A DNA stretch of 64,000 nt from Cyanobacteriota bacterium (GCA_046045965.1 JBJOKS010000015.1:1-64000); one strand, 5' to 3'. Positions 1-64,000 are shown, numbered from the stretch's first letter. The notes: a model not told the origin generated them from the letters alone. Numbers and translations are program-made.

Positions 1-126
1 CGATTGCATTGCTTTCATCCCATTTCTTTTGCTCTGTTGTCAAGTATATTTCTTATCCCTTGGCTTATGCTTATCTTAGTCATTTTGTCAAGTTCATACT
101 ATACCAAATTAGATGAGCTTACCCTG
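1..126 (-). mobile_element. Probable IS terminus (ISAs1-like end, CAGGGTAAGCTCATCTAA on the minus strand) fused to a barstar 3' half
   Basis: Barstar-like coding starts abruptly at 127 (GANWDAF), directly after ...GATGAGCTTACCCTG. A CAGGG terminus is typical of ISAs1-family ends. The rest of the element would be outside the window. Confidence 0.4.
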
Positions 127-333
127 GGCGCTAACTGGGATGCTTTTGATGAATGTATCACCGATTTAACATGGTGTCCGGCTCAAAGATATGTCATATT
201 ATATGATCATGCTGATATCTTTGCTCAAGCTGAACCGACGCAATACCAAATAGCATTAGATATTTTAAATTCAGCAAAGGAATACTGGGAAGGTAATAAT
301 ATTTCTTTCAAGTTTTTAACTATCAAAAAATAG
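127..333 (+). pseudogene. Barstar-family (ribonuclease inhibitor) C-terminal fragment
   Basis: GANWDAFDECITDLTW matches the barstar G-x-N-W-D-A-L/F-x-D/E-C-L-T-D motif. The first ~41 aa of ORF 4..333 are not barstar-like. Confidence 0.65.
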
Positions 334-375
334 GTAAATTCAATTTTGCACTATTTATAGATTGTTTATTGTGGT

Positions 376-577
376 TGTCAGAATTAGGATAACCAGGATT
401 TGAGGATGTACAAGATTGTTATTGATAGATTGTCTGTAAATATTTAATGATGATAAAATTTGATTCAGATAAAAAATATAATTCCTATCATTCAAAGAAA
501 ACCATAAATGACAAAAACATCCTGTTAATCCTTTAATCCTGGATATACTGATATAGCTTGTGCCAGACTATCAGACA
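376..577. mobile_element. MITE-like element, copy 1 (~200 bp, long imperfect terminal inverted repeats)
   Basis: Left arm TGTCAGAATTAGGATAACCAGGATTTGAGGATGTACA; right arm CATCCTGTTAATCCTTTAATCCTGGATATACTGAT..TCAGACA. Homologous end to end with 1791-1972. Confidence 0.7.
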
Positions 578-618
578 TTTGAATATTATTGTGGTATAAT
601 TAGAATAACAACTAACTA

Positions 619-879
619 ATGACATCTATGAATATTCTCCTACAAAAAGCATTTGGTGTAGTTTCACAACTACCAGAAACCGAACAAAATGAAATTGCAG
701 AAATAATTTTTGCCAAATTAGCTGAAAAATTAGGTCAAAAATCACCTCCATCAACACTTGTAGACTTTATGCAGTTTGCTGGTATTGCTAATGCAGAAGA
801 AAGAGTAATATTGCAAAATCTGGAACAGGAAATAACAGCACAAAGATTATTAGATTTAGAAAGAGAGATTGAATTATGA
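619..879 (+). CDS. Putative antitoxin partner of the downstream PIN toxin
   Basis: 86 aa; 4-nt ATGA overlap with the vapC-like gene. Confidence 0.65.
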   Translation: MTSMNILLQKAFGVVSQLPETEQNEIAEIIFAKLAEKLGQKSPPSTLVDFMQFAGIANAEERVILQNLEQEITAQRLLDLEREIEL

Positions 880-1283
880 AAAAAGCCTTATTAGATACTA
901 ATATGATATCGTATTTCTTGCGAGGAGATATACAGGTTGTCAGCAAATTTCGTGAATATCAAAATTTTCATAGTTATCTGACTTTTTCTGTGCTAACTTA
1001 TTATGAAATCAAAAGCGGTTTATTGTATAAAGATGCGAAAAATCTTTTACGACAATTTGAAATTCTTGCTAATAGCAGCGAAATTTTACCTCTTGATGTC
1101 AATACCGCAAACTTTGCCAGTATTATTTATCAAGATTTACGTCAAAGAGGTTTATTAATTACCCCTATTGATTTACTAATTGCTGCTTCTTCTATTCAAT
1201 ATCAATGTGTTTTAATTACTGCTAATGTTAAACATTTCCAAAATATCCCTAATTTACAATATGATAATTGGTGTATTATCTGA
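876..1283 (+). CDS. vapC: VapC-family PIN-domain toxin
   Basis: LLDTNMIS, YYEIKSG, IDLLIAAS and LITANVKHF are PIN/VapC motifs. Confidence 0.9.
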   Translation: MKKALLDTNMISYFLRGDIQVVSKFREYQNFHSYLTFSVLTYYEIKSGLLYKDAKNLLRQFEILANSSEILPLDVNTANFASIIYQDLRQRGLLITPIDLLIAASSIQYQCVLITANVKHFQNIPNLQYDNWCII

Positions 1284-1354
1284 ATTAGGACACCTTTGGG
1301 GAATTAAAAATTAAAAATTAAAAATTAAGAATTAAAAACCATTGATAATAAACT

Positions 1355-1789
1355 ATGAATCAAAACAATTTACTAGCAATCTTAAAAAATAACCGCTTGA
1401 TGCAAACAGAAGAACAAATTACAAATTTTGAAAATGCTTTAACTGCAATAGCTGAAAATCCTGATGAAAATGATTTATCTGCGTATCATCTGATTTTAGA
1501 TGATCAATGTCAACAATCCGAAGTGATGTTTAGCTTAATTCATTTTCTGGAATCTTTTGATATGGAAAAACAAATTACAGCATTTATTGAAGTTGTTCCT
1601 CAATTAATGATAACTGCACCTGAATGGACAAGAATTATTCACAACCGGATTTTAAATGATCAATCAGCTTGTCAAGTTTATCAAAACCTATTACATTCAG
1701 CTAATTTAAATACTCCTCATTTTCTCTATCATCTTTTAGAAGAAAGTATTATCAATAAATTGCAAGTGCGAGAAAGTGTATTAACGTGA
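1355..1789 (+). CDS. Imm30-like immunity protein
   Basis: DDQCQQSEVMFSLIHFLESFD...APEWTRIIHNRILND resembles the Imm30 family (recalled, not searched). Confidence 0.6.
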   Translation: MNQNNLLAILKNNRLMQTEEQITNFENALTAIAENPDENDLSAYHLILDDQCQQSEVMFSLIHFLESFDMEKQITAFIEVVPQLMITAPEWTRIIHNRILNDQSACQVYQNLLHSANLNTPHFLYHLLEESIINKLQVRESVLT

Positions 1790-1790
1790 T

Positions 1791-1972
1791 TATCTGAATC
1801 AGGATAACCAGGATTTTAGGATGTACAGGATAGTTATTTGTAGATTTTCTGTGAATATTTAAGGATAATTTGATTTAAATAATAACAATATATTCTCTAT
1901 CATAGTATAAAAACCATAAATGATCAAAAACATCCTGAAAATCCTTTAATCCTGGACATCCTGATTCAGACA
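1791..1972. mobile_element. MITE-like element, copy 2
   Basis: TATCTGAATCAGGATAACCAGGATT...AATCCTGGACATCCTGATTCAGACA form near-perfect terminal inverted repeats; no ORF inside. Confidence 0.75.
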
Positions 1973-2315
1973 AAAAACATCACAAATAACACTCATAATC
2001 TAATCTTTATAAATAAGGAATATTCTATTTAAATAAATAAAATTCCATTTATACTTGTTTGTGAGTAACAAAATATTAAAAAATATTAAATACTGATACA
2101 TTTACCACAAAATATGCTGGGCATTATGTAACAAATTGATACAAAAAATCAACATTCCCCAGCCTGACCACAATAGATACCTATGCCAACAGGCAGATTT
2201 AGATTACAGAATTGACATACTTCTTAATAAATTAGCAGCGTTACCGCAAAACGTTCTAATCTAAAAACTGAACTGGGTTAATTTACTGGCAGTTTTGCTG
2301 GCGTACTATACATAA

Positions 2316-5778
<3,463 letters not shown>

Positions 5779-5780
<2 letters not shown>

Positions 5781-5960
5781 GTGACAGGTGACAGGTGACA
5801 GTGAAGAAAGCAGGGGAAGCAGGGGAAGCAGGGGAAGCAGGGGAAGCAGGGGAAGCAGGGGGAGAATATTAACTTTTGCCTCCTGCCTCCTGCCTCCTGC
5901 CTCCTGCCTCCTGCCTCCTGCCTCCTGCCTCCTGCCTCCTGCCTCCTGCCTCCTGCCTCC
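5779..5960. repeat. STRR-type tandem repeat block: (AGGTGAC)x3, (AAGCAGGGG)x6, (TGCCTCC)x12
   Basis: Read directly at 5779-5799, 5808-5861 and 5877-5960. Confidence 0.95.
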
Positions 5961-6190
5961 TGAAAAATGAGCATTTCTGAAAGAAAATATTACAAAGTAT
6001 TAAGAGCAGTAATAAATGCTCAACATAATGCCGGAGAATATTTTGCGGAAGGATAATTAAGTTTTTCAACTTATGTACTTTTGTTGAGTAAATGTGACTC
6101 ACTTTGTACTAAGATGCAAAACAGTTATCAATCAAATCAAAGTCTTACCAGTTTTAAAGCTGGTGTCATTAGTTTTGGAGGAATCCATTA

Positions 6191-6676
6191 ATGAGTATCG
6201 TCACGAAGTCCATCGTGAATGCTGATGCAGAAGCTCGCTACCTCAGCCCTGGTGAATTAGATCGTATTAAGAGCTTTGTTTCTGGTGGTGCTGCACGTCT
6301 CCGCATCGCTCAAGTATTGACCGACAACCGCGAGCGCATCGTTAAGCAAGCAGGCGATCAATTGTTCCAAAAGCGTCCTGATGTTGTTTCTCCTGGTGGT
6401 AATGCTTACGGCCAAGAAATGACAGCTACCTGTCTTCGTGACCTCGACTACTACTTGCGTCTTGTTACCTACGGAATCGTTTCTGGTGATGTAACCCCCA
6501 TCGAAGAAATCGGTATCGTTGGTGTACGTGAAATGTACAAGTCTTTGGGTACTCCCATTGACGCTGTTGCTGGTGGCGTTGCCGCTATGAAGAACGTTGC
6601 TTCCACCATGTTGTCTGCTGAAGACGCATCCGAAGCTGGTGCTTACTTCGACTACGTTGTTGGTGCAATGGGCTAA
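6191..6676 (+). CDS. apcA: Allophycocyanin alpha subunit
   Basis: [38 protein letters not shown]. Confidence 0.99.
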
Positions 6677-6743
6677 GTTGCAGCTATTTTACTGCTGAAA
6701 CTCAAAGCTATTGTAATCAGGTTGAACATAAGGAATTAACAAA

Positions 6744-7232
6744 ATGGCTCAAGACGCAATTACCGCTGTCATTAACTCCGCAGACGTTCAAGGTAAATAC
6801 CTTGATACCGCTGCTTTAGAAAAGCTCAAAGGCTACTTCGCTACTGGTGAACTGCGCGTTCGTGCAGCTACAACCATCAGTGCTAATGCTGCTGCTATCG
6901 TTAAAGAAGCTGTAGCTAAATCCTTGTTGTACTCTGATATCACCCGTCCCGGTGGTAATATGTACACCACCCGCCGTTACGCAGCTTGTATCCGTGACTT
7001 GGATTACTACTTGCGTTATTCTACCTACGCTATGTTGGCTGGCGATCCTTCCATTTTGGATGAGCGCGTATTGAATGGTTTGAAAGAAACCTACAACTCC
7101 TTGGGAGTACCCGTAGGCGCTACCGTTCAAGCTATCCAAGCTATGAAGGAAGTAACCGCAAGCTTGGTTGGTCCTGACGCTGGTAAAGAAATGGGCGTTT
7201 ACTTCGACTATATCTCCTCTGGCTTGAGCTAG
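6744..7232 (+). CDS. apcB: Allophycocyanin beta subunit
   Basis: [39 protein letters not shown]. Confidence 0.99.
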
Positions 7233-7275
7233 GAGTTGGGTTTGCACTTGATGATTTAGGTGCGACTTGATTCAG

Positions 7276-7364
7276 GTCTGGAAATCAACCGTGAGTTCTA
7301 GGTCGTTCTATTGCTTACCAAAAATGAGTATTAGCGGTCTAGTATTGATGTTTGATTTCCAGAC
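7276..7364 (+). promoter_or_regulatory. Long intergenic stem-loop between apcB and apcC
   Basis: GTCTGGAAATCAA (7276-7288) is the exact reverse complement of TTGATTTCCAGAC (7352-7364). Inner CTAGGTCGTT/AGCGGTCTAG also pair using G-U. Confidence 0.7.
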
Positions 7365-7447
7365 TTTGAGAAAATAAATTTTAATATCTGCACTCAAGAT
7401 ATTTGAGATAAAAAAGTTTCCGCAACCGATAGAGGAGTTTAGAAAAA

Positions 7448-7654
7448 ATGGCTCGTTTATTTAAAGTAACTGCTTGTGTTCCCAGCCTAACTCGTACTCG
7501 CACCCAACGCGAATTACAAAATACCTACTTCACCAAGTTGGTTCCTTATGAAAACTGGTTCCGTGAACAACAACGGATTCAAAAAATGGGCGGTAAGATT
7601 GTTAAGGTTGAATTAGCAACTGGTAAGCAAGGTACAAATACTGGTTTGGCTTAA
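7448..7654 (+). CDS. apcC: Phycobilisome small core linker
   Basis: MARLFKVTACVPSLTRTRTQRELQNTYFTKLVPYENWFREQQRIQK. Confidence 0.98.
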   Translation: MARLFKVTACVPSLTRTRTQRELQNTYFTKLVPYENWFREQQRIQKMGGKIVKVELATGKQGTNTGLA

Positions 7655-7696
7655 TTTCTATTTCTATACATCAGAGATTATTTTGGTAGATTTTTC

Positions 7697-7722
7697 AGGG
7701 GTCAGTGATGACCTCTTTTTTT
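7697..7722 (+). terminator. Rho-independent terminator after apcC
   Basis: AGGGGTCA-GTGA-TGACCTCT hairpin followed by a T tract. Confidence 0.75.
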
Positions 7723-7756
7723 ATTCTGGATATTTATTTATTCTTGGTCTGAAGCT

Positions 7757-8842
7757 TTAACAAGATAACATCAGTTCTGCAACATCTACTTCAGAAAATC
7801 CCATTAATTTTCCCACTTGTTTAATGTACATTTTTTCCGTTATGTGAAAATCTCCATCACGCTTTGCAAGTGCGATCAAATCAATTAATAAACCTAAAGC
7901 ATCATCGGGATATTTAGCTATTAATGAATAATCTACTTCTATTCTCTGGACAGATAATGAATTTTTGATTTCCTGAATTTCTGCCGATGTTAAATTAGCA
8001 TTGGTAATAATGGTCTTGAGATATTCTTTCTCTTCAGGCTCAATACTACCATCAACTTTCATTAAATTAATCAGGGTTTTAATCTTTAATAATTCTAGTC
8101 TTTCTCCTGTTATATTATTTACTTCTATGTCAGATGGAGGAAGAAAATTATCAGTATATTCAATGCTACATTCATTTAATGATTGAGTGTCATCTAATAT
8201 CTCAATTTCTTTTTCAAATATTTGAATAGACTTATTACCTACTTGTTTAGTTGAATAGGCTGACCATAAACCCATAGCAGTAGCACCAACTCCAGGCAAC
8301 CATTTGCTAACACTTGATTTTAATACCTGTTGGGCATATTTTCCTGCTATCCAACGAGCCGTGTCTTGAAATATTGGCGTGCTTACTTTTCGAGCGATAA
8401 TTTTACTACCTTGAGCAATAATAACTCTATTTGCTATTGCATTTATGCCGGGGGTAATTAATCCTGTACCCAATGAAGAAATTAAGACACCTGCTAATAG
8501 TTCTTTGTTTAAATATTGCTGCTTATCATAAGCTACACCCACATCATAAATCATGGCAATTTGGTTTCGCATGACTGTGATAATTTCTGGAGCAACTGCT
8601 AACATTCCCAATGGACCTGGTACTAAATTAGCTGCTGCTGATATCCCTCCATTACATTTTGCATAGCCATTAACAATCGAATTAGCTGATTCTATAGAAG
8701 GTCTTTGATGTTGATAAGGATTTTTAGCAAAATAATTACTTCTATCTTGGGCAACCATATCAAAAGAAGTGATTATTTTTTCGCCAATTTGGTTTTGTAG
8801 TTCTTGAATAACGTTATTACTTGTATTTTGTTGGTTGATCAT
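7757..8842 (-). CDS. EcsC/DUF697-like N-terminal domain fused to a C-terminal TerB-like domain
   Basis: Gly/Ala-rich helical segment (AANLVPGPLG...NQIAMIYDVGVAY, KWLPGVG). TerB-like motifs LMKVDGSIEPEE and LAKRDGDFHITE. Confidence 0.6.
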   Translation of the reverse strand: MINQQNTSNNVIQELQNQIGEKIITSFDMVAQDRSNYFAKNPYQHQRPSIESANSIVNGYAKCNGGISAAANLVPGPLGMLAVAPEIITVMRNQIAMIYDVGVAYDKQQYLNKELLAGVLISSLGTGLITPGINAIANRVIIAQGSKIIARKVSTPIFQDTARWIAGKYAQQVLKSSVSKWLPGVGATAMGLWSAYSTKQVGNKSIQIFEKEIEILDDTQSLNECSIEYTDNFLPPSDIEVNNITGERLELLKIKTLINLMKVDGSIEPEEKEYLKTIITNANLTSAEIQEIKNSLSVQRIEVDYSLIAKYPDDALGLLIDLIALAKRDGDFHITEKMYIKQVGKLMGFSEVDVAELMLSC

Positions 8843-9018
8843 AAAAACTTTTCCCGCTTGTATCTTACCTACTTATTTATTCAGTATAATTTTACTCGGT
8901 CGCAATATTGAATAGTAGCAAATTTACAAAAGTTTAGGTATTAGATCAAGTATCCATTGTGAGCTATACCTGCGCTCATGATAGACTAAAGTAAAACAAG
9001 CTAAAAATTCTCTCAAAT

Positions 9019-9321
9019 ATGTTAACTGCTACTAACATTGGTACATTAATAACTTGTTCTCCCGATGTAGGTAATGGTCGTCCCGTGATTACAGGGACTA
9101 GAACCTCTGTAAATCGGGTAGTTGTGCTTTATAAACAAGGTGCAAATGCTGAAGAAATTACCCGTCGGATCAGCCACCTCAACCTTGCCCAAGTTTATGC
9201 AGCTTTAGCTTACTATCACGCTAACCGTGATCAGATAGAAAATGAGTTAGCACAAGCAGAGGCTGAATACTGGAGTTTGGCAACTTTACACAGCCAGAAA
9301 GATAAAAAAGCAGATGAATAA
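9019..9321 (+). CDS. DUF433-domain antitoxin-like protein
   Basis: SPDVGNGRPVITGTR...HLNLAQVYAALAYY is the DUF433 signature. Confidence 0.9.
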   Translation: MLTATNIGTLITCSPDVGNGRPVITGTRTSVNRVVVLYKQGANAEEITRRISHLNLAQVYAALAYYHANRDQIENELAQAEAEYWSLATLHSQKDKKADE

Positions 9322-9680
9322 AATCCGACTTTATATTGACGAAGACTCTATGGATGAAGATTTTGTTCAAGCTTTACGTTCCCGCAATAGTAGATGTATT
9401 GACAGTTGCAGATGTGGGAATGTTGTACAAATCTGATCCAGAACAGCTAACTTGGGCTAAGGAAAACAACCGAGTTATATTTAGTTTTAACGCCAGAGAC
9501 TTTTACCAGATTCATACTAATTTGCTGGAACAAGGTTTATCTCATGCGGGAATAATTCTAGCACTACAACAACGATATGGAATTAGTGAATTAATGCGCG
9601 GAGTTTTGCGACTGATTAACACCAAATCAGCAGAAGATATGCAGGGACAAGTAGAGTTTTTAAGCAACTGGGTTTATTAA
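9314..9680 (+). pseudogene. DUF5615 PIN-like toxin with a +1 frameshift near 9389
   Basis: ATG at 9314 gives MNKIRLYIDEDSMDEDFVQALRSRN. The expected continuation VDVLTVADVGM...NRVIFSFNARDF is in another frame; removing one base (A9389) joins them. Confidence 0.8.
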
Positions 9681-9764
9681 TTATCCCATCTGTTATAGTC
9701 AAGTATTCATGATGAGCGATCGCCATTAATATCCCCATTTATAAAACCCAACAACTAAACTCAA

Positions 9765-10595
9765 TTAAGGAACTGCTAACTGATACAATTGCTGTTTACC
9801 CAAAGGAGTGATCACTACAGCTTCTACTCTGCGGTTTTGAAATAAAGGAACAGTAATATCAAATCTGCCACTAGGATCGATGTTCAAACGCTGTTGAGCT
9901 ATGATCAGCAGGTTTACTGGATCAACAGTACCAACAATTCGCACCTGATTGCCATCAGCTAGAAGTTGACTAATATTTAAACGAGTATCTTCCCGCAGCG
10001 GAACTACTGGTGAAGGTGGTTCTCCGGGAACGGTAACATTTTGGAAACCAGCATTTACCAACACCGTCCGTCCTTGAGCAATAGTAGCTACACTACCTTT
10101 TTTAGTAGCAACGCCGGTTTTACCATTTTCCTGTACATTCACACCAAACTCCGTTCCCCGTACCCCAGCCACCCCAGCAGGAGTGCGAATTTCTACACGA
10201 GATGTATTATGAGTTAATGGGCGAATTTGCAGACGGACTTGGCCAGACTGTACCTGAAGTTCAGTTATCCTTTCTCCCCCTGGTCCTTTGTCAAGTTTAT
10301 GGACTTTTACAGTTGTATTTTCAGCAATATTAATAAAGCCAGTACCTATATCCATTGCTAGAACTGCACTAGAACCTTGCTTGGTAATGATGGTATCCCC
10401 AACAGCTTGCAGTCGCATTCCGCTAGTAACTGGTTTAACTGACTGGCCACGAGAATAGATAACCTGTCCGATGGAACGACGTACCTCTAAGTATCGATTT
10501 ACTGTAACCCTTAATGGATCTGCGGATGAAGCATGAACAGTAGTTACTAACCCCACTAAGACAAAAAGAAAGTGACAAACCCACCAATTTTTCAT
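9765..10595 (-). CDS. Secreted FecR-domain protein
   Basis: Signal-peptide-like N-terminus from MKNWW; FecR motif EIRTPAGVAGVRGTEFGV. Confidence 0.8.
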   Translation of the reverse strand: MKNWWVCHFLFVLVGLVTTVHASSADPLRVTVNRYLEVRRSIGQVIYSRGQSVKPVTSGMRLQAVGDTIITKQGSSAVLAMDIGTGFINIAENTTVKVHKLDKGPGGERITELQVQSGQVRLQIRPLTHNTSRVEIRTPAGVAGVRGTEFGVNVQENGKTGVATKKGSVATIAQGRTVLVNAGFQNVTVPGEPPSPVVPLREDTRLNISQLLADGNQVRIVGTVDPVNLLIIAQQRLNIDPSGRFDITVPLFQNRRVEAVVITPLGKQQLYQLAVP

Positions 10596-10623
10596 ATATA
10601 ACACCTTTGTTAGTTTGCAATTT

Positions 10624-11010
10624 TTAATGAAAATAGACCACTCTTGCATCTAGTCCGTGGGTTCTCAACAAATTAGATAAACACTCGGCATCTCCTCGTC
10701 TTGAAGAACCTCCAGCATAGACATAAGCGCCAAGCCTGTGTTGTGCTAGAAATGCGTCAGAAACATAGCGACGCACAAAGTTTAACAATTGAACTGAATT
10801 ACCAGGAACAACAACCACATAAGGCCGTTCTGGTACTTTCCCAATGACGATCACATTGCTTTGTCGGACAGTATTCACAGCATTGCTAACTGGGGGCAAA
10901 CTTGGTGAAAAGCAAGGGGGTTGCTGAGTCCAAGCCTTAGACAATAAAGTTGCCCAGACAATAGTTGTGATTATTCCAGTAATCAGATATCTATTCACTA
11001 TACTTACCAA
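10624..11010 (-). CDS. Hypothetical exported protein (SPOR-like C-terminus possible)
   Basis: Hydrophobic N-terminus; RPYVVVVPG...LRTHGLDARVVYF. Confidence 0.55.
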   Translation of the reverse strand: MVSIVNRYLITGIITTIVWATLLSKAWTQQPPCFSPSLPPVSNAVNTVRQSNVIVIGKVPERPYVVVVPGNSVQLLNFVRRYVSDAFLAQHRLGAYVYAGGSSRRGDAECLSNLLRTHGLDARVVYFH

Positions 11011-11367
11011 TTTGTGCTTATTTTTTCTAAATTTACAGGGATTTTCAAATTTTCAGAGGCGGTAAATTCGGATAATATGAAACGGGAGCAAATGAGGTAT
11101 GACTTAGCTGCTGTTTATTTATTTACCACACTTTTGATTATTTAATTTGCGTCATTAAGGCAATCAGGATACTCACCGGACAGGAATTTGATAAAATTCA
11201 AACATAGTAATTAAAAATAAAAAAATAATTATTTTTTATACTAATAAACTATGGGGTTTCACTTAATATTTTAATGTGACAAATATTTGTGTAACCCTTT
11301 TGCTGTAACGTCTGTAAAGTTTTATCTAATTAACCAAACACTGCTGTAAATGAAGTTTATATTACGC

Positions 11368-13239
11368 TTATTTAGATGAATCTAGCCATCCGGTAATAGA
11401 ATAAATCATAGTTAATTGTTGCCTTCCACGCAGCTGCATCTGTTCTACCTTTTGGGTATTAAAATGCTGCTTAATCAATTGAAATGTAGTTTCACTAACT
11501 AAAATGTTATAAGGATTTCCCTCTTTAACATTTTTATTGAGTTGTTCTAAACGCGCCGCAATATTAACAGCATCTCCCAATACAGAATAGTTTAATCTTT
11601 GAGATCCGCCAATGCTGCCAGCGACTACTAAACCTGTATGAATACCAATACCGATGTTAATACTGGGTTTACCTAAACGTTCTAATTCCTGGTTTAATGA
11701 TATTAATCTTTCCTGCATAGAAATTGCCGCAGATACCGCATCAATGGCATCTTGTTGAATTTCCTCTGAGCGACTGTGAGGAAAGGGAATACCAAAAACA
11801 GCCATCACAGCATCACCAATGTATTTATCAATAACTCCATGATGTTCTTGAACACACTCAGCCATAGCACCGAGATAGGAATTTAACCAGCTGAGTAAAT
11901 CTCGTGGTTTCATGCCTTCAGAAATAGTTGTAAAGCTGCGGATATCGCTAAATAAAATTGTTGCTACCATTTCTTGAGCTTCTAACTCACCGTTTTGAAA
12001 AATATCATCCCGATTTTGCCAGATTAAATTTGCTGTTTCTTGGGAAACGTGACGAGCGAACAAACTCATTAATTGTTGTTTTTCTTTTTGTTCTTGCCAC
12101 TGCACACTTAACCCAATTAAAAAAATAGTACCGATGGGAGCAGCTATAGGCAACCAGAGATTAGATATTGCTAGAGCTAAGATTGATAGACTAAACCAAC
12201 TCAGAGGCAATAATGCTAGTAGCAGAGTGCGTTGGTATAATTTTCCAGGAATTAGGAGCAAACTCGCACCGATGCCAACAATCAATAATAGTAAAAGTTC
12301 AAGTTGCCAGGGTAATTTTTGTAGAAGTCGCTGGTTGAGTAGATTATCAATTACTGCGGCGTGTAAATATATCCCCGATGTTGGTGGTATTTGATCGAAG
12401 GGAGTTTTTAAAGGATCGCTGGTTCCAGTGGCAGTTAACCCAACTAGGACAATTTTGTTTCTGAGTTTGGCTGTATCTATTTTTCCCTGGACAACATCAA
12501 TAAAGGAATAGGTGGGTATTTCTTGAGTTGGGGCGATCCAGTTAATCCAAACTGATTGTACTTTGACTCCTGATTGCAGAGGTGGGATAACAGCGCGGGA
12601 TTGATTGGAGTTACTGGTTTTTGGGTTAAAAGTTTGCTGCAAGCTGTTGTTATATGCTGCCAATAACTGAATACTCAAGGAGGGAAATTGATTGATGTAG
12701 AGGAATGATTTACGGGTGACTCCATCTACATCAGCACTGCTAACAATGTGGCCTTTAGCGGTGACTTGATCTAAAACGGGGACTGGACGCAGAGTTTGTT
12801 GCTGTAAACTGGGGGCGACGGCTAGGACTGTGTGACCATTGAATTCCATCGCTTCAGCCAGGGCTGCATCGTCAATGGTAGGTTCAGTAAATAAAATGTC
12901 AAAGCCGATGGCTGCGGGGGGTGAAGCGGCGAGAGTTTCTAATAATTGAGTATAGCGATCGCGTGACAGAGGAAACTGCCCATATTCATTTAATGTTTTA
13001 TCATCAATACCAATAACAGCAATACGCTCATCCCAAGTAGCATGGGGTAAATAGTTGCGGGTGTGGAACAATATATTAAATGCTAGTAATTCTAGGGTAG
13101 CCCAAGCCCCTACTTGCCATAATCCCATTGAGAACAGCGTAACCAATAGGTAAGGATTCAGTGAATGCTTTTTGAGAATCGAGATTCTGAGGTATTTGGG
13201 AAAATTCTGCCAAGATACTCCCCAAGCTTTAACTGTCAT
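11368..13239 (-). CDS. CHASE2-domain class III adenylate/guanylate cyclase
   Basis: CHASE2 motifs IAVIGIDDKTL, GFDILF and DVDGVTR; three TM helices; cyclase motifs FSDIRSFT, DKYIGDAVM and GDAVNIAARL. Confidence 0.93.
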   Translation of the reverse strand: MTVKAWGVSWQNFPKYLRISILKKHSLNPYLLVTLFSMGLWQVGAWATLELLAFNILFHTRNYLPHATWDERIAVIGIDDKTLNEYGQFPLSRDRYTQLLETLAASPPAAIGFDILFTEPTIDDAALAEAMEFNGHTVLAVAPSLQQQTLRPVPVLDQVTAKGHIVSSADVDGVTRKSFLYINQFPSLSIQLLAAYNNSLQQTFNPKTSNSNQSRAVIPPLQSGVKVQSVWINWIAPTQEIPTYSFIDVVQGKIDTAKLRNKIVLVGLTATGTSDPLKTPFDQIPPTSGIYLHAAVIDNLLNQRLLQKLPWQLELLLLLIVGIGASLLLIPGKLYQRTLLLALLPLSWFSLSILALAISNLWLPIAAPIGTIFLIGLSVQWQEQKEKQQLMSLFARHVSQETANLIWQNRDDIFQNGELEAQEMVATILFSDIRSFTTISEGMKPRDLLSWLNSYLGAMAECVQEHHGVIDKYIGDAVMAVFGIPFPHSRSEEIQQDAIDAVSAAISMQERLISLNQELERLGKPSINIGIGIHTGLVVAGSIGGSQRLNYSVLGDAVNIAARLEQLNKNVKEGNPYNILVSETTFQLIKQHFNTQKVEQMQLRGRQQLTMIYSITGWLDSSK

Positions 13240-13363
13240 TTTTAGGACAAAGGTGATTGAACACTGAATTTTGAATAAGCGATCGCAACTTTGCTGATTA
13301 TCTTAAACTAAATGCAGCCTCAAAACCTAAAATAATTTCATCTTCCTACTCTTGTAAGATACT

Positions 13364-14551
13364 GTGAATTTACGTCAATTAATCCCAATTTTTGATAATT
13401 CTGTTTCTAGCTGGGCTTTAGAAGCCCGGTTGTTACGCTGGTTAACCTTACTCTGGCTGTTTATCGGCTTAGTTGTACTTTTTTCTGCATCCTACGTTGT
13501 GGCTGAGGAACGTCAGGATGATGGAATGTATTATTTCAAGCGTCAAATTATCTGGGTATTAGTTTCACTAATACTATTCAATATCATTGTCAATCTTCCC
13601 CTCCAGAAAATTTTAGGAGTATCTCATTGGTTTTTAATCCTGTTTTTATTGTTAATTTTCGTCACCCTCATTCCCGGATTAGGAAAGAAGGCATTTGACG
13701 CAGCACGATGGATAGCTATAGGTTCTATTCCCATTCAACCATCGGAATTAATTAAACCTTTTTTAGTATTACAAAGTGCGCGGCTTTTTGGTCAGTGGGC
13801 AAGATTAAGTTGGGAGGTTCGTCTTTCGTGGTTGGGTGTTTTTTGTCTTGTACTTTTAGGGATTCTTGCCCAACCTAATTTAAGTACAACAGCACTTTGT
13901 GGCATGACAATTTGGTTAATTGCCTTAGCTGCTGGACTACCATACAAATATTTGGGAGGAACAGCTATTGGTGGAGTTTTATTAGCACTACTGAGTATTA
14001 CTATCAAAGAATATCAACGCCGACGGGTAATGTCTTTTCTTAATCCCTGGGCTGATCCTACAGGAGATGGCTATCAGTTAGTACAAAGTTTATTAGCAGT
14101 AGGTTCAGGTCAAACTTGGGGGGTAGGCTTTGGACTTTCTCAACAAAAGCTATTTTATCTCCCCATTCAAGATACTGATTTTATCTTTGCTATCTTCGCT
14201 GAAGAATTTGGTTTTGTGGGGAGTATATTACTGTTGGTAATCTTAGCAATGTTCACTACTTTAGGTTTCATTGTCGCCATGAAAGCCAAAAATATCATTC
14301 ATAGATTAGTAGCAATTGGTGTTACTGTTGTGATGATTGGACAATCCTTACTACATATTGGTGTAGCTACAGGTGCTTTACCAACCACAGGTTTACCCTT
14401 ACCAATGTTTAGTTATGGTGGTAATTCTATGATTTCTAGTTTAGTCTCTGCGGCTTTATTAATTCGTGTTGCTAGAGAAAGCAGTGAAGCTGAAGTAGTA
14501 CCTTTACCAGTCAACAAACCGGAAAATAAACGTAGACGAAGAAGGTTTTAG
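13364..14551 (+). CDS. ftsW: SEDS family protein FtsW
   Basis: ARWI, IQPSEL, QPNLST, GYQLVQS, TDFIFAIFAEEFG, TGLPLPMFSYGG. Confidence 0.9.
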   Translation: MNLRQLIPIFDNSVSSWALEARLLRWLTLLWLFIGLVVLFSASYVVAEERQDDGMYYFKRQIIWVLVSLILFNIIVNLPLQKILGVSHWFLILFLLLIFVTLIPGLGKKAFDAARWIAIGSIPIQPSELIKPFLVLQSARLFGQWARLSWEVRLSWLGVFCLVLLGILAQPNLSTTALCGMTIWLIALAAGLPYKYLGGTAIGGVLLALLSITIKEYQRRRVMSFLNPWADPTGDGYQLVQSLLAVGSGQTWGVGFGLSQQKLFYLPIQDTDFIFAIFAEEFGFVGSILLLVILAMFTTLGFIVAMKAKNIIHRLVAIGVTVVMIGQSLLHIGVATGALPTTGLPLPMFSYGGNSMISSLVSAALLIRVARESSEAEVVPLPVNKPENKRRRRRF

Positions 14552-14869
14552 ATTTTTGACGGTGGGTACTACCCACCTTAAAGATATTGTGATATCAGTT
14601 TCCTTTACATAACCTTTACATAATTGTAATATCGGTTCAATTTGGTGATAGAGTATATCACAATCTCAAACCAATAAAATTAAGATTTTTATTACCACTC
14701 ATAGTCATTTTATTAAGCTCAAGAAAATTATCTTAACTTTTCTTCAGCAAAAATATCAAAAAAGTTAAATTTTGGTTAACAATGAAAAAATTGTACCGAT
14801 GTGCGATATTTAAAAGTATGGAGAATAAAAAATAGTGCATCGCACCTTGGTAGAACTCAAGATAATACA

Positions 14870-16216
14870 ATGCATACAATTCCCAGACTGAATAACCTAG
14901 CATCTACTCAAGTTACCCAACTAGATCATTGTAGTACCCAAAACCTACTAAACTATTTTGAAAATTCTTGGGAACTAGAAGAAACCCTGTTCAAAAGCAT
15001 AATTAACGCAGGTACATTTTACCTCAATCCTGACCCTTTAAGAAACAAATTAATTTTCTACCTTGGTCATTCCGCAGTTTTTTACATCAACAAATTAATT
15101 CGGGTTGGTTTATTAAAAAATCCTATCAATCCCCAATTTGAAATTATGTTTGAAATTGGTGTTGATCCAGAAACACCAAATGAACTAGAAGCAGCAACAA
15201 AAGATATCATCTGGCCTGATGTAGATGAAGTTTGGCAATACCGGAAAAAAGCTAAAGCAGAAATTATCAAGATTATCAAAAATACACCTTTAAATCTGCC
15301 CATTGATCAACAACATCCTTTATGGGCTTTATTAATGGCAATTGAACACAGTCGCATACATTTTGAAACTTCATCTATGTTACTGCGTCAATTACCAGTT
15401 GATAAATTAAAACGTCCCCAAGGTTGGAATTATGCACCGACAAATGGGAAAACTCCTGAAAATAAAATGGTTGAAGTTCCCGGTGGTGTAGTGAAATTAG
15501 GTAAAAAAGACAATGATTTAACTTTCGGTTGGGATAGTGAATATGGTAGTTTAGAAGTAGAAGTTCAACCATTTTTAGCTAGTCAAAATTTAATCACGAA
15601 TGGCGAATTTTTAGAATTTGTGCAAGCTGGTGGTTATGAAAATGCAGAATATTGGAATATTGAAGCTGGAAATTGGCAGCAACTCTATAATGTTCAACAT
15701 CCAAAATTCTGGATACCTGAAAATAATGGTAAATACCGCTATCGTGCCACCTTTGATGAAATAGATTTACCCTTAGATTGGCCTGTAGAAGTCAATTATT
15801 ATGAAGCCATAGCTTACTGTTCCTGGAAAGGTGAAGGTACTCGTTTAATGACAGAAGCAGAATGGAATCAATCTTTACAATTTTCTGAGTGTGAGGGTTT
15901 AGAAAATAACTACAATCTCAATTTAAAATATGTTTCACCTTCACCCGTAGGAATGTGTTCAACAAATAAGAAATCGGGGATTTTTGACTTACGGGGTAAT
16001 GTTTGGGAATGGTTATCCAGCACATTTTACCCCTTACCAGGATTTCAAACTCATCATCTTTATGAAGATCAATCAGCGCCATTTTTCGATGATAACCATC
16101 AGATGATGCTTGGTGGTTCTTGGGCAACAAATGGGACAATGGCTTTACCATGTTATCGAAATTGGTTTCGTCCTTTTTTCTATCAGCACGTTGGTTTTAG
16201 AATTGCTGAAAGTTGA
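14870..16216 (+). CDS. OvoA-like sulfoxide synthase lacking the methyltransferase domain (probable EgtB-ovo type)
   Basis: DinB-like domain with YLGHSAVFYINKL and EHSRIHFE iron ligands; FGE-sulfatase domain (GNVWEW, FRPFFYQHVGFR). No C-terminal methyltransferase. Likely start is ATG 14870. Confidence 0.85.
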   Translation: MHTIPRLNNLASTQVTQLDHCSTQNLLNYFENSWELEETLFKSIINAGTFYLNPDPLRNKLIFYLGHSAVFYINKLIRVGLLKNPINPQFEIMFEIGVDPETPNELEAATKDIIWPDVDEVWQYRKKAKAEIIKIIKNTPLNLPIDQQHPLWALLMAIEHSRIHFETSSMLLRQLPVDKLKRPQGWNYAPTNGKTPENKMVEVPGGVVKLGKKDNDLTFGWDSEYGSLEVEVQPFLASQNLITNGEFLEFVQAGGYENAEYWNIEAGNWQQLYNVQHPKFWIPENNGKYRYRATFDEIDLPLDWPVEVNYYEAIAYCSWKGEGTRLMTEAEWNQSLQFSECEGLENNYNLNLKYVSPSPVGMCSTNKKSGIFDLRGNVWEWLSSTFYPLPGFQTHHLYEDQSAPFFDDNHQMMLGGSWATNGTMALPCYRNWFRPFFYQHVGFRIAES

Positions 16217-16325
16217 GATTAGGTGACAGGTGACAGTTATAGAAAACTGTTTAGATATATCTGAAACAACGCAAAAATCACGAAACCTAAAAATTGTCAA
16301 CAGTTAATTTCCCAGGATATAAACC

Positions 16326-17315
16326 ATGATTGCAGAAACATTAAACACACAAATTTTAACAGTTTTAGATCATCATTATGAAGAGTTACGTGATGATGGA
16401 AAAGATGTGATTCAGGGATTAAATCAAACTCCAAAAACTTTATCTCCTAAATATTTCTATGATGATCCTGGTTCTCTATTATTTGAAAAAATTTGTGAGT
16501 TACCAGAATATTATCCTACACGCACAGAAGCATGGATTTTAAATCAATATGCTGATGAAATTGCGGAAATTACAAATTGTTGTGAATTAATAGAGTTGGG
16601 TAGTGGTAGTTCTACTAAAACTCAAGCTTTATTAGATGCTTATCAAAAAATAGCTGATTCTTGTAGATATCTTCCTATTGATGTGAGTGGAGGAATTCTC
16701 AAAACCAGTGTTTTGCAGTTACAAGATAAATATCCTGATTTTACAATTCATGGTTTATTGGGAACTTATGAACAAGCTTTAGTTCATTTGGAAACCAATT
16801 ATTTACAGTCGCGGATGTTGTTTTTTCTGGGAAGTTCGTTAGGGAATTTTAACCCAGAAGAATGTGATATTTTTTTAAATCAAGTTTCTCGAACCTTAAA
16901 AACAGGAGACTATTTTTTACTGGGTGTAGATTTACAAAAACCCAAGGATATTTTAGAAGCAGCTTATAACGATAGTCAAGGTGTGACTGCTGCTTTTAAT
17001 TTGAATATGCTTTCTCATTTGAATTGGCGTTTTCAAGGTGATTTTGACATCAATTTGTTTAGACATCAAGCGATTTATAATCAGGTTGATAATCAAATTG
17101 AAATGTATTTACATTGTCAAAAAAGCCATTGGGTAAAATTAGAAGCTTTGGATTTAAAAGTTTCCTTTGAAGAGGGAGAAAGTATACTTACGGAAATTTC
17201 CCGCAAGTTTGATTTAACAACGATGGAAAAACAATTGCAAAGTAAAGGATTGAAAACCATCAAAACTTGGACAGATGAAAAAGGATGGTTTGGTTTGATT
17301 CTTTGTCAAGTTTAA
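16326..17315 (+). CDS. egtD: L-histidine N-alpha-trimethyltransferase EgtD
   Basis: PKYFYD, LPEYYPTRTE, ELGSGSSTKT, AYNDSQGVTAAFNLN, TEISRKF. Confidence 0.93.
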   Translation: MIAETLNTQILTVLDHHYEELRDDGKDVIQGLNQTPKTLSPKYFYDDPGSLLFEKICELPEYYPTRTEAWILNQYADEIAEITNCCELIELGSGSSTKTQALLDAYQKIADSCRYLPIDVSGGILKTSVLQLQDKYPDFTIHGLLGTYEQALVHLETNYLQSRMLFFLGSSLGNFNPEECDIFLNQVSRTLKTGDYFLLGVDLQKPKDILEAAYNDSQGVTAAFNLNMLSHLNWRFQGDFDINLFRHQAIYNQVDNQIEMYLHCQKSHWVKLEALDLKVSFEEGESILTEISRKFDLTTMEKQLQSKGLKTIKTWTDEKGWFGLILCQV

Positions 17316-17439
17316 ATATTCGTCAATTTGAAATCAAGAGAGAATTTTATTTTATCTTCGATCAGGGAGTATTGATGTTAACTGTGTCAACTCAAATTCA
17401 CTAGACTCAAACATCTAACAGGGTAAACAGGGTAAAAAA

Positions 17440-18555
17440 ATGGAAGCTATCTGGAACGCGCTCAAAAGTATCAATTATTCAAATTTTCCCATTGCTAAAA
17501 TTGCTGCTGTAATTGTCATTCTGACGATGACACAGACATTAAGAAGGTTTTTTCTGGCAGTGATCATTAAAACCATTGAAAAGTTCACAAGCAAAACAGA
17601 AACTACCCTTGATGATGAATTAATTGCTATTATTAAGCCAGCTTTAAACTGGCTAATTCTCATTGGTGGATTTTGGCTAACCAAGGAAATTCTTGCAGAG
17701 GAATTAGGTCCTAAATTAACAGATACTATTGGTAAAAGTCTGAACCTAGTAGTTATTTTCATTGTTGGCTATGTTGTTTATCGTAGTTCTTCAATTTTAG
17801 GTCAGTTAATTGCTAACGTTGTCCTGCAAACAGAAACTGAACTTGATGAATTGCTCAGACCGTTGATGCCGAAAATTTTTCAATCAGCGGCAATTATTGT
17901 ATTAACAATTAAAATCAGCGAGATATTTTTAGGACAATCTGCTGCTGCGCTTGTGGGTCTACTCGGTGGTGCTGGTATCACTTTAGGTTTACTCTTCAAA
18001 GACATTGTTTATGATTGGTTTTGTACAGTGATTATCTATTCTGATAATCTGTATCGTGAAGGTGACTGGGTGGGAATATCAGGAGTAGATGGTTTTGTAC
18101 AGATCCTCAATATTGGCTTTAGAACCACAACACTGCATATAGTTAAATGGGGTTCAATCATGAAAATGCCCAATTCTCGCATGATTTCTGGAATTGTCGA
18201 AAATTGGTCACAAAATCCAGGGGAAGAATTGAAGTGGGGATTAAATTTAATTCTCAAAATTGATGGTATTTCCGCAAAACAAACTGCGAGAATTTGTGAT
18301 GCTATTCAACAAATGCCAACATCTATTGCTGGCTTGTCCCCTAAGTGTACAGTGCGTTTCAAAAATATTGAAAAGAATGCCAGAGTTATTGAACTTATGG
18401 CATTTGTGAATGATGATAATCTCTACTTTGATGCTGAGAAAAACTTAAATTTAGCCATTTTGGAGCTTTTAGAACAAGAGGGTATTGATTCTCTGTATGT
18501 GGAGTTGAGAACAGAACCAGAAAAATATAAACCGAGGCAAAACAGCAACAATTAA
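17440..18555 (+). CDS. MscS-family mechanosensitive channel
   Basis: TM helices, GLLGGAGITLG, GDWV...IGFRTT, PNS. Confidence 0.85.
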   Translation: MEAIWNALKSINYSNFPIAKIAAVIVILTMTQTLRRFFLAVIIKTIEKFTSKTETTLDDELIAIIKPALNWLILIGGFWLTKEILAEELGPKLTDTIGKSLNLVVIFIVGYVVYRSSSILGQLIANVVLQTETELDELLRPLMPKIFQSAAIIVLTIKISEIFLGQSAAALVGLLGGAGITLGLLFKDIVYDWFCTVIIYSDNLYREGDWVGISGVDGFVQILNIGFRTTTLHIVKWGSIMKMPNSRMISGIVENWSQNPGEELKWGLNLILKIDGISAKQTARICDAIQQMPTSIAGLSPKCTVRFKNIEKNARVIELMAFVNDDNLYFDAEKNLNLAILELLEQEGIDSLYVELRTEPEKYKPRQNSNN

Positions 18556-18572
18556 AAAAGTTCAGAATAGAT

Positions 18573-18601
18573 ATACCCGAATTCTTTGAGGATTTGGGTA
18601 T
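18573..18601. repeat. Short palindromic dispersed repeat (family also at 46559, 54502, 61080)
   Basis: ATACCCGAATTCTTTGAGGATTTGGGTAT is a degenerate copy of ATCCCCGACTTCT-N-AGAAGTCGGGGAT. Confidence 0.5.
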
Positions 18602-18636
18602 TTGGGTATCAATGAAAATGCGAAAATTACCTCACT

Positions 18637-20220
18637 ATGAACATATTAATTATTTTAGCTGAAGTCGGCATTTTAATAATTGTTTTTATATTATTAAGAT
18701 GGCTTGTAGGTAAGTTATTCAAGCTGTTGGTTAGATTATCAATATTGAAGGGTGACGATTTAAAAATCAAAATCCTGCGCCGCAATATTACTGGTTTATT
18801 GTTGCTTAGTTGTATAGTATTGTGCATTTTAATTGTCGGTGCTAATGGTTATCTGATCTATCGGGGGGAAAACCTTAAACAATATACAATAGCCCTAATT
18901 CGCAAGATTCCATCAGGATTTTGGGTGACATTAGGAATTGGTATTGCTCAAAGTATTAGTGTTATAATTGCAGCAGTCATAGCTCTAAAAGTTATCAAAT
19001 ATTGGTTGAAGATAGCTAGTAATCGCGCCAAGAACTTAGACCAAAATACAGCTGATGATGAAAGTATTGATGCTTTTTTTACCGCATTCAATCAAAGAAT
19101 CAGAGGTGGAATTTGGTTATGGGTTCTGATTGCTTGTACCCAATTTCTCAACTTACCAAAAGTAGTTTCCGAATATCTATATATCGCACTACGAATCTAT
19201 CTGATCATTGGTGTGGGATTACTGATTCTCAAAGCAGTGGCCGCAATTGTTGATACCCTAGATGTTCTGAGCGTCAAATACTCCAGTCCTGATAATTTGT
19301 TGAGATTTTATGATCGTCTTCAACATCTGATTCCCTTTTTGAAACGGTGTTTGGAATTTGTGATCTACGTCTGCACAGTAACATTAGTAATTCAGCAGAT
19401 ACAGTTAATAGCTAATCTAGCCACTTTTGGTCTAAAAATTATCAAAATCATCGCTATCATCTTCATTAGTCGTGTGATGTTTGAGGTGATTTACTTACTG
19501 CTAGAAGAGGTGCTGTTCAAAGACCAGAATTTGACTGACATCCAAAAAAGCAGACGTTTAACTATGATTCCTTTGTTTCGTAGTTTGTTGCAATATTTCA
19601 TTTACTTCAGTGTTGCGGTTTCCGTTCTCTATATTCTTGATATTAATCCTACTCCTATCTTAGCAGGTGCTGGAATTGTGGGTATTGCTGTGGGGTTAGG
19701 CGCACAAACATTAATTAATGATATAGTTTGTGGCTTTTTTATTCTCTTTGAAAATTACTATTTGGTAGGTGACTATATTGAAGCTGGGAAAGCCGAAGAG
19801 AAAACTGTAGAAGGTACTGTTGAAGCCATTGAATTGAGAACTACCCGGATTAGACATCCCAATGGTCAATTGCAGATTATTCGTAATGGGGATATTGGCT
19901 CAATTACTAATTACTCTAAACAGTATATATTTGCAGTAGTAGAAGTTTATGTACCTTACAATTCTAATTTAACTCATATATATCAAGTAATTGAAGAAAT
20001 AGGACAGCAGTTAAAAACAAATGATCCAGATGTCCTTGAACCCACTCTAGTAGATGGTGTAGAAAGTATGGGTGAATCTAATTTGTTGCTGCGAACGTTG
20101 ACAAAAGTAAAGCCAGGAAAACATATTCAGATCCAGCGAATTTTGCGGAAGATGTTTATGGATACTTTATTGATGGAAGGTATTCTACTTCCTGCTGGTA
20201 ATGAAAGTAAGGAAGATTAA
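18637..20220 (+). CDS. MscS-family channel with extended N-terminal TM region
   Basis: ILAGAGIVGIAVGLGAQTLINDIVCGFFIL; VEAIELRTTRIR. Confidence 0.88.
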   Translation: MNILIILAEVGILIIVFILLRWLVGKLFKLLVRLSILKGDDLKIKILRRNITGLLLLSCIVLCILIVGANGYLIYRGENLKQYTIALIRKIPSGFWVTLGIGIAQSISVIIAAVIALKVIKYWLKIASNRAKNLDQNTADDESIDAFFTAFNQRIRGGIWLWVLIACTQFLNLPKVVSEYLYIALRIYLIIGVGLLILKAVAAIVDTLDVLSVKYSSPDNLLRFYDRLQHLIPFLKRCLEFVIYVCTVTLVIQQIQLIANLATFGLKIIKIIAIIFISRVMFEVIYLLLEEVLFKDQNLTDIQKSRRLTMIPLFRSLLQYFIYFSVAVSVLYILDINPTPILAGAGIVGIAVGLGAQTLINDIVCGFFILFENYYLVGDYIEAGKAEEKTVEGTVEAIELRTTRIRHPNGQLQIIRNGDIGSITNYSKQYIFAVVEVYVPYNSNLTHIYQVIEEIGQQLKTNDPDVLEPTLVDGVESMGESNLLLRTLTKVKPGKHIQIQRILRKMFMDTLLMEGILLPAGNESKED

Positions 20221-20550
20221 TTTGATATATTCTGAGTCTTTCCAATTCTCATCCTTAATAAATTTGGGTAAATTAGGCAATTAGTTAAGTTTTGTTTTTG
20301 GGATGTCTATCAAGGTGACAAAAAATGATATTCTACAAATGTCCAATTGGGAAAATTTCTATTAATCCTGGATTTTTGATGATTACAAATCCAGAAGATA
20401 ATGATATAATTGGGATGAGATTGATCAGAAACTAATTGATTTTCTACTTACCAATTATAAAATATCAACTGAACACCTAAAATTGATTACTGCTGTCGTT
20501 AAACTTGTTTGTCAAAGATTCAAAATATCAAGAACTAACAGGAGATTCCT

Positions 20551-22080
20551 ATGAAGCTAAAAAATCACAGCATCGGATTAGTTGAAGTACCTGCGTTGGG
20601 ATTATATGACGAAGAAGGACATAATTGGACAGCATTATATAGACGTAATACGTTGCTGAGTAAACAAGTATTAATAGCAGATTTACAAGCAGGTGGTTTT
20701 GATGCTCAACTGGTTAATTTGAAAGCTGGTGATTGTCAAGAACCCTTTGGAGAGGTAACTTGGAAAGGGATGAACTTGACGAAAGCTTATGTAGGTCAGA
20801 GGATTTTTGATGTAGATCCTGAAGCTTATGATGCTTGGGGCGTGACAGTTAATTATACCCAAGAACGTCAAGTCACCTGTATGGCGATCGCTCATTTTGC
20901 CAGTAAAGGAAAACCCGTTGTAGTTGGTGGTTCAGATGCGATCGCCGAACCCAAATATTATTTAGATGCAGGTGCAACAGCAATAGTAATTGATAAATCT
21001 GGAGCAGCTAACTGGCCGATTTTTGATCATGTACTCGGTAAAACTCCCAGAGAAAAACTCACAGGAGTAATATTAGCCGATGGTACTTATCATCCCACAC
21101 GCCCACAAGCCATGAGTCCTGATCAATGGGCGTTACCATCGGTAGATGTAGCCAGACAATGTTTAGGACAAGAGTATTCAGAAGAGCCTTTTGTGGAAGA
21201 TTTAGTACCTATAGGTTCGGTGTATCCTGACATTGGATGCGATCGCAAATGCGACTTTTGCCAAACTCCAACTTACACATCTGGCTATCGGCGAATGTCA
21301 CCCCAAACTACCCTCAATTGGATTGCTCGGCAAAAAGAAGCCGGCGCAAAATGCACAGTCATGGGTTCAGATCAATTTCTCGGTAGAGTGCTATTTCCAG
21401 GAGGAAAAGAAGAGATTCTAGAAATCACCAAAGGTGCAAGAGAAATGGGAATGCCCCTTTTATGGCCTAATGGTTTAGAACTTAGAAAAGCCACATTAGG
21501 AAGAGGACGCAACTATGATCACACAGACCTCACACCCGACGAAGAACTGATCGAAGCACTGTGGGGATGGGATGGCAAAGTAGGCGGATTTTTAGGTTAT
21601 ATACCCGCAGAACGTCCCGTTTTTGGCAGAGAATCTTACAGTAAACTTCTGCCCTGGCAACAACATTGTGAGATGATGAAACTTATTGTTAGAGCAGGTC
21701 TTCCCGTCATAGTTTATGGTTTAATTATCGGCTTTCCTGACGACACTCAAGATAGTTTACTTCGTCTCGAAGAAGGCGTTTTAGAACTCCATCAACAACT
21801 CCGAGAAATTAACCCCGAATTAGAATTTCAAGTAGCTTCCTATGCAATTTCTCCCATCCCCGGAACACCCCAAGGAGAAAACATTCGTAAATCAGGATTA
21901 TTGCGTTTTGATGATCCATCCATCATTGGTGGTTTCTGGACTCCCAGTTGTGACACCCACCATCTCAGCTATGAAGATATTTCTGAGTGGCAATTTCGAC
22001 TAGCTCAAATCGGTAAAGCAGAATCTAAAATCATCAACTATCATGGAGGACTCACAAAACTTTCTGCTAGTGTGAATTAA
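20551..22080 (+). CDS. Radical SAM protein with N-terminal cobalamin-binding-like domain
   Basis: GCDRKCDFC (CxxxCxxC); VVVGGSDA in the B12-domain position; IIGFPDDT and PIPGTP. Confidence 0.8.
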   Translation: MKLKNHSIGLVEVPALGLYDEEGHNWTALYRRNTLLSKQVLIADLQAGGFDAQLVNLKAGDCQEPFGEVTWKGMNLTKAYVGQRIFDVDPEAYDAWGVTVNYTQERQVTCMAIAHFASKGKPVVVGGSDAIAEPKYYLDAGATAIVIDKSGAANWPIFDHVLGKTPREKLTGVILADGTYHPTRPQAMSPDQWALPSVDVARQCLGQEYSEEPFVEDLVPIGSVYPDIGCDRKCDFCQTPTYTSGYRRMSPQTTLNWIARQKEAGAKCTVMGSDQFLGRVLFPGGKEEILEITKGAREMGMPLLWPNGLELRKATLGRGRNYDHTDLTPDEELIEALWGWDGKVGGFLGYIPAERPVFGRESYSKLLPWQQHCEMMKLIVRAGLPVIVYGLIIGFPDDTQDSLLRLEEGVLELHQQLREINPELEFQVASYAISPIPGTPQGENIRKSGLLRFDDPSIIGGFWTPSCDTHHLSYEDISEWQFRLAQIGKAESKIINYHGGLTKLSASVN

Positions 22081-22151
22081 ATAACTCTTTCTCTCTGCGC
22101 CTCTGTGCCTCTGCGTGAGAAAAATCATCCCATTAGTTGAGGAAATAAATC

Positions 22152-22649
22152 ATGATCAGACCACAACCTATACCACCACAACCAGGACAAGAATCAGTTT
22201 GGGACTATCCCCGTCCAGCAATTTTACAAGATACCGATAAACACCTGAAAGTAATTTGTAATGGTATTGTTTTAGCAGAAACAAATAGAGGAAAAAGAGT
22301 TTTAGAAACCAGTCATCCTCCCACCTATTACTTTCCCCCAGAAGATATTAAACTAGAACATTTAATTGCCACACCAAAGAAAAATCTCTGTGAATGGAAA
22401 GGTGCATATCAATATTATGATATCAAGATTGGTGATAAGTATATCAATTTTGCAGCTTGGCGATATTTTCAACCGACTCCAAATTTTGCCCCCATTCAAG
22501 AATACTATGGTTTTATCGCAGCTTTAATGGATGCTTGTTATGTCAATGATGAGCTAGTAAAACCCCAATCTGGTGATTTTTACGGAGGATGGATAACTGC
22601 GGATATTGTTGGACCATTTAAAGGTGAACCAGGTACTTGGGGATGGTAA
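22152..22649 (+). CDS. DUF427-domain protein
   Basis: ESVWDYPRP, VLETSHPPTYYFP, CEWKG. Confidence 0.88.
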   Translation: MIRPQPIPPQPGQESVWDYPRPAILQDTDKHLKVICNGIVLAETNRGKRVLETSHPPTYYFPPEDIKLEHLIATPKKNLCEWKGAYQYYDIKIGDKYINFAAWRYFQPTPNFAPIQEYYGFIAALMDACYVNDELVKPQSGDFYGGWITADIVGPFKGEPGTWGW

Positions 22650-22654
22650 ATTGC

Positions 22655-22810
22655 GTAGGTTGGGTTGAACGAAGTGAAACCCAACAAAAGTTAATTTTGT
22701 AGGTTGGGTTAAACCATAGTTAATTTCGTAGGTTGGTTTGAACACAGTGAAACCCGACAAAAGTTAATCATCTGATCAATGTTGGGTTTCCTAACGTCAA
22801 CCCAACCTAC
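22655..22810. repeat. Cluster of GTAG-type REP-like palindromes (BIME-like)
   Basis: GTAGGTTGGGTTGAAC..GAAACCCAACA occurs three times on + (one truncated), plus an inverted copy TGTTGGGTTTC..CAACCCAACCTAC. Confidence 0.85.
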
Positions 22811-22839
22811 ATTATGAGATAAAAGATAACTTTATAATC

Positions 22840-24195
22840 ATGAAAATATCAGTTATAAAAATTGACAGTTTAAAAATTCACGAACATCATCTAGAAATTA
22901 TCTACAGTGCAGATAAATTTCAATTCTCAACTAAGATTTTCTATCATGATGTTTCTTTTTTTAGGTTGATGAAAAAATATTCTCAACCTTTTATCCAGCG
23001 CATAGTTTCCCATATCGCCTTATTTGAAGGCATGAAATTATGTTCTTTATTTCCTGAATATTATGATATTTCTGTCATTGCTGAATATTTAGAACCTGCG
23101 GTTTTAGACTTGTTTGTGCAAATATATCAAGGTGTATTTGGACAACATTGGTATGAAAATAATATTACCAATTATCAACAACCAGAAATTATCACTTCTC
23201 AAAAATTAGGAATAAGTCAACCTGCGGAGATTTTAGGAGATAATCAAACTATTCTCGCTGGTTGTGGTGGTGGGAAAGATAGCATTTTAGCTATGAAAAT
23301 GTTAGAAGAAGCAGGTATTCCTTTTGCTTCTATGCAGTATTCCCATAGTGTTTACGGAAAAGCAGATTTTCAACATCATTTAATTTCCCAAGTTTTAGAA
23401 TGTGTCAACCCAACTTTCAAACATCAAATATCTATTTATGATGATTTTACAGAATTTCCATTTTTGAAATTATATTTTCCTGAGAATTCCGGTATCACTG
23501 CACCAGAAACACCAGTTTCTATTTTTGAATCTTTGATTTTAATGTTAGATAAGGGATATAAATATCTCTGTTTAGCACATGAAAAAAGTGCAAATACTGG
23601 TAATTTATTTTGGGATGAGATAGATAAAGAAGTTAATCATCAATGGGGTAAAGGTTTAGCAGCAGAACAGATTTTAGATCAATTTATTCGAGAACATCTG
23701 TTAACCAACTTTAAATACTTCAGTATTTTACAACCAATTTATGATTATCGCATCTTTCAAAACTTTAGTAAATACCCTGAATTTATCCCTAAAATACATT
23801 CTTGTAATGTGCAGAAACCTTGGTGTAAGAAATGTCCTAAATGTGCCTATGTTTGGTTGGGTTTAATGGCATTTTCTCAACAAAGTATTGTTAATGAAGT
23901 TTTTCAAAACAACTTATTCGATGATGTAGACTTACTTCCTACGTTCCGCGAAATGGTAGGTTTAGGTGAACATACACCATTTGAATGTATTGGAGAAATT
24001 GAAGAAAGTCGGTTGTATATGAAAAGATGTGTAGAAAGAGGTTTAACAGGTAAAGCTGTAGATATGTTTACTGAAGAAATTTTATCAGACAAGAGAATTA
24101 ATTGGCAGGAAATAGAAAAGAAATATAATTCTGTTTGTAGCACAGAACACGCTATTCCTGATTGGATATTTGAGAAAATTCAGGAACAGTTGTAA
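22840..24195 (+). CDS. MurL-like PP-loop protein (UDP-MurNAc-L-Ala-L-Glu epimerase family)
   Basis: GGGKDS, HEKSA, EVNHQWGKG, HSCN, WCKKCPKC and PFECIGE occur in the same order as in MurL. Confidence 0.7.
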   Translation: MKISVIKIDSLKIHEHHLEIIYSADKFQFSTKIFYHDVSFFRLMKKYSQPFIQRIVSHIALFEGMKLCSLFPEYYDISVIAEYLEPAVLDLFVQIYQGVFGQHWYENNITNYQQPEIITSQKLGISQPAEILGDNQTILAGCGGGKDSILAMKMLEEAGIPFASMQYSHSVYGKADFQHHLISQVLECVNPTFKHQISIYDDFTEFPFLKLYFPENSGITAPETPVSIFESLILMLDKGYKYLCLAHEKSANTGNLFWDEIDKEVNHQWGKGLAAEQILDQFIREHLLTNFKYFSILQPIYDYRIFQNFSKYPEFIPKIHSCNVQKPWCKKCPKCAYVWLGLMAFSQQSIVNEVFQNNLFDDVDLLPTFREMVGLGEHTPFECIGEIEESRLYMKRCVERGLTGKAVDMFTEEILSDKRINWQEIEKKYNSVCSTEHAIPDWIFEKIQEQL

Positions 24196-24332
24196 TTGAC
24201 AAGATTGGCCTATGCTAATTCTTTTTTGTTGATATAATAAAATTGCTAGTTCAGTTTTAAGCATATACAGCAGATTGCAAATCCATGAGGTACAAACTGA
24301 CTCACCAAAACTCAAGCAGTAAGGGTATTTTA

Positions 24333-24361
24333 CCTCCTGCCTCCTGCCTCCTGCCTTCTGC
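24333..24361. repeat. Short (CCTCCTG)n STRR
   Basis: About 4 copies, the last imperfect. Confidence 0.8.
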
Positions 24362-24375
24362 TATAACTATAAAGG

Positions 24376-24711
24376 ATGATCTCAGCAATGAATAAATCAC
24401 AGGTTGATCTCATATTACAACAAGTTAAACAAGCTTTGCAAAATCTTTATCAAGATCAATTATCAGCAATTATACTATATGGTTCTCAAGCGAGAGAAGA
24501 AGCTAAAGAATTTTCTGATATTGATATTTTGGTAGTTCTCAAATCAGAAATTAACCCCTATCACGAAATTGATAGAACCAGTCAGATAATATCTGAAATT
24601 TGTCTAAATCATGATGTGGTTATTTCCCGTCATTTTATATCTTCTGCAAAATTTGAAAATGAAAATACTCCCTTTAATTACAATGTCAAAAAAGAGGGTA
24701 TTTTCCTATGA
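24376..24711 (+). CDS. Minimal nucleotidyltransferase (MNT) antitoxin
   Basis: LYGSQAR...SDIDILVV motif; ATGA overlap with the HEPN gene. Confidence 0.9.
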   Translation: MISAMNKSQVDLILQQVKQALQNLYQDQLSAIILYGSQAREEAKEFSDIDILVVLKSEINPYHEIDRTSQIISEICLNHDVVISRHFISSAKFENENTPFNYNVKKEGIFL

Positions 24712-25085
24712 ACTCGGAACAACATAAATTTATTAAAAAAGCTAAAGAAAGTTTACTAGCATCTGAGATTTTAGCAGAAAATAAATTATATAACTTTGCG
24801 GCTTCCAGAGCGTATTATACCATGTTTTATATTGCCGAAGCCTTTTTGTGGCAGCAAGGGTTTACTTTTTCTAGTCATGCTGCTGTAATTTCATGTTTTG
24901 GTAGAGAAGTTGCTAAAAAGGGAATTGTTCCGCTGGAATTTCACCGTTATTTGATTGATGCACAAGATAAAAGGACTCAAGGAGATTATAGTATTGATGA
25001 TACCGTTAATTTAAGTGAGGAAGATGTGATAATTTTGATTGAACAAAGCAAAAAATTTATTGAAATTGCCGAGAAAAATTTATAA
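24708..25085 (+). CDS. HEPN-domain protein (MNT-HEPN pair)
   Basis: AASRAYYTMFY, SSHAAVI, KRTQGDY. Confidence 0.88.
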   Translation: MNSEQHKFIKKAKESLLASEILAENKLYNFAASRAYYTMFYIAEAFLWQQGFTFSSHAAVISCFGREVAKKGIVPLEFHRYLIDAQDKRTQGDYSIDDTVNLSEEDVIILIEQSKKFIEIAEKNL

Positions 25086-25106
25086 GTGTGAATAATCATA
25101 ATAAAA

Positions 25107-26633
25107 TTAGAATTCTTTAGATTTTAACCACTCCCTCACTACATCTTCCACTAGTTGAGATTGATTATCTACTTGATAATTCATCTTTTGTATTTCCGTT
25201 GTAGAAATTTTCCCTCCTAATTGATTAATAGTATCTCTTAATTTTGGATATTTTTCTAATATTTCCTGATTAAAAACAGGTACAGCTTCATAAGGTGGAA
25301 AATATTTTTTATCATCTTCTAACATCACAAAATTTAAAACTTGAATTAAACCATCTGTAGAATTTGTAGCTATGAAATCAACTTGTTTTTCCTTTAATGC
25401 TTGATACATCACCCCTAATTCCATTTGTTTAATATTAGCAAACTTTAAACCATAAGTTTTTGAGAAACCAGGATAACCGTCAGCACGTTCTAAAAATTCA
25501 TAACCAAATCCTGCTTTCATCTGTTGACTATATTTACCAAGTTCTGAAAGTGTTTTAATTTGCCATTTTTTGGCATCTTCACTACGAATAAGCATAGCAT
25601 AGGTATTTTCAAAGCCTAAAGGCTGCATGACTGTTAAATTATATTTTTCTTGATATGCTTTTTTAGTTCTTTCATAAACAACTTGCGGATCTGTAATGGT
25701 TTTTTCTTTTAAAACTGCTGCAAATGCAGTACCTGTATATTCTACATAACCCGCTATTTTCCCAGCTTTCACTGCTTCATGGGCAATAAATGTTCCACCT
25801 AAATTAAACTTTCTGTCTACTTTTAAATTAGTATTATTTTCTATTGTTTGTGCTAATATTTCTCCTAAAATTACTTGTTCGGTGAAATTTTTTGAACCAA
25901 TAGTAATTGTGGCTGGTGTTTGCTGAGAGTTAAATGCTATTAATCCGGCTATAATTAAACAAATTATTCCTAAAATGACACCTATGCGCTGATTAAATTT
26001 ACTTTTCTTTTCTGTTTTTTTGGTCAGATTTTTTTCTAAAAAACCTAATCCAAAATCTGCACTCAAAGCGATAAAAGCAGCGGGTACTGCACCTGCTAAA
26101 ATCAATTCATTATTAACTGTAGAAATTCCCCGAAAAATAAATACTCCTAAACCACCACCACCAATAGCAGCAGCAATTGTGGCAATTCCTACAGATATAA
26201 CAGTTGCTACTCTCACACCTGCTAAAATAACTGGTAAAGCCAGAGGAATTTCTACTTGTAATAATAATTGTTGATCTGTCATTCCCATTCCTACACCAGC
26301 TTCTTTAATGGCGGGATTAATGCTATTAATACCAATGTAAGTATTACGAATGATGGGTAATAAAGCATAAAGTGTTAAAGCAACAATAGCTGGATTTTTA
26401 CCAATTCCTCCCAAGAAAGGGACAGAAATTAAAAAACCAAAGATGGCTAAACTAGGGATAGTTTGGATAGCATTTGCTAAACCCAAAATAGGAGGTGCTA
26501 GTTTTTGTTGACGAGTAATAAAAATACCGACAGGTATACCAATAGAAATAGCCACTATCATGGCTATAGCCACTAATATTAAATGTTCGCCACTGCGAAG
26601 GAGAATTTCTGAAGCATATTGAAATAAAAACAT
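25107..26633 (-). CDS. Quaternary-amine/osmoprotectant ABC transporter, fused permease + substrate-binding domain
   Basis: QTIPSLA, EAGVGMGMT, IGSKNFTEQ, EYTGT, FENTY, LEDDKKYFPPY. Confidence 0.9.
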   Translation of the reverse strand: MFLFQYASEILLRSGEHLILVAIAMIVAISIGIPVGIFITRQQKLAPPILGLANAIQTIPSLAIFGFLISVPFLGGIGKNPAIVALTLYALLPIIRNTYIGINSINPAIKEAGVGMGMTDQQLLLQVEIPLALPVILAGVRVATVISVGIATIAAAIGGGGLGVFIFRGISTVNNELILAGAVPAAFIALSADFGLGFLEKNLTKKTEKKSKFNQRIGVILGIICLIIAGLIAFNSQQTPATITIGSKNFTEQVILGEILAQTIENNTNLKVDRKFNLGGTFIAHEAVKAGKIAGYVEYTGTAFAAVLKEKTITDPQVVYERTKKAYQEKYNLTVMQPLGFENTYAMLIRSEDAKKWQIKTLSELGKYSQQMKAGFGYEFLERADGYPGFSKTYGLKFANIKQMELGVMYQALKEKQVDFIATNSTDGLIQVLNFVMLEDDKKYFPPYEAVPVFNQEILEKYPKLRDTINQLGGKISTTEIQKMNYQVDNQSQLVEDVVREWLKSKEF

Positions 26634-26657
26634 GATATTTTATAAAGATAATTGATT

Positions 26658-27425
26658 TTAATTAAGTTGTTCCCAATTATTGGCAGTGTTTAAACAAGCC
26701 AAAAAAGCCTGTGCTTCTGGATGTTGAGATTGGATAAATTCTCTTCTCGTTCCTAAAGTTACTAAATTTCCTGCATACATTAAACCAATTCTTGAGGCTA
26801 AAAAGAAAGCTTCTTGAATATCATGGGTGACAAATATCACGGTTTTTCCTAGTTGTCTTTGCAAATATTGAAATTGTTGTTGTAATTCTAAACGAGTAAT
26901 AGGGTCAAGTGCGCCAAAAGGTTCATCCATTAATAGTATAGGTGGATCTGCCGCTAAAGCTCTCGCAACTCCCACTCTTTGACGCTGACCTCCTGATAGT
27001 TGATGAGGATAACGTTGAGCAAATTGTTTGGGTTCTAGTCCAACTAAGTCTAACATTTCATGGACTCGCGCTTCAATTTTCTGTGCTGGCCATTTTTCTA
27101 AAGATGGTACAAGTCCGACGTTTTCACCAACTGTAAAATGAGGAAATAAGCCTGTTTCTTGGATGACATAACCTATTCTTCTTCTGAGTTTAATAGCATT
27201 CCAGTTAGTTGTGGGACGAGAACTTACTAAAACCTGTCCTTGGGTGGGTACAAGTAAATGATTGATTAATTTTAAAGTTGTCGTTTTTCCACTACCACTG
27301 CGCCCTAATAAAACTATAGCTTCTCCTTGGTAAATGCTAAGATTTAAATTAGATAATAGAGAACGATGATTAATTTCAAAACTGACATCCCGAAACTCAA
27401 CTGCTATTTCTGATGTTGGAGACAT
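26658..27425 (-). CDS. ABC transporter ATP-binding subunit (OpuCA/ProV-like)
   Basis: GRSGSGKTT, LSGGQRQR, LMDEPFGALDPITR. Confidence 0.92.
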   Translation of the reverse strand: MSPTSEIAVEFRDVSFEINHRSLLSNLNLSIYQGEAIVLLGRSGSGKTTTLKLINHLLVPTQGQVLVSSRPTTNWNAIKLRRRIGYVIQETGLFPHFTVGENVGLVPSLEKWPAQKIEARVHEMLDLVGLEPKQFAQRYPHQLSGGQRQRVGVARALAADPPILLMDEPFGALDPITRLELQQQFQYLQRQLGKTVIFVTHDIQEAFFLASRIGLMYAGNLVTLGTRREFIQSQHPEAQAFLACLNTANNWEQLN

Positions 27426-27580
27426 GAGGGTTTAAATAAATTAAATCAAGATGGAATATGAATAAAACAATTATGGTCATTTTCCCATATTGATATAATT
27501 ATACATGAGTTTTTGAACATAAAAAACAGAGACGTTGCATCAAACGTCTCTACATAATTTTTGGGAAAGTCAAATATTTA

Positions 27581-27967
27581 TCAAAACTTGATGGTTGCAG
27601 CAGTAATAGCTAAAGCACCCCAACCAGCCATTAATGCTATTCCTCCTAATGGTGCAACTGCTCCCAAGGATTTAATACCTGTTAAACTGAGAGCATACAA
27701 GCTACCTGAGAAAATTACGACACCAATAATAAATAACCAACCACTAACTAAAAGTGTAGTAGGTGGAATTTCTAAACGACTCATGAGGATTGCTACTAAT
27801 AACAATGCCAAAGCATGATACATTTGATAACGTGCGCCAGTGTCAAAAATTTCTAGCATTCTTTCACTGACTTTTTCCCGCAAAGCATGAGCGCCAAAAG
27901 CACCACCAGCAACAGACAAACCGCCGAAAATAGCGGCTACAGTCAAAAAAATCTGCGTCATGATCAC
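27581..27967 (-). CDS. DUF423 membrane protein
   Basis: GAFGAH, YQMYHALAL, FSGSLY, APLGG. Confidence 0.9.
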   Translation of the reverse strand: MIMTQIFLTVAAIFGGLSVAGGAFGAHALREKVSERMLEIFDTGARYQMYHALALLLVAILMSRLEIPPTTLLVSGWLFIIGVVIFSGSLYALSLTGIKSLGAVAPLGGIALMAGWGALAITAATIKF

Positions 27968-27992
27968 CTAGCTGTAAATGGGCAAAATCACA

Positions 27993-28484
27993 CTAAACAT
28001 CAAAGTGATATGATACGCCTCCTTCTTCATTTACTTGAAAATTAGCATTAAATTCTTTAGCTTTTTGATCTAAATATTGTTTAGCTTCTGTTGCTGGTAA
28101 CTGTGACTGCATGGCAAAACTTAATAATGTGATTCTGCCATGATTGGCTTGTAACATTTGATAAAATTGTGATTGCAAATGCTCATTTTTTTGTGCTGTC
28201 AACGCTTTTGTATTCTGTCGGTTTTGCTTATACATTCCTAATGCTAACCATCCCCCTAATAGCATCGTAGGAACGCCAAACATTAGACCTTGGGCTGCTG
28301 TATTATCAAGTTGATATAGCGCCTCGTGATTAACAAAATCTTTGGCTAATGCTTCATCTGGTATACCTGCTAAGATTGGTTTGAGGGTAGTATTTTTTGC
28401 AATTACCGCTGTTACTGATGTCGTTAAAAACATGAATCCGAGTGTGAGTAGCCAGCCAGCAGCCAATTTTTCCGCCGTCTTCAT
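27993..28484 (-). CDS. Conserved hypothetical membrane protein
   Basis: Two hydrophobic helices; C-terminal AKQYLDQKAKEFNANFQVNEEGGVSYHF. Confidence 0.7.
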   Translation of the reverse strand: MKTAEKLAAGWLLTLGFMFLTTSVTAVIAKNTTLKPILAGIPDEALAKDFVNHEALYQLDNTAAQGLMFGVPTMLLGGWLALGMYKQNRQNTKALTAQKNEHLQSQFYQMLQANHGRITLLSFAMQSQLPATEAKQYLDQKAKEFNANFQVNEEGGVSYHFDV

Positions 28485-28592
28485 AGTTTTACTTCAGAGT
28501 TAGACTTTGCTTGCGATTTTAACCTTACTTGCTGCCAACTTCCACTAATATTGGAAATTCTTACTTCAGCTATAAATTTTGTTGGCTTACAC

Positions 28593-28718
28593 ACCCGCTC
28601 AGAACTTAAATTTCGGTCTAATAGCCAAAGTAAACTAAAGTTTAGTAAATAATTTTTGGTTATTTAATCATCTTTAGATGACTTTAGCTATTAGCAGGAA
28701 AATTAATTTCCTTGGGGT
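28593..28718. repeat. Degenerate MITE-like inverted-repeat element
   Basis: CTAATAGCCAAAGT (28618-28631) versus ACTTTAGCTATTAG (28681-28694): inverted, one mismatch. Internal palindrome TCATCTTTAGATGA. Confidence 0.5.
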
Positions 28719-28722
28719 TCTC

Positions 28723-29406
28723 TTACCTTGTAGCTTCTAACAAGCGGGAAAAATAGAAGCGGGTTCTAGTCATGGCTTTTCTCTGCACTTTAAAGCCATT
28801 TTTTTCGAGGATTTTTACCACATCAGCTTCACGGTGTAAATAGGCACGAGTGGCTTTGCTGGGTCCGGGAAAGAAACTACCAATTTTCTTGAGGATAGTA
28901 AGAAAGCAGGTTTTAGGCGCAAAACTGATAATCATGCGTGATTGTGCCAAAGAACACAAGTGAGAAATCATCTCATCTGCTTTGTCTTGGGGATAGTGAA
29001 TCAGCACATCTAAACAGATAACGGTGTGATAATTACCACCTAAAGATTCTAGGTCTTGCACCGCGAAAGTAGGATTGACAGAATTGGAAAAAGCTTTTAC
29101 AGCCCTATCTTGAGCTTCTGATACCATTTTAGCAGAAATATCACTGGCGTAAACCTTAGCACCTTCCACCGCCAGAGGAATACTTAAACTACCCACACCA
29201 CACCCAGCATCGCAAATAGATAACTCTGATAAATTGTTATCATCTTTTAACCAGCCGATGACGGTATCTACGGTTTGTTGATGTCCAGTGCGGATATCTA
29301 GCTGAACCTTGTTGACTTCACCATCTCCATAGATGCGTTGCCAGCGGTCAAAACCTGTAGAATTAAAGTATTCGCGGACTATTGTTTTATCGTCGGCTGC
29401 GTTCAT
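28723..29406 (-). CDS. chlM: Magnesium protoporphyrin IX methyltransferase
   Basis: YFNSTGFDRW, CDAGCGVG, CLDVLIHYP, FPGPSKATRAY. Confidence 0.97.
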   Translation of the reverse strand: MNAADDKTIVREYFNSTGFDRWQRIYGDGEVNKVQLDIRTGHQQTVDTVIGWLKDDNNLSELSICDAGCGVGSLSIPLAVEGAKVYASDISAKMVSEAQDRAVKAFSNSVNPTFAVQDLESLGGNYHTVICLDVLIHYPQDKADEMISHLCSLAQSRMIISFAPKTCFLTILKKIGSFFPGPSKATRAYLHREADVVKILEKNGFKVQRKAMTRTRFYFSRLLEATR

Positions 29407-29583
29407 AACCTTGAATTTTGAAAGTTCACAATTCTTAAAATTATAATCACATTATGTAATCATTCAGGAGTCAGTAGAGGTAAAGCGCATTGCTAAAACC
29501 GTACAAGAGTCAGAACAATTGTAAAGTCAGGAATTAACAAATTTGAGATTTTATATAAAAAATCAAATATGCTGCTCAAAGTT

Positions 29584-30414
29584 TTATTCCATTTGCAAAG
29601 TAATTATAGTTACTTCTGGAGGACAAAATAAACGTCCTGGTAAATAACTACCTAAGCCGCGATTGACATATAGTTGATTTTTTCCTATGTGATGTAAACC
29701 CTGTGACCATTCCCAATTAGCAATTATAGACTTATTCTCTCGGAAGAATGGAAGAAACCTTTGCAGTTTTTTAGGCAATTTTCGAGCTATTTTTTGGTAA
29801 ATCATTAATGCTGGACCCACACCAGGAATAACGATTTGTCCCCCATGAGTATGACCAGATAATTGCAAATCTACGCGCCATTTTCGCAATATTTCTGCTG
29901 TGTCTGGATTATGGGATAAAACTATGCGAGGTGTGGTAGAATCTAGCTGGTTCATAATTGGTGCGGGATTAAATTCTTTTGAGTAAAAATCTGCTAATCC
30001 TACAATTGGTAATTCTTTTCCTAGTGGATAGGAAATTTGATTCCAGAGAACATGAATACCTATATTTGTGAAAGTGTCTGTAACTTCAGATTGGGAGGTT
30101 CTATAATATAAATCATGGTTTCCCAGTACGGCATAAATACCATGACGACTTTGCAAATTTTTGAGGTATTTTACCAGTTGATGAAGGGGTGCTGTGCTGG
30201 TGGTGATGTAGTCGCCGGTTAATAAAATTAAGTCTGGTTGTGCTTGGTTCGTAATTGCGATCGCTCTTGCTAACATTTTATCTGATAATTGCACACCATC
30301 ATAGTGAAAATCTGACATTTGCACCAGTTTTTTACCTTGTAATGATGCAGGTAAACCCGCAATTTTTACCGTTATTTTCTCTGTTTTCAACGGTCCAGAT
30401 AATAATCTGTGCAT
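29584..30414 (-). CDS. Calcineurin-like metallophosphoesterase (YkuE-like)
   Basis: SDFH, TGD, GNHD, SHNPD, SGHTHGGQ. Confidence 0.92.
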   Translation of the reverse strand: MHRLLSGPLKTEKITVKIAGLPASLQGKKLVQMSDFHYDGVQLSDKMLARAIAITNQAQPDLILLTGDYITTSTAPLHQLVKYLKNLQSRHGIYAVLGNHDLYYRTSQSEVTDTFTNIGIHVLWNQISYPLGKELPIVGLADFYSKEFNPAPIMNQLDSTTPRIVLSHNPDTAEILRKWRVDLQLSGHTHGGQIVIPGVGPALMIYQKIARKLPKKLQRFLPFFRENKSIIANWEWSQGLHHIGKNQLYVNRGLGSYLPGRLFCPPEVTIITLQME

Positions 30415-30674
30415 AAGATGTTTAATTATTTTGTATATTCTTATTTATAGGTTAACTGAAAACTTTCGAGTTGTTTGTAGGAAAAATATAACTTTTGGGA
30501 AGTTTTACAAAAGTTGGGGTTTTTTACGTATTTTCACTTAAATCGGCGTTAACTTTTGTTAAATTATTCATATAAGATTCTTGTATTAATTCACAGTAAC
30601 TTATTTAAAATATTGTATGAATATATTATACTGACTTACAGTGATAAGACTAGGCATAAATAAGAGGAAAAGCC

Positions 30675-31823
30675 ATGACTGAAGACACTTTTTTTGAGTC
30701 TCCCACAAAAAAGTCACAGATCAAGATTCAGATAGTCACTAAATACTTTCCTGCATGGGCAAAAATTATTGTTCCGCGAGCGAAGAAAAAGGGAATTAAA
30801 AAGGTTGGTTATATTGATCTGTTTTCTGGTCCAGGTTGCTACAAAGATGGTTCTAAATCCACACCCGTATTTATACTAGAGACTGCAATTAATGATCCTT
30901 ATCTGAGAGAGGATCTGAGAGAGATTTTAGTAACATTCTTTAACGATAAAAAATTAGAGTATTTTCAATCACTCCAAGAAACTATAAATAATATTCCTGG
31001 TATTAATAACTTGAGATACCAACCCAAAATTTATAACATGGAAGTTGGCGAAGAAATAACCCAGATATTTACACAAATTGTTTCTTTTCCCACATTATTT
31101 TTTATTGATCCTTATGGTTATAAAGGGTTATCCCTTGCTCTGATCAGTTCAGCAATAAAAGGTTGGGGATGTGATTGTATATTTTTCTTCAACTATAACC
31201 GTATTAATCAAGATTTGAATAATAAAAAAGTTTTGGAATATATAGATTCATTATTTGGTAAAGAACGTGCCAATCATTTGAGAGAAGAAGTCAAAAACAA
31301 GCAACCAGAAGAACGAGAATTAGCTATTACTGAGTCTATCAAGGATGCTTTAAAAGGTGTAGGTGGGTCATACATTCAAGAATTTTGTTTTGAAAAAGAT
31401 GATGCTGATCGTACCAGTCATTACATAATTTTTGTATCTAAGAACATAATAGGTCTTAATATTATAAAAGATATTATGGCTAAACTAAGTTCTTCTCGTC
31501 CTCAAGGTGTAGCATCTTTTGAATATATACCACCAAAAGATCGACAGCTTTCATTATTTGACTATGAAAATTCACGACCACTGGATGATTTAGAAAAGAT
31601 GCTGCTAGATGAATTTGCAGGTCAAACAATCAAAATGATAGATATTTGTAATCAGCATCATGTTGGTAAAAAATTCATTGGAAAGAATTATAAGGATGCT
31701 CTAAAAAGCCTAGAAAAACAAGGAGAAATCACAGTAAATCCACCTTTTGAGAAAAGACAGAAGAGAGGAGGAGAAGTTACATTTGGAGATGGAGTAATAG
31801 TAACTTTTCCACCGAAGCAATAA
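30675..31823 (+). CDS. Three-Cys-motif partner protein (TcmP-like; methyltransferase-like fold with C-terminal extension)
   Basis: KSQIKIQIVTKYFPAW, YIDLFSGPG, STP, FFIDPYGYKG; adjacent to DUF5131. Confidence 0.75.
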   Translation: MTEDTFFESPTKKSQIKIQIVTKYFPAWAKIIVPRAKKKGIKKVGYIDLFSGPGCYKDGSKSTPVFILETAINDPYLREDLREILVTFFNDKKLEYFQSLQETINNIPGINNLRYQPKIYNMEVGEEITQIFTQIVSFPTLFFIDPYGYKGLSLALISSAIKGWGCDCIFFFNYNRINQDLNNKKVLEYIDSLFGKERANHLREEVKNKQPEERELAITESIKDALKGVGGSYIQEFCFEKDDADRTSHYIIFVSKNIIGLNIIKDIMAKLSSSRPQGVASFEYIPPKDRQLSLFDYENSRPLDDLEKMLLDEFAGQTIKMIDICNQHHVGKKFIGKNYKDALKSLEKQGEITVNPPFEKRQKRGGEVTFGDGVIVTFPPKQ

Positions 31824-31836
31824 ATAAACATTTCGT

Positions 31837-32604
31837 TTAACTTGCTTTCTTTAATCTATTAAGATTTGGTATGGTTTTATTTCCCCATTTATGAAGATGT
31901 TTATCCCATGCTTGTGGCATTTCATCCCAGATTTCACCATCTAATAATCTACCAGCTGCTTTAGGATGTATTCCTCCCCATTGCTTAAAGAAAAATGCCA
32001 CATCAGATTTCTTTGCTTGCTGTTGAATATCCCGTACCCACTCAGCTTCAATAGGACGATATTTATGTCCAGATTCACCACCAACAATTACCCAATGAAT
32101 TCCTGTTAAGTCCAGTTTTAATGAACCTAATAATGGTTCACATGAGAGAAATCTTACTTTTGCTGGAACTTTTCGCAAGTAATCAACTCGATGAATGTAA
32201 TTTTGATTTTCAACAGATACACCCATCCAAATATTATCAGGCCAATTCAATTCAGGTGCTAATTCAAGTAACCTTTCGTGCCGTTTAGTAAGTATTTGAT
32301 ATATGTGCCAAGGTGTTTGATGGATGGTGTTAAAAACTTCTTGCAGAAAAGAAAGAGGCACATCTTTATGAAACAAATCACTCATCGAATTAACAAAAAT
32401 GCGGCTAGGTTTACGCCAGCGTAATGGTTCTTTTACTCTTTCTGGATGTAAAGTTAAAGTAAATCCATTAGGGAAATTATTCGAGAAACGTTTTGTGATT
32501 GCTTCTGCATAACAATGGGTACAACCTGGACTCACTTTGTCACAGCCTGTGGTTGGATTCCAGGTTTTGTCAGTCCATTCTATGCCTGTATTAATGCTGG
32601 ACAT
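31837..32604 (-). CDS. DUF5131 (phage Gp37/Gp68-like) protein with a CX6CX2C motif
   Basis: IEWTDKTWNPTTGCDKVSPGCTHCYA, FVNSMSDLFH, SCEPLLG, WVIVGGESG, FFKQWGG. Likely start is 32604. Confidence 0.88.
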   Translation of the reverse strand: MSSINTGIEWTDKTWNPTTGCDKVSPGCTHCYAEAITKRFSNNFPNGFTLTLHPERVKEPLRWRKPSRIFVNSMSDLFHKDVPLSFLQEVFNTIHQTPWHIYQILTKRHERLLELAPELNWPDNIWMGVSVENQNYIHRVDYLRKVPAKVRFLSCEPLLGSLKLDLTGIHWVIVGGESGHKYRPIEAEWVRDIQQQAKKSDVAFFFKQWGGIHPKAAGRLLDGEIWDEMPQAWDKHLHKWGNKTIPNLNRLKKAS

Positions 32605-32723
32605 ACGCTGATTTTGCTTCAAAAATACTTGCAGGTTATCAGCCAATGGTATCACAAAAGTTTCTCGAATTTAATATTAATGTACTAACACAACTTCCAA
32701 ACTAGGTTGATAAATTCTTCAAC

Positions 32724-34151
32724 TCACTCCACAACCGCAGGTAAAGATTTTGCTAAACTTTCCCCATTATTCAAATTTTCCCCTTGACCCTGGGAAGTGA
32801 AAACCTGTTTCAAAACCTGCATGAAAATTCTAGGATGGAAAAATGCGCTAGGAGGTTTGATCATGTTAACTACTTCTAAAAACAACTGATGAACTTCCGC
32901 ACTTTTGCTTTGTAATATCATCACTTGTTCTAAATATTTTTGCATCATTTTATTGATAAAACTAGGTTGTCCTCCCTCGGTAGTAGACCAACGGAAATCC
33001 TCACCTGTAGCCATCATCCAAGGTACACTAATTACCTGATTGAGTTGCTTTTGAAAACGTCGAGATAGACCAATTAAATTACTTTGTTTGCTTAAACATT
33101 CATCCAGAGTCATAGCACCTAAAGCAGAAGTAGTCATACCTTGACCGTAAACAGGATTGAAACTACAAACAGCATCACCGACTACTACTAAATTTTCTGG
33201 AAATCGAGACAATTTTTCATAATGACGCAAACAATTTTCTGTGCGTTTATAGGCGTAAATTGGGGAAATTGGTTGAGCTTTTTTGATGGTTTCGTAGATA
33301 ATAGGCGATCGCAAACTGCGAGTAAATTCCAAAAAACCAGCCTCATCTGTAGGTGGATAATCTCGACCTATACCGACTAATGTCAGAATCCAGCGATCGC
33401 CCTCAACTCGATAAATCACACCCCCACGAGTACCTGGTGGTTGTGCAGTCATATACACAGAATGCCAGTCAATTTGCAAATCCGATGGAATTTGATACCA
33501 GCGACTGGCATAACCTAAAAAAGAATTAACAATTGTTTCCTGGGGTGGTTCATAACCCATCTCTTGCAACCAGTGAGGTGTGCGCGAATTTCTGCCAGTT
33601 GCATCTACCACCAAATCAGCAAATATTTCTGTTTCCGGTTCATTACCAGTGCGTATCCGTACACCAGTAAAATTAGTTTTGTTGGCGTTGGATAACAAGC
33701 TAGTTACCTGTGTACCTGACCTCAATTCCACACGGTCATTTGCAGCCAAATGTTTGCGGATAGTCCATTCCAGCAAATTCCGACTACAGGTGTGGGTAGC
33801 TAAATGAGAACGAAAACGGGGAGACCATCCGCTAAAACCCAACCAAGGACAATCTGCTGTCCAATTAATCATTGGTGCGCCTGACTCTGCTAACTCACCA
33901 ACAATACCAGGAAACAACTGTTCTAAAATCTGTTGACCCCGCATCAGCAGCCCATGAACATGAAGAGATTGGGGAACACCAGGCCGTTGTTCTGGTTGTG
34001 CGGTTGCCCCTAGCAAATCCTTTTCTACAATTATTACACGGTCAAAATGCCGAGTCAGCACTTGAGCAGCCAGCATTCCGGCGATACTTCCCCCAATGAC
34101 AACAGCGGTTTTTTCTGTAGATGTGGAATTATTTGAGTACATCATTTCCAA
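32724..34151 (-). CDS. FAD-dependent oxidoreductase/monooxygenase
   Basis: VIGGSIAG, DATGR, GDAVCSFNPVYGQGMT. Confidence 0.88.
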   Translation of the reverse strand: MEMMYSNNSTSTEKTAVVIGGSIAGMLAAQVLTRHFDRVIIVEKDLLGATAQPEQRPGVPQSLHVHGLLMRGQQILEQLFPGIVGELAESGAPMINWTADCPWLGFSGWSPRFRSHLATHTCSRNLLEWTIRKHLAANDRVELRSGTQVTSLLSNANKTNFTGVRIRTGNEPETEIFADLVVDATGRNSRTPHWLQEMGYEPPQETIVNSFLGYASRWYQIPSDLQIDWHSVYMTAQPPGTRGGVIYRVEGDRWILTLVGIGRDYPPTDEAGFLEFTRSLRSPIIYETIKKAQPISPIYAYKRTENCLRHYEKLSRFPENLVVVGDAVCSFNPVYGQGMTTSALGAMTLDECLSKQSNLIGLSRRFQKQLNQVISVPWMMATGEDFRWSTTEGGQPSFINKMMQKYLEQVMILQSKSAEVHQLFLEVVNMIKPPSAFFHPRIFMQVLKQVFTSQGQGENLNNGESLAKSLPAVVE

Positions 34152-34271
34152 ATAGACTGAGTTAAAACAAATTTATTTTGCCTATCTCAATTTTATCCAA
34201 ATTTTGTGGGGTGGGCATCTTGCCCGCCCTAAATATACAACTTAAATTATCTAATTTTTGATCATCGAAAA

Positions 34272-36434
34272 TTACCATTTTAAAACCTGTTTCCTCATTT
34301 CTTCCATATCTAAATAATCCTTAACAAAGGCTTTACGCAACAACTCATGAGGAATAAACTGATCATACTTTTGCAGTTCCGGTGCTTCCGCATGACTCAC
34401 TAAATGTTCTGCTGTAATTCTTTGCTCACATAAAGAGGCAATTTCTGAATAAACTGATGAAAATTTGTCCTTACCTAATTTCAATGTCAAATAATAAGGA
34501 TTTATCCCGCCAATACTGCTAATTTCCAAAGATTCCCGACAAAAGCAATTAAGCAATCTTTCTAAAGTTCGATAAGCTACAGTACCCATCCAAGGAAAGA
34601 TGCAGCATTTATTTTTTTCTAATTGCAGAATATTCTGTTTATCTAACCCCACCTTTCGCGTTAAATTTCTCACTTCCTGCAAACGTAATTTAGCATTTTT
34701 TTGTAAATAACTATATTCTGTATCTTCTAATAAAACCTGACGCATTTTCTGTAAAATTCTCCCATGAATATTACCACTACCACCACGCCAATAAATAGTA
34801 GATTTACCCTCAACCTGTTTAACCAAAATCACCTGCTTTTTAAAATCAACTTCTAACACCTCCCAACTCTTACCAGCTAAAGCAAATTGATTACCCACAG
34901 CAGGAGGTGTAACAATACTACCAATTTCTGTTTTCCCTTGTTTTACAGTATATTCTTGATGGTCAGCAAACACAGCATAAAACTGAAATTTATTAACTAT
35001 TTTTTCTCCTGCTAAACCAATCATTAATTTACCAGTTTCAGTTTTTTGAATGTGATTGATATCAATTAAATATCGTAGCAATAACTTATAATCCTCGGTG
35101 GAAATGTTAGCAAATGGTGAGAAGCTAAAAATTTGTTGAGCTAAAGCAACAGGAGAAATTTCTAATGTTGCGGCTAAAATACTCATGGTTTGATGATAAA
35201 GCAAACTAAAAGGATATTGAATTGGTGTAATTGGTTCTATCCAACTTTCTTCTAAATAAAGTTGAATAATAGCGATACATTGTAAGAGTTGCCAGGGAAT
35301 TTGTTCTGGTAAAGTAGCTTCTGATAATGGGTGTTCTTCAGCACAAACAAAACGCATATCCGCAGCTTCTCTCCTTCTTCCACTGCGTCCCAATCTTTGT
35401 AAAAAACTCGCAACAGATAACGGTGATTCTAATTGAATAACTCGCTCTAAATAACCGATATCTATACCTAATTCTAAAGTTAAAGTCGCCGCAGTCACCG
35501 CAGGGGTATGTGGTTCACGCATAGCATTTTCCGCAGCTTGTCGTAAGCTGGCAGAAATACTACCATGATGGACATGATAGATATCTGGAAATCCTGCATT
35601 TTGTGCTATGTTACGCAAATCAGAAATAATAGATTCTGTTTGGGTGCGGTTGTTAGCAAAGATTAAACATTTACGAGATTTGGTAAGGTTAAAAATATAT
35701 TTATCATAATCAGACTCATCAATATCTTTATTAATAAAAAAATGTTCTACAGCCAGTTTAACTTGTCGCCTTCCTGCTTCAAGTTTCGGGGTAACTACTG
35801 GTTTATCTGTTCCTGAACTTAACCATTTTTCCGCTATTGCATAGTCACCTAGAGTAGCGGATAAACCAATGCGTCTGGGTTGAATTTTAGTAACTTTTGC
35901 TAATCGTTGTAATTGACAGATAATTTGACAACCTCTTTCTGAACCCATAAAGGCGTGAATTTCATCAATGACGATAAAGCGTAAATCAGCAAATAATCTG
36001 CTTAATTCCTGATGTTTATTAATCAATAAACTTTCTAAAGATTCCGGTGTAATTTGTAAAATACCTTGAGGATTTTTTAAAAGTTTGTTTTTGCCCCTTT
36101 GAGATACATCACCATGCCATGAATACACAGGAATATCTGCGGTTTTTAATAAGTCATTGAGGCGTTGAAATTGGTCATTAATCAAAGCTTTGATAGGACT
36201 AATATACAATACACCGATAGTAGTAGATGGGTTTTCCTGTAATAAAGTTAAAATAGGTAAAAATGCAGCTTCTGTTTTTCCCGCAGCGGTGGCAGCAGCA
36301 ACTAGCAAATGAGCGTCAGTTTGAAATATAACTTCACAAGCCGCAATTTGTACTGGTCTTAATTCTGTCCAATTGTGAAGATAAATGTATTCTTGGATAA
36401 AGGGAGCAAGTCTAGAAAAGGTGCTGTTACTCAT
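34272..36434 (-). CDS. Lhr-like DEAD/DEAH helicase (Shango SngC / BrxHI-like)
   Basis: ATAAGKTEAA, DEIH, SAT, HHGS, TLELGIDIG, QRLGRSGRR. Confidence 0.88.
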   Translation of the reverse strand: MSNSTFSRLAPFIQEYIYLHNWTELRPVQIAACEVIFQTDAHLLVAAATAAGKTEAAFLPILTLLQENPSTTIGVLYISPIKALINDQFQRLNDLLKTADIPVYSWHGDVSQRGKNKLLKNPQGILQITPESLESLLINKHQELSRLFADLRFIVIDEIHAFMGSERGCQIICQLQRLAKVTKIQPRRIGLSATLGDYAIAEKWLSSGTDKPVVTPKLEAGRRQVKLAVEHFFINKDIDESDYDKYIFNLTKSRKCLIFANNRTQTESIISDLRNIAQNAGFPDIYHVHHGSISASLRQAAENAMREPHTPAVTAATLTLELGIDIGYLERVIQLESPLSVASFLQRLGRSGRRREAADMRFVCAEEHPLSEATLPEQIPWQLLQCIAIIQLYLEESWIEPITPIQYPFSLLYHQTMSILAATLEISPVALAQQIFSFSPFANISTEDYKLLLRYLIDINHIQKTETGKLMIGLAGEKIVNKFQFYAVFADHQEYTVKQGKTEIGSIVTPPAVGNQFALAGKSWEVLEVDFKKQVILVKQVEGKSTIYWRGGSGNIHGRILQKMRQVLLEDTEYSYLQKNAKLRLQEVRNLTRKVGLDKQNILQLEKNKCCIFPWMGTVAYRTLERLLNCFCRESLEISSIGGINPYYLTLKLGKDKFSSVYSEIASLCEQRITAEHLVSHAEAPELQKYDQFIPHELLRKAFVKDYLDMEEMRKQVLKW

Positions 36435-36554
36435 AGATAGCAGGATAATCACAGAATGTTGTGTTTCATGTCAGTTGCTGACCTCAGTAAGCTTACAGTA
36501 AGCTAGTAACAATGAGTCAAGTTATCAAAGTAACGAAGCTGTAAAGTTGGGAAA

Positions 36555-37952
36555 ATGACAAATCAAGATTTAGGTGAATTTGCCAAAGAGACCCTAGTAG
36601 AACGCTATGAAGTACAGCAACAACTGGGTAAAAAAGCTGGAAGGAGAACGCTGCTAACTCGTGACTTACAAACCCAAGAACTGGTAGTAGTTAAATTACT
36701 GACATTTGATGATGAATTTCAATGGCACGATTTAAAGTTATTTGAGCGCGAAGCAGAAACCCTAAAATCACTTTCTCATCCTGCTATTCCCCGTTATCTA
36801 GACTATTTTGAATTAGATACACCCTCTTACAAAGGATTTGCACTGGTACAAAGTTATATTCCTGCTGAGTCTTTAGAAACCCAACTGAAAGCAGGACGTA
36901 GTTTCAATGAAAAAGAAGTTAAACAATTAGCAACAGCATTACTAGAAATTCTCAAATATTTACACAGTCAGCAACCACCAATAATTCATCGTGATATTAA
37001 ACCCAGCAATATATTATTAACAAATCGCTCTGGTAATAGCGTTGGTGATGTTTATTTAGTTGATTTTGGTTCTGTGCAAACTATTGTCAGAAGTAATAGT
37101 ACCATGACCGTTGTTGGTAGTTATGGATATATGCCACCTGAACAATTTAGTGGTAAAGCTAGTCCTGCTTCTGACCTTTATGGTTTGGGTGCGACTTTAA
37201 TTTATTTAGTTACTGGTCAACATCCAGCAGATTTACCGCAACAAGATTTAGTGATTAAATTTGAACAAGCTGCTAATATTAGTCCTGATTTTAGTAATTG
37301 GTTGCGGAAGATGACACAACCGATGTTGAGTAAACGGTTCGCTTCTGCTCAACAAGCTGTACAAGCTTTACAGATACCTATCAATCAAATTACTACTCCA
37401 GTAAAAACATCTAATTTAATTTTAGACAAGCCGTTTGGTAGTCAGATTATTTTAAATAAAAATGCTGATTTTATAGAAATTATCCTTTCTCCCAAACCAG
37501 GAATGTCTAAGGTAGGGGCGATGTTTGTTTGGTATTTTACGACCGTTTTACCGCTTTCTATTGTTTTTGCCTTTTTCTCACCTATATTTGGTATCCTTTC
37601 ACCTTTGCTACCTACACTTAATATATTCATATTGGTTTTTATCATTCTGATGTCTTTATTTGGCAAAAAAAGACTATATATCAATAAAAGAGAAATTTCT
37701 TTATGTTATGACTTATTTGGTATGAGGCGCTTTAGTCCTCTTCCCAGTCACAGAAAGAATATTATTCGCTTGGAGCGTGGTAGTATATATTATAATCTTG
37801 CTCCTCATCCTTGTTTAATTATCTGGGCAGGACTAACAAAGTATGAAATTCATACTGGCCAGAATAATATGTTTTCTGTGAGTACCATAGAATTAGATTG
37901 GTTAGCTCAAGAACTCAGTGAATGGCTTGATTTACCAATTACAAAAAATTAA
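36555..37952 (+). CDS. Hanks-type Ser/Thr protein kinase with C-terminal TM segments
   Basis: VVKLL, HRDIKPSN, DFG, GYMPPEQ; hydrophobic stretch in the C-terminal third. Confidence 0.93.
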   Translation: MTNQDLGEFAKETLVERYEVQQQLGKKAGRRTLLTRDLQTQELVVVKLLTFDDEFQWHDLKLFEREAETLKSLSHPAIPRYLDYFELDTPSYKGFALVQSYIPAESLETQLKAGRSFNEKEVKQLATALLEILKYLHSQQPPIIHRDIKPSNILLTNRSGNSVGDVYLVDFGSVQTIVRSNSTMTVVGSYGYMPPEQFSGKASPASDLYGLGATLIYLVTGQHPADLPQQDLVIKFEQAANISPDFSNWLRKMTQPMLSKRFASAQQAVQALQIPINQITTPVKTSNLILDKPFGSQIILNKNADFIEIILSPKPGMSKVGAMFVWYFTTVLPLSIVFAFFSPIFGILSPLLPTLNIFILVFIILMSLFGKKRLYINKREISLCYDLFGMRRFSPLPSHRKNIIRLERGSIYYNLAPHPCLIIWAGLTKYEIHTGQNNMFSVSTIELDWLAQELSEWLDLPITKN

Positions 37953-38059
37953 ATTACTACATAGCAAAGCAAACAAAAAATTACCGCATAGAGCAGAATT
38001 TTCTCTTTCTCTGCGTTCTCTGCGTCTCTGCGGTTAAATAAATCAAAAAATGTAACTTG

Positions 38060-39385
38060 TTACAGACTAAATTCCGCTACATCATCATCTAAATCAGCAT
38101 CTTTACCTGCTACCGTAAGTTTAAAATTAGCACCGTGAATCAATTCAGAAAAGTTAATTTCTGGGTTTTGATAAATAACATTCAACACACTAATAAAATC
38201 CCGAATTATTTCCCCCGGTGTCAATAATGCTTCTGCACCTAAGCGAGTAACTATTTCTTGGACAAATTCTTTTAAATTAGCATCTTTCAATGTTGGTTCA
38301 TAACCAAAATTTAAGGCATGAATTTCTGTTAATCTTTGCAAAAGTGTAAGTATCTCTATTTCTGTTAAAGGGTTAAGGCGAATTACAGGACCTAAATATT
38401 CCTGTACATTAGCTTGGGTAACAAATCGACTTTCTTTGGTGCGTCTACGCCAAGCTTGGTCAGCAAAAAGTCCCCGGTTTGGGTCTTCTAAAAATTTTGT
38501 GGTTCCACCAATGAAAATCCCCAGATTTTCGGCTTTACATTGCATGGTATCGTTAAACATCCCCAATAGCCGATTATAGTTTTTTTCACGGGTAACTGTA
38601 GTGGATATTTGATATAAATTGACCGCTTCATCTATTAAAATTAACAGTCCTTTATAGCCGATTTCGGCGACGAATTTAGCTAATAATTTAATATAATCAT
38701 ACCAAGTTTCATCATCAATAATAACGCGCACTCCTAAAGCTGCTCTAGCTTCTGTTTTGGTGTTAAATTCTCCTCTTAACCAGCGCAAAGAAGCATTTTT
38801 TAAGTCATCATCATCTAAGCGATAACTACGCCAATAAGCAATAATTACACTACCAAAATCAAAGCCATGAACTAAGTCTTCAATATAATGAACTACTTCC
38901 CGAATTTTGGTTTCTACTTGGTCATCAAATCCTTCATCATTGGGACGCATTCCCGTTTCTTTGGCTACTTCTTGCTGCATTTTATTAATCCATGCTTCCA
39001 ATATGGAAATTAAAGCACCACCATCAGGACGGGTTTTTGTAGCGAGATGACTCATCAATTCTCGATAGGTTGCTAAACCTTCATTGTTGCTTCCTGCTAG
39101 TCTGCGTCCAGAGGATAAATCAGCATCAGCTACTACAAATCCTTGCTCTATTGCGCGGTTACGAACCATTTGTAGCATGAAGCTTTTTCCTGAACCGTAG
39201 TTACCAATGATAAACCGAAATGCGGCTACACCTTCTGCAATATCATTGAGATTTTGGAGGATGCTATTTAGTTCTTTTTCTCTACCTACTGCTATATGTT
39301 CAATTCCTGTTCTGGGAACTACTCCTGCACTCAGGGAATTAATTAAAGCTGTGGAAACTTTTTTTGATATTTTGTGTTTTGTCAT
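38060..39385 (-). CDS. DUF2791/BrxD-like P-loop ATPase (Shango SngB-like)
   Basis: LSAGVVPRTG, VGREKE, GNYGSGKS, LILIDE. Confidence 0.85.
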   Translation of the reverse strand: MTKHKISKKVSTALINSLSAGVVPRTGIEHIAVGREKELNSILQNLNDIAEGVAAFRFIIGNYGSGKSFMLQMVRNRAIEQGFVVADADLSSGRRLAGSNNEGLATYRELMSHLATKTRPDGGALISILEAWINKMQQEVAKETGMRPNDEGFDDQVETKIREVVHYIEDLVHGFDFGSVIIAYWRSYRLDDDDLKNASLRWLRGEFNTKTEARAALGVRVIIDDETWYDYIKLLAKFVAEIGYKGLLILIDEAVNLYQISTTVTREKNYNRLLGMFNDTMQCKAENLGIFIGGTTKFLEDPNRGLFADQAWRRRTKESRFVTQANVQEYLGPVIRLNPLTEIEILTLLQRLTEIHALNFGYEPTLKDANLKEFVQEIVTRLGAEALLTPGEIIRDFISVLNVIYQNPEINFSELIHGANFKLTVAGKDADLDDDVAEFSL

Positions 39386-39490
39386 GTAGTTGGTATTAAT
39401 TCATTTTCCGTTTAAAGCATAATACAGTATATCAGAGAAATACAAGTTTTCCTATTCAAGTAATGGTGAAAATTCTTTGTTAGCTGATGG

Positions 39491-40801
39491 TTATTTATTC
39501 ATAGAATCTTCATAAATGGCGATAATTTTTTTGATATTTAGCAGATGTTCTGGATAAATTTCTGGGTTTTCTTCACTTGTTTCAATAATTAGTTCACCGA
39601 TAGTATTATTGGCAATTTCATTGATAGAGTCTATTAATAAATTCGGCATGGTAATTTGTGCTTCGGCAATTTGTTTAATTATTGCTTTGGGATTATCTTG
39701 TTCAACTATGGCTTTTAATACCTGAATTTGATAGGTTGGCAGGGTTTCTATAAAGTTACTCCATTCTGGAGGTAAAGAAGTCGTGATTTTCTCATCTAAC
39801 GGTTCTAGTAATTCATCAAAAGGAAATAATTCAATTTCATCTTCCTGGGTATTATCAGGTAATTGTTCTTGATTGAGGTTTTCTATTTTTTGGAGTAATT
39901 CCCAAACTTGGTTTTGTAATAAGTCGCGCTCATCTTGTAATAAGGAAATTTGATTTTGTAATTGTTTAATTTTAGCTTGTTCTGCTTGTTTTTGCGTTTG
40001 TAAATCACTAAGTATATTTTCTAGCTTTTCTCTGGCGGTTATCCTATCTGTTAGTAAGTTATTTTGATTGGATAATTTGATTTCTAAATCTTGAATTTCT
40101 ATTCGCAGTTCATAGAGTTTTTCCTCTAGTTGGGGTTTGAGTCTATTAGAGAGAATGAGGTTATTTTCGAGTTCCTCTTTTTCCTGTTTAAAGGCTTCAA
40201 TTTGAGCTTGAATTTGGTTAATTTCTGACCGCGATACATTACAAGTTATTTCTAAACGGCGTTTTTCTATTGCCAGTTCAGAACATGATTTTTTGAGGTC
40301 TGCGGTACTATTTTCTAGGTTTTCTAGTGCATTTTTGAGGTTATTAGTTTCTACTTCTAGCTGCTTTTTTTGTCCGGCAAAGTTGCCAATCTCTCTGTGT
40401 AAAGTATCTCTTTGATTACGGGATTCTGCTATTTGATTTTGCAGTTGCTGTGATTCGGTATAGAGAATAATTTTATGTTGTTTTACTTGTTCAACTTCTC
40501 TGGCAATTCTATATTTTAAGCCTTCAAGTTCTCTGATTTTTCTATGGAGAGAACTTAAAACCAGCAGTTCATAATTTCTGCGTCTTTTATCAACAAATAA
40601 TGCGGCTGAATAGGTTGCAAGTACGGTGATTATACCAGTGACTAAGGCTTGAGTAAAATTCCAGTTGGGAACAAGACTTAAACCAAAACTCACACTAAAG
40701 GCAGATACACCTAGAATTAATCTATTACTTACTATTCCTGATTGCATTTTGCTTGTTTTTAGCGTAGTAACCTGGTGGGAATCAGTAGTTATTAAGGTCA
40801 T
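39491..40801 (-). CDS. Membrane-anchored coiled-coil protein with C-terminal TerB-C domain (Shango SngA-like)
   Basis: Two N-terminal TM helices; long coiled coil; C-terminal MPNLLIDSINEIANNTIGELIIE is TerB-C-like. Confidence 0.75.
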   Translation of the reverse strand: MTLITTDSHQVTTLKTSKMQSGIVSNRLILGVSAFSVSFGLSLVPNWNFTQALVTGIITVLATYSAALFVDKRRRNYELLVLSSLHRKIRELEGLKYRIAREVEQVKQHKIILYTESQQLQNQIAESRNQRDTLHREIGNFAGQKKQLEVETNNLKNALENLENSTADLKKSCSELAIEKRRLEITCNVSRSEINQIQAQIEAFKQEKEELENNLILSNRLKPQLEEKLYELRIEIQDLEIKLSNQNNLLTDRITAREKLENILSDLQTQKQAEQAKIKQLQNQISLLQDERDLLQNQVWELLQKIENLNQEQLPDNTQEDEIELFPFDELLEPLDEKITTSLPPEWSNFIETLPTYQIQVLKAIVEQDNPKAIIKQIAEAQITMPNLLIDSINEIANNTIGELIIETSEENPEIYPEHLLNIKKIIAIYEDSMNK

Positions 40802-40860
40802 TATTGTTCACATCTTCTTGAAAATCACGGTGTGTAAATAAAAATTTATTAGTAAGTTAA

Positions 40861-42186
40861 TTACAGGCTATTTTTATTATCACCATAAACAGCTAAATCT
40901 GCTTTTAAGAAGTCAATAAACTGCCGTGCTGTGCGGCCAGAACGTCCATTATGGCGAGTTGCCCATTGTAAAGCTTGATATTCTAAATCTTCTTGATTAA
41001 TATTAATACCTGCTTGTACTGCTAAATGCTGGACAATTTGTAAATATGTTTTTTGATCTGCGGCTTCAAAGGTTAATGTTAAACCAAAGCGATCGCTAAA
41101 GGAAAGCTTTTCCTGCATTGTATCCCAAGCATGGACTTCCTCCTTATCCTTGGGGGTAGGTCTATCACTAAAATACTCTCGAATTAAGTGACGACGGTTA
41201 GATGTAGCATAAACCACTACATTTTCTGGTCTAGCGGTTAAACTGCCTTCTAAAACTACTTTTAGTGCTTTAAAAGCATCATCATCTTCCTCAAAGGAAA
41301 GATCATCTACAAAGATGATAAATTTTTGTGGTACTCCTCGCAAATGTTCGACAATTTGTGGTAGGTTTTGTAGTTGCGATTTTGCCACTTCGATTAAGCG
41401 CAGGTTTTTGTCGCTATATTCATTCAATAAAGATTTTACTAAAGATGACTTACCAGAACCGCGACTCCCGTAAAGCAATACGTGTAATGCTGGTTGTCCT
41501 GACAATAAGAACTTGGTATTTTTTAACAAAGTATCTTTTTGCCAGTCATAACCTACCAATGTATCCAGTTTAACTGGGTCAGGATATGGTATACCAATAA
41601 ACTGCCCATCTTGCCAGCGAAAAGCACGATATTCGGCAAATAAACCAGTTCCATGCTGCTGATAATAAGCTGCTAAATCTTTGACTGTATCAGCCCAAGT
41701 GTTTAACTGTTGCCAAGTGGTAATTAAATCAGTATCAATTGCTGCTTCTGGTTCTTGATACCACACGACGGGGGAAACTGGCAAATGAGATACAATTTGC
41801 ACCCACTCACTTAAAACAGCACTGTTACATTCATATAAATTTTGTAATACTTGTAAATCATGTTGGGCAGCTGCGACTAACGCCGATGGTAATTCAGTAA
41901 ATTCTCGCTGTTGAGCTAGTCTGGTAAAGGGGTTGTCAGCTATGAGAATTTGGTTAATTAGGTATTCTTCCCAGGTTTGTTTGCTGGCTGCCAAAGCTTG
42001 AAAATAATTACCGTAAGCTTGGAGACAGTCACGCCCGTCCGCGTCAGTGTAACGTATAGCTTGCAGCAAATCAAGAAATGCGATCGCTACTTCGCCGTTC
42101 AGGACAGATTGGTAAAGTAAAAGAGACGCTGCTTGGCGTTGGAAAAATTGCACTTTGGTGTACGACGAAGTATTTACGGTAGACAT
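40861..42186 (-). CDS. DUF815 AAA+ ATPase
   Basis: GSRGSGKSS, FVDDLSFE, YATSNRRHL, EKLSFSDRFG, RSGRTARQF. Likely start is 42186. Confidence 0.9.
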   Translation of the reverse strand: MSTVNTSSYTKVQFFQRQAASLLLYQSVLNGEVAIAFLDLLQAIRYTDADGRDCLQAYGNYFQALAASKQTWEEYLINQILIADNPFTRLAQQREFTELPSALVAAAQHDLQVLQNLYECNSAVLSEWVQIVSHLPVSPVVWYQEPEAAIDTDLITTWQQLNTWADTVKDLAAYYQQHGTGLFAEYRAFRWQDGQFIGIPYPDPVKLDTLVGYDWQKDTLLKNTKFLLSGQPALHVLLYGSRGSGKSSLVKSLLNEYSDKNLRLIEVAKSQLQNLPQIVEHLRGVPQKFIIFVDDLSFEEDDDAFKALKVVLEGSLTARPENVVVYATSNRRHLIREYFSDRPTPKDKEEVHAWDTMQEKLSFSDRFGLTLTFEAADQKTYLQIVQHLAVQAGININQEDLEYQALQWATRHNGRSGRTARQFIDFLKADLAVYGDNKNSL

Positions 42187-42246
42187 GGCTGATGTAATTG
42201 TCTGCTGAATTAAAACGTAAAATCCCAATCAACACAGGTTGTAACA

Positions 42247-42345
42247 ATGAATTTAGGTATAGTTGTCGCTTTTGGCTATGGCATTTTAGCATTAGTAGGG
42301 GGAATCATCGGCTACATCCAGGCTCAGAGTAAAGTTTCTTTATAA
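42247..42345 (+). pseudogene. Truncated TMEM14-family small membrane protein
   Basis: MNLGIVVAFGYGILALVGGIIGYIQAQSKVSL* matches the TMEM14 N-terminus but stops after 32 codons, next to the TnpB element. Confidence 0.65.
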
Positions 42346-43815
42346 GGAAAAAGGCTGAAAACCCTTGAGGTTAAGTTTTGGAGCGTGGCGGAAAGACTTA
42401 ACCGTCCTTGATAGCAGGGATGAAAGCCAAACAAGGGCTGTCTTCCCTCAGCGACACATTCTTTTCCTTGACAGATTATGTAAAGTGAATTAACATAATA
42501 TCATGGTTGTTAGGTCGTCGCCATGATAATTTACGAGTTCAAAGTCAAAGCAAAAGATAAGCAATATCAAGCAATAGATGAGGCTATTCGTACCAGCCAA
42601 TTTATCCAAAATAAGTGCTTACGCTACTGGATAGATAACAAAGGGGTGGGACGATATGACCTTAATAAATATTGTGCGGTATTAGCTTCTGAATTTCCCT
42701 TTGCCGATGAACTCAACTCAATGGCTAGACAATCTGCGGCTGAACGTTCTTGGAGTGCAATAGCTCGGTTTTACGATAATTGCAAAAAGAAAGTTAAAGG
42801 TAAAAAAGCGGAAAACGCGGTCTTGGGCTTTGCCCAAGTGGAGCGATTTTCCAAGACAGGCTTTCCAAAGTTTAAGAAAAATTGCCGTTCTGTCGAATAC
42901 AAAACAAGCGGATGGAAACTATCTGAAACTAGAAAAGCAATTACTTTCTCTGACAAAAAAGGAATAGGTACTCTGAAATTAAAAGGTACTTATGACTTGA
43001 ATTACTACGATATCAAGCAAATTAAACGAGTACGTTTAGTACGTCGTGCTGATGGGTATTATGCCCAGTTTGCAATTGATGTAAATATCAGGGTTGAAAC
43101 ACAACCAACTCAACAGGTAGTAGGTTTAGATTTGGGGTTAAACTATTTCATTGCTGATTCAAAAGGCAATATAGAAGAATGTCCCAAGTTTTACCGGAAG
43201 TCAGAGAAACAGTTAAACCGTGCTAATCGTCAAAAATCCAAGAAGTTTAGTCGGGAACGTAAACAAGCAAAGCAACGACAATCTAACAACTATCATAAAG
43301 CTAGAAATAGGTATGCACGGAAACATTTAAGAGTAAGTAGGCAGCGAAAAGAATATTGCAAGAGATTAGCATATTCCGTGATCCAATCTAACGATTTGGT
43401 AGCCTATGAAGACTTAAATGTGAGAGGCATGGTAAAAAACCGACATCTGGCTAAATCAATTTCTGATGCTGGTTGGTCTACTTTTAGGCAATGGTTAGAA
43501 TATTTTGGACATAAATATGGAAAGGCAACTGTTGCAGTTCCTCCCCATAATACAAGTCAAAATTGTTCTAATTGTGGTCAAAAAGTCCAAAAATCTCTGT
43601 CAACTAGAACTCATGTTTGTCATCATTGCGGGTTTGTTGAAGATAGAGATATTAACGCCAGTATCAATATTCTAAAACTGGGATTAACTACGGCGGGACA
43701 CGCCGGAAGCTACGCTTGGGGAGATTTGCCCTCTTGGGCGATTGGTGTAAACCTGTCGTCTAATGGCGAGTCTGTGAACCAAGAATCCCCTCGGCTTTAG
43801 CCAGGGGAGTGTCAA
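42346..43815 (+). mobile_element. IS200/IS605-family (IS1341-like, tnpB-only) element; left end approximate
   Basis: tnpB ORF. Right end CAAGAATCCCCTCGGCTTTAGCCAGGGGAGTGTCAA (hairpin + TCAA) ends at 43815. No tnpA. Confidence 0.8.
42523..43800 (+). CDS. tnpB: RNA-guided endonuclease TnpB with a 17-aa in-frame insertion
   Basis: RuvC motifs GLDLGL, AYEDL and DRDINAS; zinc finger CSNC...CHHC. Confidence 0.93.
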   Translation: MIIYEFKVKAKDKQYQAIDEAIRTSQFIQNKCLRYWIDNKGVGRYDLNKYCAVLASEFPFADELNSMARQSAAERSWSAIARFYDNCKKKVKGKKAENAVLGFAQVERFSKTGFPKFKKNCRSVEYKTSGWKLSETRKAITFSDKKGIGTLKLKGTYDLNYYDIKQIKRVRLVRRADGYYAQFAIDVNIRVETQPTQQVVGLDLGLNYFIADSKGNIEECPKFYRKSEKQLNRANRQKSKKFSRERKQAKQRQSNNYHKARNRYARKHLRVSRQRKEYCKRLAYSVIQSNDLVAYEDLNVRGMVKNRHLAKSISDAGWSTFRQWLEYFGHKYGKATVAVPPHNTSQNCSNCGQKVQKSLSTRTHVCHHCGFVEDRDINASINILKLGLTTAGHAGSYAWGDLPSWAIGVNLSSNGESVNQESPRL

Positions 43816-44174
43816 GACATATTAGGGAGTGTGGATAAAAAAACTCCTTGGAGTTAAGAATATCAACCAATAATTATTAACTTGTTAGTAAAAATTACTA
43901 TCAACAAGATTTAAGCACAGAACTCTATATATACTAGAGTTAGTATTGTCCATAGTGTAAAGATTTTATGGAATATTCAGTATAATTTAAAGGAAAAATA
44001 AAGGTAATTTTGCCATTTTGGCAGGTTTTCCTGAGATAAATAAGATATTACTAGATAGTAGCAATCGTTATTAATGTTTGCGCTATTGTAGCTATATACC
44101 GAATCCTGCTCAGGCTAAATCCACCCCAGACTAAGTAATTCTCTCAGCAATTTAAGAAACTAGGAAAATCATAC

Positions 44175-45413
44175 ATGATATTATCACTGTCTTCTCAAAA
44201 TGTTATCCAGTATCTGCAAAAAGCAGGTCTGTGTAGCTCAGAAGATAGCGCATTATATGAATCTGATTTACCAGAAAGTGGCGGTAATAATCGGAATTTA
44301 CTGGTGAAGCTGGCAGATAATCGTAAACTTCGGGTTAAACAACAAAGGCGCATGAATTTTGATCGCAGTCGCCATGATTTTTTTAATGAGTGGCTGTTTC
44401 ACCAATTACTCGATAAGTTTCCAGTTATTGGCAATATTTCGGCGATCGCATCATTATTGCTCCATTTTGATCAAGAAAATTCTATCCTTGTCCATAGTTA
44501 CTTAAGTGAATATATGGAATTGGGGGAATTTTACGAAAGCACAAGTATTTTCCCTATAGAAATTGCCACCGCCATTGGTACGACATTAGCGGGGTTACAT
44601 CGTTCTACTTTCCAAAAACGAGAGTATCGTGATTTTATGGATACTGCTCCCGAAGGACAGTTTCGCTATCACTATTACAACCCCGCTCAAGGTATAGGTT
44701 CAATTAATCAAGATATCTTTGGACATATTCCCACAGAGGCACTCAAATTTCATACTCTTTATCAGCAATATGAAAGTTTAGAATCAGCGATCGCCGACTT
44801 AGCATATGAATGGAAACCCTGTTGTTTAACTCACAATGATTTACAGTTAAACAATATTTTGGTTCATTCCCGTTGGCAACAACTAGATAATTGCTTGGTA
44901 AGATTGATAGATTGGGAAGCTTGTGCTTGGGGAGATCCAGCTTTTGATTTAGGAACCTTACTAGCAAGTTATGTCAAACTTTGGCTTTCGAGTTTAGTAG
45001 TAGATCCCAGTTTAGAATTAGAAGAATCTCTACATTTGGCAATGATCCCGCTAGAGGTAATTCAACCTTCAATTGTGGCGATAATCCGCGCTTATCTCCA
45101 TGCTTTTCCCATGATTTTGGAATACCGTCGGGACTTTATATTGCGTGTTATTCAGTTTACAGGTTTGGCACTCACTCATCAAATTCAAAACATGATTGAG
45201 GAACGCAAATACTTTGATAATACCCACCTGTGTATGCTGGAAGTTGCTAAAAGTCTATTAACCATGCCTGAGCAAGCTGTGTTAACTATTTTCGGCAGTT
45301 CCGAGTCAGAAATTCTCCAACCTGTAACCGGAGTAAACACAATCGCTAAACCGGAAAAAGAACGGCAACTACTGCGGATTTATTACGAAAAAACTCGCCT
45401 TCGTGGTTGTTAG
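44175..45413 (+). CDS. APH/choline-kinase-fold phosphotransferase (class V LanK-like)
   Basis: LRVKQ, LTHNDLQLNNIL, LIDWE, WGDPAFDLG. Confidence 0.8.
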   Translation: MILSLSSQNVIQYLQKAGLCSSEDSALYESDLPESGGNNRNLLVKLADNRKLRVKQQRRMNFDRSRHDFFNEWLFHQLLDKFPVIGNISAIASLLLHFDQENSILVHSYLSEYMELGEFYESTSIFPIEIATAIGTTLAGLHRSTFQKREYRDFMDTAPEGQFRYHYYNPAQGIGSINQDIFGHIPTEALKFHTLYQQYESLESAIADLAYEWKPCCLTHNDLQLNNILVHSRWQQLDNCLVRLIDWEACAWGDPAFDLGTLLASYVKLWLSSLVVDPSLELEESLHLAMIPLEVIQPSIVAIIRAYLHAFPMILEYRRDFILRVIQFTGLALTHQIQNMIEERKYFDNTHLCMLEVAKSLLTMPEQAVLTIFGSSESEILQPVTGVNTIAKPEKERQLLRIYYEKTRLRGC

Positions 45414-45454
45414 TATTTTAGGTAGTATTTAAATTTGGAGGTGCAAATTTATTC

Positions 45455-46546
45455 ATGTTAGATAATTCTACCAATCACATCATCAATTCTTTATTTGATA
45501 TTGCCAGCAATATTCAAATATCACCAAACTTTTGTATTCAACATCCCAATTATCAACCCTTTGCTCTACCAGCAACAGTAGCAAATCGCTTTAAACACAA
45601 TTCACCAGATTTACAACATAAATATCTAGCTCTACTCTTGCGGAATTTCCTACACGGTATTTATTATAATGGTTCGCTGCAAACTGTGTTATCAGTCAAT
45701 GCTGATCATGGAAATTACTCACCACACAAAAGTTTAGAAGAAAATTATAATGTGGGCATTGATGGGGATTTTTATGAGCAATTACACCAAAATAATCACG
45801 GTATTGGTCATTATGATTCTAGTTGGGAAGTATTAAGGCTAGAACCTGATCAGAGTATCGCCGTAACTAAAAATGATTTGACATTGTATGTTGAGCCAGA
45901 ATGTTATCTCAAATCTAGTAAAAAGTCTGTGAAACCAGGTGATTTAATAGCCATTTGGATGCCCAAAAATCGCTTACACAATGGCTGTTATGTGGCAGTT
46001 AGTAATCTAGGACAGGAACGCAAAATTACATCAGAGGCTAATTTGGGAGTAGGACGAATTTATTTTAATTTTACGCCATTGGGTGCGATCGTTCTCATGG
46101 ATACCCTCACACAAAAACTCAACAACGCCAATATTCCCTTTAGTTTTGAAGTTCTTTATAACCCTGGAAGTTATGGGCGTTATGATGCTGGTACACTTCA
46201 CTTTGAAAGACAAGATTATCCAGTCATTCATAAAATTCTTCAGGCAGCTTATACACAACATCAATCTTATTTTCACCCAGAAATTCCCCTATTTACTAAA
46301 TTTTTAGCTCCCGGACTCAGTTTATCAGAAGAACCAAACCAAAAATTTGCTGCCCAGGAAAGTTTCGGGATGAACAGATGTCAAATAGTTGCTAATGCTT
46401 TGTTAGAAGCTTGGGAAAAAGGTAAAAATGCCATTGAAGAACGCATCCAAATTATTGATAAACATTTTGCACAACATTTAATTGATGTTCAGCGTCCTTA
46501 TCTTAACCCCAGTTCTGAAGATATATACATTCCCTTAAATTGCTAA
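45455..46546 (+). CDS. HopA1-family protein (class V LanY-like phospho-elimination lyase)
   Basis: RIYFN, YGRYDAGTLHF, PLFTKFLAPGL, EEP, ESFGMNRCQIVA, PYLNP. Confidence 0.8.
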   Translation: MLDNSTNHIINSLFDIASNIQISPNFCIQHPNYQPFALPATVANRFKHNSPDLQHKYLALLLRNFLHGIYYNGSLQTVLSVNADHGNYSPHKSLEENYNVGIDGDFYEQLHQNNHGIGHYDSSWEVLRLEPDQSIAVTKNDLTLYVEPECYLKSSKKSVKPGDLIAIWMPKNRLHNGCYVAVSNLGQERKITSEANLGVGRIYFNFTPLGAIVLMDTLTQKLNNANIPFSFEVLYNPGSYGRYDAGTLHFERQDYPVIHKILQAAYTQHQSYFHPEIPLFTKFLAPGLSLSEEPNQKFAAQESFGMNRCQIVANALLEAWEKGKNAIEERIQIIDKHFAQHLIDVQRPYLNPSSEDIYIPLNC

Positions 46547-46558
46547 TAACTCAACTTC

Positions 46559-46591
46559 AGATCCCCCATTTCTTAAAGAAGTCGGGGATCT
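46559..46591. repeat. Palindromic dispersed repeat / possible terminator
   Basis: AGATCCCCCATTTCTTAAAGAAGTCGGGGATCT. Confidence 0.65.
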
Positions 46592-46668
46592 AAATCCCTT
46601 TGCAGTAAAATAAGTTTGTAGCGCAGGTACTTTACCTGTTTTTTGTTTTAATTGAGGATTTTTAGCAG

Positions 46669-47070
46669 ATGATTTTCACATATCAAAGAACCGTCAGATT
46701 TGCAGATACTGATGCTGCGGGAGTGGTTTATTTTGCTAATACTTTAAGTATGTGTCATGAAGCTTACGAAGAATCACTACGGAATTCAGGTATAAATATC
46801 AAAACTTTTTTTACACATCCATCTGTTGCTTTTCCCATTGTTCATGCAAATGTGGATTTTTTACGTCCGATGTATTGCGGTGACAAGTTAATGATTAGTT
46901 TAATACCACAAAAAATAGGTATGGATAAATTTAACATTAACTATGAAATTACGGTGGTTGATGTAATAGTTGCTAAGGCAATTACAAGGCACGTTTGTAT
47001 TGATGTGAATAGTAGAATTAAGCAGGAATTACCAAATGAGATGATTTCTTGGTTGGAAACGTTCGCGTAG
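46669..47070 (+). CDS. Hot-dog-fold thioesterase, probable 1,4-dihydroxy-2-naphthoyl-CoA hydrolase
   Basis: [30 protein letters not shown]; adjacent to the men cluster. Confidence 0.85.
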
Positions 47071-47137
47071 CGTGCCGTAGGCATACCGCAGAGACGCAGA
47101 GGGCGCAGAGAGAAGAAAATCAAGGGAAGAGATTATA

Positions 47138-47212
47138 TAATTCATAATTCATAATTCATAATTCATAATTCATAATTCATAATTCATAATTCATAATTCG
47201 TAATTCGTAATT
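47138..47212. repeat. STRR: (TAATTCA)x8 + (TAATTCG)x2
   Basis: Read directly. Confidence 0.95.
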
Positions 47213-47231
47213 AAAAATTAGGAATCAAGAA

Positions 47232-48602
47232 TTAAGAATTAACAGATGATTTTTCAATAAAATCTAGGGCTATTTGTTGGAGTTGTTGACGGTTTATTTT
47301 ACCTTGTTCATTACGAGGTAAGTTTGGTAGGGGAATCCAATATTTAGGAATTTTAAACTTACTCAGTTTATCTTTTAGTTGGTTTTGAATTTCTAAAATA
47401 GAGGTATTTGGGTGTTTAGGAATATAAATAGCTGTTAACGCTTCTCCCCAAATTTTATCAGGTATACCAATTACACAAACATCAATAATCATGTTTGTTT
47501 TTCTCATCTCTGATTCAACTTCTATCGGGTAAATATTTTCGCCTCCAGTAATAATTTTATTACTACTCCGTCCAATAATATTTAAATATCCCTCTGCATC
47601 TAAAATACCCATATCATCTACTAATAAATTATCTCTATTTTCCCAAAGTTGGGGATAATAACCTAAAGCTAAGGATTTAGCTTTTATATTTATATTTCCT
47701 GTCAAATTATCAATTGTTATTTCCGCATGGGGGAGAATTTGCCCACTATTAACTTTACCTTTCAAAAAATCATCAGGTTTCAAAGTAGCAACTTGAGAAG
47801 CTGTTTCTGTCATTCCATAGGTAGGTGCTAACCTAATTTTATGAAATCTCGCTTTTTCTAACAATTCCTCCCATGCCGGCGCACCTCCTAAAAGTACAGT
47901 TTTAAACTGAAATAACCATTGTGTTAATTGCTTATTTTGCAGCAATCTTTGTAGCTGGGTAGGAACTAAAGATATAAAAAAATCTGAATAATTAATATTA
48001 TATATACTAGGTATTTGTTGAGATTCTATTTCTTTAAATGAGGTAATTACTAATTTACCACCAGTGGTAAAACTTCTCATAAACTGCATCAAACCACTGA
48101 CATGATATAGCGGTAAAACACAAAAAGAATTAACTGCATTTAACTGAAAATATTCTGTAAAACCTTGTACAGATGCGGTTAATGTCTCCCAGGTGTGAAT
48201 AGCAAATTTAATCTTTCCTGATGAACCACCTGTAGGAATCATAATCCAATTTTCGAGATCAGATAAATGATTATTCCCAGTCCCCAGTCCCCAGTCCCCA
48301 GTCCCCAGTCCCCAAACTATATCCGGTTGTACCAAATCAAAAACTTGTTCCCATTCATTTTTCCCCCAGTCGGGATTACATAAAAAAACTGGACATTTCG
48401 CAGCACAAGCAGCAATGAAACCGGCTAAAAATCTCACTGGTTCACGTTCAGCTAAAATTATTTTTGGTGGGATTTCGTTTTTTGATAACTGCGTTAATTC
48501 TAAATATAATTCTGTCGCTATTTTATAAAAATTATGGCTATTTTCAACAATTAACCAATCATGAGTTTTGAGATTTTGTAAATAATTTAAAGGTTGTTCC
48601 AT
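47232..48602 (-). CDS. menE: O-succinylbenzoate-CoA ligase
   Basis: TGGSSGKIK, LPLYHVSG, TYGMTET, ITGGENIYP; men cluster context. Confidence 0.9.
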   Translation of the reverse strand: MEQPLNYLQNLKTHDWLIVENSHNFYKIATELYLELTQLSKNEIPPKIILAEREPVRFLAGFIAACAAKCPVFLCNPDWGKNEWEQVFDLVQPDIVWGLGTGDWGLGTGNNHLSDLENWIMIPTGGSSGKIKFAIHTWETLTASVQGFTEYFQLNAVNSFCVLPLYHVSGLMQFMRSFTTGGKLVITSFKEIESQQIPSIYNINYSDFFISLVPTQLQRLLQNKQLTQWLFQFKTVLLGGAPAWEELLEKARFHKIRLAPTYGMTETASQVATLKPDDFLKGKVNSGQILPHAEITIDNLTGNINIKAKSLALGYYPQLWENRDNLLVDDMGILDAEGYLNIIGRSSNKIITGGENIYPIEVESEMRKTNMIIDVCVIGIPDKIWGEALTAIYIPKHPNTSILEIQNQLKDKLSKFKIPKYWIPLPNLPRNEQGKINRQQLQQIALDFIEKSSVNS

Positions 48603-48613
48603 AAAGATTGAGG

Positions 48614-49546
48614 CTAGTTCGCTTCTTTTTCTGTAAAATAGTGGTTGATACCAAAACCTACTGCGCGATTATTTCTAGATAATTCTGCTGCTAATTTTAA
48701 TGCAGCTTGTCTACCAATTGCAGTTTCAAATACAGATGAAAATACAACATCAATTTGATATTTTTGGCAAAATTTCCTTAACCTTGATGGTGAACCCACT
48801 ATACCAGGTTTAATTACAAAAATTCCTTCCCAACCCCGTTGGTAACAATTTTCAAGTTGTTGTAATGTTGCTACAGATTCATCTAAAGCAATTTTTGTAC
48901 TATAATAATTACTCAATTCTAGCATTTCTGCGAATTTATCTACAGGTAAAGGTTGTTCAATAAATTCAATGTTGTTTGTAAAAAGTTCGCATTGTTTCAA
49001 GAATAATTTAGCTGAATCATAGTTAAGTCCACCATTAGCATCTAAACGTAATTTTGCTGATGTGGGTAATTTCTGAATCAGTAAATTAAAGATTTCTAAT
49101 TCTTTGGCTATTTCATCAACTCCAATTTTCCATTTAAATGTTTGATAACCCTGTTTCCATAAACTTTCCCATTGATTTAAAGCTGCTTCTCCTGCTGGTA
49201 ATAATCCGCTATAATTAAGATTGTCGTAATTGATAAATTTGGGATTTTCTGATAAATTCTCTAGTGCTGACTCAAAACCAAATTGACAAGCTGGTAATTT
49301 ATCTGGAATTGCAAAAATTATCTCTGGGGTAATTTGTTCTGGTAGTTGATGACAAAAATCTAAAGCTTGTTCTAAAGTTTCCGAACCAAACCAAGAAATA
49401 GGGGAAATTTCTCCCCAACTAACTTTACCTGTAATGTCTATAAGTCTGAGAATTATGCTTTCGCGTGTTTCCCAAATTCCATGATTTGTAATTACAGGAA
49501 GAGTGAATTTTTGAGTAATGTGACGAAAGGAAAATTGATAAATCAT
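48614..49546 (-). CDS. menC: O-succinylbenzoate synthase
   Basis: FKWKIG, RLDANG, FIEQP, ALDES, IKP. ATG 49546 overlaps the menA stop. Confidence 0.92.
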   Translation of the reverse strand: MIYQFSFRHITQKFTLPVITNHGIWETRESIILRLIDITGKVSWGEISPISWFGSETLEQALDFCHQLPEQITPEIIFAIPDKLPACQFGFESALENLSENPKFINYDNLNYSGLLPAGEAALNQWESLWKQGYQTFKWKIGVDEIAKELEIFNLLIQKLPTSAKLRLDANGGLNYDSAKLFLKQCELFTNNIEFIEQPLPVDKFAEMLELSNYYSTKIALDESVATLQQLENCYQRGWEGIFVIKPGIVGSPSRLRKFCQKYQIDVVFSSVFETAIGRQAALKLAAELSRNNRAVGFGINHYFTEKEAN

Positions 49547-50445
49547 GAACCAATCACAAATCCTACACCCAAAAGTAAGCAACTCAAAAAATGAACTTTG
49601 ACAGCGATGAATTTAGAATTACTAACTTTGTCTGGTAGGTGATGATTTTCTAGAACATGACGACATAATTGAAACCCAAAGGGTAAACTTAAGCAACTTA
49701 ACAAAGTCCAAACTGGGAAAATTCCCAATCCAACTAACAACAAAGATAAGGGATAAATACTAGCTGTAAACCAAACTAATACTTGTGCGCCTTTTTCTGT
49801 ACCCAAACGCACAATAGGCGATCGCTTTCCAGCAGCTATGTCATCCTTAACTTGATGAAAATGTGAACAAAATAAAATTAAACTGGTGACAATACCAACA
49901 ATCACGGAAGCTGCTAAATTAGTAATTGACCAAGTTTGAGTTTGACTGTAGTATACTGCTGTCATTCCCAAAGGTCCAAAAGCAAAAAAGCAGAGAATTT
50001 CCCCTAAACCCTGGTATCCTAAACGAAAAGGAGGTCCTTGGTACATATAACCCAAACCGCAGCACAGCAGGATTATACCAATTACCGTCGGGTCTTTTTG
50101 CAAAAGGGCGATCGCAATTATTCCCAACAAACCCGAAACCAAGCATAAATTACCCAACCAAAACATTAACTGCTTATTACCAGTTAAATTCACCAAGGAA
50201 TGATGTTTATTTTTATCAATACCTGTTTCTGCATCAAAAACATCATTACTGATATTTTCCCAAGCCAAAATTAAAATTGCCGCAGTCATAAAAACCGCGA
50301 ATATGACACCATTAAAAATCCTAGTTTCTGCAAACGCTACCGCCGAACCTACCCATATAGGCATAATAGCAACACTGTACATTGGTGGTTTAATAGCCGC
50401 CATCCATAATTTATTTTTGGGGATTGATATCTGATTTGCAGTCAT
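49543..50445 (-). CDS. menA: DHNA phytyltransferase
   Basis: AAIKPPMYSVA, NDVFDAETGID, HFHQVKDDIAAGKRS. Confidence 0.95.
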   Translation of the reverse strand: MTANQISIPKNKLWMAAIKPPMYSVAIMPIWVGSAVAFAETRIFNGVIFAVFMTAAILILAWENISNDVFDAETGIDKNKHHSLVNLTGNKQLMFWLGNLCLVSGLLGIIAIALLQKDPTVIGIILLCCGLGYMYQGPPFRLGYQGLGEILCFFAFGPLGMTAVYYSQTQTWSITNLAASVIVGIVTSLILFCSHFHQVKDDIAAGKRSPIVRLGTEKGAQVLVWFTASIYPLSLLLVGLGIFPVWTLLSCLSLPFGFQLCRHVLENHHLPDKVSNSKFIAVKVHFLSCLLLGVGFVIGS

Positions 50446-50743
50446 TAGTCGTGATCAATTAAATTACTAAAAATTTACTTATCAGTTAGATTTTATAGTT
50501 TGGTGAGACATTTTACGGTATTGAATTACAGAAAAATGCTAATTTTGTGATTGATGGTTTACCTTCTGTTCACAAAACTTGACTTGACATTTTGCCACCT
50601 CCAAGAGTATGTATTCTCGGTTTTCCCAGAACCAACTAAAGCTGAGGCTGGTTAATGGTAACAGAATATGCTACCTATAGAAATACGACCACGATTTATT
50701 ACACTTTAGGAAGATAACTTAAAAAAATTTAACTTATACATCC

Positions 50744-52159
50744 ATGACAATTTCACCATGTCGCAGCAGTTTCTTTGTAGACTATAAAGATTTGCATCAA
50801 TTACTGTTAGCAGTGCAGGAAAAGTGCTATGAAAATCACAGCCAGCAAATTGTTAGTATTTCCCTACCAATTGATTTCATAGACCCTTTAGTTGTATTAG
50901 AGAAGTTTGCTCAAGCAAATACATTGAATTTTTACTTTGAAAATAAAAGTAAAGGTGAAGCTATTGCAGCCATTGATGCTATCACAAAATTAGAGATTAC
51001 TGGTAAACACAGATTTAGTAAAACTGAAGAATTTATCAAAGATTGTCTCAAAAATGTGATCAATTTTGGCAATACTAACCAACATTTTGCAGGTACTCAC
51101 TTTTTTTGTAGCTTCAGCTTTTTTGATCAGCATCACCAATTAGATTATCCATTTCCATCTGCTACTATTTTCCTACCTAAATTACAAGTAGCTGTCAAAA
51201 ATTCTGCTTGCACCTTAGTTGTGAATAATTTAATTCATGCAGGTATTAATATTCAAACTATATTACGGGAATTACAAAGCCAAATTAAGACCCTCCAATC
51301 TTTAGGTAATTACTCTCCCAACCTGGAAATTTCTCCAACGACCTTTATCAAAAACCAGATTACCAATTCCGACATATTTAAACATTCAGTATTATCAGCC
51401 TTAGAAAAAATTGCATCTAATCATTTAATAAAAATTGTTTTAGCAGATGCCTTGGATGTCAGATCATATAATTCCTTTAACCTATTCAAATCTTTAAATA
51501 ATCTGCGACAATTACATCCTAATTGTTATGTCTTTTCTACCAGCAATGGCAAAGGACAAAACTTTATTGGTGCTAGTCCAGAACGTTTAATTAGTATTGA
51601 AGATCAGCAATTAATTACTGATGCTTTGGCAGGTTCAGCACCCAGAGGTAAAACACCTAATGAAGATGCGGCTAATGCCAACAATTTAGTTAATAGTAAT
51701 AAAGAAAAACACGAACACAGCCTAGTAATTGATTTTATCACCCAACGTCTATCACAACTAGGATTATTTCCGCAAATTTTAGCCCCGCGTCTACGACAAT
51801 TATCTAATATCCAACATTTATGGACACCAATTACTGCTGTAGTACCTGCTAACATCCATCCCTTAAAAATCGTTGCCCAATTGCATCCGACACCAGCAGT
51901 AGCAGGTGCAGCCAGAGATATTGCTTGTGCAGAAATTCGCCGTTATGAAAGTTTTGAAAGGGGTTTATATGCAGCACCGCTAGGTTGGGTAGATGGGGAA
52001 GGAAATTGTGAGTTTATTGTCGGTATTCGTTCAGCATTAATAGATGGCGATCGCGCTAGACTTTATGCTGGTGCTGGTATCGTCGCCGGTTCTGATCCTG
52101 ATAAAGAATTTGCTGAAGTGCAGCTTAAACTTCAAGCATTACTAAAAGCATTAGTCTAA
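50744..52159 (+). CDS. menF: Isochorismate synthase
   Basis: GASPERL, ALAGS, KEKHEH, LHPTPAV, IRSAL, AGAGIV, LKLQ. Confidence 0.93.
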   Translation: MTISPCRSSFFVDYKDLHQLLLAVQEKCYENHSQQIVSISLPIDFIDPLVVLEKFAQANTLNFYFENKSKGEAIAAIDAITKLEITGKHRFSKTEEFIKDCLKNVINFGNTNQHFAGTHFFCSFSFFDQHHQLDYPFPSATIFLPKLQVAVKNSACTLVVNNLIHAGINIQTILRELQSQIKTLQSLGNYSPNLEISPTTFIKNQITNSDIFKHSVLSALEKIASNHLIKIVLADALDVRSYNSFNLFKSLNNLRQLHPNCYVFSTSNGKGQNFIGASPERLISIEDQQLITDALAGSAPRGKTPNEDAANANNLVNSNKEKHEHSLVIDFITQRLSQLGLFPQILAPRLRQLSNIQHLWTPITAVVPANIHPLKIVAQLHPTPAVAGAARDIACAEIRRYESFERGLYAAPLGWVDGEGNCEFIVGIRSALIDGDRARLYAGAGIVAGSDPDKEFAEVQLKLQALLKALV

Positions 52160-52271
52160 CGTAGCTATAGCCTGAATTAAATAAGTGTAACAAAATCTGT
52201 AACGAGAATATTATTCTCCCTAACTCTAGTCTAAAGTGGTGGGAAAGTTAGGGGTAAACCCTGAAAGGGTA

Positions 52272-53066
52272 ATGTTCAAAGATATTCGAGACTATCAAAT
52301 TTTATTTCTCAGTCTATTCCTCATCTTGGGAATAGGGACAAGAGACTGGACACTGCGGCCTGAATTGATTTTAATAGCGATCGCCACCTGTGTAATCACA
52401 CAATCTATATTCTCATTAGTCACCGCAAAAGAAGCAAATATCAATCTTCGCAGTTCCCTCATCACCTCTCTCGGACTCAGTTTACTACTACGGGCTGACC
52501 ATTGGACAACAATGGCTTTAGCCGCAGCAACTGCCATCGGTAGCAAATTTATCTTCCAAACAGGTGATAAACATTTCTTTAACCCCGCCAACTTTGGCAT
52601 TATTTCCGCCTTAGCACTAACTCCTGATGCGTGGGTTTCCCCCGGTCAGTGGGGGGAAGAATGGTGGTATTGTCTGTTATTTGTGGGTACTGGAGGGATG
52701 ATTTTACAACGAGTTGGCCGTTGGGACACTACCGCAGCTTTTTTAAGTGCATATTCCCTACTGGAAGCAGTTCGTAATATTTGGTTAGGTTGGACTTGGG
52801 ATGTTTACTTACATCGGTTGATGAGTGGGTCTTTGTTACTATTTGCCTTATTTATGGTGACAGATCCCCGTTCTATTCCTAACGCCCCCATCGGTCGTAT
52901 TATTTGGGCTGTATGTATCGCCATTATCACCTTTATTTTGCGGAATTATTTCTACCTTTCTACCGCAGTTTTCTGGGCTTTATTTGCCCTTGCACCTTTA
53001 ACTATTCTCATAGATACTCTCTGGTTTGCCCCTAGATTTTCTTGGTTACAAGAAGAAAATTCTTAA
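52272..53066 (+). CDS. Stand-alone RnfD/NqrB-family membrane protein
   Basis: HFFNPANFG and FMVTDPRS motifs; multi-TM. Confidence 0.75.
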   Translation: MFKDIRDYQILFLSLFLILGIGTRDWTLRPELILIAIATCVITQSIFSLVTAKEANINLRSSLITSLGLSLLLRADHWTTMALAAATAIGSKFIFQTGDKHFFNPANFGIISALALTPDAWVSPGQWGEEWWYCLLFVGTGGMILQRVGRWDTTAAFLSAYSLLEAVRNIWLGWTWDVYLHRLMSGSLLLFALFMVTDPRSIPNAPIGRIIWAVCIAIITFILRNYFYLSTAVFWALFALAPLTILIDTLWFAPRFSWLQEENS

Positions 53067-53096
53067 TTCACAAATTGTAGCTTTCAATTACCAATT

Positions 53097-54482
53097 ATGA
53101 AAACAATGAAAAATTTTCGCTTGTTCATTCCCTTACTAATAGCACTTGTTACTGTGCTATCTTTTGCCCCTACAGCTTTAGCTTTTTGTGGTTTTTATGT
53201 TGCTAAAGCTGATACGAAATTGTATAACCAAGCTTCTCAAGTGGTCATTGCGCGAGATGGTAACAAAACAGTATTAACAATGGCTAACGACTTTCAAGGA
53301 GAAGTAAAAGACTTTGCAATGGTTGTACCTGTTCCTACAGTCATACAACAAGAACAAGTTCGCGTTGCTCAACCCAATATTATTGAAAGATTGGATGCTT
53401 TTAGCGCCCCTAGATTGGTAGAATATTTTGATGAAGATCCCTGTTCTCCAAAGAACAGACCACAATCATTATTAGCACCAACAGCAGCTACAAGAAGTGG
53501 ACGATCTGAAGAAAAAGCAATGCAAGATAATAGTTTAGGTGTGACAGTTGAGGCTCGGTTTAATGTCGGTGAATATGATATTTTGATCCTCAGTGCTAAA
53601 GAATCTAATGGTTTGGAAACTTGGTTAAATCGCAATGGCTATAAAATGCCTAGAGGTGCAAATCAATTACTCAAACCTTACATCCGTTCTTCTATGAAGT
53701 TCTTTGTTGCTAAAGTCAACTTAGATAAATTTGCAGAATCTGGTTATCAATTTCTGCGACCTTTGCAAATTGCTTATGAGTCACCCAAGTTTATGTTACC
53801 CATTCGTTTGGGGATGATTAACTCTACAAATGAGCAAGATTTGATTGTTTATATTCTCTCACCCCAAGGACAAGCAGAAGTCACCAACTACCGCACGGTA
53901 AAAGTTCCTTCTAATGTGAATATTCCTGTTTTTGTCAAAAACGAATTTGGCGACTTTTATAAATCTATGTTCCAAACTTCTTACACCAAAGAAGATAAAA
54001 AAGTTGCATTTCTAGAATATGCTTGGGATATGGGTAATTGCGATCCCTGTTCTGCTCAACCTCTCAACCCGGAAGAACTCAAGCAAGCTGGTGTATTTTG
54101 GTTGGATCAAAATGGCAATAATAACAATAGAATAGCACCTGGTTTTGGTTTTCCATTCTCTAACAGTAATGTTTACGTTACCCGTTTGCACGTCCGCTAT
54201 ACTCGTAATAAGTTCCCTGAAGATTTGATGTTTCAAACAACTTCTAACCGAGAATCTTTTCAAGGACGTTATGTTTTACAACATCCGTTTACAGGTAATT
54301 TACAATGTTCTGCGGGGAGGGAATATAAACGGTCTTTATCTCGACGTTTTGAACAAGAAGCGCAAACTTTAGCACAATTAACAAACTGGAAAATTCAAGA
54401 CATTCGCCAAAAAATGAAGTTTAATGTCGGAAATCTCACAACTTCTTGGTGGGAAAATCTCTTAATGTTTTTTGGATTTTAA
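53097..54482 (+). CDS. DUF2330-domain exported protein
   Basis: Signal peptide followed by AFCGFYVAKAD; FAMVVPVP; TRLHVRY. Confidence 0.85.
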   Translation: MKTMKNFRLFIPLLIALVTVLSFAPTALAFCGFYVAKADTKLYNQASQVVIARDGNKTVLTMANDFQGEVKDFAMVVPVPTVIQQEQVRVAQPNIIERLDAFSAPRLVEYFDEDPCSPKNRPQSLLAPTAATRSGRSEEKAMQDNSLGVTVEARFNVGEYDILILSAKESNGLETWLNRNGYKMPRGANQLLKPYIRSSMKFFVAKVNLDKFAESGYQFLRPLQIAYESPKFMLPIRLGMINSTNEQDLIVYILSPQGQAEVTNYRTVKVPSNVNIPVFVKNEFGDFYKSMFQTSYTKEDKKVAFLEYAWDMGNCDPCSAQPLNPEELKQAGVFWLDQNGNNNNRIAPGFGFPFSNSNVYVTRLHVRYTRNKFPEDLMFQTTSNRESFQGRYVLQHPFTGNLQCSAGREYKRSLSRRFEQEAQTLAQLTNWKIQDIRQKMKFNVGNLTTSWWENLLMFFGF

Positions 54483-54501
54483 ATAATTCTGTAATCACCA
54501 A

Positions 54502-54530
54502 ATCCCCAACTTCTCAAAGAAGCCGGGGAT
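54502..54530. repeat. Palindromic dispersed repeat between convergent genes
   Basis: ATCCCCAACTTCTCAAAGAAGCCGGGGAT. Confidence 0.65.
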
Positions 54531-54579
54531 CTATTGTTTTCAAATTGATTAAAATTTAGACAAGAAAATCAAGTTTTAT

Positions 54580-55143
54580 CTACAACCGGGAACATTGATC
54601 TTCTTTATTACCTTGGACAATATTGCCTCCACCCGTTGGTGCAGGACGGTTTTCTTTACATTGCAGATTACCATCAATTTTGTTAGTTCTGATAGTGATT
54701 CCTCCTGTGTTTTTAAAAGCCTGTAAATTACCGCCAATTGTGTTACCATTTGCAGTTAACTGAGCAGTATTCTCATCAAATTGTAAGTCTTGATTGATTC
54801 GAGAATTAGTAATCTGTGCTGCTCCAGATTGTTTGATTTGGATACTACCACCAATTACTGAGTTAGAATTAACAACCACATTTTTTGAGTTTTCAGCCTG
54901 AATGTTACCAACTACATTTATATTGGTTGCTCTGAGTGTTGCTTTAGACTCGACCTTGATATTACCTTTTACTTTTGTTCCAGATAAAGTACAAGTAGCA
55001 CCATCAGGTACTCGAAGGTTATCAACTGTAACAGCACCTAGTCTACTGCGACAGGTAACTTCTTCAGCTAGGACAAGTGTGGAGGAAGATAGAATCGCAG
55101 ATGCACCCAAAATAGCTATTGAAAAAAAATGTCTCTTGTTCAT
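54580..55143 (-). CDS. Secreted hypothetical protein, beta-helix-like repeats
   Basis: Signal peptide; recurring GNI/GSI/GNL-Q units. Confidence 0.7.
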   Translation of the reverse strand: MNKRHFFSIAILGASAILSSSTLVLAEEVTCRSRLGAVTVDNLRVPDGATCTLSGTKVKGNIKVESKATLRATNINVVGNIQAENSKNVVVNSNSVIGGSIQIKQSGAAQITNSRINQDLQFDENTAQLTANGNTIGGNLQAFKNTGGITIRTNKIDGNLQCKENRPAPTGGGNIVQGNKEDQCSRL

Positions 55144-55246
55144 GGAAAAACCTATCATTCTCATGTTCAGTCGATAACTTTCTGAATGACGGTAATCAGG
55201 ATCTCTTGTTCCCGGTACTTACTTGAGAATACTGAAGCAGTGAAAA

Positions 55247-55810
55247 TTATTGTTTAATTCTGGGATGCTGGGGACGACAAGGACTTCCCCAACATACTTG
55301 GCCTGCTGGCATATTGGTAAATACACTGCTACGCGCACCTATGACAGCATTAGCACCAATTTCTACTCCCAGTCCAATAAAACAATCTGTTGCTACCCAT
55401 GCACCGTTACCAACGGTAATACTTGCGGTTTTCAACCCAAAGGCTGGATCTTGAATATCATGACTACCTGTACACAGGTAACTTTTTTGGGAAACTATAC
55501 AATGTTCACCAATGTGAATCTGATCCAAGCTGTAAAATACTACATCATCACCAATCCAACTATAATCACCAATGGTAACTTTCCAAGGGTAGGTAAAACG
55601 GGCTGTGGGTCGAATTACTACGCTTTTGCCAATTTTCGCTCCAAACAGTCTCAGTAGGTTACAACGGAGATTATTTAGTGGGTGGAGAGTGAGAGGAAAG
55701 GCGATCGCTTGCACTAACCACCATAACAAAACATACCAACCCGGACGACCACGATCAAACCTGGATTGATCATATTTGCGTAAATCTACAAATGGTTTTT
55801 CATCTGTCAT
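55247..55810 (-). CDS. hpsU: WcaF-like acetyltransferase (hormogonium polysaccharide HpsU-like)
   Basis: YDQSRFDRGRPGW, LRLFGAKIG, YPWKV, LCTGSHD hexapeptide repeats. Confidence 0.75.
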   Translation of the reverse strand: MTDEKPFVDLRKYDQSRFDRGRPGWYVLLWWLVQAIAFPLTLHPLNNLRCNLLRLFGAKIGKSVVIRPTARFTYPWKVTIGDYSWIGDDVVFYSLDQIHIGEHCIVSQKSYLCTGSHDIQDPAFGLKTASITVGNGAWVATDCFIGLGVEIGANAVIGARSSVFTNMPAGQVCWGSPCRPQHPRIKQ

Positions 55811-55817
55811 TGGTAAT

Positions 55818-55963
55818 TGGGGACTCTTTACTGGGGACTCTTTACTGGGGACTGGGTACTCTTTACTGGGTACTGGGTACTGGGTACTGGGTACTGGGTA
55901 CTGGGTACTGGGTTATTAGTTTTTAGCTAATAACTAATGACTAATGACTAATAACTAATGACT
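55818..55963. repeat. STRR block: CTGGGGACTCTTTA / (CTGGGTA)n / CTAATGA-CTAATAA units
   Basis: Read directly. Confidence 0.9.
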
Positions 55964-56904
55964 TAAATTGCTGTTTTTTCAACTTCTTTATTGACAGGTT
56001 TAAGAACAGATTCAGCAGTTTTGGCAACGTTTAAAGTTCCACCTAAAGATCGTAATTCGTAAAGTTTGACTCCTATTTGATATTCATATTGACTCAATAA
56101 ACGTCCATAGATATATCCGGCTTTGCCATCTAAAAAACCACGTTGAATAAAGTAGAATAAGATAAACCGCAAGAATGGTTTAAATGGCAAGCGTACCCAC
56201 AGAGTTTTTAAGAAACGTTTGCGTTGTACCGCATCACCAAATAAATTTGCGCCTATAGTACCACTGTCATCTTTACCTGTAAGTAAATTAAAATAAACAC
56301 GGGCTTCCCAGTTAGAATATCTATTATGTCTTTCTAACCAGTGATAGATATCCCGGAAGTCCTCGTGGATCATATCATGTTTAAGATAGCCAACTTTTCC
56401 TTGCAATATTACGTGTTCGTGAACTTCGTTATCCCCTGTGTTGGGTATATCTTCAGTGTTCAGGTTTTCGTAACGGCCTTTTTGATGTTTAAATAACCGC
56501 AAATTCCAATCAGGATATTTACCACCGTGACGAATCCATTTCCCTAAGAAAAATACACGGCGATTGATATAATAACCATTACATTCATCCTTTTTAATTA
56601 ATTCAGCAATTTCTGCCCATGATTCAGGTGTAATGCGTTCATCACAATCAACTATTAATACCCATTCATTGCGAAAAGGCAGGTTTTCTAATGACCAATT
56701 TTTCTTTTTTGGCCAACTGCCATTAAATTTAAATTGTACGACTTTAGCACCGTAACTTTCGGCTATTTCGATGCTGCGATCAGTGCTTTGCGAATCAACA
56801 ACAAAAATTTCATCGGCTACTTGTAAACTCGTAAGACAAGCTGGTAGGTTTGCTTGTTCGTTTTTGGCGGGAATGAGTACGGAAACTGGTATCTTAGATG
56901 ACAT
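55963..56904 (-). CDS. Glycosyltransferase family 2
   Basis: IPAKNE, VDSQSTD, VDCDE, VHEH. Confidence 0.92.
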   Translation of the reverse strand: MSSKIPVSVLIPAKNEQANLPACLTSLQVADEIFVVDSQSTDRSIEIAESYGAKVVQFKFNGSWPKKKNWSLENLPFRNEWVLIVDCDERITPESWAEIAELIKKDECNGYYINRRVFFLGKWIRHGGKYPDWNLRLFKHQKGRYENLNTEDIPNTGDNEVHEHVILQGKVGYLKHDMIHEDFRDIYHWLERHNRYSNWEARVYFNLLTGKDDSGTIGANLFGDAVQRKRFLKTLWVRLPFKPFLRFILFYFIQRGFLDGKAGYIYGRLLSQYEYQIGVKLYELRSLGGTLNVAKTAESVLKPVNKEVEKTAI

Positions 56905-56922
56905 AATAATTGTTATTTTAAT

Positions 56923-57855
56923 TCATTTTTTGTTGTGTTTAGACAGCAGTCCGTGAATGGCAGCATTTAAGTAACCAATCTGACTATAAGCATAGACCAA
57001 TTTATCAAATCTTTCGGCAGGGTCAGTAATATATTGTAATGATTTATATAAGCCACGCAAACACTTTTCGCTTCCTCGTTGCAGTTGTCCAATCCCAGCT
57101 TGACCAGCTAGTTGTTCTCTATAGCATTCACTAATGCCTTGCCACCAACCCCGGTTGAAAAACCAGGAGGGTTTTAGCCGTTCTGGGGCGACATTGTGAG
57201 CTACTAAGGCTGCGGGAAGATAAGCGACTTGCCAACCACGCTGGAGGGCAAATTCGGTCATTTGCAGTTCTTCGTTGGATAAGAGGTTTTTGCCGACTCT
57301 TCCGAGTTGTGGATCAAAACCTCCTATCTCGTCTAGAAAACTACGACGGATGGAGTAATTTAAGCCTCTAGGGGTGGAACCTGGTTGTTGAATGTGGAGG
57401 ATGTTGTCTCCTAAGTCGTAAGCTCCTAAGTTAGCAGCTAGTCCGGGAGATAGCCATTTTGGTGGTTGGATGTCTGGAGGCCAAAGTAGAGTAACTTTAC
57501 CACCGGCGATCGCTAATTTAGAATTATTTTGATATGCTGAGTACAAAACTTGCAACCATTGGGGACTGGCTTCTGCATCATCATCTAAATAGGCGATAAT
57601 GTCGGCATTGGCAGCTTTAGCCCCTGTGTTACGAGCTACCGATAAGCCAATAGTTGGTTCAAAAATATACTTCAGGTGAGGATGCTGGGATCTTTGTTCT
57701 ACTACTTCACGGGTGCGATCGCTTGAACCATTATCCACTACCACGATTTCAAAGTTAGCAGTAAATTCCTGCCCTAGCAGACTGTCAATTGCTGCGCCTA
57801 AGTAGGTATCTCGATTGTGAGTACAAATGATGGCAGAAATCTGGATATCTGGCAT
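56923..57855 (-). CDS. Glycosyltransferase family 2
   Basis: ICTHNR, VDNGSSD, GLSVARN, YLDDD. Confidence 0.92.
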   Translation of the reverse strand: MPDIQISAIICTHNRDTYLGAAIDSLLGQEFTANFEIVVVDNGSSDRTREVVEQRSQHPHLKYIFEPTIGLSVARNTGAKAANADIIAYLDDDAEASPQWLQVLYSAYQNNSKLAIAGGKVTLLWPPDIQPPKWLSPGLAANLGAYDLGDNILHIQQPGSTPRGLNYSIRRSFLDEIGGFDPQLGRVGKNLLSNEELQMTEFALQRGWQVAYLPAALVAHNVAPERLKPSWFFNRGWWQGISECYREQLAGQAGIGQLQRGSEKCLRGLYKSLQYITDPAERFDKLVYAYSQIGYLNAAIHGLLSKHNKK

Positions 57856-58041
57856 AGTCCTGGTTTGGTACTGAGGAATTTGAGTTTTTAGTTGAAAATA
57901 CTCAAATCAATTCTACTCTGGCTCTCTGTTTGTTAATATACCCTAAAATTCACCAAGTTTACCAGCCGTATTTATACTGTAAAAAACTTTATGAAAACTT
58001 GTTAATTCCTTCATATTTAATTCATCCAATTTTTTGCCAAA

Positions 58042-58848
58042 CTATAATTGTTGAATATGGCTGTGTAAAGCCACAAGTGTTTCCGCTAATTGGCTTAAGC
58101 GAGTTTCTAGATGCTGCTTGCGTCCAAACAGTTGACGTAATTTTTGATACCTGGCAATAGCCATACTAACGGTAGGAACCTGATCGACTGGACATTGACG
58201 AGACCAAACTTTACCAGACTCATCAATTCCACAAAGGCGGTAGCCAGTACGGGATGATTGATAGGATACCTTCTCTCCAGACTCGCAAATTTCCTGCACA
58301 TAATCCATCAGCCGTTCAACTTCCGCATGACGCAGGGTTGCGGTTCCCCCTGGTTCTGCTTCTTGGGGATTGGATTCTAACCAGCCATTAATAACTGGAC
58401 CTTCTAAGTAAATATCCTGAATTTCTTGAAGAATTGTTTGTAATTCTATTTGCCACCCTGCCACCGTCTCTTGAATATCCTGTAGGAGATTCATAGCAAA
58501 TGCTGGATTTGCACCGTGACGATGGTTACTAAAGCTTGGTGATTTAAATTTGGGTAAGCTGGGTGTTTTTCCTCCAGTTTCTTGGGCGGGAAAAGTCTGT
58601 ACGGAATTATGTTTGGGAAATAAATGCTGCTGTAATTCGGTTTCGATCTTAGTATTTGTATTTACATCAACTGTACTGATGCCTTCATCGGTGGAAGTTT
58701 CTCTACTTTCTCCAGCTTTGTTAGATCCGATACTAATCCTAAAGGAGAATGGGCGTTTTGTCCCATCACCTGTTTCTGGTGGCAACTGAGTTCCGTGTAT
58801 ACCTAAATCATGTAGAGTTGCCTCAATGCGTTTTAAGCCTGGTTTCAT
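58042..58848 (-). CDS. Conserved cyanobacterial hypothetical protein
   Basis: HRHGANP, YLEGPVINGWLES, GYRLCG; C-terminal coiled coil. Confidence 0.7.
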   Translation of the reverse strand: MKPGLKRIEATLHDLGIHGTQLPPETGDGTKRPFSFRISIGSNKAGESRETSTDEGISTVDVNTNTKIETELQQHLFPKHNSVQTFPAQETGGKTPSLPKFKSPSFSNHRHGANPAFAMNLLQDIQETVAGWQIELQTILQEIQDIYLEGPVINGWLESNPQEAEPGGTATLRHAEVERLMDYVQEICESGEKVSYQSSRTGYRLCGIDESGKVWSRQCPVDQVPTVSMAIARYQKLRQLFGRKQHLETRLSQLAETLVALHSHIQQL

Positions 58849-59015
58849 AAACAGATCCTGAAGCTTGTTCTGCTGGTATTGTTAACTATTGAGAGTTTGT
58901 TAAGAGCGCAAATTTATTGAGAAACTTTTCTTTATTGTATAAGGAATTATAGTAATTGATAAGAATCTTAACTAGAAATCAGGACTGTTTTGAACAGATA
59001 TATGTCAAGATAATT

Positions 59016-59564
59016 ATGAGTAGAGTTATTTTAGTAACAGGTCCAGCACGCTCAGGGAAAAGTGAATGGGCGGAAAATTTAGCAATTCAGTCCAGAAATC
59101 CAGTTATTTATATAGCAACAGCTACAGAAAATCCCGATGATCAAGAGTGGCAACAACGTATTGAAAAACACAAACAACGTCGGCCGCAAGATTGGGTAAC
59201 TCTTTCTGTACCTGTGGAACTTGCTGCTACTCTCAGTAATGCCAAATCTGATACCTGTATTTTGATTGATTCTTTGGGAACTTGGGTAGCTAATTTTTTG
59301 GAAGAGGATGATTTAAACTGGGAAAAAACCTTGGCAGAGTTGTTAGCAGTTATATCTTTAGTTGAGGCTGAGTTGCTGTTTGTTGCCGAAGAAACAGGTT
59401 GGGGTGTAGTTCCAGCTTATCCCATAGGTAGGAAGTTTCGCGATCGCTTGGGTGCTTTAGTCCGTCAGTTAGGTGCGATGTGTGAAACGGTTTACTTAGT
59501 AACTGGTGGTCATGTTCTCAATCTCAGTGTTATCGGTTTTCCCTTACCACCCACAAAGTCTTAA
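59016..59564 (+). CDS. cobU: Adenosylcobinamide kinase / cobinamide-phosphate guanylyltransferase
   Basis: TGPARSGKS, RIEKHKQRRP, EETGWGVVP, FRDRLG. Confidence 0.95.
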   Translation: MSRVILVTGPARSGKSEWAENLAIQSRNPVIYIATATENPDDQEWQQRIEKHKQRRPQDWVTLSVPVELAATLSNAKSDTCILIDSLGTWVANFLEEDDLNWEKTLAELLAVISLVEAELLFVAEETGWGVVPAYPIGRKFRDRLGALVRQLGAMCETVYLVTGGHVLNLSVIGFPLPPTKS

Positions 59565-59621
59565 TTCAAAATTAAAGATTCACCAGGTAAAATTTCGGAA
59601 TTAGCCACTAAAATTAAGATT

Positions 59622-60065
59622 ATGGCAAATAAACAAGACGTAAAAAAATATCTTGCTCACTGGTTTCAGTTAGGGAAGAAAGTTATAGTTGGTCACAGTG
59701 ATCAAAGCTTCTTACCTAACCCAGTGTTAAAGGGCGATCGCTATAGTCCAGAATTTGAAGAGTCTTGGGAAACAATTCTTTCCTTAGAAACCCGTGATTG
59801 TTATTTAGAAGGCACTCAAGAAACTATAGCCCAACTGCTGACACCAACATGGGAAGTGCTTCCTTGTGGACGCTGTGCCATGTTAGTACCCGTTAAAACT
59901 ATGGGAATGCCATCAATATTGTGTCCTTGTTATTATTTGGACACCTGGCCTAATAATGAATTACCAGCGCCAAGATGTCCAGTGAATAGTCAACAACAAT
60001 TGATAGGAATTCGCGATGCCTGTAGCGAGCGAAGCGATCGCTTGCTGGAAAATGTATCTTCGTAA
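59622..60065 (+). CDS. Conserved cyanobacterial hypothetical protein (Cys-rich)
   Basis: VKKYLAHWFQLGK, YSPEFE, LEGT, CGRC, CPC, WPN. Confidence 0.75.
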   Translation: MANKQDVKKYLAHWFQLGKKVIVGHSDQSFLPNPVLKGDRYSPEFEESWETILSLETRDCYLEGTQETIAQLLTPTWEVLPCGRCAMLVPVKTMGMPSILCPCYYLDTWPNNELPAPRCPVNSQQQLIGIRDACSERSDRLLENVSS

Positions 60066-60092
60066 ATTTAACAACTTGTTAACCACATACAG

Positions 60093-60127
<35 letters not shown>

Positions 60128-60624
60128 AAAACAGGGGAATGTGTATAGGTTTCAATTTTGATTCTGTACCTCATTGATCTGCAATCTACTATAAGTTGTT
60201 AAATCATTCTTTTTAAGAGATTTTTAAAGAGATTTAAATAAAATTGTGGTTTTCCCTATAAATAACCACTTCATTTATATATATAGTTTTGCATTTGAGT
60301 CAAATACAGTTAAATACCTCTTTTCAAACCTCTCTCCCACAAGGATAGGGGTTTTGTCTTTTTCAATTCCATCCAGAACCACTATAACAGAGAGTTTTGA
60401 ATCTGGAATTTTCATCTTTATTATTTTTGCACAATTACTTATAATTAGCGCGTGTATTTTTCGGAAATACGGATTTCTAAATCTGGTAATTAAGTTTGCA
60501 TAAATTGAGCATGACTTCAAGGGTTACTCCTCGATATTCTATTAACAAGCGAGGAATTGAGCAGCACGCAAAACTAAATCAACTCCAAGCGATAACGAAG
60601 ATCAAGATCAAGGAGATTTCTATC

Positions 60625-60840
60625 ATGTCTAACTTATTTACCGCAGTATCCGTTGAACAACAAGAAATCGTAGCTGGTGGTATTACATTGGATGAGTTAA
60701 CTGGAACTGCTTTCTCTGAAGAAATTCTGCTATTTGATACCACTCTTTCCTCTAATCGTAACGGTAGCACAGTAGATCAGTTTGTTTTCGCTTCTGATGT
60801 ATTTACTGATGCTTTCAAAGATGTTAACATCAACATCTAA
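60625..60840 (+). CDS. Double-glycine-leader precursor peptide 1 (CTB-family bacteriocin-like), 71 aa
   Basis: AGGAGA RBS; leader MSNLFTAVSVEQQEIVAGG; 52-aa core. The true start is 60625, not 60496. Confidence 0.85.
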   Translation: MSNLFTAVSVEQQEIVAGGITLDELTGTAFSEEILLFDTTLSSNRNGSTVDQFVFASDVFTDAFKDVNINI

Positions 60841-61314
60841 TTGATTAATTATTAGGCAATTAACTCATATACAAAATTAATTGCCTAAGCTTCTTCCATC
60901 ACTCTTGGATAAATTGAAGATTTGTCGGCGTTCCAGTCAAGGTAAATTCGATATTTGCTCTGAAAGTGATGGAAGATTGTTAATCTAATCAGTTGTGAAA
61001 TTAGGATTTTTTTGGTTTTTTGATATATATCTTAATAAGAAAATCAACATAATTAAACTTAAAATTTCAGGATATAGCTCCCCGAATTCTCTAAGAAGTC
61101 GGGTATATTGTTGTTGATATTTAAATACTTCTCTCTAATAATTAGCGCGTGTATTTTTCGGAAATAAAGATTTCTAAAGTTGGAAATTAAGTTTGCAGAA
61201 ATTGAGCATGACTTCAAGGGTTAGTCCTCGATATTCTATTAACAAGCGAGGAGTTGAGCAGCACGCAAGACAAATCAACTCCAAGCAATAACTCAGATCA
61301 AGGAGATTTCTATC

Positions 61315-61533
61315 ATGTCTAACTTATTTACCGCAGTATCCGCTGAACAACAAGAAATCGTAGCTGGTGGAAGCATTACATTGGATGAATTGGCTGCAAC
61401 TATTTTCTCTGAAGAAATACTGCTATTTGATACCACTCTTTCATCTAATGGTAACGGTAGCACAGTAGATCAGTTTGTTTTCGCTTCGGATGTATTTACT
61501 GATGCTTTCAAAGATGTTAACCTCAGCATCTAA
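61315..61533 (+). CDS. Double-glycine-leader precursor peptide 2, 72 aa
   Basis: Leader MSNLFTAVSAEQQEIVAGG; close paralog of precursor 1. Confidence 0.87.
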   Translation: MSNLFTAVSAEQQEIVAGGSITLDELAATIFSEEILLFDTTLSSNGNGSTVDQFVFASDVFTDAFKDVNLSI

Positions 61534-61722
61534 TAACATCTAATTGAGTAATCATTAGGCAATTAAATCATATACAAAATTAATTGCCTAATCTTCTTCC
61601 ATCACTCTTAGATAAATTCAAAATGTTTCGGCGATACAGTCAACGTAAATTCCATATTTAATTTGAAAGTGATGGAAGATATCTATTTGGCTTTAATCAT
61701 AAAATAACCAAAAAATAACCAT

Positions 61723-62031
61723 ATGTCTGAAGATATCAAAACCCCAAAATCTGAATTATTCTATGATTTGTCTGAACAAGAACAAGAGTCAGTAGTTGGA
61801 GGAATTTCCTATTATTCACTTGATATTCAAAAGACAGATATATACTCTTATGCCTTGAATGAAACAAATTTTTCTGATGGTAACAAGAATTTTTCTACCA
61901 AACAACAAACTGGATATCTGCTTTCACAAATTACTATTGGATTGAATATATTTGCTCAAGAAAGCTGGCAAAGTTTCAACCAGAGTAGCTTAAGTTTATT
62001 AAATACGTTATTTCGGCTTCTACATTTTTAA
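61723..62031 (+). CDS. Divergent double-glycine-leader peptide 3, 102 aa
   Basis: LFYDLSEQEQESVVGG leader; Ser/Thr-rich, Cys-free core. Confidence 0.75.
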   Translation: MSEDIKTPKSELFYDLSEQEQESVVGGISYYSLDIQKTDIYSYALNETNFSDGNKNFSTKQQTGYLLSQITIGLNIFAQESWQSFNQSSLSLLNTLFRLLHF

Positions 62032-62127
62032 ACTTGACAATCAAAAAGATTACTGAAAACCTAAGATAAGCAAACAGATTGACAACATTTTTGGTTGATA
62101 GTTGTTAATCTGTAAACTAATTAATCT

Positions 62128-64000
62128 ATGAAACTCCAATTTGTTAAACAGCACAGTGCAGAAGACTGTGGTGCAGCTTGTTTAGCTGCGATCGCTAAAT
62201 ATTACGGTCATACATTTACCCTCACCCGCATTCGTGAAGCCGTCGGAACTGGACAAACTGGAACTACATTATTAGGCTTAAGAAGAGGTGCAGAAAGCCT
62301 TGGTTTTAAAGCTAACCCAGTCAAAACATCACCAGAAGTTCTTGACAGAATGAACGAAGCACCCTTACCAGCAATTATTCACTGGAAAGGAAATCATTGG
62401 GTTGTTTTATACGGTAAAAAAGGCAAAAATTATCTGATTGCAGATCCCGCAGTCGGGGTGCGATATCTTTCTAAAAAAGACTTAATTGATGGTTGGAAAG
62501 ATTGGTTAATTCTCTTACTAGAACCAGACCCCATCCGCTTTTTTGAACAAGAAAGTGATAAAACTGGAGGTTTTTGGCGTTTCTTTAGACGAGTTTGGAT
62601 TTATCGCGCTATTTTAGTCCAAGCTTTACCTCTCAATTTAGTCTTGGGTTTACTATCTTTAGCTTCTCCTTTTTTACTGCAAATTCTCACCGACGATGTG
62701 CTAGTTAGAGGTGACACCAAATTACTCACTACTGTAGCTATTTCTGTAGTAGTAATGAATTTTGTTTCTAATAGCCTTTCATTTGTTCAATCTAACTTAA
62801 TTGCTCATTTTGCTCAACGCCTACAATTAGGGTTAGTTTTAGATTTTGGTCGGCAAATTCTCCGCTTACCTTTAAGTTATTACGAAGCTCGACGTAGTGG
62901 TGAAATCGTTAGCCGCTTGCAAGATATTCAGCAAATTAATCAATTAGTTACCAAATTAGTCGTTAGTCTACCCAGCCGATTTTTTATAGCCTTAATTTCT
63001 CTGGGTTTCATGCTTTTTTATAGTTGGAAGCTGACCACAGTAGCTTTAATCATTTCTGCGGTAATGACCTTATCTACTATTGTCTTTCAGCCGACTTTAC
63101 AACGAAAAACTCGTGAGCTTTTAGTACAAGATGCAGAAAATCAAGGTGTTTTAGTTGAAACATTTAAAGGTGCATTAACCCTCAAAACAACTACAGCAGC
63201 ACCACAGTTTTGGGATGAATTAGAAAGCCGTTTTGGTCGTCTGGCTAATCTCACATATCGAACCATGCAAATTGGCATTATTAATAATACCTTTTCTGGT
63301 TTTGTTTCTGGTATTGGTGGAGTTATTTTACTGTGGTTTGGTGGCTATTTAGTGATTGAACCGACTGAAAATCTCAGCATCGGAAAGTTACTTGCATTTA
63401 ACTCAATGAACGGTAACTTCTTGGGTTTAATTGGTACTATCATCAGCTTTGTGGAAGAATTTACGCGTGCGAAAACTTCTGTACAACGTCTGACAGAAGT
63501 TATTGATGCTACTCCAGAAAATGAAGGAGATGGTAAAAAGCCTTTTGCTAAAATTCCCGAAAATGCTGACATTTGTTGTACAAACATTAACTTTCATTAT
63601 GCAGGTAGAATTGACCTTTTAGAAGATTTTTCTTTAACAATTCCCGGTGGTCAAGTTGTGGCTTTAATTGGTAAATCTGGATGTGGTAAAAGTAGCCTTG
63701 CTAAATTAATAGCTGGATTATATACTCTCCAATCTGGAAATATCCGCATTGGACTTTATAACCTCACAGACCTTTCTCTAGAAAGTCTACGTCAACAGGT
63801 AGTTCTTGTTCCTCAAGACGCTCATTTTTGGAGTCGTTCTATTGTTGAAAATTTCCGTTTAGGAGCGCCCTACGTCACATTTGAGCAAATTGTCAGAGCT
63901 TGTCAAATTTCTGGTGCTGATGAATTTATCAGTAAACTTCCAGAAAAATATCAAACTATTTTAGGTGAATTTGGGGCTAATATTTCTGGTGGTCAACGTC
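62128..64000 (+). CDS. C39 peptidase-containing ABC transporter (PCAT), 3' end outside the window
   Basis: ATG 62128 gives MKLQFVKQHSAEDCGAACL; HWKGNHWVV and ADP; TM domain; Walker A GKSGCGKS; ISGGQR at the window edge. Absent from the ORF track because there is no stop. Confidence 0.93.
   Translation, partial: MKLQFVKQHSAEDCGAACLAAIAKYYGHTFTLTRIREAVGTGQTGTTLLGLRRGAESLGFKANPVKTSPEVLDRMNEAPLPAIIHWKGNHWVVLYGKKGKNYLIADPAVGVRYLSKKDLIDGWKDWLILLLEPDPIRFFEQESDKTGGFWRFFRRVWIYRAILVQALPLNLVLGLLSLASPFLLQILTDDVLVRGDTKLLTTVAISVVVMNFVSNSLSFVQSNLIAHFAQRLQLGLVLDFGRQILRLPLSYYEARRSGEIVSRLQDIQQINQLVTKLVVSLPSRFFIALISLGFMLFYSWKLTTVALIISAVMTLSTIVFQPTLQRKTRELLVQDAENQGVLVETFKGALTLKTTTAAPQFWDELESRFGRLANLTYRTMQIGIINNTFSGFVSGIGGVILLWFGGYLVIEPTENLSIGKLLAFNSMNGNFLGLIGTIISFVEEFTRAKTSVQRLTEVIDATPENEGDGKKPFAKIPENADICCTNINFHYAGRIDLLEDFSLTIPGGQVVALIGKSGCGKSSLAKLIAGLYTLQSGNIRIGLYNLTDLSLESLRQQVVLVPQDAHFWSRSIVENFRLGAPYVTFEQIVRACQISGADEFISKLPEKYQTILGEFGANISGGQR

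Follow-up and report, generated by a model that had tools for sequence, protein, structure and literature searches.

A precursor-less kinase/HopA1 gene pair of Nostocales: proposed conversion of a RiPP dehydratase to a phosphorylation module for heterocyst development

The window analysed here is a stretch of 64,000 nucleotides from a Cyanobacteriota bacterium (GCA_046045965.1 JBJOKS010000015.1:1-64000), and all genes located below by coordinates lie on its + strand. At 44175..45413 it encodes a LanK-type Ser/Thr kinase of the APH fold (412 aa), which belongs to a precursor-less Nostocales clade and contains K55, D222, N227 and D246. The next gene (45455..46546) encodes a HopA1-like LanY protein of 363 aa, a putative pseudo-lyase in which the phosphate/carbonyl-binding residues Arg201 and Arg242 are kept and the catalytic base is lost. 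Gene reading and Pfam confirmed that the two genes are co-oriented, with no precursor adjacent to them. A palindrome, TGCCA-N3-TGGCA (44011..44023), precedes the kinase gene and is conserved across the orthologous loci (44/51), where it is probably a regulator site. Further downstream are the men and cobU genes, whose identity was confirmed by Pfam, and glycosyltransferase genes, which we take to be those meant by the name hps. They are followed by three GG peptides of the CTB family, namely peptide 1 (60625..60840) with a 19-aa, export-only leader, its tandem duplicate peptide 2 (61315..61533) and peptide 3 (61723..62031), of a type conserved directly before the exporter. A short-type C39 peptidase ABC exporter (PCAT, 716 aa) begins at 62128, fills the window to 64000 and continues to contig position 64278, with HlyD next.

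The kinase/HopA1 pair is a syntenic, precursor-less clade, single-copy and vertically kept. It was present in 23/24 family genomes, and the kinase in 32/32, whereas outside the family the pair was found in 0/16 and 0/218 genomes (the samples overlap in both cases). The orphan clade forms one side of a branch with a support of 100, and both genes are under purifying selection (dN/dS 0.12-0.22, 10 pairs per gene). On contig C77 of the same genome lies another kinase/HopA1 pair, which does have precursors of its own. No matches to the C77 precursors were detected at the 51 orphan loci, nor was a Cys- and Ser/Thr-containing precursor plus cyclase/decarboxylase found near the pair. A plasmid search with the pair returned two paralogues at 43%, which is uninformative, and one among three metatranscriptomes contains 0.77 of the pair's words.

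The HopA1-family product was identified by PF17914 (198.9 bits). Orphan and precursor-linked groups were defined by synteny before any residues were compared. The catalytic Lys is missing from the lyase in 51/51 syntenic loci (Gln 42, Glu 8, Gly 1) and in 119/120 best homologues (Gln in 99/120, Lys again in 1/120), but is present in 16/16 precursor-linked paralogues. In the window, the position of CaoY Lys219 is occupied by Glu232 (codon at 46148..46150), in a column that aligns with the LxmY Lys in the alignment to 9DK1_B, and the position of CaoY Tyr236 by His249 (46199..46201), relaxed in the clade to Tyr 23, His 24 and other residues 4 (of 51). Either of these two window residues could in principle serve as a base, which is a point against regarding the protein as a pseudo-lyase. 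The spacing of R201/E232/R242/H249 equals that of CaoY R187/K219/R229/Y236 to within one residue. The equivalents of Arg187 (R201) and Arg229 (R242) are kept in 46/51 and 51/51 loci, Asp244 and Arg308 are conserved as well, and no compensating conserved Lys or His has been gained in the lyase clade. A single-sequence fold prediction of the lyase was unusable (pLDDT 34). According to PMC9486802, CaoY K219A yielded phosphorylated peptide only, and Lys-to-Ala abolishes both CaoY and SpvC. Judged from the sequence comparisons, the lyase half is likely a non-catalytic partner; since it lacks the catalytic Lys, the pair would likely phosphorylate its substrate without going on to dehydrate it. The original prediction had assigned the pair to the class V LanK/LanY type, which the APH-fold kinase with its retained motifs beside a PF17914 protein bears out, and we agree that the product cannot be a lanthipeptide. 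It had also proposed a poly-dehydrated or phosphorylated product. Phosphorylation is the more likely chemistry, whereas poly-dehydration is disfavoured by the missing catalytic Lys.

The kinase scored 48.9 bits with PF01636 (APH) and 68.6 bits with NF038156 (LxmK), the latter far below the cut-off of 315. A structure model built from 47 sequences (pLDDT 59, below 50 in the tail) found LxmK (9DK1-3) as its best fold match. The clade-specific C-terminal tail (residues 399-412, 45369..45410) has a basic context around Thr407 and a terminal Cys. It is strongly conserved in the 51 loci (T407 49/51, L409 51/51, R410 50/51, G411 50/51, C412 46/51), and such a basic Thr tail is absent from precursor-linked kinases (0/16 paralogues). 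A structure-atlas search with the tail sequence gave no usable match, and the motif was not found at the terminus of any other protein of the genome. An origin of the tail as the leftover of a kinase-lyase fusion linker was rejected, as no likeness was seen in fusions among 150 representatives.

Comparison with known systems placed the pair close to CaoK/CaoY and LxmK/LxmY, with which it has in common the adjacent APH kinase and HopA1-like genes, the kinase motifs and the Arg187/Arg229 equivalents (PMC9486802; 9DK1-3; PMC12141560). It differs from them in the replaced catalytic Lys, the relaxed Tyr and the additional basic kinase tail, in the lack of a nearby precursor, cyclase and decarboxylase, and in being single-copy and vertically kept. 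The nearest paralogues (43-46% identity) are the cyanobacterial HopA1/phosphotransferase 'family 1A' clusters (Eyles et al. 2021, PMC8153245; type-B LanA of PMC9486802), which keep Arg-Lys-Arg-Tyr and long-leader precursors, whereas the window clade has neither. The C77 cluster, with Cys-free GG precursors, a PPIase, a HetP-family gene, HlyD and a long exporter, is a member of this family, so that precursors without Cys next to pairs of this kind had already been published. A further 17 pairs with Arg/Lys- and Ser-rich precursors resemble the window pair in combining an active-looking kinase with a lyase from which catalytic residues are missing. In most of these broken-lyase pairs, however, it is Arg187 and Tyr236 that are missing, and the Lys is often still there; the pairs have an adjacent precursor and form a branch separate from the window clade. 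Core Lys+Arg content was at least 15% in 16/17 broken-triad loci vs 2/33 intact loci.

In Anabaena PCC 7120 the likely orthologue is alr2463/alr2464 (411 and 362 codons, with the same neighbours as the window pair), an assignment that draws on gene sizes and neighbourhood and not on the sequence. Both genes are listed as heterocyst-specific/heterocyst-core, induced at 12 h and HetZ-dependent (PMC4365693 Table 5; PMC3141674 S1; PMC13342950 datasets). In published PCC 7120 data their RPKM values are 0.9/0.9/9.0/3.3 at 0/6/12/21 h, and the tenfold rise at 12 h resembles that of hetP (10x) and alr0099 (10x). There is a HetZ ChIP peak at alr2463, and expression of both alr2463 and alr2464 is lower in the hetZ mutant. 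Nodularia data on phosphate limitation were left aside, since the orthologue was not distinguishable among their three phosphotransferase rows. The accessible parts of the literature on heterocyst gene lists assign no function to the two genes, and a mutant may have been published elsewhere. Upstream of the orthologues, a DIF1-like promoter was found in 18/47 cases vs 0.64 in shuffles. No TCCGGA-like -35 with a TGnA -10 was found upstream in the window or in its close relatives; this lineage is without the DIF1-like promoter, so that in this strain heterocyst control is no more than presumed. Within the first 400 bases upstream of the orthologues, NtcA, HetR, SigJ and SigF motifs were not enriched, save for a relaxed NtcA pattern (19/48 vs 11.5).

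Our preferred reading is that a RiPP dehydratase was domesticated and now works as a phosphorylation module in heterocyst development. With modest confidence, we consider it a class V-type dehydratase turned into a Ser/Thr kinase with a non-catalytic, phosphate-holding partner, which would serve early heterocyst development and not the CTB peptides. By analogy with LxmK/LxmY, the kinase and the pseudo-lyase would form a heterodimer, and the precursors of the other broken-lyase pairs suggest that the kinase may phosphorylate Ser/Thr in a basic context. The phosphate would be left on the substrate and bound by Arg201/Arg242 of the pseudo-lyase, and the basic Thr tail of the kinase could act as an in-cis substrate or a brake. 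As for the target, another protein is a conceivable though doubtful guess, a regulator of heterocysts (HetP, for example, or an RG(S/T)GR peptide) is a rather unlikely one, and the kinase tail alone and the exported GG peptides are each less likely still. A more specific version seems equally unlikely to us: a writer-reader switch that arose by domestication of the RiPP dehydratase when heterocyst formers originated, in which the kinase would mark a commitment or patterning factor (Ser/Thr of HetP or of an RG(S/T)GR inhibitor peptide), the dead lyase would read the mark, and hetC-hetP would descend from the exporter half of that ancestral type of cluster. A HetP match was missing in 1/11 family genomes. 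The C-terminal half of HetP was rejected as a fused kinase-type leader, its hhalign values (7.6-9.8) lying inside the shuffled range (5.7-14.3).

The earlier proposal that the pair and the downstream peptides form one pathway was not supported. The menF-rnfD junction (52159..52236) is a rearrangement breakpoint that joins two conserved blocks in this strain, and among the relatives examined the linkage of the pair to the CTB block exists only here. In 7/7 relatives with both loci on one replicon they lie 0.16-4 Mb apart, the men-side block runs into the rnfD-cobU block in 0/27 loci with at least 1.2 kb past menF, and in G001, G002 and G018 rnfD is not preceded by men genes. Nor do the loci have a leader, promoter element or induction in common. 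The palindrome, considered as a regulatory link, was dismissed as it is absent from the CTB block; it occurs in 1/20 CTB/PCAT loci, there not upstream of the peptides. Co-occurrence profiling likewise spoke against the proposal, with nine genomes that have the pair and no CTB match (G013, G016, G019, G020, G023 and G024 at E 1e-5; G061, G128 and G217 with none over the cut-off), most of which contain other GG peptides. Conversely, G040 is without the orphan pair but encodes peptides that share 50-52% identity with peptide 1.

The CTB block itself is as described from the sequence. All three peptides pass the NF038167 'CTB family bacteriocin' cut-off of 32 (52.9, 49.0 and 34.4 bits), core 1 has 12 Ser/Thr, 9 Asp/Glu, 2 Lys/Arg and 0 Cys in 52 aa, and cores 2 and 3 are also Cys-free. 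Peptides 1 and 2 stem from one recent tandem duplication of ~700 bp (87-92% identical). The anionic character proposed for the system is not a general trait, as orthologous cores range from cationic to anionic. The exporter consists of C39, ABC membrane and ATPase domains with a visible Cys14 motif. Past 64278 lie what are presumably HlyD-like, kinase-like, response-regulator-like and RNase Z-like genes, labelled by sequence appearance and tblastn; no tailoring enzyme was seen among the genes 3' of the PCAT beyond the window. The literature using the CTB bacteriocin name contains, in its accessible part, no antibacterial assay. GG peptides, a short C39 exporter and HlyD without a modifying enzyme also make up EbfG1-4/PteB of Synechococcus elongatus and asr5139-alr5148 of PCC 7120 (PMC4997328, PMC12267927), a likeness in gene set. 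The genes alr5147-alr5152, which correspond to the window block by order and size, have been proposed as the best EbfG candidates (PMC4997328, PMC12267927), and a biofilm/amyloid role of the CTB peptides would follow what has been predicted in print for that cluster of PCC 7120. The most plausible reading of the block is an EbfG/PteB-like exporter in its own right, which likely exports its peptides unmodified.

As each of the two loci occurs in almost all members of the family, the pair may nevertheless act in trans on the CTB peptides. That the kinase phosphorylates these or other short-leader GG peptides, which are then exported phosphorylated and not dehydrated, would agree with CTB-locus cores that are Cys-free (28/28) and Ser/Thr-rich (fraction 0.12-0.36 vs 0.12 in the proteome), with a short-type exporter in all 24 relatives, with 13 loci where a broken-lyase pair lies in one operon with an exporter of 58-68% identity to that of the window, and with the rise of the exporter orthologue alr5147 at 12 h (3.7x, from 15 to 58 reads). 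We regard it as improbable because, besides the missing linkage and the discordant genomes, the 19-aa CTB leader does not match the kinase-binding leader half (hhalign probability 0.5%), the long leader typical of kinase/HopA1 substrates being missing from these peptides. Moreover, the PCC 7120 peptide genes asr5139-asr5146 are flat or near zero and do not rise with alr2463/alr2464, no HetZ peak is listed for them, and the window exporter clusters with the two further short-type exporters of the same genome (contigs C5 and C8), outside the broken-lyase exporters.

A wholly non-catalytic sensor or scaffold, in which both halves bind peptide or nucleotide and signal by binding, would explain why the two kinases (2/51) that have lost catalytic residues retain frame and tail, why the G-loop and catalytic-loop Lys are relaxed in the clade (14/51), and why new conserved surfaces arose at positions 155-173 and in the tail. 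This is quite improbable, however, as all four core residues (K55/D222/N227/D246) are retained in 49/51 loci across the whole order, the window included, and in G246 it is the lyase alone that was cleanly deleted, the kinase being whole. Together with an Arg at the conserved Leu53 of the window copy, the two losses and the relaxed Lys residues suggest that the kinase may be weakly active.

Stand-alone long-leader precursors with Ser/His/Gly/Tyr-rich cores (e.g. G000:C3:1364-1579) have a kinase-type leader and no enzyme within 1.5-6 kb, which makes them candidates for phosphorylation by the pair. This is very improbable, since 10/32 genomes searched have the pair but no long-leader precursor, and such peptides follow the intact, clustered pair instead; no fasciclin-side precursors were found within 1.5 kb in the 10 genomes. 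Continued dehydration through Glu232/His249 or another base would fit the conservation of Arg201, Arg242, Asp244 and Arg308, and Glu and His can be bases; it is nonetheless highly unlikely, given that the commonest residue, Gln, is unable to act as one, that His249 occurs in only 24/51 loci, and that the Lys is indispensable in CaoY and SpvC. Least of all do we expect the kinase to phosphorylate a small molecule connected with the naphthoquinone genes nearby. Although small-molecule kinases of the APH fold come next after LxmK among the fold matches and a thioesterase gene is co-oriented 3' of the pair in most loci, the kinase is 43% identical to the C77 peptide kinase, alr2465 is not induced with alr2463 (1.3x) and the men linkage is broken in several genomes.

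Kinase/HopA1 pairs serve as a genome-mining marker for dehydrated peptides, yet their most widespread Nostocales copy lacks the residue that dehydration needs. As 42/143 domains of the wider family are also without the catalytic Lys, the products of many clusters predicted as 'class V' may be phosphopeptides, or there may be no secreted product at all. The reading of the pair as a phosphorylation module suggests what alr2463/alr2464, two uncharacterised genes of the heterocyst core driven by sigma-HetZ, may do biochemically in a strain amenable to genetics, and it bears on the control of commitment factors such as HetP.

The 67 loci retrieved with the HopA1 protein (not counting one fragment and two genes truncated at contig ends) were split by gene order into a precursor-linked group and a precursor-less group, the latter including the LanK-type kinase (44175-45413) and LanY-like lyase (45455-46546) of the window. 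This split corresponded to a single tree branch with a support of 100. The column of the LxmY lysine, set by alignment to 9DK1_B (the chain identified as LxmY), was occupied by Gln (42), Glu (8) or Gly (1) in the 51 precursor-less lyases and by Lys in all 16 precursor-linked ones; only one of the 120 best database homologues had Lys there. The spacing of R201/E232/R242/H249 in the window lyase matches that of CaoY R187/K219/R229/Y236, and PMC9486802 reports that CaoY K219A yields phosphorylated peptide only. In the precursor-less clade the Tyr236 position is relaxed, Arg201, Arg242 and Arg308 are kept, and no fixed new Lys or His was found. By analogy with these homologous mutants, we infer that the lyase of the pair is inactive. 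Kinase and lyase genes both showed dN/dS values of 0.12-0.22 (10 pairs each). In one genome (G246, contig C17, locus L389) the lyase gene was cleanly lost; the kinase gene there was intact, tail included, with the thioesterase gene immediately behind it.

The kinase residues K55, D222, N227 and D246 were all kept in 49 of 51 precursor-less loci, and these kinases have gained a conserved insert (155-173) and a tail (399-412). Distribution was assessed in two overlapping samples of related, non-independent genomes. Within the family, the first sample had the pair in 23 of 24 genomes (the sole miss being 80% complete) and the second had the kinase in all 32; outside the family, the pair was not found among 16 and 218 genomes, respectively. 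Eight outside genomes gave any match, and the six inspected (all but G169 and G215) had precursors beside the pair. The named records cover heterocyst-forming families. A long-leader precursor was absent from 10 of the 32 genomes searched, so the pair is kept there without the usual substrates.

In a wider family sample of 150 representatives at 50% identity, 143 aligned domains had a residue at the Lys column (101 Lys, 42 other), and a tree of 134 of these and 17 reference rows required at least 15 changes. Where the Arg/Lys/Tyr set was broken and a precursor could be detected (17 loci), the core medians were 41% Lys+Arg and 20% Ser, compared with 6% and 10% for 33 intact loci; one locus that lacks a precursor and one LanC fusion were set aside. 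These results support phosphorylation as an end point for broken-lyase pairs and suggest that such pairs prefer basic Ser/Thr sites, which the tail of the window kinase resembles. In loci L127 and L177-L198, a precursor shares an operon with a kinase, a broken lyase (often kinase-fused), an exporter and HlyD; the Lys/Arg+Ser cores resemble protamines or silaffins, and the products are candidate phosphorylated polycations. Stand-alone long-leader precursors with no adjoining enzyme (G000, the source genome, C3:1364-1579; L247-L257; L286-L312) have His/Ser/Gly/Tyr-rich cores, some with terminal Cys runs, and are possibly metal-binding secreted peptides. Cys-free GG precursors next to cyanobacterial kinase/HopA1 pairs were already described in PMC8153245.

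In Anabaena PCC 7120, alr2463 appears in Table 5 of PMC4365693 as a phosphotransferase of the heterocyst core. Supplementary data (PMC13342950, PMC8153245, PMC3141674) give 411 codons for alr2463, 362 for alr2464, divergent all2460/all2461 and a TMEM14-like peptide 2523 bases from HopA1. Since these sizes and neighbours match the window block, alr2463/alr2464 are presumably the orthologues of the pair, judged by size and gene order. According to published PCC 7120 data, nitrogen removal brought alr2463 to 1.0-, 9.8- and 3.6-fold at 6, 12 and 21 h; alr2464 reached 4.5-fold at 12 h. The same data gave 10-fold for hetP, 10-fold for alr0099, which we take to be hetZ, and 27-fold for hetC. A published HetZ ChIP peak (6.5-fold) lies upstream of alr2463; in a hetZ mutant both this peak and alr2463 expression were lower, and the same held for hetC. 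A DIF1-like promoter was found upstream of 18 of 47 orthologues, against 0.64 in shuffles (maximum 4), with none in the window and its near relatives, so for the window lineage the heterocyst role is carried over through homology only.

A sigma-70-like element (43958-43986, TAAAGA-17-TATAAT, at -217) recurs in that lineage and possibly marks a promoter swap. The palindrome TGCCA-N3-TGGCA (44011-44023; G000 C12:56500, C39:31333 and C7:78419; L344) is enriched across the genome, at 6-23 sites versus 2-4 for a control in six genomes. It recurs near hetP and ahead of the intact cluster's HTH-exporter operon; further copies precede a DUF4388 response regulator, a TrkA-domain channel and Ser/Thr kinases, and these sites probably make up an unnamed regulon. 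HetP is a candidate target of the kinase: its timing fits, as does its occurrence in 10 of 11 family genomes and none of three outside, and it has a Ser-rich linker; a kinase-type leader in HetP was rejected after a failed homology test. In G018 and G022 (L208, L212) true hetP abuts an intact kinase/HopA1 cluster, and in G024 it is flanked by an HlyD remnant and a PPIase gene, which suggests that hetC-hetP derived from such a cluster.

The original prediction joined the pair and the CTB block, three GG peptides (60625-62031) and a short C39 exporter (from 62128), into one split pathway in which the pair acts on these peptides. All 24 relatives carry some exporter of this type, which is compatible with action in trans; however, we consider this pathway unlikely. 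In seven relatives with both loci on one replicon, the distances were 0.16, 1.5, 1.9, 2.3, 2.4, 3.0 and 4.1 Mb, the remaining relatives had them on separate contigs, and the PCC 7120 counterparts are 3.2 Mb apart. The CTB-type peptide genes of PCC 7120 were flat or near zero with no HetZ peak listed, and their exporter showed a 3.7-fold rise resting on 15 to 58 reads. The 19-residue CTB leader did not match the long-leader-substrate profile, and nine genomes carrying the pair lacked a CTB match. The cores most similar to peptide 1 (50-52%) were in G040, whose sole kinase/HopA1 pair is the intact clustered one. Two conserved blocks, DUF815-kinase-HopA1-thioesterase-men genes and rnfD-glycosyltransferases-cobU-peptides-exporter-HlyD-regulators, are joined solely at the menF/rnfD junction of the window strain; none of the 27 loci that extend 1.2 kb or more past menF runs on into the second block. 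The two loci adjoin by accident.

By analogy, the CTB block most likely exports unmodified peptides, like EbfG/PteB (PMC4997328, PMC12267927, both seen in part); GG exporters without a modifying enzyme already appear in the accessible part of PMC3140520. Cores detected by pattern at the orthologous locus were Cys-free (28/28) and Ser/Thr-rich, with charge of any sign. They diverge even inside the genus (the G001 core is cationic), which points to rapid core exchange. In the ~700-bp duplication (60438-61680), the copied unit takes in the peptide gene with its upstream region and extends into a long 3' stretch that contains an inverted repeat.

Re-analysis gave the same genes, coordinates and residue counts as reported earlier. 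Past the window, the exporter gene runs to contig position 64278; next come an HlyD-like gene and then kinase-like and response-regulator-like genes, and no tailoring enzyme was seen. The second kinase-like gene after the response regulator (C15:67385-68275, 296 aa, about half as long as the PCC 7120 counterpart alr5151) is possibly truncated. Contig C77 of the 92%-complete genome carries a second kinase/HopA1 pair. Beside it lie Cys-free long-leader precursors of its own, together with genes for a HetP-family protein, a PPIase, HlyD and a long exporter. This intact family 1A cluster (C77:477-7691, with the C39 end and C12 start) has a lyase with every catalytic residue; its PCC 7120 counterpart, all1931/all1932, is nearly silent. 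A second CTB locus (C8:151602-160808) has HlyD, exporter and trailing GG peptides, whose cores are Arg/Gly-rich, Cys-rich or made of WGGGPG repeats; C5 carries a third short exporter. In the region 42247-43830, upstream of the pair, an IS200/IS605-type tnpB (42523-43800) lies inside a small TMEM14-like gene and has removed ~310 bases, leaving just ~385 conserved bases before the kinase. In most orthologous loci, a conserved block (38060-42228 in the window) that encodes a BrxC/D-like ATPase, a TerB-C coiled-coil protein and a DUF815 ATPase points away from the kinase.

The pair differs from active class V dehydratases in missing a defining lyase residue and is predicted from sequence to work like their first half. 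The kinase and pseudo-lyase would most likely associate as LxmK and LxmY do (PMC12141560). The kinase would phosphorylate a basic Ser/Thr site, and the phosphate would not be eliminated, because the lyase has no base, and would be held in the Arg pocket; the kinase tail may be an in-cis substrate or a brake. In the literature outside subscription journals and bioRxiv supplements, we found no report of the lyase Lys loss and no function for alr2463/alr2464. The pair would represent a known kind of enzyme in a new form, with a testable tie to heterocyst development.
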